Virus record (IMG/VR): IMGVR_UViG_3300034061_003277
Coordinates: 479 to 64,478 of that record
Source of the DNA: a virus
Taxonomy: Duplodnaviria; Heunggongvirae; Uroviricota; Caudoviricetes
Length of the DNA stretch: 64,000 bases
Strand: one strand, 5' to 3'
Shown here: in pieces, positions 1 to 64,000 of the stretch
Numbering within the stretch: the first letter of the stretch is position 1
How the letters are laid out: each line of letters opens with the position of its first letter
Program-made: the position numbers and the translations under genes
The notes under the pieces: generated by a model
What the model saw: the letters and a program-made list of their open reading frames with translations, nothing else
Databases searched by the model: none
Told to the model about the DNA's origin: nothing

Positions 1-38
1 TGGCAATTTGAAGTAGCTGAAAAATTATATTTAAATAA

Positions 39-848
39 ATGAAAGCGATTGTAATTGGAGGTGGTTCTATAGGTAAAAGACACTCAACAAACTTAAATAA
101 ATTTGGAGTTAAAACTCGTATAGTTGATATTGATGAGATAGACAATATAGATAATATATTAAGTGAAGGGTTTGATATGGGTTTAGTTTGCACTCCAAAC
201 ATAAATCATATAGAACATTGCTTAAAATTAGCTAATCATAATATACCTATATTCTGTGAAAAACCATTTTACACATCAAATGAAGGATTAGATGAACTAT
301 TAAAAATAGTAAAAGAAAAAAATCTAATCACAATGGTTGGTTGTAATCTAAGATTTACTCCTGAAGTGCAACAAATTGATCCTGAAAGTAAATATATTAA
401 TGTTTATTTTGGGTATGATCTTAAAAAATGGAGACCTATGACTGACCATTTAAAATCATATAGTGCCAACAAACATTTAGGAGGAGGAATATTATTAGAT
501 GCTATACATGAGTTAGACTATCTTTACTTTAAGTTTGGAGAAATAGAAGACATTTCTTATCTTCATAGAAAACTTACTAACATAACAAATGATACAGAAG
601 ATTTAACTACAGGTACTATTAAATTTAAAAATGGTACTGTAGCTGATTTTCATTTAAATTATCTATCTGAAGATTATTTAAGATATTATGATGTGTTGAA
701 AGATAATAGATTAAGAAGAACAGAATTTGTTTTAGATAATAGTATGTACATTAATGAAATATTTTATTTTGTAGATAATGTTGTGAATAAAACTCAATGT
801 ATGAATAATTTTGAAGAAGCAAGTAAGTTATTAAAACACTTAATATGA
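39..848 (+). CDS. Gfo/Idh/MocA-family NAD(P)-binding oxidoreductase (sugar-nucleotide pathway)
   Basis: N-terminal Rossmann motif IVIGGGSIGKRH; first gene of a coupled operon (ATGA overlap at 845) with a NeuB-like synthase. Confidence 0.55.
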   Translation: MKAIVIGGGSIGKRHSTNLNKFGVKTRIVDIDEIDNIDNILSEGFDMGLVCTPNINHIEHCLKLANHNIPIFCEKPFYTSNEGLDELLKIVKEKNLITMVGCNLRFTPEVQQIDPESKYINVYFGYDLKKWRPMTDHLKSYSANKHLGGGILLDAIHELDYLYFKFGEIEDISYLHRKLTNITNDTEDLTTGTIKFKNGTVADFHLNYLSEDYLRYYDVLKDNRLRRTEFVLDNSMYINEIFYFVDNVVNKTQCMNNFEEASKLLKHLI

Positions 849-1819
849 AAACATTTGTAATAGCAGAGGCAGGAGCTAATCATAATAAAAATTTTAATCA
901 AGCCCTAAAACTGATAGACGTAGCTAAAGAATCAGGAGCCCAAGCTGTTAAATTTCAAACATACTCATCAGAAACTCTTTATAGTAAAAATACTCCTAAT
1001 TTTGCTGGGTATAAAAATATAAATCAACTTATTAAAGATATTGAATTGCCTCGTGAGTGGCAAAAAGATCTAAAGCAATACTGTGATGAGATAGGTATTG
1101 AGTTTATGTCCACCCCATTTGATGAAAATGCAGTTGATGAGTTAGTTAACTTAGGAGTTAAACGATTAAAAATAGCTGGGTTTGAATCTACAGATTTTAG
1201 ATTTGTTGACATGGTAGCTTCATCTAAATTACCTTTAGTTATATCTTTAGGTATTGGATTTGAAATGAATTATTTAGGTAAAATATTTGACATAGCTAAC
1301 AAATATGGAAACCATTTAAGTTTTATGTATGCTAATAATGCTTACCCAACTCCAATTGAAGATGCTGGGGTAGGAATTGTTAGACAATTAGCCCAAGATA
1401 CAAGATACAGTTGGGGTTTATCTGATCATACTGAAAGTACTTTAACACCTGCTTTAGCAGTAGCTGCCGGAGCAACAATAATTGAAAAACATTTTACTTT
1501 AAGTAAACATTTACCTGGACCTGATCATCCATTTGCTTTAGAACCAAACGAATTAAAAGAGATGATTCAAAATATTATATTTGCTGAAAAATCTATTTCG
1601 AAACAAACATCAAATGGAATATCAGACTCAGAACAAGCATTCAAACAAGCAATGCGTTCGGTAGTAGCTAAAACAGATATTAAACCTGGAGAGATTTTAA
1701 CTATAGATAATATTACAACTAAAAGACCTTTTTTAGAAGGATGTACGCCCGCTAGTGAGTTTGAATCATTGTTAGGTATAGTCGCTACTAAAGAATATAA
1801 ATACGATGATTTTATATGA
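845..1819 (+). CDS. N-acetylneuraminate/pseudaminate/legionaminate synthase family (NeuB/PseI/LegI-like)
   Basis: Hallmark N-terminal IAEAGANHN motif, TIM-barrel-type length, C-terminal SAF-like tail; start overlaps upstream stop. Confidence 0.8.
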   Translation: MKTFVIAEAGANHNKNFNQALKLIDVAKESGAQAVKFQTYSSETLYSKNTPNFAGYKNINQLIKDIELPREWQKDLKQYCDEIGIEFMSTPFDENAVDELVNLGVKRLKIAGFESTDFRFVDMVASSKLPLVISLGIGFEMNYLGKIFDIANKYGNHLSFMYANNAYPTPIEDAGVGIVRQLAQDTRYSWGLSDHTESTLTPALAVAAGATIIEKHFTLSKHLPGPDHPFALEPNELKEMIQNIIFAEKSISKQTSNGISDSEQAFKQAMRSVVAKTDIKPGEILTIDNITTKRPFLEGCTPASEFESLLGIVATKEYKYDDFI

Positions 1820-2235
1820 TATTAAGAGAGGCAACATTTAATGATTGGAAAACTCTCCTTGATTGGAGAAATGATCCTTCCACTAGAGAAAACTCATTCA
1901 CTACAGAAGAAATATCAGAATCAACTCATAAACAATGGTTCACAGATAGTTTATCTAATGAAAAAAGAAAAATCTATATTCTAGAAACTAATTTTATTCC
2001 TGTAGGATCTATTAGATCAGATGTTTTAGATACAGATAAGTATATTCTATCTTGGAGTATTGCTCCAAACCAAAGAGGAAAAGGATATGGCACTAAAATA
2101 TTAGAAATTTATTTACAAGGTAAAAAAGGTGAGTTTGTAGCTGAGATTAAATCAGAGAATATAGCCTCTATTAAAATGGTTATGAATAATGGATTTGAAC
2201 AAGTTGATGAATTAAAATATATTAAAAAACAATAA
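1816..2235 (+). CDS. GNAT-family N-acetyltransferase (PseH-like)
   Basis: 139 aa, GNAT-like core (..QRGKGYGTKILE..), embedded in the nonulosonate operon. Confidence 0.5.
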   Translation: MILREATFNDWKTLLDWRNDPSTRENSFTTEEISESTHKQWFTDSLSNEKRKIYILETNFIPVGSIRSDVLDTDKYILSWSIAPNQRGKGYGTKILEIYLQGKKGEFVAEIKSENIASIKMVMNNGFEQVDELKYIKKQ

Positions 2236-2236
2236 C

Positions 2237-2422
2237 ATGACTGATTTAGAAATAATTGATGAAATTCAAAAAGTAAGAGGAAATAATAATGTAAACTGGA
2301 TGGATATATTACGTATAGCTTTTACTCATGCTCCTAAAGAAACAAGAGAAGTATTTAAACGTATTACAAATGATGATAATACTATAAATGAACTATCTAA
2401 AAAATTAGCTAATAACGGATAA
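2237..2422 (+). CDS. hypothetical small protein
   Basis: 61-aa ORF coupled into the operon. Confidence 0.4.
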   Translation: MTDLEIIDEIQKVRGNNNVNWMDILRIAFTHAPKETREVFKRITNDDNTINELSKKLANNG

Positions 2423-3285
2423 TGAGTTATATAAACCATAACTGGAAAGACATAGCTAAAGGTAATACAGCATTTTGTATTTTAGGAGGTCCATCTGTCA
2501 AACAGGTTGATGATATTCAAACTATCATTAATAATAACTTTACTATTACTGTTAATCATAATATAAAAGACTATCCTAACTGTGATTTATATATAACTGC
2601 TGATAATTCTATTGCTAGAGAGTATTTTGAAGACAAAGAATTCTGTCTATTTAAATTTACAGGAGGTAAATTATTAGAAAACCAATCAGGATTTACATAT
2701 GATAAAAATCCAATATGGATTCAAGGTAAAAAAGAAATACTACAACAAAATCCTAATTTAATTAAGATAATAGCTTGCAATGAATTTCCAATTTACAATT
2801 ATTCATTCACAACAGGTCAATTATCAAAACATCATGGAGAAGAATATTGCAAAACTACTCCTCATACTCACCTATGCATTGAATATAGAAATGAACAAGG
2901 TGAGTCTTGGCCTATATTAAGCCCAACAATACCTGAAAGTTTAACTAAATATGGTACTAACCCATATGAGTTAATATCAGGAGGAAATGTATCAGGAATA
3001 TTATTTCAATTGCTATGGTTTATGGGATTTGATAAAGTGATAGTAGTAGGATATGGTGACAATGGAACTTCAAACGGATATGAAATGAATACAATATTTG
3101 AATGGAGTAATGAAGAAATACATGCTATGACAACTCACCATACAAAATGGGGAGACAGATTAAAATCACTCCACGGCTCAGAAATTTGTAGAGAGTATTG
3201 TGATTTTAAACAAGCGTCATATGATGAGTTAGAAACTACTCCTGATAAGAAAAATGAATTAATTTTAAAACTGCTTACATTATGA
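2422..3285 (+). CDS. putative nonulosonic-acid (sialyl-type) transferase, Cst-II/GT42- or DUF115/Maf-like
   Basis: N-terminal 'CILGGPSVKQVD' resembles the Cst-II 'IIAGNGPSLKEIDY' start. 'GFDKVIVVGYGDNGTSNGY' resembles Cst-II 'GYKEIYLSGIDFYQNGSSY'. Comparison is to a remembered family sequence, not a search. Confidence 0.4.
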   Translation: MSYINHNWKDIAKGNTAFCILGGPSVKQVDDIQTIINNNFTITVNHNIKDYPNCDLYITADNSIAREYFEDKEFCLFKFTGGKLLENQSGFTYDKNPIWIQGKKEILQQNPNLIKIIACNEFPIYNYSFTTGQLSKHHGEEYCKTTPHTHLCIEYRNEQGESWPILSPTIPESLTKYGTNPYELISGGNVSGILFQLLWFMGFDKVIVVGYGDNGTSNGYEMNTIFEWSNEEIHAMTTHHTKWGDRLKSLHGSEICREYCDFKQASYDELETTPDKKNELILKLLTL

Positions 3286-4142
3286 AAAAAATTCATTTAA
3301 CAATTCATATATTCCCTAAGGAAATAGATGACTATGAATTTACTATAAATCAATTAAAAGTAGCCTCTAAATTTATAACTAACTTACAGATAGATGCTAA
3401 TGTTATTTTAAATTTAAATGATAAAATAATTGATTGGGATAAATCATCTTTGCCTAAAGAGTATTTTGTAGAAAGATTTAAACATATAAATACAAAACTT
3501 GACTGGGTAACTAATTTAGAAGAAGAAATAACATACAAGCAAGAGTATCATGGTTATCTAGAAAAAAGAATAGCCAATACTAAGCTAGAAGGATATGATG
3601 CATTTTGGTGGCAAGATGTAGATCTAATTTTAGATGATCTTATACTATATGGATTAGAATCTACTTTAGACACTATTACTGAGCCAGATTATATAATAAG
3701 TCCTCAAATATATAAATTTTGGGACACATCATGGGATGTAATATCAGCTGTTCCTAGTAGTGATATTGATGTAGACACATTTGATAGTTTTAATACTAAA
3801 CTACTCCAATATGATAGAAGTATAGGGTTAATACCTAATAAAAACATTAAATTTGCAGGAGGTTGGTTTACTATTTTAAGTGACTCGTTTGTTAAACAAA
3901 TTCCATTTCCTGGTAATACAAAAGGATATGGTAGAGAAGATACATTAGCTTTAGAAATAGGTAAAAAGGTTAATGTAACTCAATATGTGATGAAAGGAAT
4001 AATAGTTCAAGAAAATAGAAAATATTTAAGTAATGCTTTGTATAATAAATTTGTTCATTATAATATAGATTATCTAAAACCTATTAATGAACAATCTTTA
4101 CAAACATTTTATAATTTAATAAACAACATATGGAAAAAATAA
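3282..4142 (+). CDS. hypothetical protein (operon member)
   Basis: 286-aa ORF, start overlaps upstream stop. Confidence 0.5.
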   Translation: MKKIHLTIHIFPKEIDDYEFTINQLKVASKFITNLQIDANVILNLNDKIIDWDKSSLPKEYFVERFKHINTKLDWVTNLEEEITYKQEYHGYLEKRIANTKLEGYDAFWWQDVDLILDDLILYGLESTLDTITEPDYIISPQIYKFWDTSWDVISAVPSSDIDVDTFDSFNTKLLQYDRSIGLIPNKNIKFAGGWFTILSDSFVKQIPFPGNTKGYGREDTLALEIGKKVNVTQYVMKGIIVQENRKYLSNALYNKFVHYNIDYLKPINEQSLQTFYNLINNIWKK

Positions 4143-5314
4143 CATTTTGCATTCCTAGCAAATCAAACCTAAGATACCTTAAAACATGTATCCCATCAAT
4201 TAGAAAAAATTCTTATCGTGATGATCATGATATAATTATTTTTGTTGACTCTGATGAAGATGGAACAGTTAAATGGTTAGAACAAGTTAAAGACAAATAT
4301 AACTTAAGCTATTTTGTTAATCCTAATTTAGGTGAGAGTTTGTTTGGTATAGGTAAAGCATATGATTTTTGTATAGAGCACTCTAAAACGGATATTTTTA
4401 TAATATTCCATGCTGATATGATGTTAGGTAAAAACGCCGATATAAACGCTTATAACCACTTAAAATCTAAGACAGTAGTATGTTCTACAAGAGTAGAACC
4501 ACCTATACATCCTAATAATGGTGAGAAAATAATATCAGATTTTGGGATGTGGCCTGAAGAATTTAAGGAAGAAGAATTTAATTCATATGTTGAGTCACAA
4601 TTAGACGAAACTAAAACTACAAATGGTATTTTTGCCCCATGGATGATGTATAAGAAAGAATACCTTGAAATAGGAGGTCATGACCCAATCTTAAAATCAT
4701 GCCGTGAGGACTCAGACATATTCAATAGAATGAAATTAGCTGAATTTGAGTTTATTCAACCTTGGAACTCATTAGTATATCATTTAACAGGTAGAGGAGC
4801 AGGCAGTTTTGATGGTGATACTGAGCGTCATTTAGCTTGGCAGAAAGAAATGAATAACTCAACTAAAGAATTTATTCGCAAGTGGGGTTCAAATGTTAGA
4901 CATACTGACTTAATGGAACCTATTGTGCCGCCAAAGTATAACATTGCGTTTGTAGTTGACAACTGTAATTTACAATTACTTGAAATTCTAGAGCCAATGT
5001 GTGATAGAATATATGTAGATGAAGTATTCCAAATTGGTCGATCACAAGATTATATAGAAGCATTTCAAGAATCTACATCATTTGATCTACAGAAGAGAGT
5101 ATTAACTAAACAATATAATGACCCTGAGGGTGAAAATGATATTATTGTACATTTTGATGCTAATAAATTCACTCAACAATCATTTTATTTCCTACACCAA
5201 ATACCAGATATAATTAAAGGTAGTGGTGAGGTTGGATTATTTGAGTTAGATATATTTACAATCAATATTATAAACCTTCAAGAGTACCAAAACCAACTTA
5301 TAAAAATATCTTAA
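4130..5314 (+). CDS. GT-A-fold (GT2-like) glycosyltransferase
   Basis: N-terminal 'ITFCIPSKSNLRYLKTCIPSI...IIIFVDSDEDGT' with a DxD-like DSDED. Confidence 0.45.
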   Translation: MEKITFCIPSKSNLRYLKTCIPSIRKNSYRDDHDIIIFVDSDEDGTVKWLEQVKDKYNLSYFVNPNLGESLFGIGKAYDFCIEHSKTDIFIIFHADMMLGKNADINAYNHLKSKTVVCSTRVEPPIHPNNGEKIISDFGMWPEEFKEEEFNSYVESQLDETKTTNGIFAPWMMYKKEYLEIGGHDPILKSCREDSDIFNRMKLAEFEFIQPWNSLVYHLTGRGAGSFDGDTERHLAWQKEMNNSTKEFIRKWGSNVRHTDLMEPIVPPKYNIAFVVDNCNLQLLEILEPMCDRIYVDEVFQIGRSQDYIEAFQESTSFDLQKRVLTKQYNDPEGENDIIVHFDANKFTQQSFYFLHQIPDIIKGSGEVGLFELDIFTINIINLQEYQNQLIKIS

Positions 5315-5526
5315 TAAGCTTGGATTTTACTATATACTTATTATATTTACAATAAAAAATGCTAACATATTACTTTTATAGCAAACAAGATCCCAATAAG
5401 GAAATTATTGATAAGATTCAAGCTAAAGATTTAGAGACAGCTGTTCATTATTTCTTAGGGAGAAAAAATCTTACAAGAGAAAAATTCTTCGATATATATG
5501 GGGTTGGTATTAAAAATCTAAAATAA

Positions 5527-5919
5527 ATGGATTTGAAAAACTTTGGACAAAAACTAAAATTTGAGGAAAGTAATAAAAGCAAAGAGAAAAAAATAAAAGA
5601 ACTATTCATGAGTATTGTAGATACTTTAGAATATAAGTTCCATAGCTCAACAGCTTTATTTACTGAATTCAATATAGAAATCTTCCGATATGAAGAAGAT
5701 TACTATAAAATAATTGAGAATTTACTTTTATTACATTTTGGATTATGGAAAACTGAATTAATCCTTTGGTATGTATATGAAGGTAAAGACGAAAATGGTG
5801 TACCTAACAGTATAGATATTGAATTACCAACAGGTGAAACCCAAACAATGAAATTCTCTACGACTAGTAGTCTATGGAATTTTATGACAAAATTAGACAA
5901 ACAATTAAACAAACAATGA
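5527..5919 (+). CDS. hypothetical protein
   Basis: 130-aa ORF. Confidence 0.4.
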   Translation: MDLKNFGQKLKFEESNKSKEKKIKELFMSIVDTLEYKFHSSTALFTEFNIEIFRYEEDYYKIIENLLLLHFGLWKTELILWYVYEGKDENGVPNSIDIELPTGETQTMKFSTTSSLWNFMTKLDKQLNKQ

Positions 5920-6257
5920 TTATGAGAAAATGCTCAGTGTGTGGGGAGGAAATTAATCCAAAACGAATAGAGATTTTACCTAATACTCAAACATGTGTTC
6001 AACACTCTACAGTAGAGAAAAAAGCAGCTGTAACTGTACAGATGGGAGAAGGAGATCATACGTGGACTGAAACATTCGCAGTCGATAGAGAAGAGTATCG
6101 CAAATTAGAAGAAATGGAGAATAATTTTAGAAAAACAACTGACCCTTCTTCTAAAATAGATATAGTTGATTTTGATGAGGAAGATCAAGAGGAAGAGGAA
6201 ATGGCTGATACTAAACATAACCTCAATTTAGATGATCTTATTGATATTATAGAATAA
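5874..6257 (+). CDS. DksA/TraR-like C4 zinc-finger protein with acidic tail
   Basis: CSVCGEEINPKRIEILPNTQTCVQHS zinc-finger-like segment; C-terminal D/E-rich tail. Confidence 0.45.
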   Translation: MEFYDKIRQTIKQTMIMRKCSVCGEEINPKRIEILPNTQTCVQHSTVEKKAAVTVQMGEGDHTWTETFAVDREEYRKLEEMENNFRKTTDPSSKIDIVDFDEEDQEEEEMADTKHNLNLDDLIDIIE

Positions 6258-6904
6258 TGCCTTTACCAAAACCATTAAGTAAAGAACAGATAATAGCAGC
6301 TATGGGTAAAACCAAGTCAAATAGAGCTGCTGCTAGATATCTTAATGTAAGTTATATACATTATAAGGGTTGGGCGAAGTTATATAAAGATGAAGAAGGA
6401 GGAATATCTTTATTTGAAAAACATAAAAACCAATCAGGAAAAGGCATTCCTAAATTTTTAAATAACGGTAAAAAAGATCCAGCCCTATTAGATGTGATTG
6501 AAGGGCGAATAGATCCTTCTCATTTTAATCCACAGAAAATAAAATACCGTTTATTAGAAGAAGGGTATATAAAAGAAGAATGTTCTAAATGTGGGTTCCA
6601 TGAGCGTAGAGTTATAGATTACAAAATGCCTATTTTACTCTATTTTAAAGATGGAAACAAACAACATTATAAATTAGATAATTTAGAAATGTTATGTTAT
6701 AATTGTTTCTTTTTATATTATGGAGATGTATTTACTGATAAGGATCTTCAACAGTTAGAAGATCATAAACCGCTAAATGAAACAAGTGAAGCAGTGAATA
6801 TGGAATTAGATGATTATCAAGTTCAAAGACTGAAAGAATTAGGATTATATGATTCTAATGAAAGTGAAAACGATGACCCATACTCGTTGGTTTCAAAACT
6901 TTAA
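6257..6904 (+). CDS. HNH (His-Me finger)-like endonuclease with N-terminal HTH
   Basis: N-terminal HTH-like 'NRAAARYLNVSYIHYKGW'; 'CSKCGF...DGNKQHYKLDNLEMLCYNC' HNH-like core. Confidence 0.45.
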   Translation: MPLPKPLSKEQIIAAMGKTKSNRAAARYLNVSYIHYKGWAKLYKDEEGGISLFEKHKNQSGKGIPKFLNNGKKDPALLDVIEGRIDPSHFNPQKIKYRLLEEGYIKEECSKCGFHERRVIDYKMPILLYFKDGNKQHYKLDNLEMLCYNCFFLYYGDVFTDKDLQQLEDHKPLNETSEAVNMELDDYQVQRLKELGLYDSNESENDDPYSLVSKL

Positions 6905-6918
6905 AAATATTTATAAAC

Positions 6919-7074
6919 ATGAAAAATAAAAATCATGATAAAATAACTAAAGATTACAATAAAGCTAAATCACAGCATTTAGAAAAATTGGCTACTAAAA
7001 TGTTAAAACAAGATGAAGTAGCTAATCAATTGAAATCTAAAGAAATTAATCCTGATTTTTTAAACCTATTTTAA
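6919..7074 (+). CDS. small ORF (51 aa) not in track
   Basis: ATG at 6919, lysine-rich, fills an intergenic gap. Confidence 0.25.
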   Translation: MKNKNHDKITKDYNKAKSQHLEKLATKMLKQDEVANQLKSKEINPDFLNLF

Positions 7075-7076
7075 TT

Positions 7077-7436
7077 ATGGCTACAGAATTTACCCTTAAT
7101 AATAGTGAGGAGTTCCAGAAGATGATAAATGATAAGGACTTCAGGATAGCCCAAGCAATTGTAACAACTATTTTAAACAACATAACTACTAAAAAGAAAC
7201 ATATTCATGTATTATCAGTTAGCTGTTTGGAAGAAAATGCTACATATGACATTACTTTAGAAAAAAAACACTTTGTTGATACATTAGAAGAAAATTTAAA
7301 GTATTACATTGAACATGAATTATATGAAGATTGTACTAAAATAGTACAAGCTATAAATAAGTTAAAAGAAACACCAACACCAACACCTAAAACCACACCT
7401 AAGAAAAATGGCAAAAGCAAAACAATCAGCGACTAG
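7077..7436 (+). CDS. hypothetical protein with TP-rich basic C-terminal tail
   Basis: C-terminus TPTPTPKTTPKKNGKSK. Confidence 0.5.
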   Translation: MATEFTLNNSEEFQKMINDKDFRIAQAIVTTILNNITTKKKHIHVLSVSCLEENATYDITLEKKHFVDTLEENLKYYIEHELYEDCTKIVQAINKLKETPTPTPKTTPKKNGKSKTISD

Positions 7437-7892
7437 AACATTTATCGCTAAACCAAGAAAAAAAAGACCAGGCGTACATAGTAAGAAAAAACAAAGTAAG
7501 AATAAGAATAGTAAAAACTATACTAAACCTTACAACAAACAAGGTAAATAAATAAATAAAAATAAAGTTATGAGTAAAAACAGTGCATTACAAAATTACG
7601 ATTGTCTAAAATCTTATATTCAAGTTTTAGAAAATAAACGTAAACGTAGTCCTAGACCCAACAAGAAAAAAGAACGCGATCTATTAAATTACCACCCTGC
7701 TCTAAAATATAATGAAGACAACATTTAGTTTGTTAGAATATATTCTTAAACTACCAGATGATTCTTTAATTACTTTAGTTAAAACAGATTGGGGAGGATT
7801 AGAAATGATTTGTGGTTTTTTATCTATTGAATTAAATATAGAAGAAAATAGCGAGAATTTAAATTAGGTGTATTTATAGCAAATACACCATA

Positions 7893-8135
7893 ATGAAACA
7901 CTTCCCGTTTTTATTTTTATCTATATGGTTAATGGGGTTTATGTATGTGTTTATATTATGGGTAGTATCTATAGATGTTATATCTGTATCTATACTGTTT
8001 GGGATATTAATGGGATTAATAGCTTTAGGAATGACTGTTGTCCAATTTGCATTAAGTAAACATTTGTTTTACTTACTAAGAGGATTTATCATTATGAGGA
8101 AAATTAAGACTAAAAAATCTAAAAATAGACCATAA
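7893..8135 (+). CDS. small membrane protein
   Basis: 80 aa, 2-3 hydrophobic helices, basic C-terminus. Confidence 0.45.
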   Translation: MKHFPFLFLSIWLMGFMYVFILWVVSIDVISVSILFGILMGLIALGMTVVQFALSKHLFYLLRGFIIMRKIKTKKSKNRP

Positions 8136-8141
8136 TAAATA

Positions 8142-8669
8142 ATGGAGGAGTATAGTCATTGGTTCCATTGGAGTCATTATTTTAGAGCTAATTACGAATG
8201 GTTACATAAACCTGAAAAGTTCTTATATGATATTGAACAACAATTGCCCTCATACATTACTCAGATAGTAAATATAGGATGCGCTTCAGGTAGAGATTTT
8301 ATACCTTTTAATGGTAAATATGATTTAATAGGCATTGATATAGCTCCTTATGATCAGATAAATTGGGTTGATGATTTTAAAAACCTAACTTATTATACAT
8401 GCTATATAAAAGACTTTAGTGGTTTAGATGTATTACAAGATTTATCAACATCATTCATCTATACTCAAAATACAATGATGTATGAAACTGAAGAAGGACA
8501 AAGAGATTTTTATGAAAGTATATTAGAACGAGGATGTAAGAATATGCTATTTCATGAACATGAAGGTTTTGATTATAATACTGAGGGATTTAAATTGGAC
8601 CCTAATGATTTTGAGATTACTCAATTTAGACCCCCAGTAAATGCTTACTTAAAATTAACACATTTATGA
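8142..8669 (+). CDS. possible class-I SAM-dependent methyltransferase-like protein
   Basis: 'IVNIGCASGRDF...LIGIDIAP' resembles SAM motif I/II; weak. Confidence 0.3.
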   Translation: MEEYSHWFHWSHYFRANYEWLHKPEKFLYDIEQQLPSYITQIVNIGCASGRDFIPFNGKYDLIGIDIAPYDQINWVDDFKNLTYYTCYIKDFSGLDVLQDLSTSFIYTQNTMMYETEEGQRDFYESILERGCKNMLFHEHEGFDYNTEGFKLDPNDFEITQFRPPVNAYLKLTHL

Positions 8670-8843
8670 CTAATGACGAATTGATTGAAGAGTTACTTTG
8701 GGAAGCTCACACTAAAGGTATAGGTAAAGACATGATTAACCTAGCAAATAAGTATATTACTGAAGATAAAATGAGAAAAAGTTTTGCATACCAAAAGGCA
8801 TATGAAGAACTTCAGGTAGAATTTTATTAAAGATTTTAAAAAA

Positions 8844-8890
8844 GTTTGGCTTTTAGATTTTTATATATTATCTTTATAGTATAAATTAAA
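8844..8890 (+). promoter_or_regulatory. class-I (host sigma-A-like) promoter: TTTG-N20-TAtcTTTa
   Basis: 'gTTTGgcttttagatttttatatatTAtcTTTatagtataa'; 44-nt identical copy at 16708. Confidence 0.6.
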
Positions 8891-8905
8891 ATTTAAATAA
8901 AGGTT

Positions 8906-9229
8906 ATGAATAAATCAATTACTCTTGAAAACAACCACGAGTTGCAATTAGTACCAGATACATGGGACAAAACAATTACTGTGTATTTATTTGATACAAT
9001 TAATGACACTCGAGTAACATTAACTACTTTTGAAGGTGGTAAATGGAGTTCTATATCTCAATCACATATTGACAAATTCTTTGAATTAGTTAAATCTCAT
9101 CCTAAAATTAGAGTCGCTTTAAAGAAAATATTTGGTGAATTAAGAGAAGAAGGTACACCTGATTTTGTTACTTCAATGAAGTGTTTGCGTCGTAGGATTA
9201 ATATTCAAATTAAAAAAATTCTTAAATAA
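8906..9229 (+). CDS. hypothetical protein (class-I promoter-driven)
   Basis: 107-aa ORF directly after a class-I promoter. Confidence 0.5.
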   Translation: MNKSITLENNHELQLVPDTWDKTITVYLFDTINDTRVTLTTFEGGKWSSISQSHIDKFFELVKSHPKIRVALKKIFGELREEGTPDFVTSMKCLRRRINIQIKKILK

Positions 9230-9237
9230 TAAAAACT

Positions 9238-9513
9238 ATGAGAGATATTACTGTTGATGTAGATATAGACTTAGATGATGTCTATGAAGCAATGCATGAC
9301 CGAGACATAGAACAAATGATTATGTGGTTAGATGATGATGGTTATTTAGATAAATTTAAATCACAATCTGTTGTTTTAGGATTTGATGGACATAAATTAT
9401 CTAGATTAGAAGAAGAATTTGTTATTAAATTGATCAAATTAGCTCCTAAATTCCATTCTATAAGTAATGAAGAGTTAGAATTAATTGAGAATATCTGTAA
9501 AAAATATTGTTAA
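9238..9513 (+). CDS. hypothetical acidic protein
   Basis: 91-aa ORF. Confidence 0.45.
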   Translation: MRDITVDVDIDLDDVYEAMHDRDIEQMIMWLDDDGYLDKFKSQSVVLGFDGHKLSRLEEEFVIKLIKLAPKFHSISNEELELIENICKKYC

Positions 9514-9707
9514 TGAATTTAAGTGAAGTTAAAGTATATCCTAGAGTCTACAATATTATTGAAACAGTAGACTCTAGGTTTGCGACTGGGGGTGAAATCA
9601 AAGTATGTCATGTCAATGATGATTCACTGTTAGTAGCTATAGGATCAGGCTTAGCATTTCCAATAAGTAAAAAAGAAGCAGAACAAATAAAAGTCCAACC
9701 AAGATGA
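9507..9707 (+). CDS. hypothetical protein
   Basis: 66-aa ORF. Confidence 0.4.
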   Translation: MLMNLSEVKVYPRVYNIIETVDSRFATGGEIKVCHVNDDSLLVAIGSGLAFPISKKEAEQIKVQPR

Positions 9708-10039
9708 AAAAGTTATTTTTAATGTTACCACTTGTAGGATTAATGGCGTGTGAAGGATCAACTCCACAACCAATAATTATTCCTCATGTTGACACTATTA
9801 TAGTGAAACCAGACCCAATTATACCAACAGATACTACTAAGGCATGGCCTATTAAAGTTGTAACTGTAGAAAGAAATGTGGATAAAAGTATTAATATGAA
9901 GTGGGAAGTAGTAACTGAGAACGGAGTTATGTATTATACTAATCATAAACCACAAATTGGCGATATTGCTTTTTGTCTTGGAATGGATGAAGAGATTGTT
10001 GATTGTGAATGTAATAAACTAAAAACAAATAAACCATGA
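9704..10039 (+). CDS. lipoprotein
   Basis: Signal peptide plus lipobox MKKLFLMLPLVGLMAC. Confidence 0.55.
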   Translation: MKKLFLMLPLVGLMACEGSTPQPIIIPHVDTIIVKPDPIIPTDTTKAWPIKVVTVERNVDKSINMKWEVVTENGVMYYTNHKPQIGDIAFCLGMDEEIVDCECNKLKTNKP

Positions 10040-10422
10040 AAAAAATATTAGTTACACTACTAATATGTGTATGCTCACTAATAGCATTCTCACAACCTGT
10101 ATTTGCCAAATCAAACACAGTAGCAATCGGAATTAAAAACACAGTAGGAACATTTGACTGGGATGCACCTCAGGTCACAAGCGATATTCTAGTTAAAATA
10201 GATGCTGCTGAAATTAATGTTCATTCTAAAGTACACCAACAGTATCATCTCTACTTAGATGTAAATGAATTAAATGATGATGATACAGCATGTTGGATGG
10301 CATATGATAAAGATGGGGAGCGATGTAGGGTTTATCTACTTAGGAACGATGTTGGTGATTCATTTTTAATGATAGAATATAATGATATATCTTGGATTTA
10401 TAATTTAATAATGGTAAAATAA
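10036..10422 (+). CDS. secreted protein
   Basis: Signal peptide ...SLIAFSQPVFA (Bacteroidetes-type SQ cleavage context). Confidence 0.5.
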   Translation: MKKILVTLLICVCSLIAFSQPVFAKSNTVAIGIKNTVGTFDWDAPQVTSDILVKIDAAEINVHSKVHQQYHLYLDVNELNDDDTACWMAYDKDGERCRVYLLRNDVGDSFLMIEYNDISWIYNLIMVK

Positions 10423-10670
10423 TGGCAGAATTTAGTAAACAATGGGTCGAAATGAATGACTCGGAAATGGGATGGGATTTTGATATTGATCAAATAGTAT
10501 CCGAATTACCCACTAATCATATGATTCCTTACATTTGTGAAGGATTTGGATTCATTGCGATTGGAAAAAATGAACAGGATCAAATCTTCTTAGCTATGCC
10601 TACAGGTAACTTTAGTGAAGAAGGATCTGAAGTAGATTGGAAACCAATAGAGGAGGTGATCAATGGATAA
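10422..10670 (+). CDS. hypothetical protein
   Basis: 82-aa ORF. Confidence 0.4.
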   Translation: MAEFSKQWVEMNDSEMGWDFDIDQIVSELPTNHMIPYICEGFGFIAIGKNEQDQIFLAMPTGNFSEEGSEVDWKPIEEVING

Positions 10671-10905
10671 AATGATGTCACTGTATGAATACTTAGGTAA
10701 AGCAGCAGGTGGGCACTTAGGTAAGGAAGTATATATTCGTGCCCTACAAGATGGTGTTAGATGGGAGAAGAAAAAAGTATCTAACCCTAAATACACAGGT
10801 GATGTAATGACATATCCTGAGTCGTTTTTAAAAGAGTATTTTAATCCATCAATTAAATCTTCTCCTCTTTCTTCTATAGAGGATGAAAGTGACACTCCTT
10901 TTTAA
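10663..10905 (+). CDS. hypothetical protein
   Basis: 80-aa ORF. Confidence 0.4.
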   Translation: MDKMMSLYEYLGKAAGGHLGKEVYIRALQDGVRWEKKKVSNPKYTGDVMTYPESFLKEYFNPSIKSSPLSSIEDESDTPF

Positions 10906-10936
10906 TATTTATTAGTAACACTTTATTACTAAAAAT

Positions 10937-11761
10937 ATGTTACTAAAAAACGGATCAAAAGGAGAAGAAGTTAAACAACTTCAAGCAAAATTAGGATTAA
11001 ACGCAGACGGTAATTTTGGTCCTATGACTGAAACTAAAGTCAAAGAATGGCAAGCAGCAAATGGATTAGCAGCTGACGGTATTGTAGGAGACGGTACATG
11101 GGGTAAAATGTTTGGAGCAGCAGCTCCAACCCCTGTTGCAACTGTAGCTATCCCGCCAAGTTCATTCAAACTAGATGCTTTAAAGGGACATATCCCTGAT
11201 GCTGTAATAGCCCAAATCCCAGATACAGCAGCTAAATTCAACATTACAAATCCATTACGTCTAGCTCATTTCTTAGCACAATGTGGACATGAATCAGGTG
11301 GATTCAAATTCATTAATGAGAATTTAAACTACTCAGCTGATGGTTTAAAGAAGATATTCGGAAAATACTTCCCAGGCGATCTAGCTGCTTCATATGCTCG
11401 CAACCCAGAAAAAATTGCTTCTCGTGTTTATGGAGCAAGAATGGGTAATGGAGATGAATCAACAGGTGAAGGATATAAATATCGTGGACGTGGTTATATC
11501 CAATTAACTGGTAAATCTAACTACACCAATTTTGCTAAATTTATAGGAGAAGATACAGTCGCCAACCCCGATCTAGTAGCAACCAAATACCCATTAGCAT
11601 CAGCAGCATTTTTCTTCGATTCAAATAAATTATGGTCAATATGTGATAAAGGAGCTGATGAAGCAACTGTCACAGCAGTCACTAAACGAGTAAACGGTGG
11701 TACAATTGGTTTACCTGATCGTATTAAGCATTTTAACGAGTACTATAACTTATTGAAATGA
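10937..11761 (+). CDS. endolysin: peptidoglycan-binding domain + GH19/lysozyme-like catalytic domain
   Basis: Two PG_binding_1-like repeats (LQAKLGLNADGNFGPMTETKVKEWQ; LAADGIVGDGTWGKM); GH19-type motif LAHFLAQCGHESGGF. Confidence 0.8.
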   Translation: MLLKNGSKGEEVKQLQAKLGLNADGNFGPMTETKVKEWQAANGLAADGIVGDGTWGKMFGAAAPTPVATVAIPPSSFKLDALKGHIPDAVIAQIPDTAAKFNITNPLRLAHFLAQCGHESGGFKFINENLNYSADGLKKIFGKYFPGDLAASYARNPEKIASRVYGARMGNGDESTGEGYKYRGRGYIQLTGKSNYTNFAKFIGEDTVANPDLVATKYPLASAAFFFDSNKLWSICDKGADEATVTAVTKRVNGGTIGLPDRIKHFNEYYNLLK

Positions 11762-12576
11762 TGGCTGAGGAGAAAAAATACAGAAATACATTAACTTCCC
11801 GATTAGTATACCTAAACCCAGATTTTACTCCTGAGGACTCAAGTAGTTTAGAATTAATACCTGTTAATAAAGATGGAGATGGAACTGTTGAGGTATCATT
11901 AACCGCCGCTAGTGGGAGTGCAGTAATAGACTCATCTGAGAATATATTATCACAAGATTTTAGAATTGGTGAGAATGGAATAATTGAAATTTCTTTTAAA
12001 CAAGGTTGGATTACAGATACTTTTAGAAAATTTATAAATAAATATAAAGGTTCTAGATGGCAAGTGCAATTTAAAGTTATAATTAATCTTAATAGTGGAA
12101 ATTTTCCTAAAAATACTTATAAAGATATAATATACTTTAATTTTATTGATATAGAATTAGGTTCTTTTGAACAATCAAATGAAGCAAATAATATTAGAAT
12201 CTTAACTGAATCAGAAATAAGTAAGGATATACTTCAAATAAAATCAAATTTTAAAACTGTAGAGGAGGATTATATTTTAGCTAAAAAGCAATACGAAGCC
12301 CAGTTAAAATCTAATGTTGATCTAGAAATTGATACAGTCAATCCCTACGAACCAAGGTCATTTAAAACTGTTATCACTCGTTTATTAGAATTTCAAGAAG
12401 GCACTATCAATCCATCTTTAGACTATACTAAGGTTGCAGGGTTGGATAGTGAGTATAAAAAACTAGAAGTCATAAATAAGCTAATTACCAACTTAACGAG
12501 AATGTATCCGTCTATCACTATTAAGGATGGTGAAGGCATCCCATACAACGGCAAAGAAGTGCAATTAGAAAAATAA
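11758..12576 (+). CDS. hypothetical protein
   Basis: 272-aa ORF coupled to the endolysin stop. Confidence 0.5.
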   Translation: MMAEEKKYRNTLTSRLVYLNPDFTPEDSSSLELIPVNKDGDGTVEVSLTAASGSAVIDSSENILSQDFRIGENGIIEISFKQGWITDTFRKFINKYKGSRWQVQFKVIINLNSGNFPKNTYKDIIYFNFIDIELGSFEQSNEANNIRILTESEISKDILQIKSNFKTVEEDYILAKKQYEAQLKSNVDLEIDTVNPYEPRSFKTVITRLLEFQEGTINPSLDYTKVAGLDSEYKKLEVINKLITNLTRMYPSITIKDGEGIPYNGKEVQLEK

Positions 12577-12593
12577 ACAATAGAAATACTAAC

Positions 12594-13673
12594 ATGGGTT
12601 ATTTAAAAAACATAGTCACTTATTTCTACAAAATATTATTCAGCTCAGAGATAAATGAAGCTGATAAATTTATTGATAAAGCTGCCATCATCTCTATAAC
12701 TGATGAGCGTGGTAAGATAATCTATGTTAATGATAAGTTTGAGAAGGTTTCTGGGTGGACATTAGATGAGGTTAGAGGTAAAGATCATTCTATAGTCAAT
12801 TCCGGGACGCAACCAGATGGCTATTGGGGTAAGATGTATGAGACTGTGTTGAAGGGTGAAGTGTGGAATGATATTGTATGTAATGTAACTAAAGAGGGTA
12901 AACATTATTGGGTAGACACTTATATTAGAGCCCGTTTTAATAAATGTGGAAAACTAAAAGGATTCTCATCTATTAGACAGGACGTCACTGCGCTTATGGA
13001 GCAGTCTGTTGAGTTAAATAGAAAGAATACATATCTAGAACACGCTGCTAAAATTCTTAGGCACGACATGCACTCAGGTATAAACACTTACATACCAAGA
13101 GGTATTAGTTCATTAGAAAGAAGACTCAAACCAGAAGATATTCAAAAGTTAAAAATAGAAGCTCCTCTTAAGATGATTAAAGAGGGGCTAACTCATGCTC
13201 AAAAAGTTTATAAAGGTGTTTATGAGTTTACCAATTTGGTTAAAAAAGATGTTGTGTTAGATAAAGAGTTATATGATTTAAAACAAATATTAAACTCATA
13301 TCTAGCATCAACTTCATATAAAAGTCAAGTAATAATCAAAGATTTATCTACTGTAGAAGTCAATGAAGCATTATTTTGTACAGCTGTAGATAACCTAATT
13401 CGCAATGGGTTAAAATACAACGACTCAGATACTAAAATAGTAACTATATTTATGGAGGATGATTCTACTCTTGCTATTCAAGATAATGGTAGAGGAATAA
13501 CTCAAGAAGATTTTAATTATTTATCTAGACCTTACACTCGTAAAGAAGGACAAAAAGAAGCAGGTACTGGTTTAGGTTTAAATATATGTGTTGCAATTTT
13601 AAAAGAGCATGGTTTTGATATTACATGTGAAAAAAATGAGGTTGGAACCAAAATGAAAATTAAAATAAAATGA
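12594..13673 (+). CDS. cytoplasmic sensor histidine kinase (PAS + HisKA_3-like H-box + HATPase_c)
   Basis: PAS-like N-terminus (ITDERGKIIYVNDKFEKVSGWTLDEVRGKDHSIV...HYWVDTYI); H-box-like LRHDMHSG; ATPase boxes NGLKYNDSD, DNGRGI, GTGLGLNIC. Confidence 0.7.
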   Translation: MGYLKNIVTYFYKILFSSEINEADKFIDKAAIISITDERGKIIYVNDKFEKVSGWTLDEVRGKDHSIVNSGTQPDGYWGKMYETVLKGEVWNDIVCNVTKEGKHYWVDTYIRARFNKCGKLKGFSSIRQDVTALMEQSVELNRKNTYLEHAAKILRHDMHSGINTYIPRGISSLERRLKPEDIQKLKIEAPLKMIKEGLTHAQKVYKGVYEFTNLVKKDVVLDKELYDLKQILNSYLASTSYKSQVIIKDLSTVEVNEALFCTAVDNLIRNGLKYNDSDTKIVTIFMEDDSTLAIQDNGRGITQEDFNYLSRPYTRKEGQKEAGTGLGLNICVAILKEHGFDITCEKNEVGTKMKIKIK

Positions 13674-14302
13674 GAACACTATTACTATTAAGTTTCTTAT
13701 TAATATCATCACTAGGATTTAGCCAAACTAAATACCCTATCCAAACTATATTCAGAGGTGACTCAGTTGTTATTCTAACTATTAAACAATCTTTTGGTAT
13801 TAATAAAGCAATTGAAACCCAAAAAAGAATTATCCGAGACCAGAATAAAAAAATACTCGCTCTAAATAAAACAATTGATAGTTTAAATAGGATAAATAAT
13901 AGAGTTAATACTGTTATTGATAGTATACAATATATTGCAGACACAACATATAAGTGGGCTGACGAATTTAATATGGTTATCAGAGAACGAGCTATAGGTC
14001 CATGTTTACTTTATACCATACCTCCTTATAACAGTGTATTCTTTTTAGATTTAAGTCGTTATAGAATGTATAGTACAGAATACGGTGAAAAAATTGAATT
14101 AGAATTAATGTCAGATAAACAATATGCCGAGTTTAAAAGACTACAAGATTTATATTTTGATAGATACTACCCTACTTTAGATTATTATAAAGAGATTGGG
14201 TTTAAAGATTTTAATACTGAGATTGAATTATACGAGAAGGCAATTTGGAAGACTAAAAATATAATGAAGTTAATGATAAAACAAGAAGAAAAGAAAAAAT
14301 GA
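13670..14302 (+). CDS. secreted protein encoded between the two kinases
   Basis: Signal peptide MRTLLLLSFLLISSLGFSQ; start overlaps kinase stop. Confidence 0.5.
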   Translation: MRTLLLLSFLLISSLGFSQTKYPIQTIFRGDSVVILTIKQSFGINKAIETQKRIIRDQNKKILALNKTIDSLNRINNRVNTVIDSIQYIADTTYKWADEFNMVIRERAIGPCLLYTIPPYNSVFFLDLSRYRMYSTEYGEKIELELMSDKQYAEFKRLQDLYFDRYYPTLDYYKEIGFKDFNTEIELYEKAIWKTKNIMKLMIKQEEKKK

Positions 14303-15606
14303 AAAAAATAATATCATTACTTATAGTCTTACTTGTATCTATAAATTTATACTCCCAAGAGATAAATTATAAAGACACTCTAGTAGATAACATAGAAACA
14401 ACTTGGATTGATAGCGATACAGCGACATTGGCCGCTATGGGTATTCAAGAAATTGTTACTACTTGGATTGAACCAGAACCAGAGCCAGAACCTGAACCTG
14501 TTGACATGACACAGTTATCAGAAACTGATTTAGTCAACATTGCTCAGGATGTACAATTCCTATCAGAATTGCCTAAGTCATATACTGATTTACCTAAAGA
14601 GGATTTAAAGAATGTTTTAGTTCAAATTGATAATAAACTTAATAAATTAACGGCTGAGCGAGATTCATTATTAGCACAAGCAACTAGAAATGATGAATTA
14701 ATTAAATCAAAAGAAAATACAATTAACGCCTTAGGAAAAGAAAAGAACATCATTGGTTTAACTTTAGAAACTGGTGATTTAATAGTTGAGAAAACAGATT
14801 TAGAAAAGCAAAGAGAAACATTAAAAAAATATCTCTATTGGGCTGTTGGTATAGTAATATTATTTAGTTTAATACTTGCTGTTGTATTACAAAGAAAGAA
14901 AATACAAGTACAGGACGTAGAAATTGAAGAACAACTTAATGACATATCTAAAAAGAATAGTTACTTAGAACACGCTGCGAGAATTATCCGCCACGACATG
15001 CACTCAGGTATAAACACATACATGCCTAGAGGTATTAGTTCACTTGAAAAACGATTAACACCTGAAGACATTCAAAAGTTAAAAATAGAAGGTGCTTTAA
15101 AAATGGTTAAAGAAGGTTTAAACCATACACAGCGAGTATATAAAAGTGTTTATGAATTTACTAACTTAGTGAAATCAGATGTTGTATTGAATAAAACCAA
15201 AGTTAATCTAAAAGATTTGCTTCAAAACTACATTACCCCAAACTCATATAGCTCACAGGTTGAAATTAGTGACTTAGAAGAATTAGAAGTAAATGAAATT
15301 TTATTTTGCAATGCAGTTGAAAATTTAATTAAAAATGGATTATCATATAATGATAGCCAAGAAAAGAAAGTCAAAATATATATTGACAACGACAGTTTAG
15401 TAATCGAAGATAATGGTCGAGGATTTACACAAAAACAATTTGATAAACATTTAACAAAATACTCAAAGAAAACAAATGTTACAGGTGATGAAAATGGACT
15501 CGGTTTGAATATATGCGTTGCTATATTAGAGGAGCATGGTTTTAAATTAAGTTGTGAAGGAAACAATGTAGGAACTAAAATGAAAATTAAAATTAAAAAT
15601 GACTGA
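14299..15606 (+). CDS. membrane-anchored sensor histidine kinase (paralog of 12594-13673 core)
   Basis: Signal peptide, TTWIDSD/TTWIEPE repeat, EPEPEPEPEP linker, coiled coil, TM (WAVGIVILFSLILAVVL). Kinase core ~85% nt-identical over H-box (ttagaacacgctgc...cacgacatgcactcaggtataaaca); DNGRGF, GLGLNICVAILEEHGF. Confidence 0.7.
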   Translation: MKKIISLLIVLLVSINLYSQEINYKDTLVDNIETTWIDSDTATLAAMGIQEIVTTWIEPEPEPEPEPVDMTQLSETDLVNIAQDVQFLSELPKSYTDLPKEDLKNVLVQIDNKLNKLTAERDSLLAQATRNDELIKSKENTINALGKEKNIIGLTLETGDLIVEKTDLEKQRETLKKYLYWAVGIVILFSLILAVVLQRKKIQVQDVEIEEQLNDISKKNSYLEHAARIIRHDMHSGINTYMPRGISSLEKRLTPEDIQKLKIEGALKMVKEGLNHTQRVYKSVYEFTNLVKSDVVLNKTKVNLKDLLQNYITPNSYSSQVEISDLEELEVNEILFCNAVENLIKNGLSYNDSQEKKVKIYIDNDSLVIEDNGRGFTQKQFDKHLTKYSKKTNVTGDENGLGLNICVAILEEHGFKLSCEGNNVGTKMKIKIKND

Positions 15607-16051
15607 CTTGAACATGATTGAATCTATTTTATTAGTAGATGATGAGGATTTATTCCACTTAGTATTTGAAGATGCTTGTAGCCTATTAGACATAACTTTG
15701 TCTTTGGAAGCTATAAACAGTGCTGATGAAGCCGAAAAACGATTTAAAAAATGGTTTGATACCGGTGATATATCTGATAAACCAAAATGTGTATTTGTTG
15801 ATTTAAATATCATAGGATCATCGTTTGATGGTATTGAATTAATTCGACGAATTAACTTTATGTATGGTAACCATGTAGTAGTTGGAATTATATCATCAAG
15901 TAATGAAGCAGAAGAACAAGCCAAAGCACTTCAAGCCGGGGCCCAATTTTGGATCATTAAATCAGATGATATTGAACCACGATTGGAAGAATTTAGAAAA
16001 GACTACCAGGCGTATGAAGCTAGAACAGCCCCATTTAAAATATATAGATAA
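15599..16051 (+). CDS. stand-alone response-regulator receiver (REC, CheY-like)
   Basis: LLVDDED acidic pocket, phospho-acceptor Asp in VFVDLNI, conserved S/T (ISSS) and Lys (WIIKS); no output domain. Confidence 0.75.
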   Translation: MTDLNMIESILLVDDEDLFHLVFEDACSLLDITLSLEAINSADEAEKRFKKWFDTGDISDKPKCVFVDLNIIGSSFDGIELIRRINFMYGNHVVVGIISSSNEAEEQAKALQAGAQFWIIKSDDIEPRLEEFRKDYQAYEARTAPFKIYR

Positions 16052-16701
16052 TGATAGTAGGAAAGGTTACAAAAGAGCAGTTATTAAATGTATACAAGAC
16101 AAAGAACATATGTCTTGAGGGTAACATTCTGAAATTAATTGACCCTGAGGATGACACTGAATTCACAGAGTATTTGAAGATATGTGCTGATAGAGATAAA
16201 GATAGTAGACGTAAGCGTTTGGAAATAACTAAACGTATCCAAACTCAGAACAATGAACTTACTGAAGCCCAACAACAAAATGAAAAATTGATGTTGGAGC
16301 TACAGTCTTCTTTAGAAGAAATGGAAACTTCTAAAGCACAGATCGAATGCCAAAATAAAGAATTGCTACAGTGGAAAGAGGAGAATGAAAAAATGGATGA
16401 AGATCTACGTGAAGCATTAAGAATTGCTGAGAATGCTAAATTAGCAGCTGAGGGTGATTTAGATCTAATGCAGAAAAAAACTCAATTTGAATTAATAAAT
16501 AGCATTGTAAAAGTAGCATTATATATTATTTTAGGTGTAGGTATTGTAACCACAGGGATGTTTGTATTTGCAATGGTAATGGGCTACGACACAACAATTC
16601 TTAGTTCAGCATGGTCTAATATGTTTGGTATATTATTAACTAACTCATTCAGCATAGTAGGTACTATAATGGGAGTTAAATATGCTTCTGAAAAAAAGTA
16701 A
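16051..16701 (+). CDS. coiled-coil protein with C-terminal transmembrane helices
   Basis: Long Q/E/K-rich coiled coil then two hydrophobic helices; start overlaps REC stop. Confidence 0.5.
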   Translation: MIVGKVTKEQLLNVYKTKNICLEGNILKLIDPEDDTEFTEYLKICADRDKDSRRKRLEITKRIQTQNNELTEAQQQNEKLMLELQSSLEEMETSKAQIECQNKELLQWKEENEKMDEDLREALRIAENAKLAAEGDLDLMQKKTQFELINSIVKVALYIILGVGIVTTGMFVFAMVMGYDTTILSSAWSNMFGILLTNSFSIVGTIMGVKYASEKK

Positions 16702-16707
16702 AAGAAA

Positions 16708-16749
16708 GTTTGGCTTTTAGATTTTTATATATTATCTTTATAGTATAAG
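16708..16749 (+). promoter_or_regulatory. class-I promoter (exact repeat of 8844-8885)
   Basis: gtttggcttttagatttttatatattatctttatagtataa. Confidence 0.6.
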
Positions 16750-16763
16750 AAAATTTAAAGGTT

Positions 16764-17300
16764 ATGAAAACACAACAACAAATCACAAAAAATCAATTAT
16801 TACAAATACTATCTGATCTAGATGGTAAACAAGCTATGTTTGTTTCACTAACAGCTGAAGTAGATGCTCGTTTAAAAAAGACAGATAACAAATATGCTAA
16901 AGACACAGTCACTAAATTAAACAAATACTCAGGTTTAATTAATTATAATTACGCTAATAGTGTAAATAATCAACGACTAAGAGAAGATAAAGTAGCTGAT
17001 TTTAAAGCTAAGTCCACTTATGCTAATAAAATTAATGATATGTATAATGGTTGTTTAGCAACACATAATACAACAGGTCAAGTTTATTTAGTATTTAAGG
17101 AACAAAGTTCACAAAAACCAACTTATAAAATTAATGGTAAGGAAGTTGATATTGATACTGAAAACTATTTGAAACAATTTAGAGTTGAGAAAAAAGTTTA
17201 TCAATCACAAAATGTTGATAAGCAAATTGAACATAGAAATGTTAAGTTAGAGAATATTAGAACTTTAAACATTAATAATATTGAATATATTATAATTTAA
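16764..17300 (+). CDS. hypothetical protein (class-I promoter-driven)
   Basis: 178-aa ORF. Confidence 0.5.
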   Translation: MKTQQQITKNQLLQILSDLDGKQAMFVSLTAEVDARLKKTDNKYAKDTVTKLNKYSGLINYNYANSVNNQRLREDKVADFKAKSTYANKINDMYNGCLATHNTTGQVYLVFKEQSSQKPTYKINGKEVDIDTENYLKQFRVEKKVYQSQNVDKQIEHRNVKLENIRTLNINNIEYIII

Positions 17301-17304
17301 AGTA

Positions 17305-17390
17305 GGCCGGGTGGTGAAACAGGTAGACACGCAGGACTTAAAATCCTGTTGCCCAAAAGAGCAGTGTGGGTTCGATTCCCACCCCGGCTA
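17305..17390 (+). tRNA. tRNA-Leu (anticodon TAA), type II
   Basis: Manual fold: acceptor GGCCGGG/CCCGGCT, D-arm GTG-aaacaggtaga-CAC, anticodon arm CAGGA-cuUAAaa-TCCTG, long variable arm TGC-ccaaaaga-GCA, T-arm GTGGG-TTCGATT-CCCAC. Confidence 0.85.
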
Positions 17391-17503
17391 CTAAAGTACA
17401 TGCTACGCTACCCATAAGAACAGCGTCCCAGAGTATGGCTTTTGCTAAAGAGGATAAAATGCGTAGTAGCCTCAGGAGTCTGCAGCTCCACTACGCTCCA
17501 TTA

Positions 17504-17577
17504 GCGCCCTTAGCTCATTCGGTTAGAGCAACTGACTCATAATCAGTAGGTGCCTGGTTCGATCCCAGGAGGGCGCA
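17504..17577 (+). tRNA. tRNA-Met (anticodon CAT; elongator-Met or Ile2 type)
   Basis: Acceptor GCGCCCT/AGGGCGC, D-arm GCTC/GAGC, anticodon arm ACTGA-cuCAUaa-TCAGT, T-arm CCTGG-TTCGATC-CCAGG. Confidence 0.85.
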
Positions 17578-17598
17578 CTAAAAAGTTTTTTAAATATA

Positions 17599-17640
17599 GT
17601 TTGGCTTTTCAAAAAAATTATATTATCTTTATAGTGTAAA
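17599..17640 (+). promoter_or_regulatory. class-I promoter variant
   Basis: aGTTTGGCttttcaaaaaaattatatTAtcTTTatagtgtaaa, same TTTG-N20-TA spacing. Confidence 0.55.
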
Positions 17641-17668
17641 TTAAAAACAAATAAATAAATAAAAAGTT

Positions 17669-17926
17669 ATGAACAAAATGTCTACGACACAAACAACTCG
17701 CCAGTATCGCCAGTTGAACAAAACAGCTAAACAAGCATTCTTTACAGCACGTCGCCGCAACGGAGATGTAACTAAAGTTGCTAAGATGAGTAATCAATCT
17801 ATTAGTCACGTGTCTAATATTATGTCAGGTCGTCGCAGTGTTAATCAAGAAGTTGCAAATGCAATGTATATGGTTTCACGTCGTCGCCTAAAAAACACTG
17901 AGAGACAACTCAGTAAAGTTGCCTAA
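17669..17926 (+). CDS. small basic HTH DNA-binding protein (candidate early regulator)
   Basis: HTH-like VAKMSNQSISHVSNIMSGRRSV; R/K-rich; class-I promoter upstream and strong terminator downstream. Confidence 0.5.
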   Translation: MNKMSTTQTTRQYRQLNKTAKQAFFTARRRNGDVTKVAKMSNQSISHVSNIMSGRRSVNQEVANAMYMVSRRRLKNTERQLSKVA

Positions 17927-17952
17927 GAGGCAAGCCATGTTGTGTGTTGGAT

Positions 17953-17978
17953 TAGGGGGCTTTGCCCCCTAATTTTTA
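17953..17978 (+). terminator. rho-independent terminator
   Basis: tagggggc-ttt-gccccct followed by aattttt. Confidence 0.7.
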
Positions 17979-18029
17979 ATCCTAGATTCTTAAATAAATT
18001 TTATTATCTTTATAGTATAAATAAAAATT

Positions 18030-18503
18030 ATGAATATATTTTACATCCATGAAGATCCAGTTATCGCCGCTCAAATGTTAGCTGATGATCACATTCGCAA
18101 AATGCAAATTGAATCAGCTCAAATGTGTTGTACAGCGCATTGGGAGACAGGAAATGAAGCACCATATAAACGTGCTCATAAGAATCATCCATCAACAATA
18201 TGGGTTAGACAATCAGTACAACACTATAAATGGTTAGTGAAACATGGCCTAGAGATATGCAAAGAGTTTGAATTACGTTATGGTAAACGTCATGCTACAC
18301 AAAATGTGCTTGAATGGTGTGAAAAAAATATACCTAACATATCAAACAATACATTTAAAGAACCACCATTATGCATGCCAGATGAATTTAAAGTAGGTGG
18401 TACAATTGAATCATATCGTAATTTTTATGTTAATGATAAGATTAAAATTAAAGGATTAGATTGGAAAAAAATACCAAATAAGAAACCAAACTGGGTAATA
18501 TGA
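18030..18503 (+). CDS. conserved hypothetical protein
   Basis: 157-aa ORF after a class-II promoter. Confidence 0.5.
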   Translation: MNIFYIHEDPVIAAQMLADDHIRKMQIESAQMCCTAHWETGNEAPYKRAHKNHPSTIWVRQSVQHYKWLVKHGLEICKEFELRYGKRHATQNVLEWCEKNIPNISNNTFKEPPLCMPDEFKVGGTIESYRNFYVNDKIKIKGLDWKKIPNKKPNWVI

Positions 18504-18703
18504 CACCAAAAGAAAAAGCAGAACAATTAGTAAACAAAATGTTTAACTGGATTCAAGGCGGAAGCGTAATAGAATATGAAACAGCTAAAGAATGTGCCTT
18601 GATAGCAGTAGATGAGATATTAAAAGTAGCGTCATTTTACAATGATTCACAAGCCGAAGTAACTTATTGGCAAGAAGTTAAACAAGAAATAGAAAAATTA
18701 TGA
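18500..18703 (+). CDS. hypothetical protein
   Basis: 67-aa coupled ORF. Confidence 0.4.
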   Translation: MTPKEKAEQLVNKMFNWIQGGSVIEYETAKECALIAVDEILKVASFYNDSQAEVTYWQEVKQEIEKL

Positions 18704-19431
18704 GCAAGACAATTATATTAGGAGACACACACGGTCGTAACATTTGGAAAGAGATCGTGTTTCAAGAAAAAGCAGATAGAGTTATTTTTATCGGAGACTA
18801 CTTTGATAGCTTTGATATAGGCCCTGCTGAGCAAATGCATAATTTTCAAGAGATTATTGACTTTAAAGAGAAGGGTGAGTGTGAAGTTATTTTATTAATT
18901 GGTAACCATGACTTTCATTACTACCCAGGCGGCGAGACATACTCAGGATATAAAGCAGGCGCAGCCCCAGCTATTAGACAGATGTTACAAGAAAATGATC
19001 ACCATATGCAAATGTGTTATCAACTTGATAATATCTTATTCACACATGCTGGTATTGGTCATGACTGGTTAGTGTATCAAAACCAATATGAACCATTTAC
19101 AGATCAAGATACTGTAACCAACATAGCTGATTTTGTAAACGCAATTTGGAAATATCAACCTAATCGTTTTATGTTTTATGGAATTGATCCATACGGTGAT
19201 AGTAAAACACAAACACCGATTTGGATACGCCCACAATCATTAATAGCGGGTAATCGAGGTACATTCTTGAAAACAGATTATATCCAAGTAGTAGGTCATA
19301 CTCATGTCGCTAAGATTGATATTGAGGGTAAATCGACAGGCGGTAGATATTATTTCATCGATACATTTGACACCTCAGGTCAATTTTTAGTTTATGAAAA
19401 TAAGGAGTTCAGATTAGGAGAATATCCTTAA
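18700..19431 (+). CDS. calcineurin-like metallophosphoesterase (Ser/Thr-phosphatase / polynucleotide 3'-phosphatase fold)
   Basis: Motifs GDTHG, GDYFD, GNHD, THAG, GHTH. Confidence 0.8.
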   Translation: MSKTIILGDTHGRNIWKEIVFQEKADRVIFIGDYFDSFDIGPAEQMHNFQEIIDFKEKGECEVILLIGNHDFHYYPGGETYSGYKAGAAPAIRQMLQENDHHMQMCYQLDNILFTHAGIGHDWLVYQNQYEPFTDQDTVTNIADFVNAIWKYQPNRFMFYGIDPYGDSKTQTPIWIRPQSLIAGNRGTFLKTDYIQVVGHTHVAKIDIEGKSTGGRYYFIDTFDTSGQFLVYENKEFRLGEYP

Positions 19432-19488
19432 CTTTTTATCCTAGGCTTTTAAATTAAATTTATTATCTTTATAGTATAAGAAAAAATT

Positions 19489-19608
19489 ATGAAAAATAAA
19501 ATAAATGGTAACGCGGTTGATCTAATAGTAGGAATAGCTGCTGTATTTGGAGTAATGACAATATTATTCTCTGCTGTTGGGATGATTATTAAATTAACAT
19601 TTGGTTAA
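19489..19608 (+). CDS. 39-aa hydrophobic peptide (not in track)
   Basis: ATG 9 nt after a class-II promoter; MKNKINGNAVDLIVGIAAVFGVMTILFSAVGMIIKLTFG. Confidence 0.3.
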   Translation: MKNKINGNAVDLIVGIAAVFGVMTILFSAVGMIIKLTFG

Positions 19609-20215
19609 TATGGTTGATAATTTTGAGAAAATACGCTACAGGTTGAAATTTGAGGATGATTATTTTTATTTCATCCAGATTATACAGCGGAGTAAAGAAA
19701 ATCCTGAATTAGGTTCAAACAATAGAATTATTCGTTCTTATAATATTGATTCATTAGAAAAGTTTGATAAAAATAAGGATGAAATAACAATACTGTGTGA
19801 TACATTTAATGCTCGAGCTTATATTCATTTGAATAGAAGAAAGTGGAGTAAGGTTGCACTTGAATGCTTAAGACATAATGCCGAATTAATTGCTAATAAC
19901 CAACACAGTGGTATTAAGTCAAGTTTTGAGACTGTAATTGGACGTAACAATGGTGAATCAAGTGAAACTAAGACATGGATCATTGATATTGATATGAATG
20001 ATTTAGAGGTTGTAAATAAAATTGAACGTATCATTAATAGTGTAGAACCTATAGATAGAACTGTAACTAAATTAATGTATGTTCTTCCTACCAAGAATGG
20101 GTTTCATATGATCACTAAACCATTCAATAGAGCTGAATTTACTAAGTATATGCAGTTGCAAGGTGATACACCTGATATTCATACTGATAACCCAACAATA
20201 TTATACGCAATATGA
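19601..20215 (+). CDS. hypothetical protein (track start is TTG; first ATG at 19610)
   Basis: 204-aa ORF between the phosphoesterase and kinase genes. Confidence 0.5.
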   Translation: MVNMVDNFEKIRYRLKFEDDYFYFIQIIQRSKENPELGSNNRIIRSYNIDSLEKFDKNKDEITILCDTFNARAYIHLNRRKWSKVALECLRHNAELIANNQHSGIKSSFETVIGRNNGESSETKTWIIDIDMNDLEVVNKIERIINSVEPIDRTVTKLMYVLPTKNGFHMITKPFNRAEFTKYMQLQGDTPDIHTDNPTILYAI

Positions 20216-20610
20216 AAACATTAATATTATTAAGAGGATTACCTGGATCGGGTAAATCAACATTAGCTAAAATGTTAGTCGGGGATAAAGATTACCGACA
20301 CAAAGAGGCTGATATGTTTTTCGTCGACGGTGAGGGTAATTACAAGTTTGAACCATCAAAAATCAAAGATGCTCATGCTTGGTGTCAAGAGGAGGTTGAT
20401 TTCCTAATGAGATATGAGCATTCGCCAGTGGTAGTGTCAAACACATTCACACAAGAGTGGGAGATGGATGCTTATTTTGAATTAGCTGAGAAGTATGATT
20501 ACCAAACATCTTGCCTTATAGTAGAAAATAGACACGGTGGAGTAAATGAACATGGTGTACCCGCAGACAAATTAGAACAAATGAAAAATCGTTTTGAAAT
20601 AAAATTATAA
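20212..20610 (+). CDS. P-loop polynucleotide-kinase-like protein (AAA_33/PNK kinase-domain type)
   Basis: Walker A LLRGLPGSGKSTLAKM at N-terminus; ~130 aa. Confidence 0.6.
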   Translation: MKTLILLRGLPGSGKSTLAKMLVGDKDYRHKEADMFFVDGEGNYKFEPSKIKDAHAWCQEEVDFLMRYEHSPVVVSNTFTQEWEMDAYFELAEKYDYQTSCLIVENRHGGVNEHGVPADKLEQMKNRFEIKL

Positions 20611-20624
20611 AAATAACAAACAAA

Positions 20625-20873
20625 ATGAAAATTACAGTAATCCACAACCCAGATGAAGAAAATTGGGGACAATATGCAGGAGTTGAAACAATTTTAACTA
20701 CTAATGAAGGCACAGAATCAGTCAACTTTGCTGGAGGTGAACCTGAAGACATGAGTATTGCTAGAGATTTGAGTGATGCCTGGAGCATTAAAGAATTATT
20801 AGTTAGAGCATATAATGCAGGTAAGAATGGCGAAACATTAGAAATCGAAGAAATAACAGAAGACGACGAATAA
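20625..20873 (+). CDS. small acidic protein
   Basis: 82 aa, D/E-rich. Confidence 0.4.
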   Translation: MKITVIHNPDEENWGQYAGVETILTTNEGTESVNFAGGEPEDMSIARDLSDAWSIKELLVRAYNAGKNGETLEIEEITEDDE

Positions 20874-22037
20874 ATGGAAAACAATAATTCAGTGTGCTAT
20901 GTAGCACGTATAAACGAAATCAACCCAATCCCAGGAGCAGATAATATCGAACAAGGTGTTATCGGAGGATGGAATTGTATTATCAAGAAAGGAGAATACA
21001 AAGTAGATGACTTAGTTGTAGTAGCAACCACAGACGCAGTTATTCCTGTAGAGCTATCAGATGCAATGAACGTAACCAATTACTTACGTAAGGGTCAACG
21101 TGTGCGTACTGTTAAGTTAAGAGGTGTTTACAGTGAGTGTTTGATTATACCTTTAAGATACGCTCGTCAATCTGCTAAATACACTAAATTGGAGTGGAAT
21201 GAAGGTAAGGATGTAATGGAATTGTTAGGTATCTTCAAGTATGAACCACCAGTACGCCAAGTACAAGTGGCAGGGGGTCGTAAGATTAAATATAAAGACA
21301 ACCCTAATTTCCAGGTTTATTATAAATTCCCCAACATAAAAAATGTGAATGGAATGTTTAATGAAGAAGATTATGTACAAATTACTCGTAAGATACATGG
21401 TACAAATGCTCGTTATGGTATTGTTAAGAAACATAAGTTATCATTTTGGGATAAGTGTAAAAAATTCTTACGATTAGCTGATGAGTGGATTGAGTATGAA
21501 TATGTTTATGGTTCACATAACGTTGAGAAAGGTTCTGATACACAAGGTTTCTACTCAACTGATGTTTGGAGAGAGGTAGCTGATAAGTATCAAATCAAAG
21601 ATAAGTTGTGGGCGTTTGTTAAGAATCACACACCAACTGAAGTTGGAACTGGAGTAATAGTATATGGTGAGATATACGGACCTGGTATTCAAAAGAACTA
21701 TGACTACGGATTGAAGGAGTTAGAGTTTGCTGGTTTTGATGTTGTATGGAATGGTAAATATTTTTGTGGTGAATTAACTCATCTTACAATGATTGGTAAG
21801 CATAATGACTTTATCGACGGTGTTGATTTGCCTCACGTACCTATTTTATATGTTGGACTTTGGTCTCAAGAGATTCAAGATAAGTTCACATTCAACAACT
21901 TTATTGAAGGAACTAAAGTACCACATGAAGGTATTGTAATCAAACACACAAGTGGACAAAGAGAAAAAGTAGCTAAAGTAATTAACCCAGACTATCTCAT
22001 CTATGGAGAGAAACATGATGTAGGAGATTCACACTAA
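20874..22037 (+). CDS. ATP-dependent RNA ligase (KxHGxN nucleotidyltransferase in C-terminal half, DraRnl/Rnl5-like arrangement)
   Basis: Motif I RKIHGTNARYG at ~residue 175; motif IV HEGIVIKH; motif V KVAKVINPDY; ~170-aa N-terminal extra domain. Confidence 0.6.
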   Translation: MENNNSVCYVARINEINPIPGADNIEQGVIGGWNCIIKKGEYKVDDLVVVATTDAVIPVELSDAMNVTNYLRKGQRVRTVKLRGVYSECLIIPLRYARQSAKYTKLEWNEGKDVMELLGIFKYEPPVRQVQVAGGRKIKYKDNPNFQVYYKFPNIKNVNGMFNEEDYVQITRKIHGTNARYGIVKKHKLSFWDKCKKFLRLADEWIEYEYVYGSHNVEKGSDTQGFYSTDVWREVADKYQIKDKLWAFVKNHTPTEVGTGVIVYGEIYGPGIQKNYDYGLKELEFAGFDVVWNGKYFCGELTHLTMIGKHNDFIDGVDLPHVPILYVGLWSQEIQDKFTFNNFIEGTKVPHEGIVIKHTSGQREKVAKVINPDYLIYGEKHDVGDSH

Positions 22038-22047
22038 GACTTTTTAT

Positions 22048-22083
22048 CCTAGGCTTTTAAATAAGATTTATTATCTTTATAGT
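22048..22083 (+). promoter_or_regulatory. class-II phage promoter: cCTAG-N19-TAtcTTTatagtat
   Basis: cctaggcttttaaataagatttattatctttatagtatg, immediately before ATG 22084. Confidence 0.6.
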
Positions 22084-22734
22084 ATGAAAATAGAATTAAA
22101 ACCCCACCAAGGATTATGGTTTACAAGTGATACTCACTACAACCATGCTAACATATGTCGAGCGACTACAAGATGGACTGATGCAGATGCTGTGACTCGT
22201 GACTTTAGTTCATTAGAGAAAATGAATGAGACATTAGTATCTAACATTAACAAATATGTTCAACAAGATGATATCCTGATTCATTTAGGTGATTGGTCAT
22301 TTGGTGGTTTTGAGAGTATTAAAGAGTTTAGAGATAGGATTGTATGCCAAAACATACATTTAGTACTCGGAAACCATGATCATCATATTTCAAACAACAG
22401 AGACGATATCCAATCTATATTCAGTTCAGTAAATCAATACTTAGATTTAGATGTTAGATGGTGGGTTGCTGGTAAGATAAAAGAACACGCTCGTTTCATC
22501 TGTATGCATTATCCTATAGCGAGTTGGAATGGAATGAATGATGGGGCAGTTCACTTACATGGACACGTTCATTTACCTAAACATTTAAGAATGGCAGCTG
22601 GCAAGGCAATGGATGTAGGAGTAGATGGAAATGATTTGGAGCCAATTGAAATGGATGATATATTAATTAAAATGGTATCTAGACCAATCGATAAATTAAC
22701 ATTACCAAAAGATCATCACGTTAAAAGAATATAA
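22084..22734 (+). CDS. calcineurin-like metallophosphoesterase (second copy)
   Basis: SDTHYNH, LGDWSFGG, GNHDHH, HLHGHVH. Confidence 0.75.
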   Translation: MKIELKPHQGLWFTSDTHYNHANICRATTRWTDADAVTRDFSSLEKMNETLVSNINKYVQQDDILIHLGDWSFGGFESIKEFRDRIVCQNIHLVLGNHDHHISNNRDDIQSIFSSVNQYLDLDVRWWVAGKIKEHARFICMHYPIASWNGMNDGAVHLHGHVHLPKHLRMAAGKAMDVGVDGNDLEPIEMDDILIKMVSRPIDKLTLPKDHHVKRI

Positions 22735-22911
22735 TATGGAAAATTTACAAATTAAAATTGTAATCACCGATGGTGAAAAAGAGGCTAAGACATCAATCAA
22801 TATTGAGGATTATCAAATGATGAAAGAACTACACGGTGTTAGTTTAATAGACGAGCAAGTTGATGTTTTACTTAATGAAATCAAAAAATCATCACATTAA
22901 AAACAAATAAT

Positions 22912-23304
22912 ATGGAAGATAGAATACAAATAAATGGAACATGGTATGTTCGTGAACAACCAGATGCTGAACTAGAAGCGATATTACACCCATTCAGAAA
23001 AGAAGTAAAACCATTAAAGAGAGAAGATGTAACTTTTTTTAAAGGATTTGTGTATGAAACAGATAAATTCTGTTATGAAGCAATTATCCCAGAATATCAT
23101 GTTCATATTGATATTAAATTCACTGACAAACGTATTAAACCATGGGTAGAAGACCACTGGGATAGTATGGCTTGGTTTAAGGGAGTGTCAGAAAACAACC
23201 CAGACTCAATTAACTCATTAATAAATGAAAATGAAATGGAGGCTGAGGATATATTAAAGTTTAGATCATTTTTAGCATTTTTAAAACAACAAGGATGGCT
23301 GTAA
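22912..23304 (+). CDS. hypothetical protein
   Basis: 130-aa ORF. Confidence 0.45.
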   Translation: MEDRIQINGTWYVREQPDAELEAILHPFRKEVKPLKREDVTFFKGFVYETDKFCYEAIIPEYHVHIDIKFTDKRIKPWVEDHWDSMAWFKGVSENNPDSINSLINENEMEAEDILKFRSFLAFLKQQGWL

Positions 23305-23645
23305 GAACATATATAAGAGTAACATATGTAGCAGTATCAGAATGGGGTAAGCCAATAATGACTGCTTATACACAAGAGGACCTTAAAGCAGGTTTAGATG
23401 AGTATTATGGAATAGGAACAGACCCAAAAGCGAAATACCTTGATTGGACTCCATATGATAGCAAGTATCCGGATGAGTTTGAAGGAACATATCGATATGA
23501 GGTAGATGACATGAATGGAGGTTTGGAGCCAGAGGATGTTAGGGTATATTGTATAGAATTTTATCCAACAACAAGATATGAAGTGGATACTCAAAAAGAA
23601 GCACTCATTGAATTAACAAATATAAACTTAGAAGATGAAAACTAA
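23295..23645 (+). CDS. hypothetical protein
   Basis: 116-aa ORF. Confidence 0.45.
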   Translation: MAVRTYIRVTYVAVSEWGKPIMTAYTQEDLKAGLDEYYGIGTDPKAKYLDWTPYDSKYPDEFEGTYRYEVDDMNGGLEPEDVRVYCIEFYPTTRYEVDTQKEALIELTNINLEDEN

Positions 23646-23892
23646 AACAGTAGAACGCCTAATGAATGAGACACCAGAGCATATCAAACAACAAGTTAGT
23701 GAATATGCTGATAATGTAGTTCAAAACAACGCATCATTTGTATTTAAGCCATCTCCTAAATATGTGGGTTGTTATTGTTTAGGAGGTAAGACAGGAATGT
23801 GTGTTTACTTTGAATACAAACCTAACTGGTTTCATAGAACAATGATGAAGGCGTGTTTAGGGTGGGAATGGAAAGATGATAATAGAATATAA
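23635..23892 (+). CDS. hypothetical protein
   Basis: 85-aa ORF. Confidence 0.4.
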   Translation: MKTKTVERLMNETPEHIKQQVSEYADNVVQNNASFVFKPSPKYVGCYCLGGKTGMCVYFEYKPNWFHRTMMKACLGWEWKDDNRI

Positions 23893-23895
23893 GTT

Positions 23896-24177
23896 ATGAA
23901 TAACGAAATTGAAATAAAACCAGTATCCGAAATGGAAGCTGACACAAGACGACTTTGTGAAATACGATTTGATTGTATGGTAACAATGCATGATGTTGCG
24001 TTTAAAAAGTATAAGGGAGTATTAGGACACCAGCAACAATCTAAAACACCTCAATGGTTTAAGTCCAACACTGCACTCACATTAGAGTTTATTAAAGACG
24101 CTGAACCTCAACTTATAGGGGAACACATCAAACAAATGTTTCACCAATTAGAACAAACAATAGAAAGTTATGAGTAA
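23896..24177 (+). CDS. hypothetical protein, paralog of 34917-35201
   Basis: 'CEIRFDCMVTMHDVAFKKYKGVLGHQQQSKTPQWFK' vs 'CEIKFNCLVTMHDVAYKKYKGVWGQEKQSKIPQWFK'. Confidence 0.55.
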   Translation: MNNEIEIKPVSEMEADTRRLCEIRFDCMVTMHDVAFKKYKGVLGHQQQSKTPQWFKSNTALTLEFIKDAEPQLIGEHIKQMFHQLEQTIESYE

Positions 24178-24328
24178 CACAAAGGCACACTTAATAACAA
24201 CAGCAATCCTATTAGGACTATTAGGGTTCGCAGTATCAATGTTCCTATGGCCAGCAGTAGGGATACTATTACTAATGGTAACAATGATCTACGTTGTAGT
24301 ATACGATAACATAAAGAAAGGACGATAA
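24170..24328 (+). CDS. 52-aa membrane peptide (not in track; preferred over minus ORF 24168-24530)
   Basis: ATG overlaps upstream stop (TATGAGTAA); MSNTKAHLITTAILLGLLGFAVSMFLWPAVGILLLMVTMIYVVVY. Confidence 0.35.
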   Translation: MSNTKAHLITTAILLGLLGFAVSMFLWPAVGILLLMVTMIYVVVYDNIKKGR

Positions 24329-24336
24329 ATAAAACA

Positions 24337-24600
24337 ATGGCAAAGTACAGAAAGAAACCAATAGTGATAGAAGCAGTACAGTTCACAAGAGCGAACTGGG
24401 AAGCAGTACAATCATTCACACAAGGCAAGGCACACACTCTTACAATCGAGAAGAGAATAGATGGCAAATGTACTTGTATCATTCCAACCTTAGAAGGGCA
24501 ACATATAGCTACAGAAGGGGATTGGATCATTAAAGGTGTAGCTGGAGAGTTTTATCCTTGCAAACCAGATATATTTAAACAAACATATGAATCATACTAA
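24337..24600 (+). CDS. hypothetical protein
   Basis: 87-aa ORF. Confidence 0.45.
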   Translation: MAKYRKKPIVIEAVQFTRANWEAVQSFTQGKAHTLTIEKRIDGKCTCIIPTLEGQHIATEGDWIIKGVAGEFYPCKPDIFKQTYESY

Positions 24601-24829
24601 ACAAACCGCACTACAATGGTATATTAAACAATGTGAAAACATTAAATATAACCCATTAGAAAAAAATGGATACACCATTGCTAAAGAAAAAATTATTAAG
24701 CAAGCACTTGAAATGGAGAAGGAGCAGATATTGGATGCCGTAAAATATGGCTGCTCAGATTGGGGAAGTGCTAAAGATGCTGAACAATACTACAACGAAA
24801 CTTACGGAGGTCAAGATGAAACACTTTAA
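24587..24829 (+). CDS. YYNETYGG-family small protein (paralog 1)
   Basis: KQTALQWY...EMEKEQI...EQYYNETYGG. Confidence 0.5.
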   Translation: MNHTKQTALQWYIKQCENIKYNPLEKNGYTIAKEKIIKQALEMEKEQILDAVKYGCSDWGSAKDAEQYYNETYGGQDETL

Positions 24830-25094
24830 AATTATGGGTAGGATAGTCCTACTGTTTAGTATAATAATGTTCATGTCTTTTATCCCTGATTCTTTTCCCG
24901 AGTTCTTTGGAGACTGGTACTGTAATGGAGGTAACTATTATAAACAAGAAGGATGCTTATATGGCCCAGCTGCTATTCACGGCCCTACATTGCATTGGGG
25001 ATTCCGTCATTACATATGGGTGTTTATGGGTATTACTCTGTTTATCTATAATGCTGTAATTATGGTAATTAAATTAGATAAAGAATCAAGATGA
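24816..25094 (+). CDS. membrane protein (ATG at 24816; track ORF starts upstream)
   Basis: MKHFKIMGRIVLLFSIIMFMSF...; two TM helices. Confidence 0.4.
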   Translation: MKHFKIMGRIVLLFSIIMFMSFIPDSFPEFFGDWYCNGGNYYKQEGCLYGPAAIHGPTLHWGFRHYIWVFMGITLFIYNAVIMVIKLDKESR

Positions 25095-25345
25095 ATAAGC
25101 AAACTGCGGTTGAATTTTTAATAAAAGAATTTAATGATATTCTTGGTCCGTTAGACACTAAACCAATGCAAGATTTATTAATGATGGATGCAATGAAAAG
25201 AGCCAAGCATATGGAGAAGTGGCAGATTAAAGGGGCTTACCAAAAAGGCAGATTTAGTGGCCAAACTAATTGGGGTTACGGTAATGATGTAACAGCAGAA
25301 CAATACTACAACGAAACTTACGGAGGTAACAATAACATACAATGA
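25091..25345 (+). CDS. YYNETYGG-family small protein (paralog 2)
   Basis: MNKQTAVEFL...HMEKWQI...EQYYNETYGG. Confidence 0.5.
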   Translation: MNKQTAVEFLIKEFNDILGPLDTKPMQDLLMMDAMKRAKHMEKWQIKGAYQKGRFSGQTNWGYGNDVTAEQYYNETYGGNNNIQ

Positions 25346-25362
25346 TAAAACAATAGAAAGTT

Positions 25363-25644
25363 ATGAGAATAAACATTAGAATGACCGAGTCATATACAAC
25401 GTATGTTATTAGAGACTCATTTGTAATTGATACTGACGACTACCCTGAACTACAAGGTATGAGTGAAATAGATATGATGAAATATGTTCATGAAAACAGT
25501 GAGAACATAGAGCATAAAGAATGGGAACAATCGTTGTGGGACGCTGCAAGTGAGATGGATGTGTTAAGAGATAAGATAACAGACGATACACGTGAGTTTC
25601 ATGTTGAAGCATTAGTAGATGGACATCCAATAAAAATAAAATGA
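25363..25644 (+). CDS. hypothetical acidic protein
   Basis: 93-aa ORF. Confidence 0.4.
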   Translation: MRINIRMTESYTTYVIRDSFVIDTDDYPELQGMSEIDMMKYVHENSENIEHKEWEQSLWDAASEMDVLRDKITDDTREFHVEALVDGHPIKIK

Positions 25645-25922
25645 AGACACAAACCGCAGTTGAATGGTTGGAAGAGCAAATAAAAGATATTTTTTATGTT
25701 GCTGAAGCATCTGAAATGACTAAAAAGTTCAAAAGTGTTTATGAACAAGCCAAGCAAATGGAGAAGGAGCAGATTGATAACTTTATTGATTTTATAAATG
25801 AAAGACATTTTAATCGATTTACATTATCAAAAGATGAAGCAGAAATATATTACAACGAAACTTACGGAGGTAATATAACACCACGCATGAGTGAAGATTA
25901 TACATTTGAAGATGGAGTTTAA
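25641..25922 (+). CDS. YYNETYGG-family small protein (paralog 3)
   Basis: MKTQTAVEWLEEQ...AKQMEKEQI...EIYYNETYGG. Confidence 0.5.
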   Translation: MKTQTAVEWLEEQIKDIFYVAEASEMTKKFKSVYEQAKQMEKEQIDNFIDFINERHFNRFTLSKDEAEIYYNETYGGNITPRMSEDYTFEDGV

Positions 25923-25936
25923 CCTTAATCTTTTAA

Positions 25937-25972
25937 CCTAGATTTTTAAATAAAATATATTATCTTTATAGT
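25937..25972 (+). promoter_or_regulatory. class-II phage promoter
   Basis: cctagatttttaaataaaatatattatctttatagt then ATG 25973. Confidence 0.6.
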
Positions 25973-27073
25973 ATGAAATTAAATACATTATACAAAAGAG
26001 CAGTAAACGGTAAAATAAATGAATGGACCGTTGAAACATTAGATAATTGTTTTAGAACAATATCAGGTTATACAGATGGAGTTAAAACCACTTCTGAATG
26101 GACATGCTGTGCTGGTAAGAACATTGGTAAGAAAAATGAGACAACACCTGAACAACAAGCATTAGCTGAAGCTAAAGCGATGTGGACTAAAAAATTAGAG
26201 TTAGGTAGTTATGAATCAATAGATGATATTGATACACCTAAGTTTTTTAATCCAATGTTAGCTCATAAGTTTGAAGACCATAAAGATAAAATTGAATACC
26301 CAGTTTATAGTCAACCTAAATTAGATGGTATTAGATGTATTGTTAGAGCAGATGGTATGTGGAGTAGAAATGGTAAGAAAATTATCTCAGCACCTCACAT
26401 TTATGAAGCTATGAAACCATTGTTTGAATCTAATCCTGATTTAATATTTGATGGTGAGTTATATGCTGATAAATTTGCGAATGACTTTAATGCTATTTGT
26501 TCATTAGTTAAGAAAACTAAACCAACAAATGATGATTTAAAGAAAAGTAAAGAATCAATTCAATACCACATTTATGATTTGCCTAGTTGTAATGGTACAT
26601 TCATTAAACGATTATCTGAATTAACTAATTTAGAGTCTAATTTACCTTCATGTTGTGAGGTAGTAGCTACAAATTTTGTTAAAAACGAAAGTGAAATTGA
26701 TGAATGGTATAGTGATTATGTTAATCAAGGTTATGAAGGACAAATGATTCGTTTAGATAAAGAATATGAATCAAAACGTTCTAAATCATTACTTAAACAT
26801 AAGTCGTTTATTGATGAAGAATATACTATCTTAGATGTAGTTGAAGGTGAAGGTAATAAAACAGGAATGGTAGGTTCATTTGTATTTAAGAGTAAGACAG
26901 GACATATATTTAATTCGTCACCTAAATTTAACTGGGAGGAATGTAAGGCGATGTGGAACAATAAAAATGAATTAATTGGCAAATCAGCTACAGTTAAGTA
27001 CTTTAACTTAACACCAGATGGTGTTCCAAGATTTCCATATGTAATTAAAATTGATAGAGAGAGTTACGAATGA
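25973..27073 (+). CDS. ATP-dependent DNA ligase
   Basis: Motif I KLDGIR, motif III IFDGELY, motif IV EGQMIR, motif V LLKHK; C-terminal OB-like region. Confidence 0.75.
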   Translation: MKLNTLYKRAVNGKINEWTVETLDNCFRTISGYTDGVKTTSEWTCCAGKNIGKKNETTPEQQALAEAKAMWTKKLELGSYESIDDIDTPKFFNPMLAHKFEDHKDKIEYPVYSQPKLDGIRCIVRADGMWSRNGKKIISAPHIYEAMKPLFESNPDLIFDGELYADKFANDFNAICSLVKKTKPTNDDLKKSKESIQYHIYDLPSCNGTFIKRLSELTNLESNLPSCCEVVATNFVKNESEIDEWYSDYVNQGYEGQMIRLDKEYESKRSKSLLKHKSFIDEEYTILDVVEGEGNKTGMVGSFVFKSKTGHIFNSSPKFNWEECKAMWNNKNELIGKSATVKYFNLTPDGVPRFPYVIKIDRESYE

Positions 27074-27297
27074 AGAAATGCTTTGATTGTAAACGAACAT
27101 ACCCACTATTTATGTTCACCAGAAACCCTAGACCATATCAGCGACCTGAGCATCAGGGTAAGAATTTAGTGTGTAGACATTGTACTTACAAACGTTGGAG
27201 TAAAGATATGTTTGCTTGGGTTGTTAATTCAAATAATAAATTTGAACGAATTGAATTTAAATCAAAATTAGAAATTATTAAAAAACTATTTATATGA
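27070..27297 (+). CDS. zinc-ribbon protein
   Basis: CFDC...CRHC pairs. Confidence 0.4.
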   Translation: MKKCFDCKRTYPLFMFTRNPRPYQRPEHQGKNLVCRHCTYKRWSKDMFAWVVNSNNKFERIEFKSKLEIIKKLFI

Positions 27298-27500
27298 TAC
27301 CAGCAGCAATTATTTCATTTACATTAGCACTTATAATAGCAGTGTTAATGGTTCGAGGAATAAATTATATGGAAAAAAATCACCCTGATTATGATGGGAA
27401 GGATTTGTTTGATGAAGAGTAAATTAACACCTTTATTAAAGTAAACTTGGATTCTCAAGCATATTATATTATCTTTATAGTATAAATTAAAATAAAAGTT

Positions 27501-27761
27501 ATGGCATTATCATCACGTTCGATTAGAAAAGGTATCACCATTAAATTTGATGGTCATATTGTAGACAAACAAGTTGTTTTAGAAGCAAGTAAAACATGGG
27601 AAGCAAGACATGAAGCACTATTTACAAAGTTGTTAAAACAAGGTGGTAAATTTACTACTAATGGAGTTGTAGTGGAAGTAATACCACAAGAACAAATGCT
27701 AACATCACGTGGTGAGAAAGATGGTGGCATCACAGTATCAGATCCATTAGCGCGATTTTAA
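27501..27761 (+). CDS. hypothetical protein
   Basis: 86 aa; class-II promoter upstream. Confidence 0.45.
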   Translation: MALSSRSIRKGITIKFDGHIVDKQVVLEASKTWEARHEALFTKLLKQGGKFTTNGVVVEVIPQEQMLTSRGEKDGGITVSDPLARF

Positions 27762-27832
27762 AATCTAAACTCTTAGCCCTAGATTCTTAAATAAATTTTA
27801 TTATCTTTATAGTATAAATTAAAATAAAAGTT

Positions 27833-28042
27833 ATGAAAAACAAAGTTTGGCACAAAGTAGTTATTGGGACAGAAGAACAAAATGTTGAAATCTTCCCGAC
27901 AGAAGGGTTTGATGGTATTATCATACAAACAAAAGAATTGGATGATAAGACATATAGCCCAAGATTGTATCTTACTGAAGACGAAATGGAACTATTGATT
28001 TCCAAAATGAGAGAGATGATGGATTACGTAACTAAAAACTAA
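27833..28042 (+). CDS. hypothetical protein
   Basis: 69 aa; class-II promoter upstream. Confidence 0.45.
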   Translation: MKNKVWHKVVIGTEEQNVEIFPTEGFDGIIIQTKELDDKTYSPRLYLTEDEMELLISKMREMMDYVTKN

Positions 28043-28048
28043 GTAATT

Positions 28049-28321
28049 GTGGAAGATCAAAAAAATATCCATTATTTCAATTACGATAACCCAAATGCTA
28101 AATTTGGTATTGAACCAAATGAAATTTTAAATCTAAACAAAACAACAATGGAAGGTAAATATGTAATCATAGATCTAAGGACTATGGATTTCATGAAGGA
28201 TGGAAATGGTATTATAAAGTACTATGATACTGAAGAAGAAGCAGGTATTGTATGTGGTGTATATGAGCACGAAAACGCTTGGATATTAAAATTAATATAT
28301 AATCATATAGAAGCACAATGA
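28049..28321 (+). CDS. hypothetical protein
   Basis: 90 aa. Confidence 0.4.
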   Translation: MEDQKNIHYFNYDNPNAKFGIEPNEILNLNKTTMEGKYVIIDLRTMDFMKDGNGIIKYYDTEEEAGIVCGVYEHENAWILKLIYNHIEAQ

Positions 28322-28473
28322 TGGATCAAATAGCATATGGTATATTGTTTGCCTTACAAGGACTAGCAATAGCGTTTATAGTATATATTGGAGTGTGGAT
28401 GCCTAAAGATAAAATGAAGGGTCACGCCGGTAGAGACAAATGTAAATGTTGTAAAGATTAAAAAATAAAGGTT

Positions 28474-28680
28474 ATGAAAAAAGCATTAAAAATAATTTTA
28501 GCATTTATTGTAATAAATGTAATCATGGGTATTGGTGTTTGGGGAGTAATTACTAACGAAAGTGATACAGAACCAGGATGGCAAGTATGGGGATGGTTTT
28601 TAGCAGTACTTACAATTGCATGGCCAGCTATTAGTTTTTGGTGGGATAGAATGCTTTGGTTATTAGATTTAGAAGATTAA
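28474..28680 (+). CDS. small membrane protein
   Basis: 68 aa, two TM helices, W-rich. Confidence 0.45.
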   Translation: MKKALKIILAFIVINVIMGIGVWGVITNESDTEPGWQVWGWFLAVLTIAWPAISFWWDRMLWLLDLED

Positions 28681-28804
28681 AATAATTAGCCCCGCTCGCG
28701 AGGGGATCGTAAAACACAGTAAGCCTCTGACACAAGCTCAAGTAACTGTTCTCATCGTATAGGAGATAGAGTTAGCCTACTCGACGTCGTTTAAAAAGGC
28801 AGCA

Positions 28805-28871
28805 AGTCAGGTAACTTAATTGGCAAAGCTCCTAACAAGGAAGATTGCGGGTTCGAATCCCGCCCTGACTA
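28805..28871 (+). ncRNA. tRNA-like element A (canonical acceptor, D-loop and T-arm; no canonical anticodon arm)
   Basis: 5' AGTCAGG pairs perfectly with 3' CCTGACT; T-arm GCGGG-TTCGAAT-CCCGC; D-loop aattggc; only 67 nt, anticodon region tcc-taacaag-gga is non-canonical. Confidence 0.4.
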
Positions 28872-29136
28872 CGATGAGTGAGAGATCCTCAGGCAGATTG
28901 GCTACATTCTGTAAAAAAAGTAGTGGTAGTAAAAAGCCCCCGACCTTAATGGGGAATCGATTCGGGTTAAAGTGAAGCATATCCGCAGCTCCGACGTATA
29001 GGATTGACAGGTTTTTATGTGGTAAGACACTAATGAAAAAGACCGACTGAGCGAAAGGCAGAAGGGGATATGGTTCTCGAAATAGTTAGAGAAACCCGTT
29101 AAAATCTACTCACTGAGATCTCAGGTGGGGCAATAT

Positions 29137-29299
29137 AGTCAGGTGGCGGAATTGGTAGACGCTATCGTACTCAAGTAAGGCAAAGCAATGTAGATGAAAC
29201 GTCGTCACATGGTGAGTTAACACCTAAAAGTCTTTGGACTTGAAATCCAAAAAACCTTGAGTATGTTCTACAATACAGGTTCGAATCCTGTCCTGACTA
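29137..29299 (+). ncRNA. tRNA-like element B: split Ser(TGA)-type tRNA with ~70-nt insertion between D-arm and anticodon arm
   Basis: 5' AGTCAGG-tg-GCGGAATTGGTAGACGC (canonical type-II D-arm). Perfect anticodon arm TTTGGA-cuUGAaa-TCCAAA at 29233-29251. T-arm ACAGG-TTCGAAT-CCTGT and 3' CCTGACT. Confidence 0.4.
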
Positions 29300-29377
29300 C
29301 GCACCTACAATTGGGTAGGAAGTTGGCCGCCAACCAACAAGGGACAAAGGCTGACACCTCGGAAAGACGAGGAACAT

Positions 29378-29447
29378 AGACAGGTAGTTTAATTGGTAAA
29401 ATGTTCTCATACTGAGAAGAATACAGGTTCGAATCCTGTCCTGACTA
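29378..29447 (+). ncRNA. tRNA-like element C (acceptor/D/T canonical, anticodon arm replaced by tight hairpin)
   Basis: AGACAGG/CCTGACT acceptor (1 mismatch), D-loop aattggtaaa, T-arm ACAGG-TTCGAAT-CCTGT; central TTCTCA-tac-TGAGAA hairpin. Confidence 0.4.
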
Positions 29448-29549
29448 CAAAAACACATTAACTCAAGTACCCATACTGAGGACGATGGGCTAAGTAAGAT
29501 ACAATTCCGTCATGCAGGGAGTAGAATGCTTGAGAATGTGTTTAAATAT

Positions 29550-29654
29550 AGTCAGGTGATTTTTGGAAAACGCAGCACCTTCCAGGGTTGAGACTAACAG
29601 CTAATGGCACTCAGAATGATAAAGCTGAAGCAGGTTCGATTCCTGTCCTGACTA
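29550..29654 (+). ncRNA. tRNA-like element D (105 nt; shared acceptor and T-arm, expanded centre)
   Basis: AGTCAGG...GCAGG-TTCGATT-CCTGT-CCTGACT-A; 73-nt central region without canonical arms. Confidence 0.35.
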
Positions 29655-29670
29655 CTAAAAATAAAAATAT

Positions 29671-29913
29671 ATGGCAAAAGTAACAATTGAATTTGACCGT
29701 GATGAAGAAGCAAATGAGCTCCGCACCACACTAGATGGGAATAAGTATAAACATCTTATCTGGGAACTAGACCAAAAACTACGTAGTGTACATAAGTACG
29801 GAGCCGCTCTTGAAGGTGGTGGTGAAGCAACTGAAGCTGAAATGGAGGTATGTTATAAATTAAGAGACATTATTAGAGAAATGTTATTAAATGATAATTT
29901 AACAATAGAATAA
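29671..29913 (+). CDS. hypothetical protein
   Basis: 80 aa. Confidence 0.45.
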   Translation: MAKVTIEFDRDEEANELRTTLDGNKYKHLIWELDQKLRSVHKYGAALEGGGEATEAEMEVCYKLRDIIREMLLNDNLTIE

Positions 29914-29915
29914 AT

Positions 29916-30317
29916 ATGATTATATATTTAGATGATATACGAACACCAATTGAGACAGATTGGGTTGTTGTTAGAAATTATGATGAGTTTGTATCTAAAA
30001 TAACTGAAATTGGTTTAGATGATATTGAACTAATATCATTAGATCATGACCTAGGCGATTCAGCTATGAGGGAATGGCACACCAATGTATATCACAACTA
30101 CACCTTAGACTATAATAACATTACAGAGAAGACTGGAATGGATTGTGCTAGATGGTTAGTGGAACAATGGTTAAATGGAGCCCCAGTATGCCAAGTAATG
30201 ATTCACTCAGCTAACGCTGTTGGTAGTGCTAACATGATGGGTTATATTAACAACTATAAACATATCCATCATTTAGAACAAGACTGTGCTCGATGGGTAA
30301 TACCACATACAATATAA
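29916..30317 (+). CDS. hypothetical protein
   Basis: 133 aa. Confidence 0.45.
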   Translation: MIIYLDDIRTPIETDWVVVRNYDEFVSKITEIGLDDIELISLDHDLGDSAMREWHTNVYHNYTLDYNNITEKTGMDCARWLVEQWLNGAPVCQVMIHSANAVGSANMMGYINNYKHIHHLEQDCARWVIPHTI

Positions 30318-30519
30318 ACAACTAAAATTTAAATATATGTTTTCACTTATTTTATTTTCAGCATTAATTATTATGAATTATTATTCATATAAATTACATA
30401 ACGCAGATGGATCACGTGGTTGGGCTAACTTCTGTATGTTTAACATAGGGTTATGTTTTGTACAGGCTTTAGAAGCATTGGTAAAAGTATTAAATAATCT
30501 TTAAACCTTAACTTCTTAT

Positions 30520-30579
30520 CCTAGGCTTTTAGATATTTTATATTATCTTTATAGTATAAATTAAAAACAAATAAAAGTT
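30520..30579 (+). promoter_or_regulatory. class-II phage promoter
   Basis: cctaggcttttagatattttatattatctttatagtataaattaaaaacaaataaaagttATG. Confidence 0.6.
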
Positions 30580-31383
30580 ATGTTAGAAATCGACAATTCA
30601 TCATTTCTCAGCAAAGCTGAGATTAAAGAACGTGCCTCATCAGTATTTACTACTGTAAAAGGTGAAGCAACAAGTGAAAAATACACTCATATTCCAACTG
30701 ACCAAGTCATAGATGACATGGAAAAGTTAGGATGGGGAGTAGTAGACGCTAAACAAGTACGCGCTCGTAAGGGTGTAGGTTATCAAAAACATTTAGTTGT
30801 GTTTCGCAATCCGAATGTAGCTATTAATGGTGAGGATGGTGATGATGTGTTTCCACAAATTCTATTAACAAATTCACATGATGGTAAAAACGCATTTACT
30901 TTCACAGCTGGGTTGTTTAGAATGGTATGTGAGAATGGTTTAGTAATATCAACTCAAGAGTTTGAGAATCTAAAGATTCGCCACATGGGTTATAGTTTTA
31001 CTGAGTTACAAGCGACAATTACATCAATGGTAGAAAAATTACCACTAACTGTTGACAGTATGAACAAGCTAAAAGCAACTAAACTAAATCAAGAACAAAA
31101 AATTGATTTTGCTAAACGAGCACTTGAGACAAGATTTAGTAAAGAGGAGGTAGCTAACGTAACTATTAATATTGATGAGTTATTAGAACCAACACGTAAA
31201 GAAGATAGTGGTGATGATATTTGGAGCGTGTTTAATGTTATTCAAGAAAAGTTAATTCATGGCATGTTTGAGTACAAAACAGGAACCAAAGCGAGAAAAG
31301 CTCGCAAAATTAAGAACTTCAATCAGGACTTAAAAGTGAATGAGAAGTTATTTGAACTGGCGCTTGAATATGTAGCCGCATAA
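30580..31383 (+). CDS. DUF932-like phage/plasmid protein
   Basis: LLTNSHDGKNAFTFTAGLFRMVCENGLV resembles the DUF932 core; from memory, unverified. Confidence 0.35.
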   Translation: MLEIDNSSFLSKAEIKERASSVFTTVKGEATSEKYTHIPTDQVIDDMEKLGWGVVDAKQVRARKGVGYQKHLVVFRNPNVAINGEDGDDVFPQILLTNSHDGKNAFTFTAGLFRMVCENGLVISTQEFENLKIRHMGYSFTELQATITSMVEKLPLTVDSMNKLKATKLNQEQKIDFAKRALETRFSKEEVANVTINIDELLEPTRKEDSGDDIWSVFNVIQEKLIHGMFEYKTGTKARKARKIKNFNQDLKVNEKLFELALEYVAA

Positions 31384-31389
31384 TAAAAT

Positions 31390-31411
31390 GGGGCTACGGC
31401 CCCTTTTTTTT
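31390..31411 (+). terminator. rho-independent terminator
   Basis: ggggc-tac-ggcccc followed by T8. Confidence 0.75.
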
Positions 31412-31432
31412 ACAAATATAAAATAAAATAAA

Positions 31433-31609
31433 ATGAAAAAAGTTATGTTCACTGCGTTGCTGTTTATCCTAGCAAACGCGGGTATGTTATGGTTATGGTT
31501 GATACTATTTAGATCACCGTTACCCTGGATAACATGGATCGGGATTGTTACTCACATCTTTGTATTGTTTGGTCTCCCATATGAAAAAATGTTTAATATA
31601 AATAAATAA
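31433..31609 (+). CDS. 58-aa membrane protein (not in track)
   Basis: MKKVMFTALLFILANAGMLWLWLILF...; AAAGTTATG start context. Confidence 0.4.
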   Translation: MKKVMFTALLFILANAGMLWLWLILFRSPLPWITWIGIVTHIFVLFGLPYEKMFNINK

Positions 31610-31615
31610 ATAAAA

Positions 31616-32395
31616 ATGAAAAAAGTAGTTCTATTCTCAGCCGCTGCTGCGGCGATGTTATTCACAGCATGTAACCCTGTTCAACCTAATTTTGAAGGGG
31701 TATTAATGCAAAATTATGGCCGAAATGGAGTTCAAGACTTCAGTATTGTAACTGGTACTCAAGGTATGTTAGGCCCAGGTACTGAGTTATATCAGGTACC
31801 AATGTATGAACAAACAGCTGACCCTACTCAGGTAACTATTACTGCTAAGGACGCAGGTGTATTTACAGTAGATCCATCATTCACATATGAAGCAATTCGT
31901 GGTAAAGGTATTGATATTGTATTTAATTACAAGCATACTGGGTTTGATGATAATATGGATAACTTGGAAAATATGATTTTGAATCCAATTGTTATCAATG
32001 CGTTTAGGGAGGAAGCACGTAGTTTTACTACTGACTCATTGATGAATAATCTAAATATGTTCGAGTCTAGAGTACAGGAGCGTTTACGTGCTGAGTTTGA
32101 GAGTAAATTCTTTAAACTAAATAGTTTAACATCGGGTCTAACCCCACCAACTAGTATGGCTCAAGCAATTGAATCTCGAAATAACCAAAAGCAAATGGCT
32201 GAGCAGGTTCGGAATGAACTTGAAGTAGCACGTATGCAAAAGGAAAAAGCTCAAATTGAACAAGAAACTAATAAGATTATTTCTCAAGGTTTGACTAAGG
32301 AAATTTTATCACAACAGTGGATTGAAGCAATCCGTAACACAAGTAATAAGATTATTATTACAGACGGTAAAACACCAGTGATGTTACAACAATAA
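31616..32395 (+). CDS. lipoprotein, possibly SPFH/band-7-like
   Basis: Lipobox AAMLFTAC; C-terminal A/E/Q-rich helical region typical of SPFH proteins (weak). Confidence 0.4.
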   Translation: MKKVVLFSAAAAAMLFTACNPVQPNFEGVLMQNYGRNGVQDFSIVTGTQGMLGPGTELYQVPMYEQTADPTQVTITAKDAGVFTVDPSFTYEAIRGKGIDIVFNYKHTGFDDNMDNLENMILNPIVINAFREEARSFTTDSLMNNLNMFESRVQERLRAEFESKFFKLNSLTSGLTPPTSMAQAIESRNNQKQMAEQVRNELEVARMQKEKAQIEQETNKIISQGLTKEILSQQWIEAIRNTSNKIIITDGKTPVMLQQ

Positions 32396-32422
32396 GAATT
32401 AGTTTCTTATAATGTTATACTT

Positions 32423-32447
32423 AGCCCCGACCTAACCAGTCGGGGCT
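32423..32447 (+). terminator. rho-independent terminator-like hairpin
   Basis: agccccgac-ctaacc-agtcggggct then cTTTaT. Confidence 0.55.
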
Positions 32448-32523
32448 ACTTTATCCTTAACCTTTCATCCTAGACTCTTAAGTCTTTTATGTTATCTTTA
32501 TAGTATAAATTAAAAACAATAAT

Positions 32524-32808
32524 ATGAAATTAACGTTATCTAAAGCATGGATGAGTGATTGTCCCGAGTTAGTAGAAATTATTCAAGCGCAAAGGTTACA
32601 AGAAATTATTGATTACGCTAATGAAAGTATTGATAAAGCTAATGCAACATTAAAACGCCTAAATGAAATCCGTGAGTCAGCTATACTGGCATCTGAGATA
32701 AATGAATTGGTAGAAAATATAAATATGGTATTAGAACATATCTGGAACTGTGAGGCGTCACTTGAATGGGCACGAGCAGAAATGAAGGGAATGTTTTTTA
32801 TGAATTAA
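32524..32808 (+). CDS. hypothetical protein
   Basis: 94 aa; class-II promoter. Confidence 0.45.
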   Translation: MKLTLSKAWMSDCPELVEIIQAQRLQEIIDYANESIDKANATLKRLNEIRESAILASEINELVENINMVLEHIWNCEASLEWARAEMKGMFFMN

Positions 32809-32822
32809 AACAACACAAATAT

Positions 32823-32963
32823 ATGACTAAAAAAGAATTAGCAGCCGAGATCAAAGAACTAAATAAGTACTTAGATAAGAACCCATGGGATATAATCAAA
32901 CGCCAAGAACGTTCTTTACTTATAGAAGAGTTATGCGACGCCATTTTAAAATTAACCGAGTAA
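32823..32963 (+). CDS. hypothetical small protein (first ATG in track ORF 32766-32963)
   Basis: MTKKELAAEIKELNKYL... Confidence 0.3.
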   Translation: MTKKELAAEIKELNKYLDKNPWDIIKRQERSLLIEELCDAILKLTE

Positions 32964-33020
32964 TTTCATCCTAGATTTTCAAGCAAACTGTATTATCTTT
33001 ATAGTATAAATTAAAAACAT

Positions 33021-33743
33021 ATGGAAAAAATTTCAATTACTAGAGGTATTGACCTCAAATTCAACGACTCAATTATGAGACCGATGAAAACTAACTCTGA
33101 GTTAGATGTGATATTATCAGAAAATGGCGGTTTAATGCCCGCCACAAATATGGTAATAGCAGGTGGACCTGGTTCAGGTAAAACAACATTAACATTAGAT
33201 ATGTTAGCGCGTTTAACTGAAGAAGGACATAAAACACTATTCATCTCAGGTGAAATGGATGAGATTGGTTATTTTAAATACTGTAAACGATTGCCTCGTA
33301 TCGCTAAAGTACCAGTTTTGTTTTTGAAAAATTATGCTGATAAGTTAGCGCCAACACTTATTCAAGTATTAGATGAAGGATATGATGTAGTAGTAATTGA
33401 TAGTGTAGCGGAAGTATTAGGTATGTTTAGAGACATATATAAAACGACTGAAGTAGCTGGTGAACGTTGGTTATTAGAGTTACAAGATAAACATAAAATG
33501 GGTAATAACTCAGCTAATACACATACTTGTTTTATCAATATTCAACAAGTAACTAAAGCAGGTCAATTTGCAGGTAGTAATAGATTGAAACATATGACTG
33601 ATGCAATGGGTATTATTAAACGTGATTCAGATACAGCTGAAAGAAGATTACAATTCGATAAGAACCGAGATGGTAATACAGATCAAGTTGTAACGTTTAC
33701 AATCAGACCAGATTTTATTGAATATGGGTTTGAGAGTATATAA
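33021..33743 (+). CDS. RecA-fold ATPase (Sak4/RadB-like minimal recombinase or DnaB-C-like)
   Basis: Walker A IAGGPGSGKTTLTLDM, Walker B VVVIDSV; ~240 aa. Confidence 0.55.
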   Translation: MEKISITRGIDLKFNDSIMRPMKTNSELDVILSENGGLMPATNMVIAGGPGSGKTTLTLDMLARLTEEGHKTLFISGEMDEIGYFKYCKRLPRIAKVPVLFLKNYADKLAPTLIQVLDEGYDVVVIDSVAEVLGMFRDIYKTTEVAGERWLLELQDKHKMGNNSANTHTCFINIQQVTKAGQFAGSNRLKHMTDAMGIIKRDSDTAERRLQFDKNRDGNTDQVVTFTIRPDFIEYGFESI

Positions 33744-33776
33744 GTGGTGAGGAAATAATAATAAATAAATCAAAGT

Positions 33777-33995
33777 ATGAGTAAAAAAGTAGGGAGAGTA
33801 ACGAATTTGTACAACAAAGCTAAACGTCAATTAGAAAAGAACCAATTAGAAGATGCTAGGGATACATTAGATACATGTTTGCTAGTGTTAGCTATGGAGA
33901 CAGAACACGGGTTAGAAACAATTGATAATGTTAAAACAGATTTATGGAAGGATCGTGTATGGTTGTTACTAGAAGAGAAACAACTATTATATTAA
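33777..33995 (+). CDS. hypothetical protein
   Basis: 72 aa. Confidence 0.4.
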   Translation: MSKKVGRVTNLYNKAKRQLEKNQLEDARDTLDTCLLVLAMETEHGLETIDNVKTDLWKDRVWLLLEEKQLLY

Positions 33996-34070
33996 GTACA
34001 CTCAAACTTTTTATCCTAGACTTTTAAATAAGATGTATTATCTTTATAGTATAAATTAAAAACATATAAT

Positions 34071-34319
34071 ATGAGATTTAGATTAGAAAATGAAGCACCA
34101 CAAACAACGATTGAAATAACAATCGAGAATATCTTAACTGATAGTGGTATTGAACAAAGTGAGATCCAATTCCGAGGTGATAAACGTTATTTAAGAGTGG
34201 GGTATTGGAACCGTTTAAGTGAAGATATATTAGCTAGGTTAAACAATTATGTCAAAGGCGAGTCCGAGATGTATGATGAGGATTGTGGTTATTTATTTTA
34301 TTACGAAATCAAACACTAA
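34071..34319 (+). CDS. hypothetical protein
   Basis: 82 aa; class-II promoter. Confidence 0.45.
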   Translation: MRFRLENEAPQTTIEITIENILTDSGIEQSEIQFRGDKRYLRVGYWNRLSEDILARLNNYVKGESEMYDEDCGYLFYYEIKH

Positions 34320-34324
34320 CATAT

Positions 34325-34501
34325 ATGAGAAAATTTACAATTGAGTACTCAGGCAAAACGATGGATCAATTTCCTGAACATAGATTTAACCCATACCCAG
34401 CAACAGCACCAGCATGGGAGGTGTTAGATCAAAACGGAGCATCTAGGTTTGTTGGTTCATACCAAGCATGTGAGAATTTTATTCAAATATTCAGTAACTA
34501 A
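34325..34501 (+). CDS. hypothetical protein (ATG 34325; track ORF 34283 begins at TTG)
   Basis: MRKFTIEYSGKTMDQF... Confidence 0.4.
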   Translation: MRKFTIEYSGKTMDQFPEHRFNPYPATAPAWEVLDQNGASRFVGSYQACENFIQIFSN

Positions 34502-34507
34502 ATAACT

Positions 34508-34750
34508 ATGGAAAAGAAACAAACTGCGGTTGATACCCTTATTGAAATATTAGTTCAAGAATGTGGGTTTGATAATGAAACAGAAACAGCTCAACGAGTT
34601 ATTTTATTAGCCAAAAAAATGGAGAAGGAGCAGATTGAAATGGCTTGTAACCAACAAGAATTTGAGGATATTGATGGTCTTGGAATCTGCGAAACAATTT
34701 CTAAAGGTGAACAATACTACAACGAAACTTACGGAGAAACTAAAAACTAA
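34508..34750 (+). CDS. YYNETYGG-family small protein (paralog 4)
   Basis: MEKKQTAVDTL...KKMEKEQI...EQYYNETYGE. Confidence 0.5.
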   Translation: MEKKQTAVDTLIEILVQECGFDNETETAQRVILLAKKMEKEQIEMACNQQEFEDIDGLGICETISKGEQYYNETYGETKN

Positions 34751-34756
34751 ATAACT

Positions 34757-34924
34757 ATGGAAAAAGAAAAGAAAAAATACGATTTTAATAAACCATCTAA
34801 AGAACTTCCAACTGATGAGGAAATATATGAACTTGCTGAAAAAATATTAGCGGTTGATTATCTGAGTTTCACGGAAGGTGCTAAATGGATGAGAGATAAA
34901 ATCAAAGGAGGTAACAATGAGTAA
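34757..34924 (+). CDS. 55-aa ORF (not in track)
   Basis: MEKEKKKYDFNKPSKELPTDEEIYELAEKILAVDYLSF...; stop overlaps next ATG. Confidence 0.3.
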   Translation: MEKEKKKYDFNKPSKELPTDEEIYELAEKILAVDYLSFTEGAKWMRDKIKGGNNE

Positions 34925-35201
34925 TCTAGAAATAACAAAGGTCTCTGAATTAGAAGCAAACACTACAAGAGTATGTGAAATCAAATTTAATTGTCTAGTC
35001 ACAATGCATGATGTTGCTTACAAAAAATATAAAGGTGTATGGGGTCAAGAAAAACAATCAAAGATACCACAATGGTTTAAAGCAAACCAAACAATAACAT
35101 TAGAAGGTGTTAAAGATGCTGACCCATATGAACTTGGAATGAGGATTAAACAAATGTTTAATCAAATGGAAGACACAATTAACAAGTATGAAAATGAGTA
35201 A
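34917..35201 (+). CDS. hypothetical protein, paralog of 23896-24177
   Basis: See 23896 entry. Confidence 0.55.
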   Translation: MSNLEITKVSELEANTTRVCEIKFNCLVTMHDVAYKKYKGVWGQEKQSKIPQWFKANQTITLEGVKDADPYELGMRIKQMFNQMEDTINKYENE

Positions 35202-35391
35202 ACAAACAGCGGTTGAATGGTTGGAAGAGCAATACTATGAATCAGAAGGTAAATTAACAAGACATGATTTTGACCAAGCCAAGCAAATGGAAAAGGAGCA
35301 GATTGTTGAATCCCACCACGATGGATACAATGACGGTTATTCAAAAAACAATGCTTCATCAGCTAAATACTATCACGAAAATTATAAATAA
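35188..35391 (+). CDS. YYNETYGG-family small protein (paralog 5, divergent C-terminus KYYHENYK)
   Basis: MKMSKQTAVEWLEEQYY...AKQMEKEQI. Confidence 0.45.
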   Translation: MKMSKQTAVEWLEEQYYESEGKLTRHDFDQAKQMEKEQIVESHHDGYNDGYSKNNASSAKYYHENYK

Positions 35392-35398
35392 ACACAAC

Positions 35399-35884
35399 AT
35401 GAACGTAGCAGAAATCAAACACAAAGTAGCAGAGCTAATACTCGAATCAAAGACAAAATGGGAAAAAACATTTAATGGTATTGAACCACCCACACAAGCA
35501 GAACGAGACGAATATGAACAACATCATAAACTCACTAACAGCAAAATCAAACAAATCGTTCCACGAGAACTACAACTGAGCATAGGTTTAACTGGGTGTG
35601 CTAAGACAGTGTGGAATGGTGATGTTGATAGAGAGATTGAAGCAGAGTTTGGTAAAGGTAATGGTGTGTATTGTGATAGTGAGTCAGGTATGTTTTATGC
35701 TAAAGCATCACCTAAAATGGTTCATAAATTGATTCGATTCATTGATTATAAGTTTCCAAACGAACTTGAACTAAGTATATCACCAACAGGTGATTGGGAT
35801 GATAATGGTAACCCATGGTTTTACAATTGGAATAGTATGGAACGTTATTTTAAGGAGTTAGAACAAGATGCCGAAAACTCTTAA
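35399..35884 (+). CDS. hypothetical protein (ATG 35399; track ORF 35264 overlaps previous gene)
   Basis: MNVAEIKHKVAELILESKTKWEK... Confidence 0.45.
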   Translation: MNVAEIKHKVAELILESKTKWEKTFNGIEPPTQAERDEYEQHHKLTNSKIKQIVPRELQLSIGLTGCAKTVWNGDVDREIEAEFGKGNGVYCDSESGMFYAKASPKMVHKLIRFIDYKFPNELELSISPTGDWDDNGNPWFYNWNSMERYFKELEQDAENS

Positions 35885-35935
35885 CCTAGACTTTTAAGTG
35901 AATTGTATTATCTTTATAGTATAAATTAAAAACAT
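35885..35935 (+). promoter_or_regulatory. class-II phage promoter (archetype)
   Basis: CCTAGActtttaagtgaattgtatTAtcTTTatagtataaattaaaaacatATG. Confidence 0.65.
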
Positions 35936-36124
35936 ATGACAACAAAAGAACTAACACAACAGACAAGACTGTTAATGGTGAAACACCCCGAACTGAAAGA
36001 AACATTTATGAGCCTACACGAACTAGCTATAACTGAAATACAAGATGGTGGTAACGAGTCAGTAGAATGTGAACGAGCATTAGAAGACATGAATGAAGAG
36101 ATTAAAGAGTACCTTAACTCTTAA
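35936..36124 (+). CDS. hypothetical protein
   Basis: 62 aa. Confidence 0.45.
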   Translation: MTTKELTQQTRLLMVKHPELKETFMSLHELAITEIQDGGNESVECERALEDMNEEIKEYLNS

Positions 36125-36181
36125 TCCTAGATCCTCAAGTATATTATATTATCTTTATAGTATAAATTAAAAACATATAAT

Positions 36182-36391
36182 ATGAAATTTCAATGTATTA
36201 AAGGTTTCGCAACATCAGATAACATATCTGTAGTTGCAATGGAAGGTGATGTGGTTATGTTAATTTCAACTGATGAAGGCGAAGTTTTAGTTACAGGAAT
36301 AGCTGGGTGGTGTAATGGATTTGAATTAAACTTCACACCAAGAGAATTCACTACACATTTCAGAACAGTTGGAATCACATATACCATTTAA
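36182..36391 (+). CDS. hypothetical protein
   Basis: 69 aa. Confidence 0.45.
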   Translation: MKFQCIKGFATSDNISVVAMEGDVVMLISTDEGEVLVTGIAGWCNGFELNFTPREFTTHFRTVGITYTI

Positions 36392-36418
36392 GATAAAATA
36401 AATCAAAAATATATAATT

Positions 36419-36925
36419 ATGAGTAACTTAAAAGGACAATTAGACGCATTACAAGCGCAATTAGAAGATTTACGATCACAATTTACATTGAAACAACCAA
36501 CAGAGTTTGAGCCGTGTTGTACTGATGAATGTACGTGTGAAGAATCTGAAAAAGTGGAACGTACTAAATTCACAGTTATAGCAGATGATAATGGGCCTGA
36601 ATATGACAGTGCAGGGTTTAGTGAAGCAGATCGCGAACCAGAACAAACAATCACATTTACTAAAGAAGAACTAATCACACTTGCCGCTAAATTAATGGAA
36701 CGAGCCATATCAGCAGTTAAAGAAGCAGTTGATGATACTAATTTAGACGCTGATAATTTAGTTGATTTATCAATGGGTTATGGTTATCAAATCGAGATTG
36801 AATTAGATACAGATCAGATTACCAGGTCTATCAATGATGAAATTGATAATACTATTGAGTTAGATAATGACTCAGTTGAAGATGAGTTATATGATATTTT
36901 GAGAGAAATGGAGAAAGTAAGTTAA
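36419..36925 (+). CDS. acidic coiled-coil protein
   Basis: 168 aa, D/E-rich. Confidence 0.45.
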   Translation: MSNLKGQLDALQAQLEDLRSQFTLKQPTEFEPCCTDECTCEESEKVERTKFTVIADDNGPEYDSAGFSEADREPEQTITFTKEELITLAAKLMERAISAVKEAVDDTNLDADNLVDLSMGYGYQIEIELDTDQITRSINDEIDNTIELDNDSVEDELYDILREMEKVS

Positions 36926-36953
36926 TGTGTGTGTGTTTTAATTTATAACAATT

Positions 36954-36977
36954 GTGGGGGTTAACACCCCCACTTTT
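36954..36977 (+). terminator. rho-independent terminator
   Basis: gtggggg-ttaaca-cccccac then TTTT. Confidence 0.7.
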
Positions 36978-37031
36978 AATCCTAGACTCCCAAGTAAACG
37001 ATATTATCTTTATAGTATAAATTAAAAACAT

Positions 37032-37508
37032 ATGATTAAATTTATCGAAACAGATTCAGGACGTATCAGCAGTGGATACACTCATGAACACAACGACTGC
37101 ACAGTGCGAGCATTAGCAGAAGTAACTGGTGCAAGTTATGCCCAAGCACATTCATTTTGGACAAAGTTAGGTCGCACACCACGTCATGGTTCATATATGA
37201 GTTGGTTAGATGATTATTTAATTAAGAATAATAATGAATTGTTTGGTTGGAAAGTGGTTAGACATAGAATACCATATCATGATCACGAACGTGAACGTGA
37301 TCCAATTACACGCAAACCAACAGTAAAACGCCTTAATGTTAAAACATTTATACAACAAAACCCAAAAGGTCGATTCATGACAATTAATCGTAGCCATGCT
37401 AAAGCAATTGTTAATGGTGAGATACGAGATTTAGATCAGGGAATATATAGTGAGTTAATGTTGGTATATGAATTTAAAGACTCTAGATTTTCAACCCTAG
37501 ACTTTTAA
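37032..37508 (+). CDS. hypothetical protein
   Basis: 158 aa. Confidence 0.45.
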   Translation: MIKFIETDSGRISSGYTHEHNDCTVRALAEVTGASYAQAHSFWTKLGRTPRHGSYMSWLDDYLIKNNNELFGWKVVRHRIPYHDHERERDPITRKPTVKRLNVKTFIQQNPKGRFMTINRSHAKAIVNGEIRDLDQGIYSELMLVYEFKDSRFSTLDF

Positions 37509-37551
37509 GTGAGTTACATTATCTTTATAGTATAAATTAAAAACATATAAT

Positions 37552-37794
37552 ATGACAGTTAGACAATTAAGAGAAATGTTAGCGGATTTTGACGCAGACA
37601 TGGAGGTACGATTCGCATACAACTATGGCGATTATTGGAACAGCGAAGTCGCAGCAGATATAACTGAAGCAGACATAGGACAAGTCCAATACTCAGCATA
37701 TCATAAATCAGACAAGGTTGTTGACCCTGATAAAGATAATGATGATGACAGCATAAATGCCTTAACCGCCCCACACGTAGTGATTTTAAGATAA
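37552..37794 (+). CDS. hypothetical protein
   Basis: 80 aa. Confidence 0.45.
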   Translation: MTVRQLREMLADFDADMEVRFAYNYGDYWNSEVAADITEADIGQVQYSAYHKSDKVVDPDKDNDDDSINALTAPHVVILR

Positions 37795-37813
37795 ATAATA
37801 AAAATAACATAAC

Positions 37814-38098
37814 ATGAAAAGAACATTTTTTAACCCTAAAAAGATAAACTGGGCAAGAATTGCCCAAGCAGAATGGAGTAATATAAAAGACGATATTAGA
37901 GAGATGTATGGGGATAAGGCTATACGTACAACATATAATGACCAACGTGTATATGGTCGTCGTATTAAGTTTAGAACCCATCCAGATGTAAGTAGAGATG
38001 AAGTGATCGGATTTATTAAGGGTAAAGGATACATGGCAGAACGACATCCACAAGGATATGTCCTGGCATATTTTGGATCACCTGAAAGCTGGCTCTAA
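37814..38098 (+). CDS. hypothetical basic protein
   Basis: 94 aa. Confidence 0.45.
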   Translation: MKRTFFNPKKINWARIAQAEWSNIKDDIREMYGDKAIRTTYNDQRVYGRRIKFRTHPDVSRDEVIGFIKGKGYMAERHPQGYVLAYFGSPESWL

Positions 38099-38164
38099 AC
38101 TCTTAACCCTAGACTCTTAAATATAATACATTATCTTTATAGTATAAATTAAAAACATAAAACA

Positions 38165-38542
38165 ATGACAATTTCACTAACCCCATCAGAATCAGAAGAG
38201 TATTTTTACAACGCATTATGTAACGGCTTACATGAATTAGCAGGTAACGGTGTTGAACTTGATTTTGACAAAGATGATTTTGATTCATCACGAGCAACAT
38301 TAGGACCAAACGCACCATGTTTTGAAGACATATTGATGCAAATGTTACGTGATGGTTATAGATTAGATTTTATTGATGAGGAAGCAGAAGACACTGTATC
38401 AATCACAATGAATGATGTTCATGCAAAAGTACAAACAACAATACCACGCCATTTACTTGATATGATAAATGAACAAGACGATGCTGTAACAGCAGATGTT
38501 ATATTACAAACAGTTATATATGGTGAGGTTGTCTATGGATAA
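38165..38542 (+). CDS. hypothetical acidic protein
   Basis: 125 aa. Confidence 0.45.
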   Translation: MTISLTPSESEEYFYNALCNGLHELAGNGVELDFDKDDFDSSRATLGPNAPCFEDILMQMLRDGYRLDFIDEEAEDTVSITMNDVHAKVQTTIPRHLLDMINEQDDAVTADVILQTVIYGEVVYG

Positions 38543-38616
38543 CCTTAATCTTCTATCCTAGATTATTAGGTGTATTGTATTATCTTTATAGTATAAATTA
38601 AAAACATATAACATTT

Positions 38617-38808
38617 ATGGTAATTAAACGAGAACAATGTAAAGTAGATTCAATAACCACTAAATATAATGGTGAGGAATATACATACACCGAATGGACA
38701 TTTGACAATAATACAGTAGATTGGGAAGTGACAGATGAATATGGGACAGTAGTTCACGATGATAGAATTATCAATTTTATGGCGGATGAATATGAAGAAA
38801 CACTATAA
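38617..38808 (+). CDS. hypothetical protein
   Basis: 63 aa. Confidence 0.4.
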   Translation: MVIKREQCKVDSITTKYNGEEYTYTEWTFDNNTVDWEVTDEYGTVVHDDRIINFMADEYEETL

Positions 38809-38827
38809 TTAAAAAATACATAATAAA

Positions 38828-39049
38828 ATGGAACTACTGAAACATGAAGTTTATTCACAGACAATTGAAAACACTTACACAATCAACCACCCAACAGAAG
38901 GAGTATTGATCTATAAAGAATGGATTGATAGTAATGGTGGGGAATGTCTGGATTTTGTTTTACGAAGTAAGGATGGTTATGAGATTGATGAAGCAGTATT
39001 GATAGAAGAAATTCAGGAGTTTGTAGATAATTTAGAAACAATTAAATAA
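38828..39049 (+). CDS. hypothetical protein
   Basis: 73 aa. Confidence 0.4.
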   Translation: MELLKHEVYSQTIENTYTINHPTEGVLIYKEWIDSNGGECLDFVLRSKDGYEIDEAVLIEEIQEFVDNLETIK

Positions 39050-39051
39050 TT

Positions 39052-39318
39052 ATGATATACCTAACCTTAATGACCGGTGCAGCTTTGATCGTGCTGCACC
39101 GGAACAACAAAACATTTCATCTACGAAACCAAATCACAGATATGTGTGGTGAGTACACATTAAAACAGATACGTGATGGTGTCTATGATGATAACGCGTT
39201 AGAATGGTGTGATGATCAATTACCATCATATAATAAAATGGTATTGTCATTTCATAAACGATTACGTATCCAAGACTGGTTAACAACAGAACAAATCACT
39301 AAATTAAATAATATATGA
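39052..39318 (+). CDS. hypothetical protein
   Basis: 88 aa. Confidence 0.4.
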   Translation: MIYLTLMTGAALIVLHRNNKTFHLRNQITDMCGEYTLKQIRDGVYDDNALEWCDDQLPSYNKMVLSFHKRLRIQDWLTTEQITKLNNI

Positions 39319-39515
39319 ACGCAGATATTCACTTCACAGACGACCAAGGTAATGAATTTTATGTTGGGATAAGAAATGGCGAGTTAAGTCAAGTTTGGAA
39401 AAACAAAATGGACATAAGAGATTTTAGAGTTTATGTTGAAGAATTATATGACATAGAACCCAAACCTGGAATGTATATAGATGGTGATGAATGGGAACGT
39501 GAAATGGGTAGATAA
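39315..39515 (+). CDS. hypothetical protein
   Basis: 66 aa. Confidence 0.4.
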   Translation: MNADIHFTDDQGNEFYVGIRNGELSQVWKNKMDIRDFRVYVEELYDIEPKPGMYIDGDEWEREMGR

Positions 39516-39587
39516 TACCCATATTTTTATACCTAGACTTCTATATAAATTGTATTATCTTTATAGTATAAATTAAAAACATATAAT

Positions 39588-39812
39588 ATGGAACAATTAA
39601 AAATGTGGGTAGATGAGAACATGAATGTATTTTCACAATTAGATGAAAGTGAAATACAAGAACTCAACCCTGATTATTTAGATAATAATATAGTTAAGGA
39701 GTTAAAGACTAAACATAATATGAATAAACCATTTCTACATAATGGTATAGCCGTATATTACTATGACGGTGTAGTATGTGTAGAAAATATGGATGTGGAT
39801 GAGGAAAAATAA
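39588..39812 (+). CDS. hypothetical protein
   Basis: 74 aa. Confidence 0.4.
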   Translation: MEQLKMWVDENMNVFSQLDESEIQELNPDYLDNNIVKELKTKHNMNKPFLHNGIAVYYYDGVVCVENMDVDEEK

Positions 39813-39817
39813 ATGTT

Positions 39818-39848
39818 TAGGGCGCTAACATAGCGCCCTAACTTTTAT
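39818..39848 (+). terminator. rho-independent terminator
   Basis: ttagggcgct-aacat-agcgccctaa then cTTTTaT. Confidence 0.7.
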
Positions 39849-39900
39849 ACCTAGACTTTTAAGTATTATATATTATCTTTATAGTATAAATTAAAAACAT

Positions 39901-40167
39901 ATGAGTAAAAAAATCAAAATCGAACCACACCAAACAAGACGCATCACAGAACACAAAATGGCCTACGACTTAGGCTCACTAATCGGTACAGTGCAAGCAG
40001 TATTACAATACGACGCTGTTGATGAAACAGCGAAGCGTTCATTATTGAGAGTGTTACGTGAAATAGAAGATGGTGTGAGTGAGTATAGTAAGTCCCGTAT
40101 TGCTAAGTTAGAACAGTTAGCGGCTGAGAAAGGATTTGAATATTATATCCAAGACTCTCAATCCTAG
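39901..40167 (+). CDS. hypothetical protein
   Basis: 88 aa. Confidence 0.4.
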   Translation: MSKKIKIEPHQTRRITEHKMAYDLGSLIGTVQAVLQYDAVDETAKRSLLRVLREIEDGVSEYSKSRIAKLEQLAAEKGFEYYIQDSQS

Positions 40168-40237
40168 ATAAATAGGAGGATTATTATATCTTTATAGTAT
40201 AAATTAAAATAATAAAACACATAAAAAACAACACAAC

Positions 40238-40603
40238 ATGGGTAAATTAAAACAGTACGAAATTGAAGCAATCATTAGTGCCATTCATGATCAAATCTTA
40301 GACACAAATAAAAATAACAGACGTGACGAGTTCGCACCTGCCGAAACTAAATTATCAAAACTAATTAAACAGGAAAAGGAAGCATACGCGATTGCATCTA
40401 AATTGACCGAAAAGAGACGGAATTTATCAAACGAGTTAAGTAATGAATTAGACGCGTATTATTGTAACGTAAAAGAAAAATTCCAACCAAGACAAAACAT
40501 AAATAGATTAGAAATTAGAAACAAACTAATCTTATCACAAATTAGCCCAGACGCTAACATAGATCAAATTATCAAAGACATAGTTAAAACTTACACTAAA
40601 TAA
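40238..40603 (+). CDS. hypothetical protein
   Basis: 121 aa. Confidence 0.45.
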   Translation: MGKLKQYEIEAIISAIHDQILDTNKNNRRDEFAPAETKLSKLIKQEKEAYAIASKLTEKRRNLSNELSNELDAYYCNVKEKFQPRQNINRLEIRNKLILSQISPDANIDQIIKDIVKTYTK

Positions 40604-40611
40604 TATAAAAC

Positions 40612-40830
40612 ATGACACAACAGTACGTTATTGACACATTAGCAGAAAACGGATTCACATCTGAACACTATGACCAAGGAATGGAAATGGGTAGTGAGCA
40701 GTGGATGGACATAGTAGAAACCATAACAGGTAAGAACGCATACGACGACTCCGTATTGACAGAGGACGATAATAAAACGATATGGGAGTTCCGAGTAGTA
40801 ATGGGTGAGTTAGGTATTGAATGTTGGTAA
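40612..40830 (+). CDS. hypothetical acidic protein
   Basis: 72 aa. Confidence 0.4.
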   Translation: MTQQYVIDTLAENGFTSEHYDQGMEMGSEQWMDIVETITGKNAYDDSVLTEDDNKTIWEFRVVMGELGIECW

Positions 40831-40903
40831 ACACTTTAATCTTTATACCTAGATTAAGGAGCAAACTATATTATCTTTATAGTATAATTAAAAAATAATA
40901 ATA

Positions 40904-41242
40904 ATGAAAGTTTATTCACCACAACCGAACAATGAATTGTTCAAAGTAACTAACTTAAAAGCGTTTACAACAAAACGTTTAACTAAATCACACCCGATGT
41001 GGGATGTATTAGACAAAATCGCAACACACTTAAAAATAAATGATGAACCATTAACAAAAATATATGGTCACATATACTTTAATGAGAGTGGAGGTAGTTT
41101 TGATGAACAAGACCAAACATTGTATGTGTATGTAGCAGGTGATAGTGAAGTGAGTATTACTAAATCATTAACAACATTTAGTAGAGGATATCAGAGTAAA
41201 AGTGGATGGGGTATTAAGAAATGGAATGAAATAAAACCATAA
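40904..41242 (+). CDS. hypothetical protein
   Basis: 112 aa. Confidence 0.45.
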   Translation: MKVYSPQPNNELFKVTNLKAFTTKRLTKSHPMWDVLDKIATHLKINDEPLTKIYGHIYFNESGGSFDEQDQTLYVYVAGDSEVSITKSLTTFSRGYQSKSGWGIKKWNEIKP

Positions 41243-41309
41243 CTTTTATACCTAGATTAAAGAATATATTGTATTATCTTTATAGTATAAATTAAAAACA
41301 TATAATAAT

Positions 41310-41504
41310 ATGAAGTATTACGTAACAGAAATCATCCCAGCCACAATTGTTAGAAAATATGTTGTGGAGGCAGAAACAGAATCGGAAGCAGTTGAATTGG
41401 TAAGTGAGGGAGGTAAGGGGTGGTATAAAGAAACTATTAAGGAACACCAAGACGATGCTGAGTTTGTGGCGCGTGAAAGCTTTGAAATAGATAACCAAAA
41501 ATAA
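41310..41504 (+). CDS. hypothetical protein
   Basis: 64 aa. Confidence 0.4.
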   Translation: MKYYVTEIIPATIVRKYVVEAETESEAVELVSEGGKGWYKETIKEHQDDAEFVARESFEIDNQK

Positions 41505-41747
41505 TACCAGAATAAAACATGTATAGTTTAGATTGTAGTTATTATACAAAGTCATTTACAACATTGAATGAGTTAATAAATGATATAGCAATGTCCGGTA
41601 TGGACCCGAACTATGAAGTAACATTTAATGGTGAGGGAATAGGGGAAAAAGCAATTGATTTCCTAAACTTTTAATCCTAGATTCTCAAGTGTTATATATT
41701 ATCTTTATAATATAAGAAAAAATAATAAATAATTAAATAACAGTAAC

Positions 41748-41960
41748 ATGACAATTTCAGAACTAATCCAAAACTTAACAGAATTAAAAGCAGAACATGG
41801 CGACGTGGAAGTAGTATTATCAGTAAATGACCATACCGACTACACATACAATTTTGAACACCCAGGATTTGATATCGGACCGGTGTATGACGAAGAATTT
41901 GAGAGTGAAGATGAAGACGGGAACGAAATCGACTATTGTGTATGTGAAATTAGTATATAA
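41748..41960 (+). CDS. hypothetical acidic protein
   Basis: 70 aa. Confidence 0.4.
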   Translation: MTISELIQNLTELKAEHGDVEVVLSVNDHTDYTYNFEHPGFDIGPVYDEEFESEDEDGNEIDYCVCEISI

Positions 41961-41989
41961 TATAGGTAAATAACCAAAATAGAACAATT

Positions 41990-42169
41990 ATGGCGAATAA
42001 TAATAGATCAAGTGGGATCGGGTTTGGAACGATATTATTTCTAATATTCCTAACTCTAAAACTAACAAATTATATTGATTGGAGTTGGTGGTGGATATTT
42101 AGTCCGTTGTGGATACCATTATTAGTAGCGGGGATATTGATATTGATTGTTATTAAGAGTAATAAATAA
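41990..42169 (+). CDS. 59-aa Trp-rich membrane protein (not in track)
   Basis: MANNNRSSGIGFGTILFLIFLTLKLTNYIDWSWWWIFSPLWIPLLVAGILILIVI. Confidence 0.35.
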   Translation: MANNNRSSGIGFGTILFLIFLTLKLTNYIDWSWWWIFSPLWIPLLVAGILILIVIKSNK

Positions 42170-42173
42170 TAAT

Positions 42174-42401
42174 ATGAAAGAACAAAACATGACCCCGGTT
42201 GAGTGGTTAGTAGATAGATGGATTGAACGTGGCACATTAGATCGTTGTGACATTAATAAAGCTAAATTGATGGAACAAAAAACAATAATCAACTATAACA
42301 AACGAGGTACATATATTCTATCGAATATCGAGTTAGTTATTTTAGGTGTGATTATAACCATTATAGGGGTGTTAATATCGATTTTAGTTGTATTGTCATA
42401 A
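42174..42401 (+). CDS. membrane-anchored relative of the QTAVEWL family (ATG 42174)
   Basis: MKEQNMTPVEWLVDRW...AKLMEQK... then a C-terminal TM helix. Confidence 0.4.
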   Translation: MKEQNMTPVEWLVDRWIERGTLDRCDINKAKLMEQKTIINYNKRGTYILSNIELVILGVIITIIGVLISILVVLS

Positions 42402-42846
42402 TAAAATGTTGAACCATTTTTAATATAAATAATACAAATGTGACAAACATATGTGAGTGTGTTATAGGGAGACTATGTGGTGTGGTGGGTATGTGATGAA
42501 CGGGTGATGAATGGGTGGTATGGAGTGGTGCGGTAGTGACTTGACATCGCCTGTTCAGAACAGATCTTAACCATAACAAAAAATATATACAAAAATAAAA
42601 AACCAAAACAAAAAAATAAAAATAAAAGAAAATTAAAAAACAAAAGAAAAAAAAACCAAAAATTTTTAACCTAGATAAAGGGGTGAGTTAATATATCTTT
42701 ATAGTATAAATTTAATAAATAATAATATGAAAAAAGTATTGACCTGGGCTGAATTAGAAAGAATAGAGGAGTTTTACCAAGACTTTCAGCCCTAGATAAA
42801 TAGGGAAATAGTATTATCTTTATAGTAATAAATTAAATTAACACAC

Positions 42847-43053
42847 ATGATTAAAATTAGTGATTTAGGACCCGGATACAGTATATTCGGAAACAAAGGA
42901 AATGTATGGAGCAACACAGCACACGCCTACAAAAGCGGAGTAGGTAATGTATGCGGCACACCAGCACTATCGAATAACTGGGCTAGGATAGAAGGGCTAA
43001 CGCATGTAGGGTGCCCGGAGTGTATAGAGAAATTAAAAGAAAATAACCATTAA
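42847..43053 (+). CDS. hypothetical Cys-containing small protein
   Basis: 68 aa; CGT...CPEC. Confidence 0.4.
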   Translation: MIKISDLGPGYSIFGNKGNVWSNTAHAYKSGVGNVCGTPALSNNWARIEGLTHVGCPECIEKLKENNH

Positions 43054-43215
43054 TTTCATACCTAGGTAAATAGGGAGATTAATATATCTTTATAGTATAA
43101 GAAAAAAAAATAAAGTGTATAGGTAATCATGTTACGTGAGCATGAAACAGGATTACAGTGAAGTAATAAGTTGAAATACGCCTATACACTTTATACCATA
43201 ATAAAATAAATTATA

Positions 43216-43389
43216 TGAAAGACAACACAGACATCAAGATTTTAGTTATGTGCGTAGCAGCATTTGTGATATCAACATTAGGGATAGTAGTATCGCCTAC
43301 AATAATGTCACAAATATTTTTCGCCGTTATTGATTTATTCATTGCTATTTTGATTATGTTTTTATTAGGTGAGATTAGAAAACCATAAC
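43216..43389 (+). CDS. 57-aa membrane protein (not in track; preferred over minus ORF 43211-43396)
   Basis: MKDNTDIKILVMCVAAFVISTLGIVVSPTIMSQIFFAVIDLFIAILIMFLLGEIRKP. Confidence 0.35.
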
Positions 43390-43458
43390 TATCCATCTTA
43401 GACTTTTGAGTAAATTATTATATCTTTATATTAATAAAATAAATTAATAATTAAAGTT

Positions 43459-43716
43459 ATGGCCAACAAAAAAGGTAGTTATGAATTAGTAGAAAGTGTA
43501 ATGGTAGATTGTTATGGTGGTGGTTTAGGTGAGTATAATGAGAAGGTGATGAATGATTTTTATAGTAGTTTTGAGAAGGGTGTTGATGTGAGTAAAAATA
43601 AGTTTTTTGAGTTTTGTAATAAGTATATAGATGATGTAAGTGAGAGATATTATATTAGATTAAATTGGGAGTTTATTATTAGTGGTGGTGATGAGAGTGT
43701 TTATGAGGAATGTTAA
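43459..43716 (+). CDS. hypothetical protein
   Basis: 85 aa. Confidence 0.4.
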   Translation: MANKKGSYELVESVMVDCYGGGLGEYNEKVMNDFYSSFEKGVDVSKNKFFEFCNKYIDDVSERYYIRLNWEFIISGGDESVYEEC

Positions 43717-43721
43717 ATTAA

Positions 43722-43745
43722 GGGGGCAAATGCCCCCACTTTTTA
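43722..43745 (+). terminator. rho-independent terminator
   Basis: gggggc-aaat-gccccc then acTTTTTaT. Confidence 0.7.
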
Positions 43746-43806
43746 TCCTAGACTAGAAAATGAGTTATTATATCTTTATAGTATAAATTAAAATAATATA
43801 AATAGT

Positions 43807-43995
43807 ATGTACCAAGAACTAAACACCTTTATTATCTTTCCAGAATCAAATAACATTTTTAATTATGTTACGTTTAAATGTCTCCCCGACGAATTAAATA
43901 ATATGTTAATTAAGGAGGAAATGATTGGTCCGGAATATCATTATTCCGAGTTCAGTTGGGTTATTTTTAAGGACGGAGAAATGATTCAGGGTTAA
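43807..43995 (+). CDS. hypothetical protein
   Basis: 62 aa. Confidence 0.4.
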   Translation: MYQELNTFIIFPESNNIFNYVTFKCLPDELNNMLIKEEMIGPEYHYSEFSWVIFKDGEMIQG

Positions 43996-44083
43996 CACCT
44001 GAATTATTCGTCCTAGATAATTAAGCGATATATAATATCTTTATATTAATAAAATAAATTAATAACTAAATAATTAGCACACC

Positions 44084-44260
44084 ATGCAAAGCGAACTACA
44101 AAAACTTATTAGCAGTTTAATTCAAAACGGTATCAACCAAGATCAAATTGATGCGTTCACAGCATTATATAACGAAGCAGTAAAGTTAAAGTTTGAAGTG
44201 GACGACATTGACCAGTACGAACAAGACGGACCATTATATGTTACATTAAAAATAAAATAA
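44084..44260 (+). CDS. 58-aa ORF (not in track)
   Basis: MQSELQKLISSLIQNGINQDQIDAFTALYNEAVKL...; class-II promoter upstream. Confidence 0.3.
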   Translation: MQSELQKLISSLIQNGINQDQIDAFTALYNEAVKLKFEVDDIDQYEQDGPLYVTLKIK

Positions 44261-44333
44261 TAACCATAACTTTCACACCTAGGTTATTAAGTAGTATATA
44301 ATATCTTTATAGTATAAATTAAAATAATAAAAA

Positions 44334-44510
44334 ATGTACAATCCAAAATCAACTAATCCGTTTAAAGCATTTGCCGTGTTCGTAGCTATCATAACCACAC
44401 TATTTCTAGTTGGGTGTAGCACACCACAACACGGTTACAATTATAAGTCGCATTCAAAACACCGTAACACTGGACCAAGTAAGTGTTATAAGCAACATAA
44501 TAAGTGGTAA
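44334..44510 (+). CDS. 58-aa lipoprotein-like ORF (not in track)
   Basis: MYNPKSTNPFKAFAVFVAIITTLFLVGCSTPQHG... (lipobox LVGC). Confidence 0.3.
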   Translation: MYNPKSTNPFKAFAVFVAIITTLFLVGCSTPQHGYNYKSHSKHRNTGPSKCYKQHNKW

Positions 44511-44606
44511 GGAAATAATAACCATATATTTCACACCTAGAAAATTAAGTTTTATATTATATCTTTATATTAATAAATTAAAATAATAAATAAATAATTA
44601 AAAATT

Positions 44607-44924
44607 ATGGAACAAACAAACACACCACAACTAGGCCGACCAGTTAATCCAAACAGCCGCCGCCAACAAGAATTAGCCGCTAAAGCGGAGCGCAGAGCAT
44701 TAGGGTTAGTTAAACGAGGACGCCCAGTAGTTGAAGGTAGCAAACGCCAATTAGAATTGGAAGCCAAAATGGAGCGAATGATTAGTAATGGTGGGGTGGT
44801 TAGACGCGGCCGACCAGTTAATGGTGAGAGTAAGCGCCAACAACTATTAAACGCCAGAGCGGAATTGGCCGCTCTGGGTATTGTAAGAACACCGGGACGA
44901 CCAAAAGTGGTTATTGCGGAGTAA
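44607..44924 (+). CDS. AT-hook-like repeat DNA-binding protein
   Basis: Three repeats of (G)RPV(N/V)..SKRQ..L.AKAER (LGRPVNPNSRRQQELAAKAERR / RGRPVVEGSKRQLELEAKMERM / RGRPVNGESKRQQLLNARAEL) plus terminal PGRPK; locally GC-rich. Confidence 0.5.
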   Translation: MEQTNTPQLGRPVNPNSRRQQELAAKAERRALGLVKRGRPVVEGSKRQLELEAKMERMISNGGVVRRGRPVNGESKRQQLLNARAELAALGIVRTPGRPKVVIAE

Positions 44925-45462
44925 TTTAATTATTTTATTAAGGGGGGGTGGGCGCCGCAATGGCGCCTATCTCTGTCCCGTACCGCGTACGTACGCGTAT
45001 ACCACAACCCATATATATACCACGCGCGCTGCTATCCATACGCGGGTGCGGTGATACCGCTACCGGGATGGACGTATTAAGATATAAAGTATAATTATAG
45101 TGGGTAGGGTTTGTATATACTTATATACTTTGAGCCCACACCACATACCATACCACATCATCACATCTCTTAACCATTACATCACCCTATATTAACTGCT
45201 GGGGTGTAAATTTTGGTATACGCCTTTTACACATGATTTCAAAGAACTAAAAGTAACTAGTAATAAAAATTTTACCCAGTAGCAAAAATATATACGTATC
45301 TACCACCCGTTGTGTTAACATGCTACATACTACGTTCTGTTTATCCTCTCTCTCTTTTCCCGTATTCCAAATATAACATGTATATGAGAACAGGCCAAGC
45401 TTAAAACAAAAAAAGTTTTTAAATTTGGCTCCACATAACCCCTTTATATATTCAGCAGTAAT

Positions 45463-45801
45463 ATGCATTTACTAATAGGAATACTCTTTGGTATGTTAGC
45501 CCAGGCGCTAACGTTCCTACAGTTACAGGGCCAAATGAGATACACGTGGTTTAAAAACAACTACTGGTTAGTAGTCCTAATGGGAATACCTATATCAATG
45601 TTATTTATGTACTCAGTTAAAAACATGATAACCTTTTTTAACGGCCAGATGTGGCCATCGCGCCTCATAGGTTTTTCCATTGGTACAATAGTGTTTATCA
45701 TTATGTCGTATGCTCTTTTCCGCGAGCCGGTTACCACTAAAACGTTTATATGCTTGGTATTAAGCGTAGTAATACTGTGTATTCAATTATTCATGAAGTG
45801 A
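45463..45801 (+). CDS. membrane protein (3 TM)
   Basis: 112 aa, hydrophobic. Confidence 0.45.
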   Translation: MHLLIGILFGMLAQALTFLQLQGQMRYTWFKNNYWLVVLMGIPISMLFMYSVKNMITFFNGQMWPSRLIGFSIGTIVFIIMSYALFREPVTTKTFICLVLSVVILCIQLFMK

Positions 45802-45975
45802 TACGCTAATTGATTTAAAGCGTTTTATACACCCTATAGTATCAAAAGTATATACGGATATCTGGATGAAGGTGCGAAGTGTGAGGGTGTGTGCATGGCC
45901 TAGTAGAGAGCCTTTTTTTGCCCTAAGTTTGTAAACTGTAAATTTAGATGTTATCTTTACAATAAAATAAAAGTT

Positions 45976-46539
45976 ATGAGTAAAAAAGGATTAAAACACA
46001 ATGTAGCAAATTTTGTAGGTGATTCAATGGATGCATATAAATCCGATCCTACGGGTTATGTAGTAACAGCAGCAGCTGGTGCCGTGGTTGCTAATCATGT
46101 TGGTAAACATATTGTTAAACCATTAATTTCAATTGCCTCACCTATTGTTTGGCCACTTGTTGCTATTGGATGGTTATGGTTAGGTTGGGGTTATGTTTTA
46201 TCTAAAATCTTTAAAAACAACTTTATCAGTTATACTTTAGCTACAGTACCATATGGTTTATTCTTTTATCTATGTTACTTAGGATTAACACCTAACGTTA
46301 TATTAGCTAACATGATTATAGCTGGTGTTGGATTCTTTGGAGGCATCGCTTGGATATCATACCAGCTAAAGAAATTATGGCATGGTGAACCAGAGGTTAT
46401 AGATTATTCAAAACCAGTATGGGATGCTGATCGTGGGTGTTATTATCAATTTAATTCTAAGACTAAAAAGTATCATTACTTTACTATGTATCCTGATGGA
46501 TCTAGATATGAATGGTATACTAGAGATATGCCTTTCTAA
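45976..46539 (+). CDS. membrane protein
   Basis: 187 aa, several hydrophobic helices, W/Y-rich tail. Confidence 0.45.
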   Translation: MSKKGLKHNVANFVGDSMDAYKSDPTGYVVTAAAGAVVANHVGKHIVKPLISIASPIVWPLVAIGWLWLGWGYVLSKIFKNNFISYTLATVPYGLFFYLCYLGLTPNVILANMIIAGVGFFGGIAWISYQLKKLWHGEPEVIDYSKPVWDADRGCYYQFNSKTKKYHYFTMYPDGSRYEWYTRDMPF

Positions 46540-46552
46540 TATTTATTAATAT

Positions 46553-47023
46553 ATGGAATTAGTTTCAACTTACATTTGTAAAAAAAGTGATATAGGAGTA
46601 CACGACAATATGTTCGGAGGTACTCTTTTGTCATTAATAGACGATGCCTCAGCTTCATACGCTGCTCAAATCTGTGATACCCCACGTATGATCACTATTA
46701 AAATTAGTGAATTACTATTTAAAAGACCTGTTAAAGTAGGTTCAATATTAAAAATATATGCTAAAGTTAGTGAGTTTGGGACTACATCTATTGGTTTATA
46801 TGTAGAGGTAAGAAAACATAATGTTTATACTGGTGGGCAAGAAATTGTTACTCACACTAATATTAAATTTGTTCGTATTGATGAAGATGGAAAACCTATT
46901 CCTATTTTACCATATGTAAAAGATAGATATTATGAGAGAATAGATAAATATGGTCAAGGGTTATTAACTAAAAATAATATTCACCCTGTAATAGAAGAAT
47001 CATTTGTAAAATCAAATAATTAG
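46553..47023 (+). CDS. hotdog-fold acyl-CoA thioesterase-like protein (YciA/4HBT-type)
   Basis: HDNMFGGTLLSLIDDASA resembles the thioesterase 'GG.LM...D.A' active-site region; ~150 aa. Confidence 0.45.
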   Translation: MELVSTYICKKSDIGVHDNMFGGTLLSLIDDASASYAAQICDTPRMITIKISELLFKRPVKVGSILKIYAKVSEFGTTSIGLYVEVRKHNVYTGGQEIVTHTNIKFVRIDEDGKPIPILPYVKDRYYERIDKYGQGLLTKNNIHPVIEESFVKSNN

Positions 47024-47026
47024 TAT

Positions 47027-47596
47027 ATGACAAATAGAAGAAACAGATATTTTGATAAAGATGATCAATTTAGGAGTATTATCTTAAGTAATGACATTGA
47101 TAATGAGACTGTAGAAGAAGTAATGCAATTTATTATAGATGTAAACGCATATGATGAGGATTTTGAGAACCAAATCAAAGACTATGAGCGTAAACCTATT
47201 AAAGTTATTATTAATAGTTTTGGTGGTTCAATATATGATGGTTTTGCTTTAGTAGGTGTTATTGAAAACTCTATGACCCCAATTCATACTTACTGTTATG
47301 GTATAGCTATGTCTATGGCTTTACCTATATTCGCTTCTGGGCATGTTCGTTTTATGAGTAAGTTTTCTACACTTATGTATCATGAAGCTTTAACTTCACA
47401 TCTTGATATGAAATTTTCTTTAATCAAAGATGACATGGATGAATGTAATCGTTTAATGAAACAATATGATGAATATTTATTATCACGTTCATCAATGACT
47501 CAAAAACAACTTGACGAAGTTAAAAAATCAAGACGCGATTGGTATTTTACAGCTGATGAAGCGCTAAAATTAGAACTTATAGAAGCTATTATATGA
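47027..47596 (+). CDS. ClpP-family (S14) serine protease
   Basis: INSFGGSIYDG (cf. INSPGG), GIAMSMALPIFASG (Ser), MYHEA (His), RRDWYFTADEALKLELIEAII C-terminus (Asp). Confidence 0.6.
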   Translation: MTNRRNRYFDKDDQFRSIILSNDIDNETVEEVMQFIIDVNAYDEDFENQIKDYERKPIKVIINSFGGSIYDGFALVGVIENSMTPIHTYCYGIAMSMALPIFASGHVRFMSKFSTLMYHEALTSHLDMKFSLIKDDMDECNRLMKQYDEYLLSRSSMTQKQLDEVKKSRRDWYFTADEALKLELIEAII

Positions 47597-48120
47597 TTAA
47601 ACTAACTGAACTGCTTAAAGAAATAGAACAAGATAAAATTGACTTTTCTGAGTTAGATAAAATTGATGATGTTGTAAAAAATGCTATTGAAGCTGCCTCA
47701 CACAAACAAAATGAAGTAGATATCACTAGTTTATCACTATTAGCTTTAGCAGCCCCAGGTATAGTTAACAATGTAGCTAAAATTGTAAAAGCATTATTAT
47801 CTAAAATTAATATTAAAAAAGGTGAGCAGCCTATAGATAAAGTAATTAGAATATCTGGTGAATTAGATAATAAATTAGATTCACCTATTAGGTTAATGCT
47901 TAAACCATTTGTTAAAGATGATGGTAAACGAAATAAAGCAGCTAATATTATAAAAGCATTAGTATTATTAATAGCTGGTATATTAACTAATGCTGATATA
48001 TCTAAATCCCCTACATTAGTAGATGCCATAAAAGCTTATATGCCTGGTTCATGGCAAGATGTTATTTCTATTAGATCATTACCCGATTTAGCTTCTAAAG
48101 CAAAGACGCTGTTTGCATAA
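47593..48120 (+). CDS. hypothetical protein
   Basis: 175 aa, coupled to the ClpP-like gene. Confidence 0.45.
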   Translation: MIKLTELLKEIEQDKIDFSELDKIDDVVKNAIEAASHKQNEVDITSLSLLALAAPGIVNNVAKIVKALLSKINIKKGEQPIDKVIRISGELDNKLDSPIRLMLKPFVKDDGKRNKAANIIKALVLLIAGILTNADISKSPTLVDAIKAYMPGSWQDVISIRSLPDLASKAKTLFA

Positions 48121-48144
48121 TATGTATTATTAAAATACACAATT

Positions 48145-48384
48145 ATGAAAAAATTAATCTTATTAATCTCTCTCCTAACATTGGTAGCTTGTACCCCTCC
48201 AATGAAATCAGAACCAAATAAATGTAAATGCACACCAGAACATTGTTGTGCTGATACAGTCACTATCAAAGAAAATTTTCCTCCTTTCCCTGAACTTCAA
48301 ACTGAGGATAATATTATTTTTGAAGAGCCCACCCCAGCTTATCAATATGAAGAAATCCCAACTCATCATGAAGAGATAATCTAA
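48145..48384 (+). CDS. small lipoprotein
   Basis: MKKLILLISLLTLVAC lipobox. Confidence 0.5.
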   Translation: MKKLILLISLLTLVACTPPMKSEPNKCKCTPEHCCADTVTIKENFPPFPELQTEDNIIFEEPTPAYQYEEIPTHHEEII

Positions 48385-48423
48385 TTTCATATATTTATAA
48401 TTAACACACAAATTTTATAAATT

Positions 48424-48711
48424 ATGAAAAACATATTTAATACTTTATTCACCTGGGTAGGTGGTATCTTTAAAGACGAAACTGGTAGTCCATCATCTAA
48501 ACGAGTTGTAGGCATCATCGCTGGTGTTACACTTTGTATCACAATGTATCACAATAGCTTCACTACTGTAGACATCGCCCCAGCACAATACTTAGTTGAC
48601 GCAGTAGCCTTATTAGCATTCGGTTGTTTAGGATTAGCATCTGTAGATAAGATTTTCGGTAAGAAGATTAATAGTGAAGAAATAAAAGATGAAAAATCTG
48701 AAAATAAATAA
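48424..48711 (+). CDS. membrane protein
   Basis: 95 aa, two TM helices. Confidence 0.45.
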   Translation: MKNIFNTLFTWVGGIFKDETGSPSSKRVVGIIAGVTLCITMYHNSFTTVDIAPAQYLVDAVALLAFGCLGLASVDKIFGKKINSEEIKDEKSENK

Positions 48712-48735
48712 TTATTGTTATAAAATAATAAACTG

Positions 48736-49116
48736 ATGAGCAAGGAATTATTAAAAATGCAAAAATTGGCTGGTATTATTACTGAAAGTCAATATAAAGA
48801 AAAATTAAACGAAACCGATAGTAATTTAGGTGATCTACTCACCCCAGATGATTTGCATAAATTCTTACACACATTAAGAAATTCAATTAATACTGGTGAT
48901 AAGAAGGCACCACTAGATATGGTTAATAAAGCAATATCATCTATCGCGGATAAATTAACTGAAGGTATTAATGATACTGCAGATAGTATTAAGTATAGTT
49001 ATGACGATATGAGAGATGCGTTTCATGAAGGAATGCATATAGGTAGAACAACAAGTTATAGTGAACCATCTGAAGAAAAATTCTTAAAATTTATGGCTTC
49101 AAAAGGTTTAAATTAA
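48736..49116 (+). CDS. hypothetical protein
   Basis: 126 aa. Confidence 0.45.
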   Translation: MSKELLKMQKLAGIITESQYKEKLNETDSNLGDLLTPDDLHKFLHTLRNSINTGDKKAPLDMVNKAISSIADKLTEGINDTADSIKYSYDDMRDAFHEGMHIGRTTSYSEPSEEKFLKFMASKGLN

Positions 49117-49149
49117 CCAATATTTTTAAAAACATATTATATTAAAATT

Positions 49150-49170
49150 TGGCCTTCGGGCCATTTTTTA
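49150..49170 (+). terminator. rho-independent terminator
   Basis: tggcc-ttcg-ggcca then TTTTTT. Confidence 0.7.
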
Positions 49171-49323
49171 TTATCTTTACATCGTATGAAAAAATTAAAA
49201 ATGAAGATTAAGGAGTGGTGGAGAAAACATATTATAGATGTATGCCCACCTCACCTCGACGATATATTTTAAGGCATTAAGCAGGCGTTCTTTGACATAA
49301 AAAATAATAAGGAGAAATAAATT

Positions 49324-49620
49324 ATGGAAACAATGTATTTTGTTTTAGGTATGCTCTCGATTGTTGGTGCTATTATATTAGCAACAATTGTTTGGGGTGT
49401 AGTTAAGATTAACAGTTTGTTAAAAGAAGTTAAAAATAATGATGAAGAATTTAATAATTTAAATCGTATTATATGGGAAAACCATAACAATACACGCGAA
49501 GATTTAGATCATAGATTTAAAGATATGTATGATGAAATAAAGCATACTCACTCATATATCGATTCACGCATCGATAAAGTAACAGGCATATTAGGTGCTA
49601 AACAAGTAATTAAAGGATAA
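49324..49620 (+). CDS. membrane-anchored protein
   Basis: N-terminal TM helix. Confidence 0.45.
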   Translation: METMYFVLGMLSIVGAIILATIVWGVVKINSLLKEVKNNDEEFNNLNRIIWENHNNTREDLDHRFKDMYDEIKHTHSYIDSRIDKVTGILGAKQVIKG

Positions 49621-49664
49621 TATTAATCCAAAGAACGCCTGCTAAAAATATTATTATTAAAGTT

Positions 49665-50213
49665 ATGAGATATAAATTACAACACATCTGGGAAACATTT
49701 AGATATAGCATACCTGGATTTTTTAGAGCATTATGGGTATTCCGTAAAGCATTATGGAATTATCGTTGGTATGGAGGACACCACTCAGTATTCCCACTTA
49801 TGTCTGCTGCTATAAAAGATATGCATGTTAATATAGAAGAACGTGGTATTGAGGAATTGATATCTAAAGGTAAAAAAGTAGAAGCAATGAAACGATGTGT
49901 TTACCTACTTGATTTATTTGCTGATGATGGTTTTGTAGATGCAGCGGAGAAAGAGTTAGGATTAGAAATGATCTTTCGTAATCACTTTGAACCTTTAGAA
50001 GATAGACCAGAGTTATATGTATTAGTAGAAGACCTTACTGAAGAGGAAAAGAAAATCAATGAGCGAGTACTAAGAAGAGCTCACGATATGCAAAAGAAAG
50101 GTTGGAAGGAACTTATGCATTTACTTAGTGGACAAAACTATTCCAAATTTAAAAAAGAAATAGAGTTCTTAGACCAGTTTGATGGCTCAGGTATCCGTGG
50201 TTGGTGGGACTAA
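49665..50213 (+). CDS. hypothetical protein
   Basis: 182 aa. Confidence 0.45.
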   Translation: MRYKLQHIWETFRYSIPGFFRALWVFRKALWNYRWYGGHHSVFPLMSAAIKDMHVNIEERGIEELISKGKKVEAMKRCVYLLDLFADDGFVDAAEKELGLEMIFRNHFEPLEDRPELYVLVEDLTEEEKKINERVLRRAHDMQKKGWKELMHLLSGQNYSKFKKEIEFLDQFDGSGIRGWWD

Positions 50214-50240
50214 TCATGAATATGCATATATTTATATACC

Positions 50241-50672
50241 ATGGACATTAATGATCTATTTAAATTATTCTCAGAAGAAGATAAAGAATCACCTAAAAAT
50301 GACACCCCAACTTTAGATTTTACAGAACATCCAGTATATTGGGTAGGGATGTTTACTAAAATTATTAAAAATCATAAGGGATTTGACTTATATATTAAAA
50401 AAATCTTCAATAAACTTACTCCTGAGTTAGAAATAGAGATAGATAAAATGGAGGAGTTAGGAGATTGGGTCACATTTAATCGGGCTTGGTTTTATATAGA
50501 AAAAATAAATCTAAAAAATGATTTCCATTATGAATATTTAACATCAACTGCTACTCCTGATACCATAATGGCTTTAGATGTTACTATAGCTCATTTTGAG
50601 CGCCTTGAAGAATATGAAAAATGCGCTCATTTATCTGATATTAAAAATGAGTTAAAAGATTTCATCAAATAG
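50241..50672 (+). CDS. hypothetical protein
   Basis: 143 aa. Confidence 0.45.
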   Translation: MDINDLFKLFSEEDKESPKNDTPTLDFTEHPVYWVGMFTKIIKNHKGFDLYIKKIFNKLTPELEIEIDKMEELGDWVTFNRAWFYIEKINLKNDFHYEYLTSTATPDTIMALDVTIAHFERLEEYEKCAHLSDIKNELKDFIK

Positions 50673-50719
50673 ACTTGGGAGTACTTAAATCTTATATTAT
50701 ATTATAACAAAACAAAATT

Positions 50720-50917
50720 ATGAAAAACAGAGAAACTGTCTTAAAAAAATTAGATTCTATTGAAGCTGGTTTGAATGTATTAAAATTTATGGTTAATAGA
50801 CAAGAACCTATAGAAAATTTTATCAATAAAATTGAATCTACTAGAGAATTAGTAGACCATGTTAAAGGATATATCGAAAATGAGCTTATAGCAGGAACTG
50901 AATTAAACCGTATTTAA
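50720..50917 (+). CDS. hypothetical protein
   Basis: 65 aa. Confidence 0.4.
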   Translation: MKNRETVLKKLDSIEAGLNVLKFMVNRQEPIENFINKIESTRELVDHVKGYIENELIAGTELNRI

Positions 50918-50934
50918 TAATAAAAATAAAAGTT

Positions 50935-51696
50935 ATGATTTTAACAGCAGAAAAAATTCAACAAAACTGGATTGACTTAGAAGAAGTAATTAAAGTATAC
51001 ATTGATGAACCACGCCGTTCACAATTACTTGATTTCTACTCAACATACTCAGAGCGCATTATGATGATGCCTGCCTCTCATAAAAAAGAATACCACAATG
51101 CCTTCCCAGGTGGCTATGTAGATCATGTATTACGAGTAATAGATTGTGCTCTTAAATTAAATGATGTATGGATTGAAATGGGGGTAGATAATTCTACTTA
51201 TACTAAAGAAGAGTTAGTATTTGCTGCTTTAAATCATGATTTAGGTAAATTAGGTGATGCTGAAAATGAATCATATATCCCTCAAACTGACCAATGGCGT
51301 AAAGATAAATTAGGTGAAGATTATACTTTTAATAGTAAACTAGCTTTCGCCTCAGTACCAGATCGTGGATTATTTTTACTTCAACAACATGGTATTAAGT
51401 ATACATTTAACGAAATGATTACTATTCAAACTCATGATGGTCTATATGATGAAGGTAATAAAAAATACTTAATGTCATGGTCACCTGAGCAAAAACCAAG
51501 AACAGCATTACCATTTATTGTTCACCAAGCTGATTTAATGGCTGCTCGTATTGAGTTCGAACATGAGTGGTTACCTAAACTAAATAATCAAACAACTAAA
51601 ACCCAAACCAAACCAACTACCAAAACTTCAGTTAAAACTAAAGCATTAGGAAATGTAAAATCATCTGGTTTAATGGATTTATTAAATGACATATGA
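50935..51696 (+). CDS. HD-domain phosphohydrolase
   Basis: H..H (GGYVDHVLRV) and HD (ALNHDLGKLG) motifs. Confidence 0.55.
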   Translation: MILTAEKIQQNWIDLEEVIKVYIDEPRRSQLLDFYSTYSERIMMMPASHKKEYHNAFPGGYVDHVLRVIDCALKLNDVWIEMGVDNSTYTKEELVFAALNHDLGKLGDAENESYIPQTDQWRKDKLGEDYTFNSKLAFASVPDRGLFLLQQHGIKYTFNEMITIQTHDGLYDEGNKKYLMSWSPEQKPRTALPFIVHQADLMAARIEFEHEWLPKLNNQTTKTQTKPTTKTSVKTKALGNVKSSGLMDLLNDI

Positions 51697-51965
51697 TAGT
51701 ATTATTAATAATATTAGGATTAATGGTCGTAGTACTTGGGTACACGACCTTTAATCTTCTTAAGAAAAATGAAAAAGCAGAAGACTTAATACTCAACTAT
51801 GAGAATTATATTAAGACTTTAGCTATTACTTTATCAACAGCTGATAAAAAAATAAAAGATATTGATAGCAAAGGATTATTCGACAGCGATGATGAAATAG
51901 GATGGTTCTTTAATCATATTAAAGAAATTCAAGATGATTTAAATAAGTTTAATCCTAATTTATGA
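51693..51965 (+). CDS. membrane-anchored small protein
   Basis: N-terminal TM. Confidence 0.4.
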   Translation: MIVLLIILGLMVVVLGYTTFNLLKKNEKAEDLILNYENYIKTLAITLSTADKKIKDIDSKGLFDSDDEIGWFFNHIKEIQDDLNKFNPNL

Positions 51966-52843
51966 TAAGTACAATTACTAAACCTAAAAAAAGTGGTGTT
52001 TATTTCACCCAACAAACTGAGGATGCTATTATTAAATATAATAAATCCCAAGATTTTGAGGTTAAAAATAAAATATATGATAATGAAATTCATTATGCTT
52101 TTTTTAAGTTAACTGAGAATATAATACATACATTCAAATTTTATTATACTGAGGTAGATAATATTGAAGATTTACAACATGAGGTAATTACTTTTTTACT
52201 CTCCAAAATACATCTTTATGATCATAAAAAGAATCTTCAAGATCGATTTAGGAATATAATTACTAAAGAATTCAAAGAGGAGTATGAATCAAATTTTGAA
52301 GAATATGTAGGCGAGGTAGATAGAGTAACTCAAAGCCAAATAAATGACTTTATATCATTACTAACAATCTCAGATGAGTGTAGAGATAAATTAAATAAAC
52401 TTACCCCACCTAAAGCTTATTCTTATTTTGGTACTATTGCTAAACGATATTTAATACTATATAATACTAAAAATTATAAAAAACGAGTAGACTCAGTCCC
52501 AGTTGAGGAATTAGAACAAGATGAAACATATTCTTATTTAATAGACGAACCTACTAAAAATGAATTTTTATCAACATATATAGATAAGTTTGTTGAACAT
52601 TGTAGTTCTAATATATATAGTTTATTCCCTAAAGAGTATGACGCCCAAATAGCAGATGCTATTCTAGAACTATTCCGTAAAAGAGAAAATATAGATATCT
52701 TTAATAAAAAAGCATTATATATCTACATTAGAGAAATAGTAGATGCTAAAACCCCAAAAATAACTAAAATAGCTAACCAACTTTATAGTATTTTTAAAGG
52801 AGGATATATATCGTATTTAGAAAATGGGTATATAAAATTTTAA
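51962..52843 (+). CDS. possible divergent sigma-70-family factor (speculative)
   Basis: 'DLQHEVITFLLSKIHLYDHKK' patterns like sigma region 2.2 '[22 protein letters not shown]'; upstream 'EDAIIKYNKS' like region 2.1; no clear region-4 HTH. Confidence 0.3.
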   Translation: MISTITKPKKSGVYFTQQTEDAIIKYNKSQDFEVKNKIYDNEIHYAFFKLTENIIHTFKFYYTEVDNIEDLQHEVITFLLSKIHLYDHKKNLQDRFRNIITKEFKEEYESNFEEYVGEVDRVTQSQINDFISLLTISDECRDKLNKLTPPKAYSYFGTIAKRYLILYNTKNYKKRVDSVPVEELEQDETYSYLIDEPTKNEFLSTYIDKFVEHCSSNIYSLFPKEYDAQIADAILELFRKRENIDIFNKKALYIYIREIVDAKTPKITKIANQLYSIFKGGYISYLENGYIKF

Positions 52844-52873
52844 TATTTCATATTTATATGAAAAATATACCGT

Positions 52874-53221
52874 ATGAGTGCATTAGACAATATAGTATTT
52901 GGTGACAAAAAATTCTCAGACATACTAGAAGAAATTTATAACAACCAAAAGAAAAAAGAAAAGCAAATATCAGCTCTTATAGCTGAATTGAAACCACTTG
53001 TAAACGAGATTGGAGATGCTACTTTAATTGTTCCTCTTATTAAAGAATACCTAGATGTGGGTGTTAAAAATGATGAGCAATTAATCAAAATGGCTACTAT
53101 TATCCAACGAGTAGTTCAATCTAATGCTACCGCTGCAGGAGAGGGATTCACAATATCAGATGAGGAAAAAGCACAACTTTTATCTGAGTTAAATAAAATC
53201 GAGTCTAAAACCGATAGATAA
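52874..53221 (+). CDS. hypothetical protein
   Basis: 115 aa. Confidence 0.45.
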   Translation: MSALDNIVFGDKKFSDILEEIYNNQKKKEKQISALIAELKPLVNEIGDATLIVPLIKEYLDVGVKNDEQLIKMATIIQRVVQSNATAAGEGFTISDEEKAQLLSELNKIESKTDR

Positions 53222-54486
53222 TGATAGCACCTAAGTTTGGTTTAAAATCATCAGTTTCTTCTTTATCTAGAAATAAGGGAGGCGAATCTTTAGTAGGAAG
53301 AGCTCAACTTTCAACTATATATTCTGTTAGAGTATTAGATATAATTTTAGATGATACTCATGAATTATTTGACGAATATGGAGGATGGAATTCTATAGGC
53401 ACTATATTCTATGAATATGCTAATGCTCCTATAGCTCTTGTAAAACAAGATGTGCTACCTGCTTTTCCACTATCTCCTAATATTAAACAATACCCTACTA
53501 TAAATGAGTTGGTTCCCCTAATATTTTTAGCAGACCAACAAGTTATAGATAACCCAAACGCAGTTAAGCCATATTATTTTCCTCCTATAAACATTTGGAA
53601 TAGCATCCATCATAATGCTATACCAAACTTATTACATATTAGACAAGCTAATGTAAACGCTGATTATAGAGAATCTGAATTAGGTATAGTTAATAGAACT
53701 GTAGAAGATGGTGGCACTGATATAACTTTAGGAGAAACATTCAAAGAAAAAATAGATGTGCATCCTTTATTACCATATGAAGGAGATATAATATATGAAG
53801 GAAGATGGGGTAATTCTATTAGATTTAGCTCAACTGTTACTGATGCTGTTATTCCCAATGAGTGGTCTCAAAACTCAACAGAAAATGGTGATCCTATAAC
53901 CCTAATTAGAAACGGCCAGCCAACAACCGGAATACCACCAGAACCTTGGATCCCTATAACTGAAAATATAAATACAGATCAATCTTCTTTATATTTAACA
54001 ACAACCCAAACAATACCTTTAGAAGCCAATATTTTAGATGCGTCATTCTCTACCTCAGATAATTCACCCGCTAGTGTAAACACATATAATTCACCTCAAA
54101 TATTACTTAATTCTGGTAGATTAGTTTTAAATGCTACATCTGACTCTGTCATTATAGGCTCACCTAAAACAATTCATCTATCCGCTCTAAACTCAGTTAA
54201 TATAGATGGTGGAAATAAAACTACTATAGCATCCCCACAGATATTATTAGGAGCTAATAACGCCTCTCAACAATTAATATTGGGTAATAAATTCATGGAT
54301 GATTTTAAATTATTATTAGAATTATTACAAGATGTAAGTGATACTCTTTCTAACTTAGTAGGAGTACCACCTGGAGCACCATTAAATCCTGTTCTTACAT
54401 TACAAGCTATAAATTTATCTAGTAAATGTGCTTCTTTATCTAATAACTTAAATAGTTATTTATCTAATACTACTAAAACTGTATAA
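53221..54486 (+). CDS. putative tail/baseplate structural protein
   Basis: 421 aa, S/T/N-rich, upstream of the baseplate genes. Confidence 0.4.
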   Translation: MIAPKFGLKSSVSSLSRNKGGESLVGRAQLSTIYSVRVLDIILDDTHELFDEYGGWNSIGTIFYEYANAPIALVKQDVLPAFPLSPNIKQYPTINELVPLIFLADQQVIDNPNAVKPYYFPPINIWNSIHHNAIPNLLHIRQANVNADYRESELGIVNRTVEDGGTDITLGETFKEKIDVHPLLPYEGDIIYEGRWGNSIRFSSTVTDAVIPNEWSQNSTENGDPITLIRNGQPTTGIPPEPWIPITENINTDQSSLYLTTTQTIPLEANILDASFSTSDNSPASVNTYNSPQILLNSGRLVLNATSDSVIIGSPKTIHLSALNSVNIDGGNKTTIASPQILLGANNASQQLILGNKFMDDFKLLLELLQDVSDTLSNLVGVPPGAPLNPVLTLQAINLSSKCASLSNNLNSYLSNTTKTV

Positions 54487-54488
54487 TA

Positions 54489-56375
54489 ATGTCTGTATAT
54501 AAAGTTAGTGATGGGAGTATAATTACGTTTAAAAAACGTGGCCCCGAATTATCAGCTATATTAACCACTCCTGATGGTAAGGTTATTACTGGGCCTTCAA
54601 GGATGGGTAACACTGAGGAAAAAGCCGCCAGAGAGATATTATTAGCTAGTAATATTGTAGACCCTACTACAGGAGATCCTTTACCATATACTATTGAAGG
54701 TTCACCTCCTCCAACATCAACATCAACAGTACCCCCAGCTGGCTTACAACAACCAACACCTCCTCCTCTTCCCTTAAAACCTAATGCTAAAGTTACAATA
54801 ACTGGAAAAGTTGTAGATAGTATTAGTAAACGACCTATAGAATTAATAATAGTAACTAATGGCTCTGATAGTGTAGAAACTAATAAAAATGGAGAGTTTG
54901 TTTTTGAATATATATACTCCCCTGATAAAAATAACATAACATTTTTTGGGGTTGGTTATACTCCTCTTTCTAAAGATATATCTACTGAGCCTAATAATAA
55001 AATAATTCTAGGAGAGGTTCTTCTTGAACCTGTACAACTATCAGCATTAGAAGTAGTAGGAAAACCCAACGTTTTTTTTATAAATGGGTTTGTAGTTGAT
55101 AATAAAGGAAAATTCATCCCAGATGCTAAAGTAACTTTTAGTTATTTTATACCTATTAATATAGATGTTAATTTACCTACTGTTAATTCACCTGTTCCTC
55201 AGGTAAGTGTAGATTTATCTAGTGTTATCCCCCCCATTCCTCCTATCCCTCCTGTTCCTATTAAAAAAATTAAAAATACTGATAGTAAAGGAATATTTGA
55301 ATTTGGTGATGATTCTGATTTTAATTTAAAAGATGCTACATTAACTGTAACGGCTCCAAATTACGAATCAGTCATTATAAATTTAACTAATGCCCCAAGC
55401 GAAGGAGTAAAGATATATAAAAACAAAAAAGGAGTTCCTGATTTAACATCTACCCCATATGATGGTAAAATATATCCTATAGGAAGAATAGTTCTTCCTC
55501 CTAAAGCTACTGAAACTATTAGTGAGGAACAAATTAAACAAAAAGTTAAACGAACTAAAGATAAATCAGACCCTGGGTTTATACAGCGTTTAATCCAATT
55601 AACAGTTAAAGCATATAATGCTGCTGTAGATAGATTAGTACCTTTTTTATTAAACATGTTAATCGCATTTGGTCCCGCTGCTGCTAATGCTGTTATGACT
55701 AATTCAAAAGTATTAGATAAAGTATGTCCCTCTCAAAGCACTATCAATAATATTATTAGGGCTAGAAACTCACTAGTAACCCAAATAAATGTACTATATA
55801 ACAGCTTAAGAATACTATCATCAGCTTCATCAGCCACATCTACTTTTACCCAATCGCTTACTACAGCTATTCAAGCGTATTATTTACTTCCTATTCCTGC
55901 GTCTACTTTATCAGCAGGAGCAGTAGCGTTTTTATTGGAAGCTAAAGATACTATAAAAGAAGATCTTAAAAAACAAACTAAAATATTAGATGGTATAGTA
56001 GCAATAATAGCTTATTGTGCGGCTATATTAGCTTACTTACTTACTATATTAAATTTATTAGACCAACTAATACTACTTTGCGCTGAAGAACAAGAAATAC
56101 CTTTTAATCAACTCAATCCTGAAATCACAGCTACTATTAATAACTCTTTAAATAATGAATTAGTGGAAAATCCTCCTATATATAAGGGCTTTAAACTAGA
56201 ATTAGTTTTAGATGCCACCAATAACACAGCATATCCTAAAAGATATGCCCAAGCATTAAATGTTCAAGGTATTGCTGTATTAAAAACTGACTCATCATTC
56301 GCATCAGATCCACAAGTATTGATAGACCAATTAAAATTCATCATAGATTCAAACCCTAATTTAACAGCTGAATAA
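54489..56375 (+). CDS. putative structural protein with proline-rich linker and CarboxypepD_reg-like beta domain
   Basis: PPPTSTSTVPPAGLQQPTPPPLPLKP linker; ITGKVVDS...NGEFVFEY; C-terminal hydrophobic segments. Confidence 0.4.
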   Translation: MSVYKVSDGSIITFKKRGPELSAILTTPDGKVITGPSRMGNTEEKAAREILLASNIVDPTTGDPLPYTIEGSPPPTSTSTVPPAGLQQPTPPPLPLKPNAKVTITGKVVDSISKRPIELIIVTNGSDSVETNKNGEFVFEYIYSPDKNNITFFGVGYTPLSKDISTEPNNKIILGEVLLEPVQLSALEVVGKPNVFFINGFVVDNKGKFIPDAKVTFSYFIPINIDVNLPTVNSPVPQVSVDLSSVIPPIPPIPPVPIKKIKNTDSKGIFEFGDDSDFNLKDATLTVTAPNYESVIINLTNAPSEGVKIYKNKKGVPDLTSTPYDGKIYPIGRIVLPPKATETISEEQIKQKVKRTKDKSDPGFIQRLIQLTVKAYNAAVDRLVPFLLNMLIAFGPAAANAVMTNSKVLDKVCPSQSTINNIIRARNSLVTQINVLYNSLRILSSASSATSTFTQSLTTAIQAYYLLPIPASTLSAGAVAFLLEAKDTIKEDLKKQTKILDGIVAIIAYCAAILAYLLTILNLLDQLILLCAEEQEIPFNQLNPEITATINNSLNNELVENPPIYKGFKLELVLDATNNTAYPKRYAQALNVQGIAVLKTDSSFASDPQVLIDQLKFIIDSNPNLTAE

Positions 56376-56393
56376 CCATATATTTATAATCGT

Positions 56394-56750
56394 ATGAAAA
56401 CAGACTTATTAAAAAACCTAATTAAAAGCGCAGTGCGCGAGGCAATCCAAGAAGAATTAAAAGATATTCTACTTGAAGCAGTTAGATCACCTAAAACAGT
56501 AGTACAGGAAACATATGTTCCTGTTTCACCTTCAACAGTTAATACCCAACCAAACGGTACTATTGTAAATCATGATCTTAAACGTAATCTAAGAAGTATG
56601 ATTGGAGGCGAATTTGACACCGTTGTTACTGCTAACTCATCACACGCCCAACCTGCTTATACCCCACCTCCTGTTAACACAGCAGGTGAAGGATCAAGTT
56701 TACCTGGAGGTGAAGTAAGTTTAGACCAAATAATGGGATTAATGAAATAA
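56394..56750 (+). CDS. hypothetical protein
   Basis: 118 aa. Confidence 0.45.
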   Translation: MKTDLLKNLIKSAVREAIQEELKDILLEAVRSPKTVVQETYVPVSPSTVNTQPNGTIVNHDLKRNLRSMIGGEFDTVVTANSSHAQPAYTPPPVNTAGEGSSLPGGEVSLDQIMGLMK

Positions 56751-56751
56751 A

Positions 56752-57156
56752 ATGGCTATAAGAATACCAAATAAAAATCCACTAGATTTAGATAAAAATA
56801 TAGCTATAGGCGTAGCTATCCCTTTTAACTACCCAGCGGTATTTAGATCTACATTCTCAACCCCAGATCAGATAAAATCTAATCTAATTAATTATATATT
56901 AACTAATAAGGGAGAGAGAATATTTAATATAAATTTTGGTAGTGGTATAAGAGCTCAATTATTTAATAACATTAATTATACTACATTATCTAATCTGCAA
57001 GCTCAAATACAAGGAGAGATTGAGTCAAATTTTCCCTCTATAACAATACAACAACTAATAATCACTCCAGATATTGATAGCAATGTTGTGAATTTAACTT
57101 TAAATTACACAATATTAAATAGTCCAAACATGGAAACAGTACAAATAACAATGTAA
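56752..57156 (+). CDS. baseplate wedge protein, gp25/GPW-like
   Basis: IKSNLINYILTNKGERIFNINFGSGIRAQLF matches the GPW_gp25 signature (I..IL.T..GER...P.FGS.L..L.F); ~130 aa. Confidence 0.6.
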   Translation: MAIRIPNKNPLDLDKNIAIGVAIPFNYPAVFRSTFSTPDQIKSNLINYILTNKGERIFNINFGSGIRAQLFNNINYTTLSNLQAQIQGEIESNFPSITIQQLIITPDIDSNVVNLTLNYTILNSPNMETVQITM

Positions 57157-57157
57157 T

Positions 57158-59038
57158 ATGGCAACTACTGAAAATAGAAATATAGTCTACTTAAACAAAA
57201 ACTTCTCAGATTTTAGAACAAATCTTATTGAGTTTGCTAGAACATATTTCCCTCAAACATATAATGACTTTACTCCTGCGTCACCTGGAATGATGTTTAT
57301 GGAGATGTCTGCGTATATAGGAGACGTTATGACATTTTACTTGGATAACCAAATCCAAGAAAACTTCATACAGTATGCTAAACAACGAAATAATGTATAT
57401 GCTTTAGCTTATATGTTAGGTTACTTCCCTAAAGCCACAGGAGTAGCCACAGTAGATATAGACATATATCAACAAGTACCTTCTATTTTAAGTGGTTCAA
57501 CATTTATTCCTGATTACAATTACACTCTTAGAATGTTAGAGAATACATCTTTAGCTTCTACCACTGTACCATCATCGCCTACATTTTTAATTCAAGATGG
57601 CGTTGACTTCTCTTTTTCAAGCTCATTAGACCCAACTGAAGTTAGTATATATCAAACAACAGGTAACTCTGTTGATTATTTCTTATTAAAAAAACAACGC
57701 ACCGCCATCTCAGCCCAAATTCAAACTACAACATTCTCATTTGGTGCTCCTCAAAGATACCCAACAGTAGAAATTCTTGATTCTAATATAATTGGTATAT
57801 TAGATATTACAGATAGTGAAGGGAATAAATGGTATGAGGTGCCGTATTTAGGTCAAGAAATGGTTTATGACACTATTAAAAATACTAATGTCAATGACCC
57901 TAATTTCTACACAGATGAAGGAGATACTCCATATCTATTAAGATTAAAGAAAATTCAAAGAAGATTTATCACTAGATTTATATCTGATCAAGTTCTTCAA
58001 CTCCAATTTGGAGCTGGGACAACTCCTGCAAATAACGATGAGGAAATTACCCCCAACCCTGATAATGTAGGTCTAGGATTACCTTATAAAAGATCATTAT
58101 TATCTACAGCATTTTCTCCTTCTAACTTCCTATACACAGACACATATGGTATTGCCCCATATAACACTACATTAACTGTAAGATATTTAGTAGGAGGAGG
58201 TTTACAATCTAATATAAATGGTGGAATTTTAAATAGAATTAATACTACAACTAATATAAAGTTTAATTATCCTAATCTTAATTCTAATTTATCTACATTT
58301 GTATTTAATTCTTTAACTATAACTAACCCTAAAGCTGCTTCTGGAGGAGGCGCTGGAGATACTATAGATGAGATAAAACAAAAATCATTAGTTAATTTTA
58401 CTACTCAATTAAGAAGTGTAACTCAAGATGACTATTTGATAAGAGCATTAAGTCTCCCATCAGAGTATGGCTCAGTAGCTAAAGCATATATTGAACCAGA
58501 AAAAATATCTAATTTACTACCTGGAGAAACTCCATCTGTATTAGATTTATATATTTTAGCTTATGATGTTAATAAAGATTTAGTTGTAGCTTCTGAGGCT
58601 CTAAAGCATAACCTTAAAACTTATCTATCACAATATAGAATCATCAATGACTCCATCAGAATTAAAGATGCATTTGTTATTAATATAGGTATCAATTTTG
58701 ACCTTATTATACTACCGCAATTTAACAATAATGAAGTTATAACACAGTGTATACTCGCTTTACAAAATTATTTTACAATTGATAATTGGCAAATCAATCA
58801 ACCTATCATTCTTAGAGATTTATATATACTTTTAGATAAAATAGAAGGAGTACAAACTGTAAAAGATATATCTATATCTAACAAAAATTCTTCTAACTCT
58901 ACCTCAGATTACTCTGTGTATTCATATGATATATCTGGGGCTACTAGAAATGGAATAATATACCCTTCATTAGATCCTATGATATTTGAAGTTAAATTTC
59001 CTGAATTAGATATTAAAGGAAGAGTGGTTCCTTTATAA
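57158..59038 (+). CDS. baseplate J-like protein (T4 gp6 / P2 gpJ family)
   Basis: N-terminal FSDFRTNLIEFARTYFPQTYNDFTPASPGMMFMEMSAYIGDVMTFYLD typical of Baseplate_J; follows the gp25-like gene. Confidence 0.6.
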   Translation: MATTENRNIVYLNKNFSDFRTNLIEFARTYFPQTYNDFTPASPGMMFMEMSAYIGDVMTFYLDNQIQENFIQYAKQRNNVYALAYMLGYFPKATGVATVDIDIYQQVPSILSGSTFIPDYNYTLRMLENTSLASTTVPSSPTFLIQDGVDFSFSSSLDPTEVSIYQTTGNSVDYFLLKKQRTAISAQIQTTTFSFGAPQRYPTVEILDSNIIGILDITDSEGNKWYEVPYLGQEMVYDTIKNTNVNDPNFYTDEGDTPYLLRLKKIQRRFITRFISDQVLQLQFGAGTTPANNDEEITPNPDNVGLGLPYKRSLLSTAFSPSNFLYTDTYGIAPYNTTLTVRYLVGGGLQSNINGGILNRINTTTNIKFNYPNLNSNLSTFVFNSLTITNPKAASGGGAGDTIDEIKQKSLVNFTTQLRSVTQDDYLIRALSLPSEYGSVAKAYIEPEKISNLLPGETPSVLDLYILAYDVNKDLVVASEALKHNLKTYLSQYRIINDSIRIKDAFVINIGINFDLIILPQFNNNEVITQCILALQNYFTIDNWQINQPIILRDLYILLDKIEGVQTVKDISISNKNSSNSTSDYSVYSYDISGATRNGIIYPSLDPMIFEVKFPELDIKGRVVPL

Positions 59039-59070
59039 AAGATAACCAAACTTTATATTTATAATAAAAA

Positions 59071-60180
59071 ATGGCAGTATATAAAATATTTCCTTCTAAA
59101 GATGCCACTATATATTCAGATACTCCTAATAAAAATACAGGACTTGATGAAATATTAGATGTGTCTGTATTTCCTACATCATTAGATGGGTATGCTTTAG
59201 CTAGCAGATTTCTTATCCAGTTCTCCTCAGATGATATATCTAGTACTTTAGACAGTAAAGTTCAAGATAAACAATGGGACGCATATTTAAGAACTTTTAT
59301 AGCTAATGTAGATGGTCTAAATCTAGACACTATTGTAGAAGCCTACCCTGTATCGCAATCTTGGGACATGGGAATAGGAAAATACTTATACAACCCTGAA
59401 GTAACAACAGGAGTGAGCTGGACTTGGAAAGATTACAAAGACGGAAACGCTTGGTTCACATCATCTACTGCTTTTAATCCTAACACTACAGGATCATGGT
59501 TTATTTCATCATCTATTGGAGGTGGAACTTGGTATACTAATTATGGTGCCTCTCAAAGTTTTAGTTACTATGGAGATAAAGACATAAATCTAAAAGTAAC
59601 CCCAACTGTAGGAGCTTGGTATAGTAGTAGTCTTAACAACAACGGATTTATACTTAAACAACAAGTTGAATTCAACACTGGCTCAGTTTATGATACTAAT
59701 CTAAAATATTTTTCTCGAGATACACATACTATTTACCCACCTTGCTTAGAAATTAGATGGAGAGACTATGAATTTAATACTGGTTCATCAGGTATAACAA
59801 TTCTTAACACTACACCAGCCACTATAGCTTTAGATGAAAACCCAGGGACCTTCTACCCTAGCAGCGTAAACAGATTTAGAGTTAATAGCCGACCAGAATA
59901 CCCTACAAGAGTATTCAGTACAGCTTCCTATTATGTTCAAAATTATTATCTTCCAACATCATCATATTATGCTATCAAAGATTTAGATACTAATGAATAT
60001 GTAATTGAATTTGATGATTTATATACCCAATTAAGCGCTGATGCTACTGGTAGTTATTTTGATTTATACATGAATGGTTTGGAACCTGAAAGATATTATA
60101 GTATATTAATCAAAACCTCTCTTAATGGTAATGTATTAGTGTTTAGTAATGATTATTATTTTAAAGTTATAAATGGCTAA
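59071..60180 (+). CDS. putative baseplate/tail-fibre-associated structural protein
   Basis: 369 aa, beta-rich, downstream of baseplate J. Confidence 0.4.
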   Translation: MAVYKIFPSKDATIYSDTPNKNTGLDEILDVSVFPTSLDGYALASRFLIQFSSDDISSTLDSKVQDKQWDAYLRTFIANVDGLNLDTIVEAYPVSQSWDMGIGKYLYNPEVTTGVSWTWKDYKDGNAWFTSSTAFNPNTTGSWFISSSIGGGTWYTNYGASQSFSYYGDKDINLKVTPTVGAWYSSSLNNNGFILKQQVEFNTGSVYDTNLKYFSRDTHTIYPPCLEIRWRDYEFNTGSSGITILNTTPATIALDENPGTFYPSSVNRFRVNSRPEYPTRVFSTASYYVQNYYLPTSSYYAIKDLDTNEYVIEFDDLYTQLSADATGSYFDLYMNGLEPERYYSILIKTSLNGNVLVFSNDYYFKVING

Positions 60181-60517
60181 TTACCCTTTAAATAAAACCC
60201 AATATGGGAAAATATCGTATGAAAATGTTATAGATACTTCTATAACCCAATTACAGACTCCTCCTCCCCCAAAACAGAACACAGTAACTGTAGAGGAATT
60301 CTTTAATTATTATCAAACTTTATTCTTCCAAATACCTAAAGAGGGAACTATAAACTCTCATACATTTTTAGTAGAGCAAAGTGGTCAATATATAGGAACA
60401 AACAACATAACAGAAGATGTTCAAGCATTGTTAGATGAAATAACAGCTTTAAGACAAGATCTTTTAGCAGCTAACCAACAGCTAATAAATCTTCAAACGA
60501 ATTCAAATACAATATGA
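60173..60517 (+). CDS. hypothetical protein
   Basis: 114 aa; stop overlaps next ATG (ATGA). Confidence 0.45.
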   Translation: MANYPLNKTQYGKISYENVIDTSITQLQTPPPPKQNTVTVEEFFNYYQTLFFQIPKEGTINSHTFLVEQSGQYIGTNNITEDVQALLDEITALRQDLLAANQQLINLQTNSNTI

Positions 60518-63500
60518 GTGCAAATATAACAGAAATATCACCAATAACGTTAGTTCCCACTCAGTTTCTTTCTGTTTCTGAACAAAATTTAATCCAAACT
60601 CAAGAAGGTAGTGCAGCTTTTAATCCTGAAACTGATTATGTTGAGTATACTATAGTATCATCACCTGATGGACAGTTCCAGGTCACAGATATACCTTACA
60701 TAGGATATAGTTTCACTACAATGCCTAATGCTGCTCCTGAAATAAGCATAGATGTTGAGAACGATTTAGCAGCTTTAGGATATACTACTGGTAACTTTAA
60801 TGTATTATATAATTTTTTAAGACCTATATTAAGTTCATCATATGATAATGCTATCTTTTACATAAAAGAGATATCATCTGATAGAACTGAAGTTAAAATC
60901 TCAAGCCAACAAATAGGCAATGTTGAGTTGTTAGCTGAGATTAATGCTTTTATAAATCAAAGAAGCACATCACTATATTTTGAAGATTTTTATTTAGATT
61001 TTGGGGGCAATTCATTATCAATAGCTAATAATTTAGTATTAGATACAACCTCAACTCCTTTTACTTTATTAGTAAATTTATATGATCCCTTACCTAATAC
61101 TGTAAAGTTAAATGATACATTTTGGATGGTGGAAATGTCCGCTAACCCTTTATCATTTAATGTAGAGTTTATCCCTGAGGCTATTGACCTCCCAATAACA
61201 ACTGCCCCAATAAAGGGTCCTAATTTTGATTTGCCTTTTAAAAATCAAATCAATAACTCAACAAATTACTTAGATTACACTCAACTATTAGTTACAAACA
61301 ATAGTTCTTCTTATTTCCAAATTAATAATTTATTAGAAGAAAAAGGATTAGAAATTAATATAGACTATGATGACTATGCTAATTTTATCCATTTCTCCTC
61401 AGCCCTACAAAGATTAAAAAACTTTAAGTATAAAGTCCAATTAATAGAGCAATATAACAACGATATAGACGTATTATTAACTGTTAACTCACCTAATGCA
61501 ATAGGTGATGTAGTGATTCTTGAGGGTAAAATAAACAATATTATAACCAATTTTGATGGGTATGAGTATTTTCTTTATTTTGAATCTGGCTCACAGTACA
61601 CATGGCCTAAACAAAATTCATCTCAACCTTATCAATTATATTCATCAACCTCACCTACTGTTACTACATGGTATGGTAGCGAGGATTTATCTTCCCCATA
61701 CTTTGGAGGAGTATCTTTAAGCGCATCTGTATATGATCAAAACAACCAAGATTATCTATATTATACAGTCCCAGAATACATAAGAGACGATTCTAGCAAT
61801 GACCCATATAAGTTATTTATAGATATGATGGGTCAAATGTATGATAACATTTGGGTTTACTATAAAGATATTTCTAATTTACATCACGCTGATAATAGAT
61901 TAGACCATGGAATTTCAAAAGACTTAGTAGCAGACGCTCTAAGATCATTTGGTATAAAAATTTATCAAAATAACTACTCCACAGACGATTTATACGCCGC
62001 ATTTTTAGGATACAACCAAGCATCAGGCTCATATTATATCTCATCATCAGGAGAGTATATAAATGATTATGTGACAGCATCACCTGAAGCAGCAGTTGAA
62101 CCAACAGATGATGTAAATAAAGAAGTATATAAACGTTTATATCATAACTTACCATATTTACTTAAAACCAAAGGTACTATTCCTGGTTTAAGAACACTTA
62201 TTAATTGTTATGGTATCCCGGATTCTATTTTAAGAATTAGTGAATTTGGAGGAAAAGATAGAGATATTTCTACATATGATTATTATTACCAAAGATTTAG
62301 TAAGGCATTTCAACCTAAAAATAATGCTGTAGCTTTAATACCTTGGTTACCATTATATAGAAATTATTTAAATACCCTTAATAGATTCTATGTGTGGCCT
62401 GTGGGTTATGTAGCTCCTGTTAACTTTAATAATCAAGACTACATACTAGAAGACGAAAATACATTTTACACAGTTCCTGACTGTATACAATTTAGATTTA
62501 AGACAACTGGGGTACCCCCGACAACCCATTATTCTCAATCTTTATTATTAAAAGTAACAACAGGTAGTTTAGTAGTAGACCCAAGCCAAAATGAATATGT
62601 AGTTAATAATTATATAGACAATTACTTTATAAGTGATATAGTTTTTGAGGATGCTACTAAAAACTGGGATCTAGGACTATTCTTATTTTACACAGGATCA
62701 GGAACAGAATATATAGGGCCGGATTATTACCCTAATTACCAATATGGTAATTTAAGATTTTATCTTTCTGGCTCTTCACTTGAGGGAGGATTTGCCCAGT
62801 CTGAAGATATATACCTTCCATTCTTTGACGGCGGTTGGTGGAATGTGATGCTACAAAGAAATACTCATCCTTCATCATCTCAAAATGATCAAAATACAAC
62901 ATATACATTATATGCTGCTAATAAAATATATAATGGGTATGATGGAGATATTATTGGGTATGTAGGTTCATCAAGTTTATATGTTGATGGAGCTACATCT
63001 AGCTCTCTTAATGCTGCCTGGAATAGACATACAAATGATGCTTACCTAGCACTAAACACAGGAATGTTTGTAGGTGGGTTTGTGTCTGGAGCAATGGTTA
63101 ATGATAACTACACCCAAAACCCAGGGATACTATTTACAGGCTCATTACAAGAATTTAGATACTACTCTCAAGACTTAACCCAAGAAATATTCGAAAACTT
63201 CACTATGAACCCAGAGTCTATTGAAGGTTTATCTTTAACAGGCCCATTAAGTTCATTTGATATACAAAATTTTAGAGCCCCATTAGGTAATGAATTAATA
63301 GATGATTTCTTATATTTTGTAACAGGATCCACAAACTATGATTTATATAATTCAGTTCACCCAGCTTCTACTGCCTCAGCTGAATCATTAATAACTCAGT
63401 CATTTATCTTACCTTCTTCTACTTTTGTTAATTTTAGTGTAGATAACCCAAACTCTAACCTAAACATATTAAATAATTTAACTTATACTAATATATTTAG

Positions 63501-64000
63501 TAACTTATCTAGCCAAGATGTGTCAAGTGGAGCATACTTAAGTTGGGACCCAATTACAGGAGCACTACTAGTCAATGACACATGTTTAGGAGGAGCAGGT
63601 GAATTTGTAATAGAAGGAACAATAGATGACCCACTATCAAGCACATATGATGTGTTATTTGTAGTGTCATCATCTGTGCGAGGAGAAATAGCATCATCAA
63701 CAATAAACATCACTTCCCCAAGTAGTTACTTAGTACAATTTGCCCCAGTATCTATATACAATGGGGAACTTATAACCATACTAGCTAGTGGTTCTATAAA
63801 TAATATAGACATAACACCAGCATCTATTTATGGCTTAAGTATTGAAAACTTATCTGTTAAAGGAGTTACTACTTTAAGTAATTACCAAATATTATACTAT
63901 TCTTCATCTACATCTGCTAGTCATACTGAAAATCAAGTTGAGACATATTACTTTGACCAACCTATAGCCGGGATTAGAAATCGTGTAAATGAAAAGATAA
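60514..64000 (+). CDS. large tail-fibre/structural protein, C-terminally truncated by window end
   Basis: Open frame from ATG 60514 with no stop for >1160 codons (absent from track because no stop in window); S/T/N/Y-rich repetitive beta composition. Confidence 0.6.
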   Translation, partial: MSANITEISPITLVPTQFLSVSEQNLIQTQEGSAAFNPETDYVEYTIVSSPDGQFQVTDIPYIGYSFTTMPNAAPEISIDVENDLAALGYTTGNFNVLYNFLRPILSSSYDNAIFYIKEISSDRTEVKISSQQIGNVELLAEINAFINQRSTSLYFEDFYLDFGGNSLSIANNLVLDTTSTPFTLLVNLYDPLPNTVKLNDTFWMVEMSANPLSFNVEFIPEAIDLPITTAPIKGPNFDLPFKNQINNSTNYLDYTQLLVTNNSSSYFQINNLLEEKGLEINIDYDDYANFIHFSSALQRLKNFKYKVQLIEQYNNDIDVLLTVNSPNAIGDVVILEGKINNIITNFDGYEYFLYFESGSQYTWPKQNSSQPYQLYSSTSPTVTTWYGSEDLSSPYFGGVSLSASVYDQNNQDYLYYTVPEYIRDDSSNDPYKLFIDMMGQMYDNIWVYYKDISNLHHADNRLDHGISKDLVADALRSFGIKIYQNNYSTDDLYAAFLGYNQASGSYYISSSGEYINDYVTASPEAAVEPTDDVNKEVYKRLYHNLPYLLKTKGTIPGLRTLINCYGIPDSILRISEFGGKDRDISTYDYYYQRFSKAFQPKNNAVALIPWLPLYRNYLNTLNRFYVWPVGYVAPVNFNNQDYILEDENTFYTVPDCIQFRFKTTGVPPTTHYSQSLLLKVTTGSLVVDPSQNEYVVNNYIDNYFISDIVFEDATKNWDLGLFLFYTGSGTEYIGPDYYPNYQYGNLRFYLSGSSLEGGFAQSEDIYLPFFDGGWWNVMLQRNTHPSSSQNDQNTTYTLYAANKIYNGYDGDIIGYVGSSSLYVDGATSSSLNAAWNRHTNDAYLALNTGMFVGGFVSGAMVNDNYTQNPGILFTGSLQEFRYYSQDLTQEIFENFTMNPESIEGLSLTGPLSSFDIQNFRAPLGNELIDDFLYFVTGSTNYDLYNSVHPASTASAESLITQSFILPSSTFVNFSVDNPNSNLNILNNLTYTNIFSNLSSQDVSSGAYLSWDPITGALLVNDTCLGGAGEFVIEGTIDDPLSSTYDVLFVVSSSVRGEIASSTINITSPSSYLVQFAPVSIYNGELITILASGSINNIDITPASIYGLSIENLSVKGVTTLSNYQILYYSSSTSASHTENQVETYYFDQPIAGIRNRVNEKI

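What the first reader, a model, noticed from the sequence alone, without database searches (positions are those of the whole stretch)
39..5314. Phage-borne nonulosonic-acid (sialic/pseudaminic/legionaminic-like) synthesis and transfer operon
Seven genes are chained by overlapping stop/start codons (ATGA at 845, 1816, 2422, 3282, 4130). They are a Gfo/Idh/MocA oxidoreductase, a NeuB/PseI-type synthase (IAEAGANHN motif), a PseH-like GNAT, a Cst-II/Maf-like candidate transferase and a GT2 glycosyltransferase. The pathway is incomplete in the window; the cytidylyltransferase/aminotransferase would lie upstream of position 1. Nonulosonate glycosylation encoded by a lytic phage is rare. It could decorate virion proteins (masking or adhesion) or remodel the host surface for superinfection exclusion.
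Basis: partly seen in the sequence, partly recalled or inferred. Interest (0 to 1): 0.75.

Follow-up and report, generated by a model that had tools for sequence, protein, structure and literature searches.

The report
Phage sialic-acid-like sugar synthesis and transfer island
A large marine phage related to Flavobacterium phage immuto carries its own full gene set for making an activated nine-carbon sialic-acid-like sugar and attaching it to something, most likely its own particle proteins; deposited phage genomes almost never carry such a set.

Summary
Window 39-5314 has seven tightly packed + strand genes:
- a Gfo/Idh/MocA oxidoreductase
- a NeuB-family nonulosonate (NulO) synthase
- a PseH-like GNAT
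- a 61-aa accessory module
- a 287-aa protein with a Maf/sialyltransferase fold
- a GT2 enzyme

These genes are the 3' half of a ~15-kb island. The gene table of the source contig and a 96-99% identical IMG/VR contig (L009) show the upstream half: two GT-B and two GT2 transferases, a TagF-like 381-aa protein, a PseB-type dehydratase, a class-III (HemL-like, not PseC-type) aminotransferase and a cytidylyltransferase. The last codons of the cytidylyltransferase gene are window 1-42.

The island sits at a conserved position in an abundant lineage related to Flavobacterium phage immuto. The outer glycosyltransferases are conserved, while the central sugar cassette is swapped between relatives.

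None of the 212 + strand ORFs of at least 90 aa in the islands of 15 related loci has a membrane segment.

Best reading (about 0.5): cytoplasmic synthesis of a non-canonical pseudaminic-acid-like CMP-sugar, then transfer by a minimal Maf-type enzyme onto a glycan on phage virion proteins. Host-surface remodelling is the main rival. The sugar's identity and the acceptor are inferred, not shown.

The parts
1..42 (+). 3' end (last 13 codons plus stop) of the CTP_transf_3 cytidylyltransferase gene. This is the predicted CMP-nonulosonate synthetase. It overlaps the next gene by ATGA.
   Evidence: The translation WQFEVAEKLYLNK* equals the C-terminus of L009:8509-9198. That protein hits PF02348 at 1.1e-13 and PseF TIGR03584 at 2.2e-9, 37 bits, below the 205.7 cutoff. 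The source-contig gene table shows CTP_transf_3 immediately upstream.
39..848 (+). Short (269 aa) Gfo/Idh/MocA NAD-dependent oxidoreductase. Predicted to act on the sugar or nonulosonate (oxidation at a secondary hydroxyl). It always co-occurs with the class-III aminotransferase.
   Evidence: PF01408 4e-13, PF22725 5e-9. The GGGSIGKRH, EKP and DAIHELD motifs are visible in the translation. Best solved relatives are the sialic-acid oxidoreductases 6z3b/6z3c and YjhC 6o15 at 2.5e-10 (identified through PMC7535918). Co-occurrence with the aminotransferase in 8 loci and in divergent contigs.
845..1819 (+). NeuB-family nonulosonic acid synthase (NeuB plus SAF domains). It condenses PEP with a 6-carbon (amino)sugar. 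Its Neu/Pse/Leg specificity cannot be assigned.
   Evidence: PF03102 7.5e-64 over 1-238/241; SAF 9.5e-7. TIGR03569 NeuB 271 bits (cutoff 400) and TIGR03586 PseI 236 bits (cutoff 340), so both are below their cutoffs. PDB: PseI 8h2c 161 bits, SpsE 1vli 158, NeuB 1xuu 137.
1816..2235 (+). GNAT N-acetyltransferase, PseH-like. Predicted to N-acetylate the 4-amino sugar intermediate.
   Evidence: PF13302 2e-11; TIGR03585 PseH 2.9e-12, 46.9 bits, below the 93.1 cutoff. phrog_1249 acetyltransferase 1e-13.
2237..2422 (+). 61-aa helical accessory module of the N-acyltransferase, a stand-alone gene in this phage.
   Evidence: No family hit. Homologous segments are fused to the C-terminus of the GNAT in L007:10969-11610 and to a formyltransferase (PF00551, 3e-15) in L001:8312-9043, L006:10963-11691 and L002:6814-7563.
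2422..3285 (+). Minimal Maf/DUF115-type (sialyltransferase-fold) enzyme. Predicted CMP-nonulosonate transferase.
3282..4142 (+). GT-A fold glycosyltransferase with a DxD motif.
4130..5314 (+). GT2 glycosyltransferase with a ~150-aa C-terminal extension. This is the conserved right-hand boundary of the island in all relatives.
   Evidence: PF00535 1.1e-10, PF13641 5.8e-6. 61-74% identical in most IMG/VR relatives. 47% identical to immuto gp169 'glycosyltransferase WcaA'.
8142..8669 (+). Paralogue (40% identity) of the 188-aa cassette protein that lies between the aminotransferase and the cytidylyltransferase. Possible methyltransferase-like tailoring enzyme; association with the island is tentative.
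   Evidence: BLASTP 2e-41 to L009:7941-8507. That protein has only a faint Pse-associated methylase hit, TIGR03587 at 0.078. No Pfam hit.

Best explanation
Window 1-5314 is the 3' half of a ~15-kb phage-encoded glycosylation island of about 18 genes.

Shown:
- The island encodes soluble enzymes for a complete but non-canonical CMP-nonulosonate pathway.
- It also encodes seven predicted glycosyltransferases: 2 GT-B, 4 GT-A/GT2 and 1 Maf-type.

Inferred pathway:
1. Host UDP-GlcNAc is converted by a PseB-type inverting 4,6-dehydratase to the 4-keto-6-deoxy sugar.
2. The keto sugar is aminated by a class-III aminotransferase standing in for PseC.
3. The amine is N-acetylated by the PseH-like GNAT (1816-2235) with its 61-aa helper (2237-2422).
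4. The sugar is released from UDP. The enzyme is not identified; the TagF-like 381-aa protein is the only candidate.
5. It is condensed with PEP by NeuB (845-1819).
6. It is activated by the cytidylyltransferase (its gene ends at window 42).
7. It is tailored by the Gfo/Idh/MocA oxidoreductase (39-848). This would be oxidation at C8 or C4, as ElaA and NanOx do, possibly feeding a further amination or epimerisation.

Inferred transfer: the minimal Maf-type enzyme (2422-3285) transfers the CMP-sugar in the cytoplasm. The acceptor is a glycan built by the conserved outer glycosyltransferases and by the GT-A enzymes at 3282-4142 and 4130-5314.

Inferred target: phage virion proteins. This would give particles a variable sugar coat whose terminal sugar differs between related phages through cassette swapping.
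For: Gene identities.

PseB type rather than PglF type: PDB FlaA1 2gn4 scores 205 bits against about 100 for PglF/WlaL, and the STDKA...YGASK motif is kept. TIGR PseB scores 261 bits against 53 for LegB.

Upstream half of the island.

Transferase folds: Maf-type and GT-A.

Tight operon: five overlapping junctions and no terminator-like site in 1-5314.

Conserved linkage: the order CTP_transf_3, Gfo, Maf-like, NeuB holds in relatives down to 36-56% identity.

Same position in the genome, with conserved outer glycosyltransferases:
- 15 IMG/VR contigs.
- The cultured phage immuto: GT1a 57%, GT1b 56%, GT2a 61%, GT2c 47% identity.
- Microcystis phage Mel-JY01.
The central cassette differs between them. 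This pattern is typical of exposed, diversifying glycans.

Soluble enzymes only:
- None of the 21 proteins scanned (the island plus four downstream genes) has a transmembrane segment.
- None of 212 + strand ORFs of at least 90 aa in the islands of 15 related loci has one either.
- So no flippase, polymerase, ligase or initiating phosphoglycosyltransferase is encoded.

Cytoplasmic precedent: characterised Maf enzymes glycosylate a protein (flagellin) directly from CMP-sugar in the cytoplasm (established knowledge; 5mu5 entry).

DNA as target is unlikely: DNA of immuto, which has the syntenic glycosyltransferase core, shows only fdPreQ1 as a modified nucleoside (PMC10516641).

Virion precedent: virion glycosylation by phage glycosyltransferases is documented in mycobacteriophages (Freeman 2023, as cited in PMC12619734). 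GT1b has weak hits to actinophage glycosyltransferases.
Against: - No acceptor has been identified, and no virion glycan data exist for this lineage.
- The island lies among replication and nuclease genes, not next to structural genes.
- Soluble GT2/GT4 enzymes can also work on host undecaprenyl-linked intermediates. Lack of membrane proteins therefore does not exclude use of host export machinery.
- No UDP-sugar hydrolase (PseG or LegG) is recognisable.
- The NeuB, GNAT, dehydratase and cytidylyltransferase all score below the NCBIfam equivalog cutoffs. The exact sugar is therefore unknown.
- The roles assigned to the class-III aminotransferase and the Gfo enzyme are inferences from co-occurrence and from distant homologues.
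- The phage Maf-like protein lacks the N- and C-terminal domains of flagellin Maf proteins (287 aa against 632 aa).
Confidence: 0.5

Rival explanations
1. Host-surface remodelling. The phage enzymes make the CMP-nonulosonate and extend host lipid-linked (undecaprenyl-PP) O-antigen, capsule or general O-glycosylation intermediates. Host flippase and ligase then export these. The infected cell surface changes, giving superinfection exclusion or keeping progeny from sticking to debris.
For: - Bacteroidota decorate surface proteins and LPS with Pse/Leg-type sugars. Examples are Tannerella (PMC5378307, listed) and the Tenacibaculum maritimum O-polysaccharide with an 8-amino nonulosonate (PMC3210612).
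- GT2/GT4 enzymes that act on lipid-linked acceptors are usually soluble or peripheral, consistent.
- Prophage-encoded EpaAB already remodel capsule pseudaminic acid in Acinetobacter (PMC12053666).
Against: - The phage encodes seven transferases but no initiating transferase, flippase, polymerase or ligase in any of 15 loci.
- The closest cultured relative is a Caudoviricetes myophage, and no integrase or lysogeny gene was seen among the window or immuto-locus genes examined. This leaves a short time for surface turnover.
- The dedicated transferase is Maf-type, and characterised members of that type act on cytoplasmic protein.
- The conserved glycosyltransferase core is kept across phages of very different hosts, Flavobacterium and Microcystis. 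That is hard to reconcile with dependence on host-specific lipid-linked acceptors.
Confidence: 0.28
2. DNA hypermodification. The glycosyltransferases attach sugars (including the nonulosonate) to modified bases in phage DNA to evade restriction.
For: - The island always sits next to a PD-(D/E)XK nuclease and near replication genes.
- Phage glycosyltransferases that hypermodify DNA with diverse glycans are known (Pyle 2024, as cited in PMC12619734).
Against: - Nucleoside analysis of immuto DNA found dA, dC and dT plus fdPreQ1 only (PMC10516641).
- No hydroxymethylase or base-modifying enzyme lies in the island.
- Maf/sialyltransferase-fold enzymes are not known to act on DNA.
Confidence: 0.04
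3. Metabolic supply only. The cassette boosts or redirects the host's own nonulosonate pool during infection. The unnamed genes would not be transferases for this sugar.
For: Many phage auxiliary metabolic genes supplement host pathways. The pathway enzymes are individually ordinary families.
Against: - The Maf-fold gene is embedded between Gfo and NeuB in several relatives and co-inherited with them.
- Six further glycosyltransferases flank the cassette.
- The whole island is conserved in position.
Confidence: 0.05

Closest known systems
Flagellin pseudaminic/legionaminic acid O-glycosylation systems of Campylobacter, Helicobacter, Aeromonas and Magnetospirillum (PseBCHGIF or Leg enzymes plus a Maf transferase)
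   Same: - PseB-type dehydratase, PseH-like GNAT, NeuB-family synthase and CTP_transf_3 activator.
- A Maf/DUF115-fold transferase encoded in the same cluster.
- All enzymes soluble and cytoplasmic.
   Different: - A class-III (HemL-like) aminotransferase replaces DegT-type PseC.
- No PseG is recognisable.
- An extra Gfo/Idh/MocA oxidoreductase is present.
- Every enzyme scores below the NCBIfam equivalog cutoffs.
- The Maf-like protein is only the 287-aa catalytic core, without the flagellin-binding domains.
- The system is encoded by a phage whose closest cultured relative infects Flavobacterium. No flagellin gene was noticed among the ORFs examined, though this was not searched systematically.
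Acinetobacter ElaABC (and Vibrio nab) CMP-legionaminic acid 8-epimerisation module; prophage EpaAB
   Same: - A CTP_transf_3 gene sits directly next to a Gfo/Idh/MocA oxidoreductase inside a nonulosonate cluster.
- ElaA oxidises C8 of the CMP-sugar (PMC13656337).
- EpaAB show that phages can carry nonulosonate-tailoring genes (PMC12053666).
   Different: - No SDR partner (ElaC or EpaB type) is present here. The constant partner is a class-III aminotransferase instead.
- Similarity of the phage Gfo to ElaA was not tested. Its best solved relatives are the NanOx/YjhC enzymes.
- EpaAB are two genes in temperate prophages that act on host-made sugar, not a whole pathway.
[quoted passage not shown]
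   Same: - Same genomic position: PD-(D/E)XK nuclease on the left, DksA-like and HNH genes on the right.
- Same conserved glycosyltransferases: GT1a, GT1b, the 152-aa protein, GT2a and GT2c at 45-61% identity.
   Different: - The immuto central cassette encodes WecE-type aminotransferases, a methyltransferase, a mannosyltransferase, a PglB-like protein and an epimerase. It has no NeuB, cytidylyltransferase, Gfo or Maf-like gene.
- Mel-JY01 has almost no cassette.
Virus-encoded virion glycosylation (mycobacteriophage capsid and tail-tube glycosylation; giant-virus and chlorovirus glycan clusters)
   Same: - Lytic viruses that carry their own soluble glycosyltransferases, and in giant viruses also their own sugar-nucleotide pathways, to coat particles.
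- DUF115 proteins occur in uncultured Caudovirales and in the giant virus ChoanoV1.
   Different: - I found no report of a complete nonulosonate pathway with a Maf-type transferase in a lytic phage. The literature searches found none, but the library is incomplete.
- Virion attachment is not demonstrated for this lineage.

Membership tests
NeuB family nonulosonate synthases (PF03102) | Full-length NeuB TIM-barrel domain above the Pfam gathering score, plus a C-terminal SAF domain | tested here: met
   PF03102 215.9 bits (cutoff 22.1) over profile 1-238/241. SAF 29.7 bits (cutoff 21).
Pseudaminic acid synthase PseI / N-acetylneuraminate synthase NeuB (NCBIfam equivalogs) | Score above the equivalog cutoff of TIGR03586 (340) or TIGR03569 (400) | tested here: not met
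   236 and 271 bits respectively. PDB scores are nearly equal for PseI, SpsE and NeuB. Specificity is unassigned.
Canonical pseudaminic acid pathway (PseB, C, H, G, I, F) | PseB: inverting UDP-GlcNAc 4,6-dehydratase | tested here: inconclusive
   Best NCBIfam hit is PseB at 261 bits, below the 408 cutoff. Best PDB hit is H. pylori FlaA1 at 205 bits, against about 100 for PglF. The STDKA/YGASK motifs are kept. The gene lies upstream of the window (L009:5661-6671).
Canonical pseudaminic acid pathway (PseB, C, H, G, I, F) | PseC: DegT/DnrJ/EryC1-family aminotransferase | tested here: not met
   The only aminotransferase in this cassette type is class III (PF00202 6.8e-51; HemL-like PRK06209 321 bits). 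DegT-type enzymes occur only in the alternative cassette of relatives (L001:6392-7363, PF01041 3.9e-37).
Canonical pseudaminic acid pathway (PseB, C, H, G, I, F) | PseH GNAT and PseF cytidylyltransferase at equivalog level | tested here: not met
   PseH 46.9 bits against the 93.1 cutoff. PseF 37.3 bits against the 205.7 cutoff. Only the broader families (GNAT, CTP_transf_3) are met.
Canonical pseudaminic acid pathway (PseB, C, H, G, I, F) | PseG UDP-sugar hydrolase | tested here: not met
   No PseG hit in any island protein. The 381-aa candidate has only weak TIGR04396 (6e-6) and Glyphos_transf (1e-4, in 6 of 12 members) matches and no PDB sequence match.
Maf / DUF115 (PF01973 MptE-like) nonulosonate transferases | MptE-like/DUF115 catalytic domain | tested here: inconclusive
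Maf / DUF115 (PF01973 MptE-like) nonulosonate transferases | Flanking N- and C-terminal domains of flagellin Maf proteins, and a flagellin substrate | tested here: not met
   The protein is 287 aa against 632 for 5mu5, and only 201 residues align. No flagellin gene was noticed in the window ORFs examined, but this was not searched systematically.
GT42 (Cst-I/Cst-II) sialyltransferases | Sequence membership (PF06002) and fold | tested here: not met
GT2 (PF00535) glycosyltransferases | GT-A domain above the Pfam gathering score | tested here: met
Virion glycosylation systems of phages | Glycan demonstrated on a structural protein | not testable with these tools
   Needs glycoproteomics of purified particles.

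The most novel reading that the evidence does not exclude
An abundant lineage of marine flavobacterial myophages coats its virion proteins with a phage-made nonulosonic acid not yet described biosynthetically. An example would be a Pse-type sugar carrying an extra amino group, installed by the Gfo/class-III aminotransferase pair, like the 8-amino nonulosonate of Tenacibaculum maritimum. A minimal Maf-type transferase attaches it. Related phages switch the terminal sugar by cassette exchange, giving 'serotypes' of virus particles.
Probability: 0.25. Interest if true: 0.85.

Novelty: new variant of a known kind. Interest (0 to 1): 0.7.

Why it matters
If correct, phages in the sea do not just borrow host glycans. 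They synthesise their own sialic-acid-like sugars and diversify them through swappable cassettes, much as bacteria diversify O-antigens.

That would bear on several questions:
- How virions avoid sticking to non-host surfaces, to decoys or to grazers.
- How host range and particle decay are tuned.
- How nonulosonate pathway genes spread between phages and bacteria.

The cassette also offers compact soluble enzymes of practical interest to glycoengineering:
- a 287-aa Maf core,
- a class-III aminotransferase apparently standing in for PseC,
- a short Gfo oxidoreductase.

A cultured relative (immuto) carries the conserved glycosyltransferase core. This makes the virion-glycosylation question directly testable.

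Tried and rejected
- Megablast of window 1-6000 against 50,697 phage records gave no match.
- tblastn of the Maf-like protein against phages gave no match.
- Profile searches of the 287-aa, 286-aa and 381-aa families against PDB sequences gave nothing usable.
- hhalign of the Maf-like profile against candidate GxGPS proteins of the alternative cassettes (L001:9713-10438, L014:14086-14865) gave probability below 3%, which is inconclusive.
- PADLOC models hit no island protein.
- I tried to reach cellular homologues and their contexts. The listed best 120 of 594 homologues of the Gfo protein were all close relatives (56% identity or more) from unnamed metagenome contigs, evidently the same phage lineage. 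The single genome-contig scan with the aminotransferase returned only two 27%-identity generic aminotransferases. The bacterial source of the cassette is therefore unknown.
- The cytidylyltransferase has no PDB sequence match.
- The promoter and terminator scan was uninformative in this AT-rich DNA.
- Literature searches for phage-encoded complete nonulosonate pathways or phage Maf proteins found none. The library is incomplete, so this is not proof of absence.
- I considered contamination or misassembly with host DNA and rejected it. The same synteny with phage flanks occurs in 15 IMG/VR contigs and in two cultured phages, and GC content matches the neighbouring genes.

Full report
**Observation**

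The junctions, read directly:
- ATGA 4-nt overlaps at 845, 1816 and 3282.
- A TAATG 1-nt overlap at 2422.
- A 13-nt overlap at 4130, where the sequence is ATGG, not ATGA.
- A 1-nt gap at 2235/2237.

No terminator-like site lies inside 1-5314. The packing is that of one operon.

**Gene identities in the window**

| Window coordinates | Assignment | Key evidence |
|---|---|---|
| 39-848 | Gfo/Idh/MocA oxidoreductase | PF01408 4e-13. Nucleotide-binding, EKP and DAIHELD motifs intact. |
| 845-1819 | NeuB-family synthase | PF03102 7.5e-64 plus SAF. IAEAGANHN at residue 6. |
| 1816-2235 | GNAT | Best NCBIfam match PseH, 46.9 bits, cutoff 93.1. |
| 2237-2422 | Accessory module of the N-acyltransferase | See below. 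|
| 2422-3285 | Maf-type transferase | See below. |
| 3282-4142 | GT-A glycosyltransferase | See below. |
| 4130-5314 | GT2 | PF00535 1.1e-10. |

- **Gfo.** Its best solved relatives are the sialic-acid oxidoreductases 6z3b/6z3c and E. coli YjhC at 2.5e-10.
- **NeuB.** It scores below both equivalog cutoffs: NeuB 271 of 400 and PseI 236 of 340. It is about equally distant from solved PseI, SpsE and NeuB. The family is certain; the sugar specificity is not.
- **2237-2422 (61 aa).** It has no family hit. Its homologues are fused to the C-terminus of the GNAT in L007. They are fused to a formyltransferase (PF00551) in L001, L002 and L006. It is therefore an accessory module of the N-acyltransferase.
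- **2422-3285 (287 aa).** It has no Pfam, NCBIfam or PHROG hit.
  - A profile of the family finds only 55 cluster representatives among 1.84 billion.
  - Of its weak matches, the 10 scanned with Pfam all carry PF01973 (MptE-like/DUF115) above threshold. This is a sequence bridge to the Maf superfamily.
  - G22-G23-P24-S25 and H239 are invariant.

**What lies upstream**

An exact look-up of the first protein found the 165,370-bp source contig. Its gene table (no DNA was available) shows, upstream of the window:
- a PD-(D/E)XK nuclease
- two GT1-type genes
- a 152-aa gene
- two GT2 genes
- a 381-aa gene
- a Polysacc_synt_2 dehydratase
- an Aminotran_3 gene
- a 196-aa gene
- a CTP_transf_3 gene that abuts the Gfo gene

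A 96-99% identical IMG/VR contig (L009) supplies the DNA for the same genes.

- **The dehydratase is PseB-type.** TIGR03589 gives 261 bits. The best PDB match is H. pylori FlaA1 at 205 bits, against about 100 for PglF. The STDKA...YGASK motif is kept.
- **The aminotransferase is class III, HemL-like.** PRK06209 gives 321 bits. Solved relatives include sugar C-6' aminotransferases. It is not DegT/PseC type.
- **The cytidylyltransferase is only distantly PseF-like,** at 37 bits. Window 1-42 encodes its last 13 codons.
- **The 381-aa protein** has weak TIGR04396 and TagF-like (PF04464) matches only.

**Phage context and variation**

The window is phage DNA. It has an endolysin, RNA and DNA ligases and a baseplate wedge gene, three tRNAs, and nearly all ORFs on one strand.

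The closest cultured relative is Flavobacterium phage vB_FspM_immuto (160 kb). The baseplate protein is 45% identical and GT1b is 56% identical.

Immuto has the same island at the same place:
- PD-(D/E)XK nuclease on the left.
- GT, GT, a 152-aa protein and GT2 on that side.
- A WcaA-type GT2 bounding the island on the right, followed by DksA-like and HNH genes outside it.

Identities to the window phage are 45-61%. Its central cassette, however, encodes WecE-type aminotransferases, a methyltransferase, a mannosyltransferase and an epimerase, with no NeuB. Microcystis phage Mel-JY01 has a minimal version.

Among 15 IMG/VR relatives, two nonulosonate cassette types occur:
- The window's type: PseB-like, class-III aminotransferase, cytidylyltransferase, Gfo, NeuB, GNAT and Maf-like.
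- A second type: a DegT aminotransferase, a formyltransferase, one or two extra NeuB paralogues and FkbM/PhyH tailoring enzymes.

The order class-III aminotransferase, ~198-aa gene, CTP_transf_3, Gfo, Maf-like, NeuB persists in contigs whose proteins are only 36-56% identical.

The lineage is abundant. There are more than 120 clusters (90% identity) of the Gfo protein and 91 of the Maf-like protein, from JGI, ENA, Logan and Tara data. Among 50,697 deposited phage records, NeuB finds only three distant hits.

**Mechanism**

Shown: the families, the folds, the operon structure, the conserved linkage and the absence of membrane proteins.
- None of the 21 proteins scanned (the island plus four downstream genes) has a 19-residue window with Kyte-Doolittle mean of 1.8 or more. 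A nearby membrane ORF scores 2.48.
- None of 212 + strand ORFs of at least 90 aa in the islands of 15 related loci does either.

Inferred: a Pse-like route from UDP-GlcNAc.
1. A PseB-type dehydratase.
2. Amination by the class-III enzyme, the only aminotransferase in this cassette.
3. Acetylation by the GNAT with its 61-aa helper.
4. An unidentified UDP-release step.
5. NeuB condensation with PEP.
6. CMP activation.

The Gfo enzyme most likely oxidises a secondary hydroxyl of the (CMP-)nonulosonate.
- ElaA does this at C8 of CMP-legionaminic acid (PMC13656337).
- NanOx-type enzymes do it at C4 of sialic acid (PMC7535918, listed).
- Gfo strictly co-occurs with the class-III aminotransferase.
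- That raises the possibility of an oxidation-transamination pair adding a further amino group.
- A 5,7,8-triamino nonulosonate is known from the marine flavobacterium Tenacibaculum (Flexibacter) maritimum (PMC3210612).
- This is a hypothesis; the alternative is plain redox tailoring.

The Maf-type enzyme is the obvious CMP-sugar transferase. The GT-A and GT-B enzymes would build the underlying glycan. The conserved outer enzymes would make a common core, and the cassette would supply the variable cap.

**Target**

I favour phage virion proteins, at about 0.5.
- All enzymes are soluble, and no export or ligation machinery is encoded in any variant.
- Characterised Maf enzymes glycosylate cytoplasmic protein.
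- The glycosyltransferase core is conserved across phages of unrelated hosts.
- A conserved core with a swappable cap is what one expects of an exposed, diversifying surface.
- Phage virion glycosylation has precedent (Freeman 2023, via PMC12619734).

Remodelling of host lipid-linked glycans, at about 0.28, is not excluded. Soluble glycosyltransferases can act on undecaprenyl-linked acceptors, and Bacteroidota use Pse/Leg sugars on their surfaces. DNA glycosylation is unlikely, because immuto DNA shows only fdPreQ1 (PMC10516641).

**Comparison and novelty**

The system works like a flagellin-type Pse/Maf glycosylation system, but it is not a canonical member.
- PseC and PseG are not met.
- All equivalog cutoffs are missed.
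- The Maf protein is a bare catalytic core.

Phage-borne nonulosonate tailoring genes (EpaAB, PMC12053666) and DUF115 proteins in uncultured phages and giant viruses exist. I found no description of a complete pathway plus transferase in a lytic phage. I rate it a new variant of a known kind.

**Limits**
- The upstream half rests on a near-identical relative and a gene table, not on the window itself.
- The sugar's identity, the roles of Gfo, the class-III aminotransferase and the 381-aa protein, and the acceptor are all inferences.
- The bacterial origin of the cassette could not be traced.

Noticed in passing
window 12594-13673 and 14299-15606: Two phage-encoded sensor-histidine-kinase-like proteins. 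Both have a HATPase_c domain (3e-15 and 1.8e-12) and the first also has a PAS domain. Both also hit phrog_857. Signal-sensing kinases are unusual cargo for a phage.
   Followed up: partly
window 8142-8669: A 175-aa ORF that is a 40%-identical paralogue (2e-41) of the 188-aa cassette gene lying between the aminotransferase and the cytidylyltransferase (L009:7941-8507). It carries a GCxxGRD motif. The cassette copy has a faint hit to the Pse-associated methylase family.
   Followed up: partly
L014 10001-14114; L001 4659-5416; L006 7207-8037: Relatives with the alternative cassette carry two or three NeuB-family genes. L014 also has two cytidylyltransferases. The second NeuB is split into two ORFs in L001. 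Formyltransferase, FkbM methyltransferase and PhyH dioxygenase genes are present too. This suggests more than one nonulosonate, or heavy tailoring.
   Followed up: partly
L020 5565-5816: A divergent relative of the cassette (Maf-like protein 36% identical) has a PP-binding (acyl carrier) gene right after NeuB. This hints at an unusual N-acyl group on the sugar.
   Followed up: no
window 17305-17391, 17504-17578, 29378-29448: Three tRNA genes: Leu-TAA, Met-CAT and Val-TAC.
   Followed up: no
window ~54000-64000: GC skew turns negative from about 54 kb, although the large ORFs there are still on the + strand. Unexplained.
   Followed up: no
window 7077-7436: A 119-aa ORF ends in a Thr/Pro-rich tail (TPTPTPKTTPKK) that looks like an O-glycosylation-type linker. 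No evidence links it to the island.
   Followed up: no
window 10937-11761, 20874-22037, 25973-27073: Endolysin (phrog_181, 3.7e-68), RNA ligase (phrog_968, 2.8e-61) and ATP-dependent DNA ligase (phrog_114, 1.1e-84). These confirm the phage nature of the window.
   Followed up: yes

Follow-up and report, generated by a model that had tools for sequence, protein, structure and literature searches.

The window analyzed here, a 64-kb stretch of a phage genome of ~165 kb, carries ~35 near-identical promoter cassettes, all with a host-style -7 element. As the first-pass annotation had proposed, they resemble promoters of the Bacteroidota -33/-7 type, with the consensus spacing, and form two classes differing only at -33: 29 copies have a CCTAG-type box (class II) and 6 have a host-type TTG (class I). 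The cassettes would belong to a Flavobacteriia myophage related to Flavobacterium phage immuto. Our best reading, held with somewhat less than even confidence, is that host RNA polymerase (RNAP) with σA reads the -7 element while a phage factor reads the box, by analogy with MotA/AsiA of phage T4.

The repetition of the motif before genes was real. The 18-mer TATCTTTATAGTATAAAT, with up to 3 mismatches, had 32 matches in the window, against 1.08 ± 1.11 in shuffled sequences (maximum 4). Except for a single minus-strand match (16033-16050, 3 mismatches) without cassette context, all of them (31/32) were on the plus strand just 5' of ORFs; the copies are oriented and gene-proximal. A 13-mer scan with flanks gave 34 cassette copies in the window. 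Many genes are preceded by a cassette, but the wording "before almost every gene" was overstated: between 17.95 and 44.7 kb, 25 of the 64 called plus-strand genes are directly preceded, reaching 16 of 24 between 35.9 and 44.7 kb, and the remaining plus-strand genes lie in short operons. Coordinates are given in Table 1, where T0 is the T of TATC, from which box positions are counted.

Table 1. Promoter cassettes and a candidate regulator in the window, all on the plus strand. Class II rows are from the 13-mer scan with flanks.
Feature	Coordinates	T0	Remarks
Class I-like promoter	5320-5349	5342	TTGG-N19-TATATTTA; upstream of ORF 5359; regex scan
Class I cassette	8844-8891	8869	GTTTGGC at -25 to -19; gene 8906
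Class I cassette	16708-16755	16733	Gene 16764 (178 aa), then tRNA-Leu, tRNA-Met
Class I cassette	17599-17646	17624	Predicted to drive HTH gene 17669
85-aa HTH protein	17669-17926		LacI/PurR-headpiece or XRE-like; candidate regulator
Class II cassette	17967-18027	18005	GC hairpin (GGGGGCTTTGCCCCC) and T-run upstream
Class II cassette	19426-19486	19464	CCTAGG
Class II cassette	22034-22094	22072	Gene 22084, ATG at T0+12; mRNA would be leaderless
Class II cassette	25923-25983	25961	DNA ligase 25973, ATG at T0+12; mRNA would be leaderless
Hybrid, effectively class I cassette	27445-27492	27470	CTTGG at -24 to -20; gene 27501
Class II cassette	27764-27824	27802	
Class II cassette	30506-30566	30544	Gene 30580, DUF932
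Class II cassette	32455-32515	32493	Terminator hairpin 32422-32448 just upstream
Class II cassette	32956-33016	32994	
Class II cassette	34001-34061	34039	
Class II cassette	35871-35931	35909	One-sided homology with relative
Class II cassette	36112-36172	36150	
Class II cassette	36954-37027	37005	With terminator hairpin 36954-36973
Class II cassette	37482-37542	37520	
Class II cassette	38094-38154	38132	
Class II cassette	38524-38603	38581	With hairpin 38524-38547
Class II cassette	39504-39578	39556	With hairpin 39504-39522
Class II cassette	39817-39896	39874	With terminator hairpin 39817-39841
Class II cassette	40149-40209	40187	
Class II cassette	40834-40894	40872	
Class II cassette	41237-41297	41275	
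Class II cassette	41662-41722	41700	TATCTTTATAATA
Class II cassette	42656-42716	42694	Then only very short ORF
Class II cassette	42777-42837	42815	
Class II cassette	43047-43107	43085	CCTAGG; then only very short ORF
Class II cassette	43383-43443	43421	Variant box CTTAG
Class II cassette	43722-43793	43771	With terminator hairpin 43722-43737
Class II cassette	43998-44058	44036	
Class II cassette	44264-44324	44302	CCTAGG
Class II cassette	44522-44582	44560	Gene 44607
Degenerate class I-like promoter	45927-45974	45952	TTTG-N20-TATCTTTACAATA; gene 45976

In class II, CCTAG occupies positions -24 to -20 from T0, with C-24, T-22, A-21, and G-20 invariant (29/29) and C-23 kept in 28 of the 29 copies. 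The spacer between the box and the -7 element is constant in length in all 29 copies and across lineages, and variable in sequence. None of the 29 contains TTG. The previously described replacement of TTTG by CTAG holds in that CCTAG and TTTGG coincide over five positions, with a one-base offset between CTAG and TTTG themselves. The proposed ~45-nt consensus is present but too short, as the motif also takes in CC at -38/-37, A-33, cTTTt at -32 to -28, and AAGT at -13 to -10. The start context AAAGTTATG was found in a minority of copies only, most class II cassettes having ACATA(TAAT)ATG. Class II genes include small ORFs, DNA and RNA ligase genes, and a denV-like gene, and the region is syntenic with the TTG-type cassettes of immuto; from gene content and this synteny, they look "early" rather than "middle".

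The -7 element TATCTTTA, common to both classes, fits that of Bacteroidota, and the class I spacing, TTTG-N20-TAnnTTTA, equals the published -33/-7 consensus. The consensus of Bacteroidota σA is reportedly TTTG/TAnnTTTG (Bayley 2000, Chen 2007, Baez 2019). The phage elements differ from it in that every one has A at -5 in place of the G that is almost invariant in the host consensus, in conservation running ~15 nt past the -7 element with an A-rich leader, and in the absence of TTG from class II. Because transcription in F. johnsoniae starts 4-5 nt past the -7 element (PMC6847099), +1 is predicted at T0+12. At this position stands the A of the earliest possible start codon (ATG) of genes 22084 and 25973, whose proteins have homologues aligning from residues 1-6, and both leaders appear to be of zero length. 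Over the cassettes, the ATG lies 12-51 nt from T0; the median of 32 nt puts it ~24 nt past the last base of TATCTTTA. The expectation of short leaders was correct, but the distance from -7 to ATG, proposed as conserved (~25 nt), is variable.

Further host-type copies came from a regex scan (TTG-N18-20-TAnnTTT[AG], at most 60 nt from a gene start). The three GTTTGGC copies at 8844, 16708, and 17599 were as previously described, with TTTG at -24 to -21, 20 nt before TATCTTTA, but the host-type copies number six in all. The hybrid cassette at T0 27470 is kept in the relative L036. Orthologous promoters have changed class elsewhere: that of gene 8906 is CCGAG in the CCGAG lineage (L186:1623), and that of gene 16764 is CATAGG in L183. 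This lability argues against a rigid temporal split. In contrast, a TTGG host-type promoter precedes the HTH gene also in the CCGAG and CATAG lineages, inside box-type arrays. No other gene has kept such a promoter in all three lineages with a box, which makes the HTH protein a candidate regulator. The immediate-early role assigned to class I genes is therefore uncertain, being consistent for the HTH gene and not for the other two.

Comparison of 28 flank-anchored orthologous cassette pairs with one ~90 % relative revealed few substitutions in the box (2/168, 1.2 %) and the -7 core (5/364, 1.4 %), and many in the spacer (55/504, 10.9 %) and the distal element (36/420, 8.6 %). The latter parts diverge ~8-fold faster, which points to position-specific selection and not blanket homogenisation, and the pattern indicates that the box is functional and under purifying selection. 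Other lineages have other boxes in the same register: two IMG/VR contigs and three ENA contigs carry CCGAG, and a 175-kb JGI contig carries CATAG/CTTAG. No box type departs from C-24, A-21, and G-20. Phage vB_FspM_immuto (NC_055915) and the metagenomic L189 lineage resemble our phage in syntenic glycosyltransferase, DUF932, small-ORF array, and baseplate regions, and in cassette design (-33, N19-20, TAnnTTTA, A-rich leader), but differ in having canonical (G)TTG(C) or TTTGGC at -33 throughout the array. Thus, on the simplest interpretation, the CCTAG, CCGAG, and CATAG boxes would be derived states. The box is lineage-specific, and this variation, together with the purifying selection, lends support to the earlier idea that it needs a phage-specific reader.

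If the favored reading is right, the cassettes would be composite terminator-promoter units with TATCTTTA at promoter positions -12 to -5, +1 at T0+12, and the A-rich leader next. Class I, with the host TTTG/TTG at -36 to -33, would be read by unmodified host RNAP with σA. In class II, CCTAG(A/G) takes the -33 positions, behind a T-run and in many copies a terminator 3' arm; σA region 2 would keep recognizing the -7 element, and a phage-specified factor on the box would replace the -33 contact. The formal parallel would be the middle promoters of T4, distinguished from its early promoters by sigma appropriation, in which the MotA box stands in for -35 and AsiA remodels sigma region 4 (PMC2988021, PMC6755090). 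In such a case, the phage could block -33-dependent host transcription with its own pre-replicative genes staying on. Both systems have two classes with a common host sigma -10-type element, a second class with a phage box at the host -35-type site at fixed spacing, dozens of copies among the pre-replicative genes, and at least one small regulator gene under a host-type promoter. However, the host sigma here is Bacteroidota σA (-33/-7), the box has no relation in sequence to that of MotA (TGCTT) and varies between close phage lineages, and orthologous promoters can differ in class. Among Flavobacteriia phages, the only experimentally mapped host-RNAP promoters that we found in the literature are the middle promoters of the Cellulophaga crAss-like phage phi14:2 (10.1101/2020.03.07.982082). 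They too have a long motif of several conserved blocks in front of phage genes, but form a single class with a virion RNAP for early genes, and a -33-swap class is not reported.

No MotA- or AsiA-like protein was found, and no box-reading protein was identified within the window. The 178-aa product of gene 16764 has a predicted Sm/SH3-like fold rather than a MotA- or sigma-like one. The 85-aa HTH protein (HTH_3, E=0.018; homologues with PF01381) was modeled at pLDDT 74.5, with weak Foldseek matches to PurR and XRE, and belongs to a kind more often seen among repressors. Lineages that differ in their boxes all have the same recognition helix, S[VI]SHVSNI, and the protein also occurs in L189, where all cassette promoters are TTTGGC. 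These features count against the favored reading, as do the early look of the class II genes, the weak -33 conservation in F. johnsoniae, the labile class of orthologous promoters, and A instead of G at -5.

Such a protein would be the obvious candidate in a repressor-operator arrangement, which we consider rather unlikely. Class II cassettes would then be -33-independent early promoters used at once by host RNAP through the strong extended -7 element, with CCTAG as the operator for later shut-off by a phage repressor. The HTH protein is conserved, has a repressor-type fold and sequence, and has a box-less promoter of its own in all three box lineages, and its invariant helix could match the invariant C..AG of the box types. 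The early look of the class II genes and their synteny with immuto fit as well. The -33 element is weakly conserved genome-wide in F. johnsoniae (PMC6847099), so host RNAP might fire class II promoters from a strong -7 element alone. However, the loss of TTG from every class II copy is left without explanation, the presence of the HTH protein in box-less L189 is unfavorable, and the rigid spacing of box and -7 is more typical of an RNAP-coupled element. Moreover, the box is single and asymmetric, with no dyad partner or covariation found, which is unusual for a dimeric HTH protein. It is less probable still that a σA-like factor encoded outside the window, resembling the host factor in region 2 but altered in region 4, reads both CCTAG and the -7 element. 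Lineage-specific boxes are what a co-evolving region 4 would give, and ~100 kb of genome lies beyond the inspected stretch. Phage sigma factors, e.g., T4 gp55 and SPO1 gp28, usually alter the -10 element too, whereas here both classes have one and the same -7 element. In addition, no sigma or RNAP domain was detected in the 123 window ORFs or in the 10 kb upstream of the window, and neither a phage RNAP nor a sigma factor in the complete immuto annotation. The ORF proposed as a sigma factor (51962-52843) had no sigma/RNAP Pfam or PHROG match; it is homologous to immuto gp118 and lies beside baseplate genes. The near-perfect conservation of ~20 nt round the start site recalls T7-type promoters, and the conserved 18-26-mer might serve a phage single- or multi-subunit RNAP instead of host RNAP. 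This is highly improbable, given the textbook Bacteroidota -7 core, the canonical -33 and spacing of class I, the absence of RNAP genes from the window and immuto, and the occurrence of the extended -7 with a TTG -33 singly in unrelated viral contigs (L014, L035, L050).

It could also be that the box has no role in transcription and that recombination or gene conversion spreads the cassettes, lineage differences being drift fixed by conversion. We regard this as very unlikely, although at least 9 of the 28 orthologous cassettes (about one third) showed homology on one flank only, spacer sub-families such as CCTAGATAAATAGG occur among the cassettes, and the 18-mers are identical in both classes. 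The slower divergence of box and -7 core within the same cassettes speaks against it, as does the fact that, in close relatives, both classes coexist stably at orthologous sites, and the enrichment of BLAST breakpoints at cassettes was weak (16/90 vs. 11.3 ± 3.1).

Besides the promoter role favored here, the near-identical cassettes may, owing to their similarity, serve as junctions for homologous recombination by which small gene modules are shuffled. This would resemble the promoter-early stem-loop (PeSL) cassettes of T4-type phages (PMC2839356, PMC4122927). In both, a terminator hairpin and a strong early-type promoter are repeated in near-identical copies before small ORFs of a hyperplastic region, and indels or replacements between close relatives start or end in a cassette. 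The present cassettes differ in phage and host phylum, in their -33/-7 promoter grammar and two coexisting -33 classes, in the modest breakpoint enrichment, and in having a convincing hairpin in only about one third of copies. There were 25 terminator-like hairpins where 7.1 were expected, six of them on the plus strand and directly abutting class II boxes. In 19 of 29 MFE folds, the CC at -38/-37 pairs within a 3' arm, and in many copies the upstream CC…ACTTTT element makes up the 3' arm of a terminator hairpin together with its T-run.

The repeated motif from which the first-pass annotation derived two promoter classes proved to be real. The 18-mer TATCTTTATAGTATAAAT, with at most 3 mismatches, matched the window 32 times against 1.08 +/- 1.11 times in dinucleotide shuffles (maximum 4); 31 of these matches were on the + strand, and the single - strand match had no cassette context. 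A 13-mer scan with flanks gave 34 cassette copies, 32 of which have, 12-51 nt downstream, the start codon (ATG) of an ORF of 30 or more codons. In class II, 29 copies carrying the CCTAG box are packed into 26.6 kb, with spacings down to 121-450 nt in 42-44.6 kb. Counted from T0, the T of TATC in the -7 element, C-24, T-22, A-21 and G-20 are invariant in these 29 copies, and C-23 is present in 28. The three GTTTGGC copies were found exactly as annotated, with TTTG at -24..-21, 20 nt before TATCTTTA, and three more host-type (class I) copies bring these to six. The length of about 45 nt given for the motif was an underestimate, as the motif also includes CC at -38/-37, A-33, cTTTt at -32..-28 and AAGT at -13..-10. 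Likewise, the statement that it stands before almost every gene between 17.9 and 44.6 kb was too broad: a cassette directly precedes 25 of the 64 called genes of this interval, and 16 of 24 beyond 35.9 kb, while AAAGTTATG, proposed as the start context, occurs in a minority of copies. The word CCTAG was rejected as promoter-exclusive, 15 of its 43 + strand occurrences lying outside cassettes.

Locations of the promoter cassettes, their -33-site variants and other features (window coordinates unless another sequence is named; cassette positions relative to T0)
Feature	Location	Sequence	Description
Class I cassettes, GTTTGGC	8844, 16708, 17599	window	
Class I cassettes, additional	27470, 45952, 5320-5349	window	CTTGG at 27470
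Class II cassettes	T0 18005 to 44560	window	CCTAG at -24..-20
Class II copies reading TATCTTTATAGTATG	22072, 25961	window	ORFs 22084 and 25973
CCGAG(A/G) box	-24..-20	IMG/VR 3300032331_003707, 3300007734_000749; ENA contigs L186-L188	
CATAGG or CTTAG box	-24..-20	L183/L184, 174.8-kb JGI contig	
Canonical GTTGC	-33 site	immuto	
Canonical gTTTGGC	-33 site	L189/L190	
ATATTTATA sites	6907, 48391, 50228, 52850, 56380, 59055 (+)	window	possible third promoter class
ACTATAG pair	~9935-9962	L186	HTH gene promoter
Two-component-system block	11758-16701	window	PAS histidine kinase 12594, second histidine kinase 14299, receiver-only response regulator 15599
DksA/TraR-like protein	5874-6257	window	zinc finger; phrog_54, E=6e-5
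Proposed sigma factor ORF	51962-52843	window	homologous to immuto gp118
tRNA-like gene	28805-28871 (+)	window	Rfam RF00005, 43.4 bits
tRNA-like pair	2300-3000	L059 (3300032331_003707)	CCGAG lineage
Long ORF	~60.5 kb to 64000 (+)	window	continues past the window end
Sugar biosynthesis cluster	1-5314 and 10 kb upstream	window and upstream	sialic-acid type

Sigma-A of the Bacteroidota lacks region 1.1 and reads -33/-7 elements instead of -35/-10. Its consensus is TTTG/TAnnTTTG; in Flavobacterium johnsoniae, the -7 element spans -12..-5 with an almost invariant G at -5, the start site lies 4-5 nt further downstream and the -33 signal is weak (PMC6847099). In all cassette copies, the -7 element reads TATCTTTA (or TATATTTA), in which T-12, A-11 and T-8..-6 match TAnnTTTG (TAHHTTTG) and A replaces G at -5. 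The same A (T0+7; TAnnTTTA) was seen in every phage -7 element of this phage and of all related lineages, including the isolate Flavobacterium phage immuto. The -33 element, TTG-N19-20, is present in the six class I copies, whereas CCTAG takes its place in all 29 copies of class II. With T0 at -12, +1 falls at T0+12, and the box occupies -36..-32, i.e., where the -33 element would be. Two class II copies read TATCTTTATAGTATG; in both, no start codon earlier than the ATG at T0+12 is possible, and homologues of the two encoded proteins align from residues 1-6. Transcription would thus begin at or before T0+12, which fits the -7 assignment and implies two predicted leaderless mRNAs. With two genes starting at T0+12, TATAAAT (T0+13..+19) was excluded as a -10 element of the T4-late type. 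In addition, ATATTTATA, with a TAnnTTTA-type -7, may represent a third, box-less promoter class. Its total is not enriched (8 vs 8.4 expected), but its placement is striking: all six + strand occurrences lie 5-35 nt upstream of gene starts, mainly in the baseplate/structural region, and none has a -33 element or box. Similar TATATTTATA sites precede homologous genes in L183, a related metagenomic viral contig, and in immuto.

The box was compared across lineages, and in a relative with ~90 % identity (IMG/VR 3300032224 contigs), 28 orthologous cassettes were anchored through the flanking sequence. Substitutions were found at 2 of 168 positions in the box (1.2 %) and 5 of 364 in the -7 core (1.4 %), versus 55 of 504 in the spacer (10.9 %), 36 of 420 in the distal element (8.6 %) and 20 of 280 in the extended region +13..+22 (7.1 %). 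The constraint on the box equals that on the -7 core, and the spacer between them drifts in sequence, never in length. The box lies at -24..-20 in all 29 window copies and in the related lineages. The -7 element, common to both classes, and the register are shared among related phages, and the difference is confined to -24..-20. All box types share C-24, A-21 and G-20; class I has G at -21. No palindrome or dyad was supported in the box-spacer region, where neither -18 and -11 nor other symmetrically placed positions covaried.

Because the canonical -33 sequence agrees with the host consensus and is found throughout the arrays of immuto and the L189 contig, it is most simply read as ancestral, and the CCTAG, CCGAG and CATAG boxes as derived and lineage-specific, a polarity taken from these sequences rather than from a phylogeny. 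Derived, lineage-specific boxes are what would be expected if a co-evolving trans-acting reader took over the -33 contact. Class membership is labile, since the orthologue of gene 8906 is under CCGAG in L186, and that of gene 16764 is under CATAGG in L183, with a spacer that is still recognisably homologous. HTH gene 17669 is the one gene with a TTGG-type promoter within box-type arrays in all three box lineages. In its L186 promoter, two ACTATAG sequences ~20 bp apart flank a GGTTGG -33 element and may form an autoregulatory operator; the HTH promoter of the window has no equally clear counterpart.

Terminator-like hairpins were enriched in the window (25 vs 7.1 expected). Six + strand hairpins run directly into the T-run that precedes a class II box, and CC at -38/-37 is paired as the 3' arm in 19 of the 29 class II MFE folds; hairpins are convincing (z below -2) in ~9-10 of the 29 copies and weak or missing in the rest. 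The hairpins make these cassettes terminator-promoter composites similar to PeSLs, the stem-loop and promoter cassettes of T4-type phages (PMC2839356, PMC4122927). The likeness extends to the physical coupling of a strong early-type promoter to a stem-loop terminator, and to the repetition of almost identical copies beside small ORFs in a hyperplastic region. Homology was confined to one flank at no fewer than 9 of the 28 orthologous cassettes, and a global HSP-breakpoint test was weakly positive, with 16 of 90 breakpoints at cassettes vs 11.3 +/- 3.1 among loci that are non-independent. The 4.9-kb histidine-kinase block terminates exactly at the class I cassette at 16699. The CCGAG lineage (L186) shares this two-component-system block with the phage, and ~0.8 kb stands in its place in the ~90 % relative (L034/L182).

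These features may be explained by a division of labor at the promoter, a reading to which we give somewhat less than an even chance. Host RNAP-sigma-A would use the shared -7 element at all cassettes; at class I it would also use the host -33, with nothing further needed, and at class II the -33 contact would be exchanged for a phage-specified reader of the box. The upstream T-run and hairpin would terminate the preceding unit and may double as an UP-like element. T4 middle promoters follow the same logic, with a phage-specified reader in place of the host upstream contact (PMC2988021): the host sigma -10-type element is kept, and the -35-type element is replaced by a phage-specific box at fixed spacing. 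The defining proteins of the MotA/AsiA system were sought and not found here, and we do not count the arrangement as a member of that system. No sigma, RNAP or MotA/AsiA-like domains were detected in a Pfam scan of all 123 + strand window ORFs, and a MotA-like activator (double-wing DNA-binding domain) binding the box was likewise looked for and not found. The 178-aa product of gene 16764 was rejected as a MotA analogue or obligatory early activator, its L183 orthologue being under a box-type promoter. The 85-aa HTH protein shows weak PF01381 similarity and weak PurR-headpiece/XRE structural matches, and is not AsiA-like. It is a conserved candidate early regulator, but is unlikely to determine box specificity, as its recognition helix, S[VI]SHVSNI, is invariant in lineages with different boxes and its gene is also present in L189, a lineage with no box; its target could be the invariant C..AG, or it could be a repressor. 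Small ORFans are abundant in the window, and none could be assigned by sequence. The window also encodes a DksA/TraR-like zinc-finger protein (zf-dskA_traR weak in the relative L182), which could bind in the secondary channel of RNAP; immuto encodes such a protein too, so it is not confined to phages with a box.

In the main rival explanation, the class II promoters are early and -33-independent, and the box is the operator of a repressor, the HTH protein. The weak -33 signal of F. johnsoniae promoters (PMC6847099), the 'early' look of the class II genes and the repressor-type HTH fold agree with it; we consider it rather unlikely. A phage sigma encoded outside the window appears improbable. 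No sigma or RNAP domains were found in the 10 kb upstream, which hold only sugar-metabolism genes, or in the immuto annotation, and the ORF that had been suggested as a sigma factor was rejected, having no sigma-70 region 2 or region 4 matches in Pfam or PHROGs and being homologous to immuto gp118, which neighbours the baseplate genes. A purely recombinational repeat, to be judged by the one-flank homology as well as by the constrained box, seems more improbable again, and a phage-RNAP promoter, given the same domain searches, hardly credible. Returning to a phage-specified box reader, its fullest form would be a new sigma-appropriation-type system for the divergent Bacteroidota sigma-A, in which a phage factor replaces the region 4/-33 contact at ~30 pre-replicative promoters, the box evolves rapidly between sister lineages (TTTGG to CCTAG, CCGAG or CATAG) and the early HTH regulator stays on a host-type promoter; we propose this only tentatively, as a possibility that we rather doubt.

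To our knowledge, almost nothing is known about the reprogramming of host RNA polymerase by Bacteroidota phages. We found no prior description in the literature of two-class -33 promoters or of such a swap in these phages, and, among Flavobacteriia phages, we found mapped host-RNAP promoters for phi14:2 only, whose middle promoters form a single class (10.1101/2020.03.07.982082). The arrangement is a combination of known kinds, namely T4-like early/middle promoter logic and PeSL-like cassettes. It offers a natural experiment, in which sister lineages have identical -7 elements, leaders and gene order but four -33-site sequences (TTTGG, CCTAG, CCGAG and CATAG). If a phage factor reads the box, this switch would be the first of a sigma-appropriation-like kind outside the T4/Proteobacteria paradigm, and could provide orthogonal promoter/reader pairs as genetic tools in Flavobacteriia. 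Even if the box is an operator, the cassettes would be strong, compact phage promoters, two of them with predicted leaderless starts, and an example of PeSL-style modular shuffling outside T4-like phages.

Megablast showed no close phage relative in GenBank. The window is 100 % identical to the ENA metagenome contig L181 over 20 kb and is part of a 165,370-bp JGI/NCBI contig from JGI 3300059473. In IMG/VR, the exact 18-mer matched mainly an unrelated coding sequence, and a broad class I pattern hit at least 119 loci and was unspecific, only L083 and L124 being useful among the matches listed. The window encodes baseplate proteins, DNA and RNA ligases, a sugar-biosynthesis cluster, tRNAs and the two-component-system block. 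The nearest isolate is Flavobacterium phage vB_FspM_immuto (160 kb), with a baseplate wedge protein 45 % identical and syntenic gene order; thus, the host is very probably a member of the Flavobacteriia. A fourth tRNA-like gene, missed by ARAGORN, shares an ORF-poor stretch (28.7-29.65 kb) with tRNA-Val. In the CCGAG lineage, two tRNA-like sequences upstream of tRNA-Met have common acceptor/T-arm ends, GTCAGGTGGTG...GGTTCGAATCCTGTCCTGACTA, and long internal inserts; they received no ARAGORN call and may be tRNAs that contain introns or have been disrupted. The seeming lack of genes at the window end in the ORF list is accounted for by an ORF of at least 1175 codons, which matches by position gp109 of immuto, a large protein encoded downstream of the baseplate genes. 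At the other end, the large sugar cluster, syntenic with the glycosyltransferase block of immuto, includes a GFO/IDH/MocA oxidoreductase, NeuB, GNAT, several glycosyltransferases, an aminotransferase and a CMP-transferase.

Follow-up and report, generated by a model that had tools for sequence, protein, structure and literature searches.

Gene content of the locus

The window, by which we mean the whole 64,000-nucleotide stretch analyzed here, is phage DNA from a large (~165 kb) uncultured myophage that is distantly related to Flavobacterium myophages and probably infects a member of the Bacteroidota. A preliminary description made from the sequence had assumed a phage origin, and the assumption holds: the window encodes a GH19 endolysin, a baseplate wedge, a DNA ligase, an RNA ligase, and three tRNAs, its strand use is near-uniform, and relatives are found on IMG/VR contigs. 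The baseplate protein is 45% identical to its counterpart in Flavobacterium phage immuto, and the contig carrying the window has a length of 165 kb or 128 kb, depending on the source.

The endolysin (positions 10937 to 11761, plus strand; Pfam PG_binding_1, E 2e-13, and Glyco_hydro_19, E 5e-9; phrog_181 endolysin, E 4e-68) is the first gene of a tightly packed run. It overlaps by 4 nt an orphan open reading frame of 272 amino acids (11758 to 12576, plus strand), which has no transmembrane (TM) segment, gave no match in Pfam, PHROG, or PADLOC, and is restricted to the window's own contig among the 81 loci compared. After a 17-nt gap come the five plus-strand genes of the preliminary description, all of which are present at the positions given there: HK1, a soluble PAS histidine kinase (12594 to 13673); SP210, a probable secreted or periplasmic protein (13670 to 14302); HK2, a membrane kinase paralog (14299 to 15606); REC, a single-domain receiver (15599 to 16051); and CCTM, a coiled-coil protein with two TM segments and the putative output (16051 to 16701), with which the run ends. 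Successive members overlap by 4, 4, 8, and 1 nt. An open reading frame at 16764 to 17300 lies between CCTM and tRNA-Leu(TAA) plus tRNA-Met(CAT), which ARAGORN places shortly downstream of the run (17305 to 17578, plus strand). The Pfam search that had been proposed as a check found PAS and HATPase_c in HK1, HATPase_c in HK2, and Response_reg in REC, and it gave no family for SP210 and CCTM. Since the DNA is that of a phage and the kinase and REC-only receiver are genuine, with conserved phospho-acceptor residues, the core of the preliminary description stands.

The PAS kinase and its receiver

HK1 had been described as a cytoplasmic PAS kinase with a HATPase_c domain, which agrees with its Pfam matches (HATPase_c, E 3e-15; PAS_9, E 6e-9); it also has NCBIfam matches. 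The PAS domain covers approximately residues 30 to 133 (nt 12681 to 12992) and the CA domain residues 261 to 358 (nt 13374 to 13667). Between them lies the H-box, YLEHAAKILRHDMHSGIN, with His157 at nt 13062 to 13064 and His160 as an alternative acceptor; the gap-free offset from HK853 indicates His160, not His157. H157, D158, and H160 are kept in all 71 homologs, and the homolog alignment also shows conserved N, G1, F, and G2 boxes; for the cassette defined below, 60 to 70 homologs retain the catalytic His and Asp together with the ATP-binding boxes. The earlier label of the H-box as HisKA_3 or NarX-like has to be given up, as there was no HisKA_3 match and the profile aligns with HK853, QseC, EnvZ, and CpxA. 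It is HisKA-like, of the class of those four kinases; the Pfam HisKA model itself gave no match to the DHp domain. Most relatives of HK1 are membrane anchored through two N-terminal TM helices joined by a loop of only a few residues, and HK1 in the window is a shortened, soluble form of this kinase.

In the PDB, the nearest relatives of the HK1 PAS domain are MmoS PAS-A (3ewk, E 3e-28), Aer, and NifL, with E values from 3e-28 to 3e-9. The flavin-pocket residues H53, N85, and R115 of Aer/MmoS (PMC9668731) have their equivalents in H65, N97, and R128 of HK1, which are kept in 70, 67, and 66 of 71 homologs, respectively. At the position of Aer Thr18, the HK1 family has Ala, Ser, or Thr. Aer residues R57, H58, and D60 are not retained, whereas the MmoS-like VNSG is.

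REC matches Pfam Response_reg with 34.0 bits (gathering cutoff, 30.2), and the same search found no second domain. The acidic pair Asp14/Asp15 and the phospho-acceptor Asp68 (nt 15800 to 15802) are joined by Ser99, Trp118, and Lys121 in a complete site, and the CheY alignment covers CheY D57, T87, Y106, and K109. Conservation of these active-site residues in 63 homologs bears out the earlier view of a CheY-like receiver with a full phospho-acceptor set and no output domain. The homologs start at the equivalent of Met6 (nt 15614). The closest solved relative is the stand-alone regulator 3ilh; a search of 1.84 billion representatives yielded only 136 relatives, of which the close ones are without exception single-domain proteins of ~140 to 150 amino acids. 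Because REC has no DNA-binding domain, it would act by protein contact, and the best reading is a non-transcriptional output. We are highly confident that kinase and REC constitute a genuine phage-encoded pair.

CCTM, a putative membrane output

The coiled-coil membrane protein reported earlier has two C-terminal TM segments in a TM scan (residues 146 to 179 and 191 to 209), and its AF2 model (pLDDT 81) has a continuous helix, residues 36 to 177, that enters TM1 and is followed by TM2 (182 to 214). A conserved N-terminal domain and coiled coil (residues 1 to 110; nt 16051 to 16380) lead into a variable coiled-coil stalk and then into a conserved TM hairpin (residues 146 to 209; nt 16486 to 16677) with the motif ILLTNxFSIxGTIxGxKY. 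TM2 and the loop show almost no variation, even at polar residues, whereas the stalk is variable and contains an indel of exactly 7 residues; this argues that the hairpin has a function of its own rather than serving as a passive anchor. Across ~5,600 homologous clusters there is no Pfam family, the PDB and BFVD contain no structural analogs outside the protein's own family, and comparison with known holin families gave no match. In the window, CCTM is the sole non-enzyme TM protein within ~5 kb of the endolysin.

The N-terminal domain of CCTM is homologous to the N terminus of a bacterial kinase that lies beside the same HK-REC pair (hhalign probability 99%, E 5e-18). At this locus on a Bacteroidetes chromosome (L084), a PAS kinase (50% identity) and a REC (65%) are followed by a CCTM-type N-terminal domain and coiled coil fused to HisKA and HATPase_c, and this fusion downstream of the same pair suggests that the domain is a REC-responsive input. 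L084 is the single example, one metagenome scan having found no second fusion of this kind. We lean toward the view that REC acts on the N-terminal domain of CCTM.

A conserved three-gene cassette with lineage-specific additions

The five genes had been presented as one unit, but most loci lack HK2 and SP210, and the conserved unit is a cassette of three genes: PAS kinase, single-domain REC, and CCTM. Of the 81 loci surveyed, 75 have the complete trio with its gene order unchanged, and REC and CCTM are always adjacent. A survey of related phages, suggested in the preliminary description, showed the trio in hundreds of uncultured phages; relatives of the kinase are encoded on at least 589 IMG/VR contigs. 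The cassette-bearing contigs span 29% to 67% GC, and REC is 58 to 93% identical among these phages. The cassette was not found in deposited or cultured phage genomes. Bacteroidetes chromosomes have counterparts with 48 to 50% identity for the kinase and 58 to 65% for REC. The flanking genes vary widely, with YceI-like and DnaK genes found repeatedly in the vicinity. In two lineages, a gene for a patatin phospholipase sits between those for the kinase and REC, with translational coupling, and in L059 and L062 a microbial rhodopsin follows the kinase in place of REC and CCTM. Neither the scale of the cassette family nor its link to lysis genes was part of the preliminary description.

HK2, found in only ~18 of the 81 loci, was correctly recognized as a second kinase with a TM helix (HATPase_c, E 2e-12). 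After an N-terminal hydrophobic leader comes the periplasmic part, which contains TTWIDSD/TTWIEPEPEPEPEP repeats as well as a coiled coil; the single TM segment (residues 175 to 202; nt 14821 to 14904) is followed by a DHp domain with His232 (nt 14992 to 14994) and a CA domain. The HK1 and HK2 kinase cores are paralogous, with 64% amino acid identity over 231 residues and 72% nucleotide identity overall, rising to 82% in two 60-nt bins (13019 to 13138 against 14949 to 15068). The earlier claim of a recent duplicate with ~85% nucleotide identity stands as to paralogy and, nearly, as to the figure. Its "recent" is rejected, since the HK2 cores of nine phage lineages form a clade of their own that mirrors the HK1 clade; the duplication is old. 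SP210 is present in only 14 of the 81 loci and is probably secreted or periplasmic, given its leader MRTLLLLSFLLISSLGFSQ; this leader and that of HK2 were judged by eye. It has only 154 homologs in 5.8 billion clusters, one of these being a GenBank entry (UFOVP117_177, uncultured Caudovirales phage), and its AF2 model has a pLDDT of 59. The HK2 sensor region is 27 to 44% identical in most other HK2-bearing loci and 77% identical in L002; both the HK2 periplasmic domain and SP210 are fast-evolving. Together, HK2 and SP210 are an old add-on limited to some lineages.

Proximity to lysis genes

Of 47 non-redundant loci, 24 have a hydrolase of the GH19, GH24, or phrog_33083 type no more than 1 kb from the cassette, and 28 of the 30 loci with any such hydrolase have it within that distance. 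These three types are unrelated to one another and occur on either side and either strand, in differing arrangements, with some loci flanked by hydrolases on both sides. In 34 of the 81 loci, a homolog of the window endolysin is found no farther than 10 kb from the cassette. A metagenome scan showed further cases of cassette-hydrolase neighbors. No recognizable wall hydrolase was found near the cassette in 23 of the 47 non-redundant loci, and ten of the nearest neighbors in these loci have nothing to do with such enzymes (PrsW, ankyrin, lectin-like, RmlD-like, and unknowns). Several loci also carry small open reading frames with two TM segments, which could be the real holin. Accessory genes are known to have insertion hot spots beside lysis genes, which makes adjacency by itself weak evidence. 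A single inherited insertion is hard to square with three non-homologous hydrolase families adjoining the cassette on either side and strand. The patatin phospholipase between the kinase and REC and the position of CCTM as the sole non-enzyme TM protein near the window endolysin also point toward lysis or the envelope. We tentatively suggest, at somewhat less than even chances, that the cassette output concerns lysis or envelope disruption.

Proposed mechanism and alternatives

The best reading of the cassette, with a probability close to but short of even, is a non-transcriptional phage phosphorelay that conveys the redox state of the host to a membrane effector, with a probable effect on lysis. 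The HK1 PAS domain, of the Aer/MmoS/NifL flavin type, would sense the infected cell's redox or respiratory state, and the kinase would autophosphorylate at the invariant H-box His, most likely His157, and pass the phosphate to Asp68 of REC. Phospho-REC would bind the conserved N-terminal domain of CCTM, and the signal would run along the continuous coiled-coil helix into the two-helix hairpin, which would alter the cytoplasmic membrane and most likely act as, or regulate, a holin-type lysis trigger. FAD binding, phosphotransfer, the REC-CCTM contact, and the lysis output are steps that we infer. Burst timing would then track the energy state of the host. In the window lineage, HK2, with its periplasmic coiled-coil sensor, and SP210 would add an extracytoplasmic input into the same REC; that two kinases feed one REC there is plausible. 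Because the trio recurs, often beside cell-bursting genes, phages may time lysis by sensing the energy status of their host, and the earlier suggestion of a new kind of phage decision circuit is a reasonable candidate reading.

The phage kinase and REC might instead phosphorylate host regulators or drain phosphate from host kinases, reprogramming envelope, motility, or stress responses during infection, with CCTM merely a membrane tether. Cross talk with a host system is conceivable because close kinase and REC counterparts exist on Bacteroidetes chromosomes; REC-only proteins can serve as phosphate sinks, as CheY-type sinks do, and about half of the loci lie away from lysis genes. We nevertheless hold this to be unlikely, since REC conservation across contigs of such different GC content fits a self-contained phage circuit better, and CCTM is always kept beside REC, with a hairpin conserved beyond the needs of an anchor. 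The wide variation of flanking genes, the half of loci without a hydrolase neighbor, the rhodopsin that follows the kinase in two loci, and the recurrent YceI-like and DnaK genes would also suit a mobile moron that sits near lysis genes by chance and has a lysis-unrelated role, such as management of membrane energy. The three non-homologous hydrolase families directly beside the cassette and the patatin phospholipase inserted inside the operon make such a passenger distinctly doubtful.

It is more improbable still that the cassette reports a second phage or envelope damage, with lysis delayed or accelerated or entry blocked. Most homologous kinases are anchored by two TM helices, the window lineage adds a periplasmic-domain kinase and a secreted partner, both fast-evolving, and wall hydrolases adjoin the cassette; yet so short a loop between the anchor helices offers hardly anything for sensing beyond the membrane, the sensor conserved throughout is a cytoplasmic flavin-type PAS, and most lineages are without HK2 and SP210. 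Lastly, the notion that the window is bacterial or prophage DNA with an ordinary host two-component system draws on MAG records from several phyla that hold related loci, L084 and L087 being truly chromosomal, and it is already contradicted, and left with next to no probability, by the phage genes, strand use, immuto-like baseplate protein, and two lengths of one and the same contig given above, by the finding that full-cassette MAG loci either have virion proteins or have other genes in common with IMG/VR contigs, and by the absence of the membrane-hairpin CCTM from chromosomal loci.

Comparison with known systems

The HK1 PAS domain, whose nearest solved relatives are those of Aer, MmoS, and NifL, retains the His/Asn/Arg flavin-pocket residues of Aer and MmoS, and MmoS is also the sensor of a two-component system. 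Unlike in these sensors, the domain in HK1 is phage-encoded, its flavin binding is predicted from sequence, and downstream of it stands a REC-only protein in place of a transcription factor or a chemotaxis array. Single-domain regulators that act via protein contact include CheY, on FliM, and DivK, on the kinase-like DivL of Caulobacter. Like them, REC lacks an output domain and has a complete active site, with Trp118 at the aromatic switch position. L084 resembles DivK/DivL in that its REC is followed by a kinase whose N terminus forms a dedicated input domain. The REC family is sequence-distinct, however, and the target proposed for it in the phage is neither a motor switch nor a kinase but a membrane hairpin with a coiled coil, from a new family.

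In Firmicutes, the two-component system LytSR monitors membrane energetics and governs the holin-like Cid/Lrg proteins. The logic, from membrane-energetics sensing to holin-like membrane proteins, is the same, but there is no homology to the cassette: LytS senses through a 5TM-Lyt domain, LytR binds DNA through a LytTR domain, and their control is transcriptional and cellular, whereas the cassette pairs a viral PAS sensor with a REC-only regulator and would work post-translationally. In T4 lysis inhibition, RI and RIII act on the holin T, and superinfection is sensed in the periplasm. This is likewise phage-encoded, signal-responsive lysis timing through membrane protein contacts, analogous in logic to the envelope-sensing alternative above, but it involves no kinase, phosphotransfer, or sequence similarity to the cassette.

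The preliminary description had called two-component systems essentially cellular, which is too strong, because PHROG already contains families of this type (phrog_857, phrog_10912, and phrog_731) and phage phiCDHM1 encodes the kinase AgrC. That phage carries the agr genes AgrB, AgrD, and AgrC, the last a histidine kinase, with "no associated response regulator," and the genes look recently host-acquired (PMC3901668). The likeness lies in a phage-borne histidine kinase thought to let the phage join signaling (PMC3901668); the cassette differs in that kinase, receiver, and a dedicated putative output are all phage-encoded and conserved over very diverse phages.

Gene order and phage origin of the window

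The five plus-strand open reading frames (ORFs) proposed in the preliminary description were borne out, and they overlap by 4, 4, 8, and 1 nt at successive junctions: a PAS histidine kinase (HK1, 12594-13673), a probable secreted protein (SP210, 13670-14302), a membrane kinase paralogue (HK2, 14299-15606), a single-domain receiver (REC, 15599-16051), and a coiled-coil membrane protein that is the putative output (CCTM, 16051-16701). Upstream, in the same tightly packed run, lie a GH19 endolysin (10937-11761) and an orphan ORF (11758-12576). Pfam models for PAS and HATPase_c matched HK1, HATPase_c matched HK2, and Response_reg matched REC, as had been anticipated from sequence motifs; SP210 and CCTM gave zero Pfam matches, and NCBIfam and PHROGs agreed with the Pfam domain calls on the five proteins. 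The predicted structure of SP210 was of low confidence (pLDDT 59).

The window is phage DNA. The possibility that it derives from a host was not borne out, given its phage genes, tRNAs, and phage relatives; the markers are the endolysin (phrog_181, E 4e-68), a baseplate wedge protein, RNA and DNA ligases, and three tRNAs, and strand use is almost uniform. The sequence also occurs on a 165-kb JGI contig and a 128-kb NCBI metagenome contig. Over its full length, the baseplate protein shares 45% identity with its counterpart in the 160-kb Flavobacterium myophage immuto; for Microcystis phage Mel-JY01 the figure is 44%. The top match of the DNA ligase comes from an uncultured huge phage, and large cultured phages, Caulobacter phage Cr30 among them, come next. 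We infer a probable Bacteroidota host from the low GC content (about 30%), the SQ at the end of leader peptides, and the relationship to a Flavobacterium phage. None of the PADLOC defence models matched the six proteins tested, and scans for sigma-70 promoters and terminators gave counts below the shuffled expectation, Bacteroidota promoters lying outside the coverage of the models.

Several other features of the window were recorded. Three genes upstream of the endolysin, a 128-amino-acid protein (10036-10422) with a hydrophobic, Cys-containing leader (MKKILVTLLICVCSLIAFSQ) and a weak DUF7777 match is a candidate spanin-like accessory of lysis, either secreted or a lipoprotein. Just after the signalling and lysis gene run come tRNA-Leu-TAA (17305-17391) and tRNA-Met-CAT (17504-17578), with tRNA-Val-TAC farther on (29378-29448). 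A cluster at 18030-22734, encoding a Pyr_excise (denV-like) protein, two metallophosphoesterases, an AAA_33 kinase-like protein, and an RNA ligase, looks like a nucleic-acid repair region, and an ATP-dependent DNA ligase (25973-27073) follows it. GC skew is approximately zero at 44 to 46 kb (~44000-46000) and negative from about 54 kb (~53000-64000), and the long plus-strand ORFs of the baseplate region persist across this change. Annotations on the matching JGI contig include a family-2 glycosyltransferase (4130-5314 of the window) and a zf-dskA_traR protein (5874-6257).

A three-gene cassette conserved in uncultured phages

A scan of IMG/VR yielded at least 589 viral contigs, with viral status as assigned by IMG/VR, that encode a relative of the kinase. 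The best 80 of these were fetched, and the counts that follow are over 81 loci that are phylogenetically related, such that they do not represent independent events. The PAS-kinase, REC, and CCTM genes occurred in this order in 75 of the 81 loci; four of the remaining six were truncated by contig ends, and two represented a rhodopsin variant described below. The five-gene run had been described as the module, a view that the relatives do not sustain, as HK2 was found in only approximately 18 of the 81 loci and SP210 in approximately 14. REC is the most conserved gene of the cassette (65 to 93% identity across viral loci), and there are about 5,600 homologous clusters for CCTM and only 154 for SP210. 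Contigs with related cassettes range from 29% to 67% GC, and one cassette sits beside a virion structural protein. We rejected the idea that all matches in metagenome-assembled genomes (MAGs) are host sequences: the majority come from viral contigs that were binned wrongly, and two lie on true chromosomes. One SP210 homologue in GenBank is annotated as a protein of an uncultured Caudovirales phage. The cassette is carried by environmental phages, hundreds to thousands of them, and is conserved across hosts of very different GC content.

Near-identical DNA and protein searches of 50,697 deposited phage genomes returned no relatives of the module; HK1 gave weak PAS and ATPase matches only, and REC and CCTM gave none. 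A freshwater phage study, which we presume to have deposited a close relative, never mentions kinases. We found no description of the HK-REC-CCTM cassette in the literature, and a jumbo-phage review describes only "cRec," a different domain.

In the variant (L059:5990-6616 in IMGVR_UViG_3300018424_000645 and L062:1083-1706 in IMGVR_UViG_3300040751_004890), the kinase gene is followed, with a stop/start overlap, by one for a compact microbial rhodopsin of 208 amino acids (Pfam Bac_rhodopsin, E 4e-15), with RYTDWFLTVPLL in helix C and the retinal lysine in DVIAKVGG. By our own count, the positions of bacteriorhodopsin D85, T89, and D96 are occupied by D, T, and Q; the protein therefore lacks the carboxylate proton donor, as in sensory rhodopsins. 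Neither locus has a REC or CCTM gene within 8 to 10 kb downstream. The phage kinase and rhodopsin pair may be a light or energy sensor.

HisKA-like kinases and a flavin-type PAS domain

The GHKL ATP-binding (CA) domain is evident in both kinases (Pfam HATPase_c, E 3e-15 for HK1 and E 2e-12 for HK2), and the N, G1, F, and G2 boxes (DNLIRNGLKYND, DNGRG, F..S.PY.R, and G.GLGL, respectively) are kept in 71 kinase homologues. The H-box is likewise conserved across these 71 kinases as YLEHAxKIxRHDMHSGIN, in which His157, Asp158, and His160 are invariant and RHDMHS is found in 71 of 71. The acceptor histidine would be His157 by the fit of RHDMHS to H-[E/D]-x-x-[T/N/S] and His160 by the gap-free offset to HK853. 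Pfam HisKA did not match the DHp region, and the family profile aligns with HK853, QseC, EnvZ, and CpxA starting no earlier than DHp helix 2 and extending through the CA domain. The H-box had been called HisKA_3/NarX-like, for which neither Pfam nor NCBIfam gave a HisKA_3 match; the NarX-DesK type was rejected, as the top matches (ArsS, EnvZ, CpxA, RstB, PhoR, and HK853) are all HisKA class.

The cores of HK1 and HK2 share 64% amino acid identity over 231 residues. The resemblance at the nucleotide level, put at approximately 85% in the preliminary description, is 82% around the H-box and 72% overall, and HK2 is not the recent duplicate that was supposed: a kinase-core tree places all HK2 copies in one clade mirroring the HK1 clade, and the duplication is therefore old. 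HK2 has one transmembrane (TM) segment, at residues 175 to 202; here and throughout, TM segments rest on a simple scan of hydropathy and signal peptides on inspection by eye. Most kinase relatives are approximately 585 to 590 amino acids long and carry an additional PAS or GAF domain as well as a pair of TM helices at the N terminus, so that the HK1 of the window is a shortened, soluble form.

The nearest solved relatives of the HK1 PAS domain (Pfam E 6e-9) are MmoS PAS-A (3ewk, E 3e-28), Aer, and NifL; the structures matched were 3ewk, 8dik (E 1e-18), and 2gj3 (E 3e-9). MmoS, Aer, and NifL are flavin-binding redox sensors, and by sequence the HK1 domain falls with their subclass. The residues that characterize the flavin pocket, His53, Asn85, and Arg115 of Aer (H132, N164, and R195 of MmoS) (PMC9668731), map to H65, N97, and R128 of HK1, which are conserved in 70, 67, and 66 of the 71 homologues, respectively. 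Because of this correspondence, a flavin-based redox or energy signal is the best-supported candidate for the input to HK1.

A distinct stand-alone receiver

REC scored 34.0 bits against Pfam Response_reg, for which the curated cut-off is 30.2. Its description as a CheY-like receiver with all phospho-acceptor residues held up, in that the acidic pair D14/D15, D68, S99, and K121 are conserved in 63 homologues, as is Trp118. The active-site assignment is consistent in alignments with 3ilh and CheY, the acidic pair being taken from the Pfam and 3ilh alignments since the N-terminal register of the CheY alignment is unreliable. The receiver spans residues 10 to 122 of a 150-amino-acid protein, in keeping with the earlier statement that it has no output domain. 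REC has only 136 matches in a set of 1.84 billion representatives; all of the close ones are proteins of approximately 140 to 150 amino acids that stand alone.

CCTM and a chromosomal counterpart

CCTM has two C-terminal TM segments. In its AlphaFold model (pLDDT 81), a short helical element at the N terminus precedes one helix that extends from residue 36 to 177 and directly into TM1; a tight turn then leads to TM2. Conservation is concentrated in the N-terminal ~70 residues and the hairpin, whose loop and TM2 hardly vary, even at polar positions. The stalk is variable and carries an exact 7-residue indel, as expected for a true coiled coil. Outside its own uncharacterised family, CCTM had no match in Pfam, PHROG, PDB, or BFVD, known holins included; fold searches (BFVD and PDB) and PDB profile searches returned only that family and coiled-coil noise. 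The names FeoB, FlhF, and RuvC-like given to CCTM relatives by their sources were dismissed as coiled-coil artefacts.

One of the two chromosomal loci (L084:5709-9090, on the Bacteroidetes MAG contig CANIVF010000058.1) encodes a PAS-kinase, a REC-only protein, and then a kinase with a CCTM-like input domain. The contig is genuine Bacteroidetes chromosome, with T9SS-sorted proteins, CreD, and HD and HAD genes. Its PAS-kinase and REC are 50% and 65% identical to those of the cassette, and the first ~110 residues of its third protein are homologous to the CCTM N-domain and coiled coil (hhalign probability 99%, E 5e-18; BLASTP E 9e-17), followed by HisKA and HATPase_c domains. From these alignments, a shared input module would drive a kinase in the bacterium and a membrane hairpin in the phages, in both cases encoded directly after a REC-only gene. 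Because the same module follows the same gene in both settings, the CCTM N-domain is most likely the target of phosphorylated REC. This single example also suggests an uncharacterised REC-to-kinase cascade in Bacteroidota. A scan of metagenome contigs gave no second N-domain-kinase fusion and instead five more phage cassettes, and the other chromosomal locus (L087) has only an HK-REC pair.

Association with cell-wall hydrolases

When all ORFs in 89 loci were clustered without bias, the recurrent neighbours reported were cell-wall hydrolases only: the GH19 endolysin, a GH24 phage lysozyme (Pfam E 1e-41), and a domain resembling the second half of endolysin phrog_33083. The loci were collapsed to 57 REC clusters at 95% identity, 47 of which had at least 2 kb of flank on both sides. 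A wall hydrolase lay within 1 kb in 24 of these 47 non-redundant loci, and the distance was within 1 kb in 28 of the 30 non-redundant loci holding any such hydrolase. The hydrolase gene may lie upstream, on one strand or the other; many loci have it immediately downstream of CCTM, and some have hydrolases on both sides. Three unrelated families in differing arrangements argue against a single inherited accident. CCTM is the sole non-enzyme TM protein within ~5 kb of the endolysin in the window. These associations, together with a patatin-like phospholipase gene coupled between HK and REC in two lineages (described below), point to envelope disruption and lysis as the putative output.

Lysis regions are known hot-spots for accessory genes, and a nearby hydrolase was absent from 23 of the 47 loci; ten nearest neighbours sampled from these loci were unrelated proteins and included no other endolysin type. 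Some loci also hold small 2-TM ORFs, which could be ordinary holins. On account of the hydrolase-free loci, these candidate holins, the lack of a holin match for CCTM, and the hot-spot effect, we regard control of lysis by the cassette as a possibility slightly short of an even chance; CCTM may be a lysis regulator and not the pore itself.

Other genes were seen at the cassette. A patatin-like phospholipase (L014:11029-12021; also L010-L013 and L027) lies between the kinase and REC genes and overlaps both; it matches Pfam at E 4e-21, has the motifs GGGxRG, GTSTG, and DGG, is translationally coupled in two lineages, and puts a predicted hydrolase of membrane lipids within the signalling operon. 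Another recurrent neighbour is a YceI-like periplasmic protein (Pfam E 1e-44), encoded between HK and REC (L037:11052-11594; also L047 and L050) or just upstream of the kinase (L010-L014, L026, L051, and L052). YceI proteins bind polyisoprenoid or quinone-type lipids, and this neighbour may fit a respiratory-chain theme. A full-length DnaK/Hsp70 homologue, identified by eye, adjoins the cassette in 12 loci (L010:11687-13558 and 11 others), just downstream of CCTM in most; in L015 it is on the opposite strand, upstream of the kinase.

A proposed relay and its relation to known systems

Beyond domain content and conservation, the mechanism that we infer is that a flavin-based energy sensor and phosphorelay would gate a new membrane effector post-translationally, timing lysis or another membrane event to respiration. 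We offer this as a speculative reading, with the odds against it. That the carriers of such a relay form a large, clade-spanning, previously unnoticed family of uncultured phages is proposed just as tentatively. The output module would have been built from a bacterial REC-regulated kinase, its catalytic end swapped for a membrane hairpin.

The control of lysis timing is understood in only a few model phages and, to our knowledge, histidine-aspartate phosphotransfer has never been shown to take part in it. If the proposed relay is real, it would be the first two-component circuit, complete in itself, that serves a decision in the phage life cycle. Even without the lysis link, a viral self-contained two-component system would alter the view of phage signalling as stray host-derived genes, and retention of the cassette across diverse hosts implies that the sensing of some condition within infected cells is under strong selection. 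Two uncharacterised protein families are defined, the distinct stand-alone receiver and the input-domain/membrane-hairpin protein, and the data point also to a bacterial relay from REC to kinase using a CCTM-type input domain. Because the proteins are small and synthesisable, the system is directly testable.

Each part of the cassette is of a known kind: the kinase is HisKA class, the PAS domain flavin type, and the receiver CheY-like. Their combination is not known: a complete circuit, self-contained and maintained by phages, whose membrane output would be non-transcriptional and belongs to a new family. In function, the systems most like it are LytSR with Cid/Lrg and T4 lysis inhibition, neither of which is homologous to the cassette. 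The closest precedent is phage phiCDHM1, which has an AgrC-type kinase but "no associated response regulator," whereas the cassette has both.
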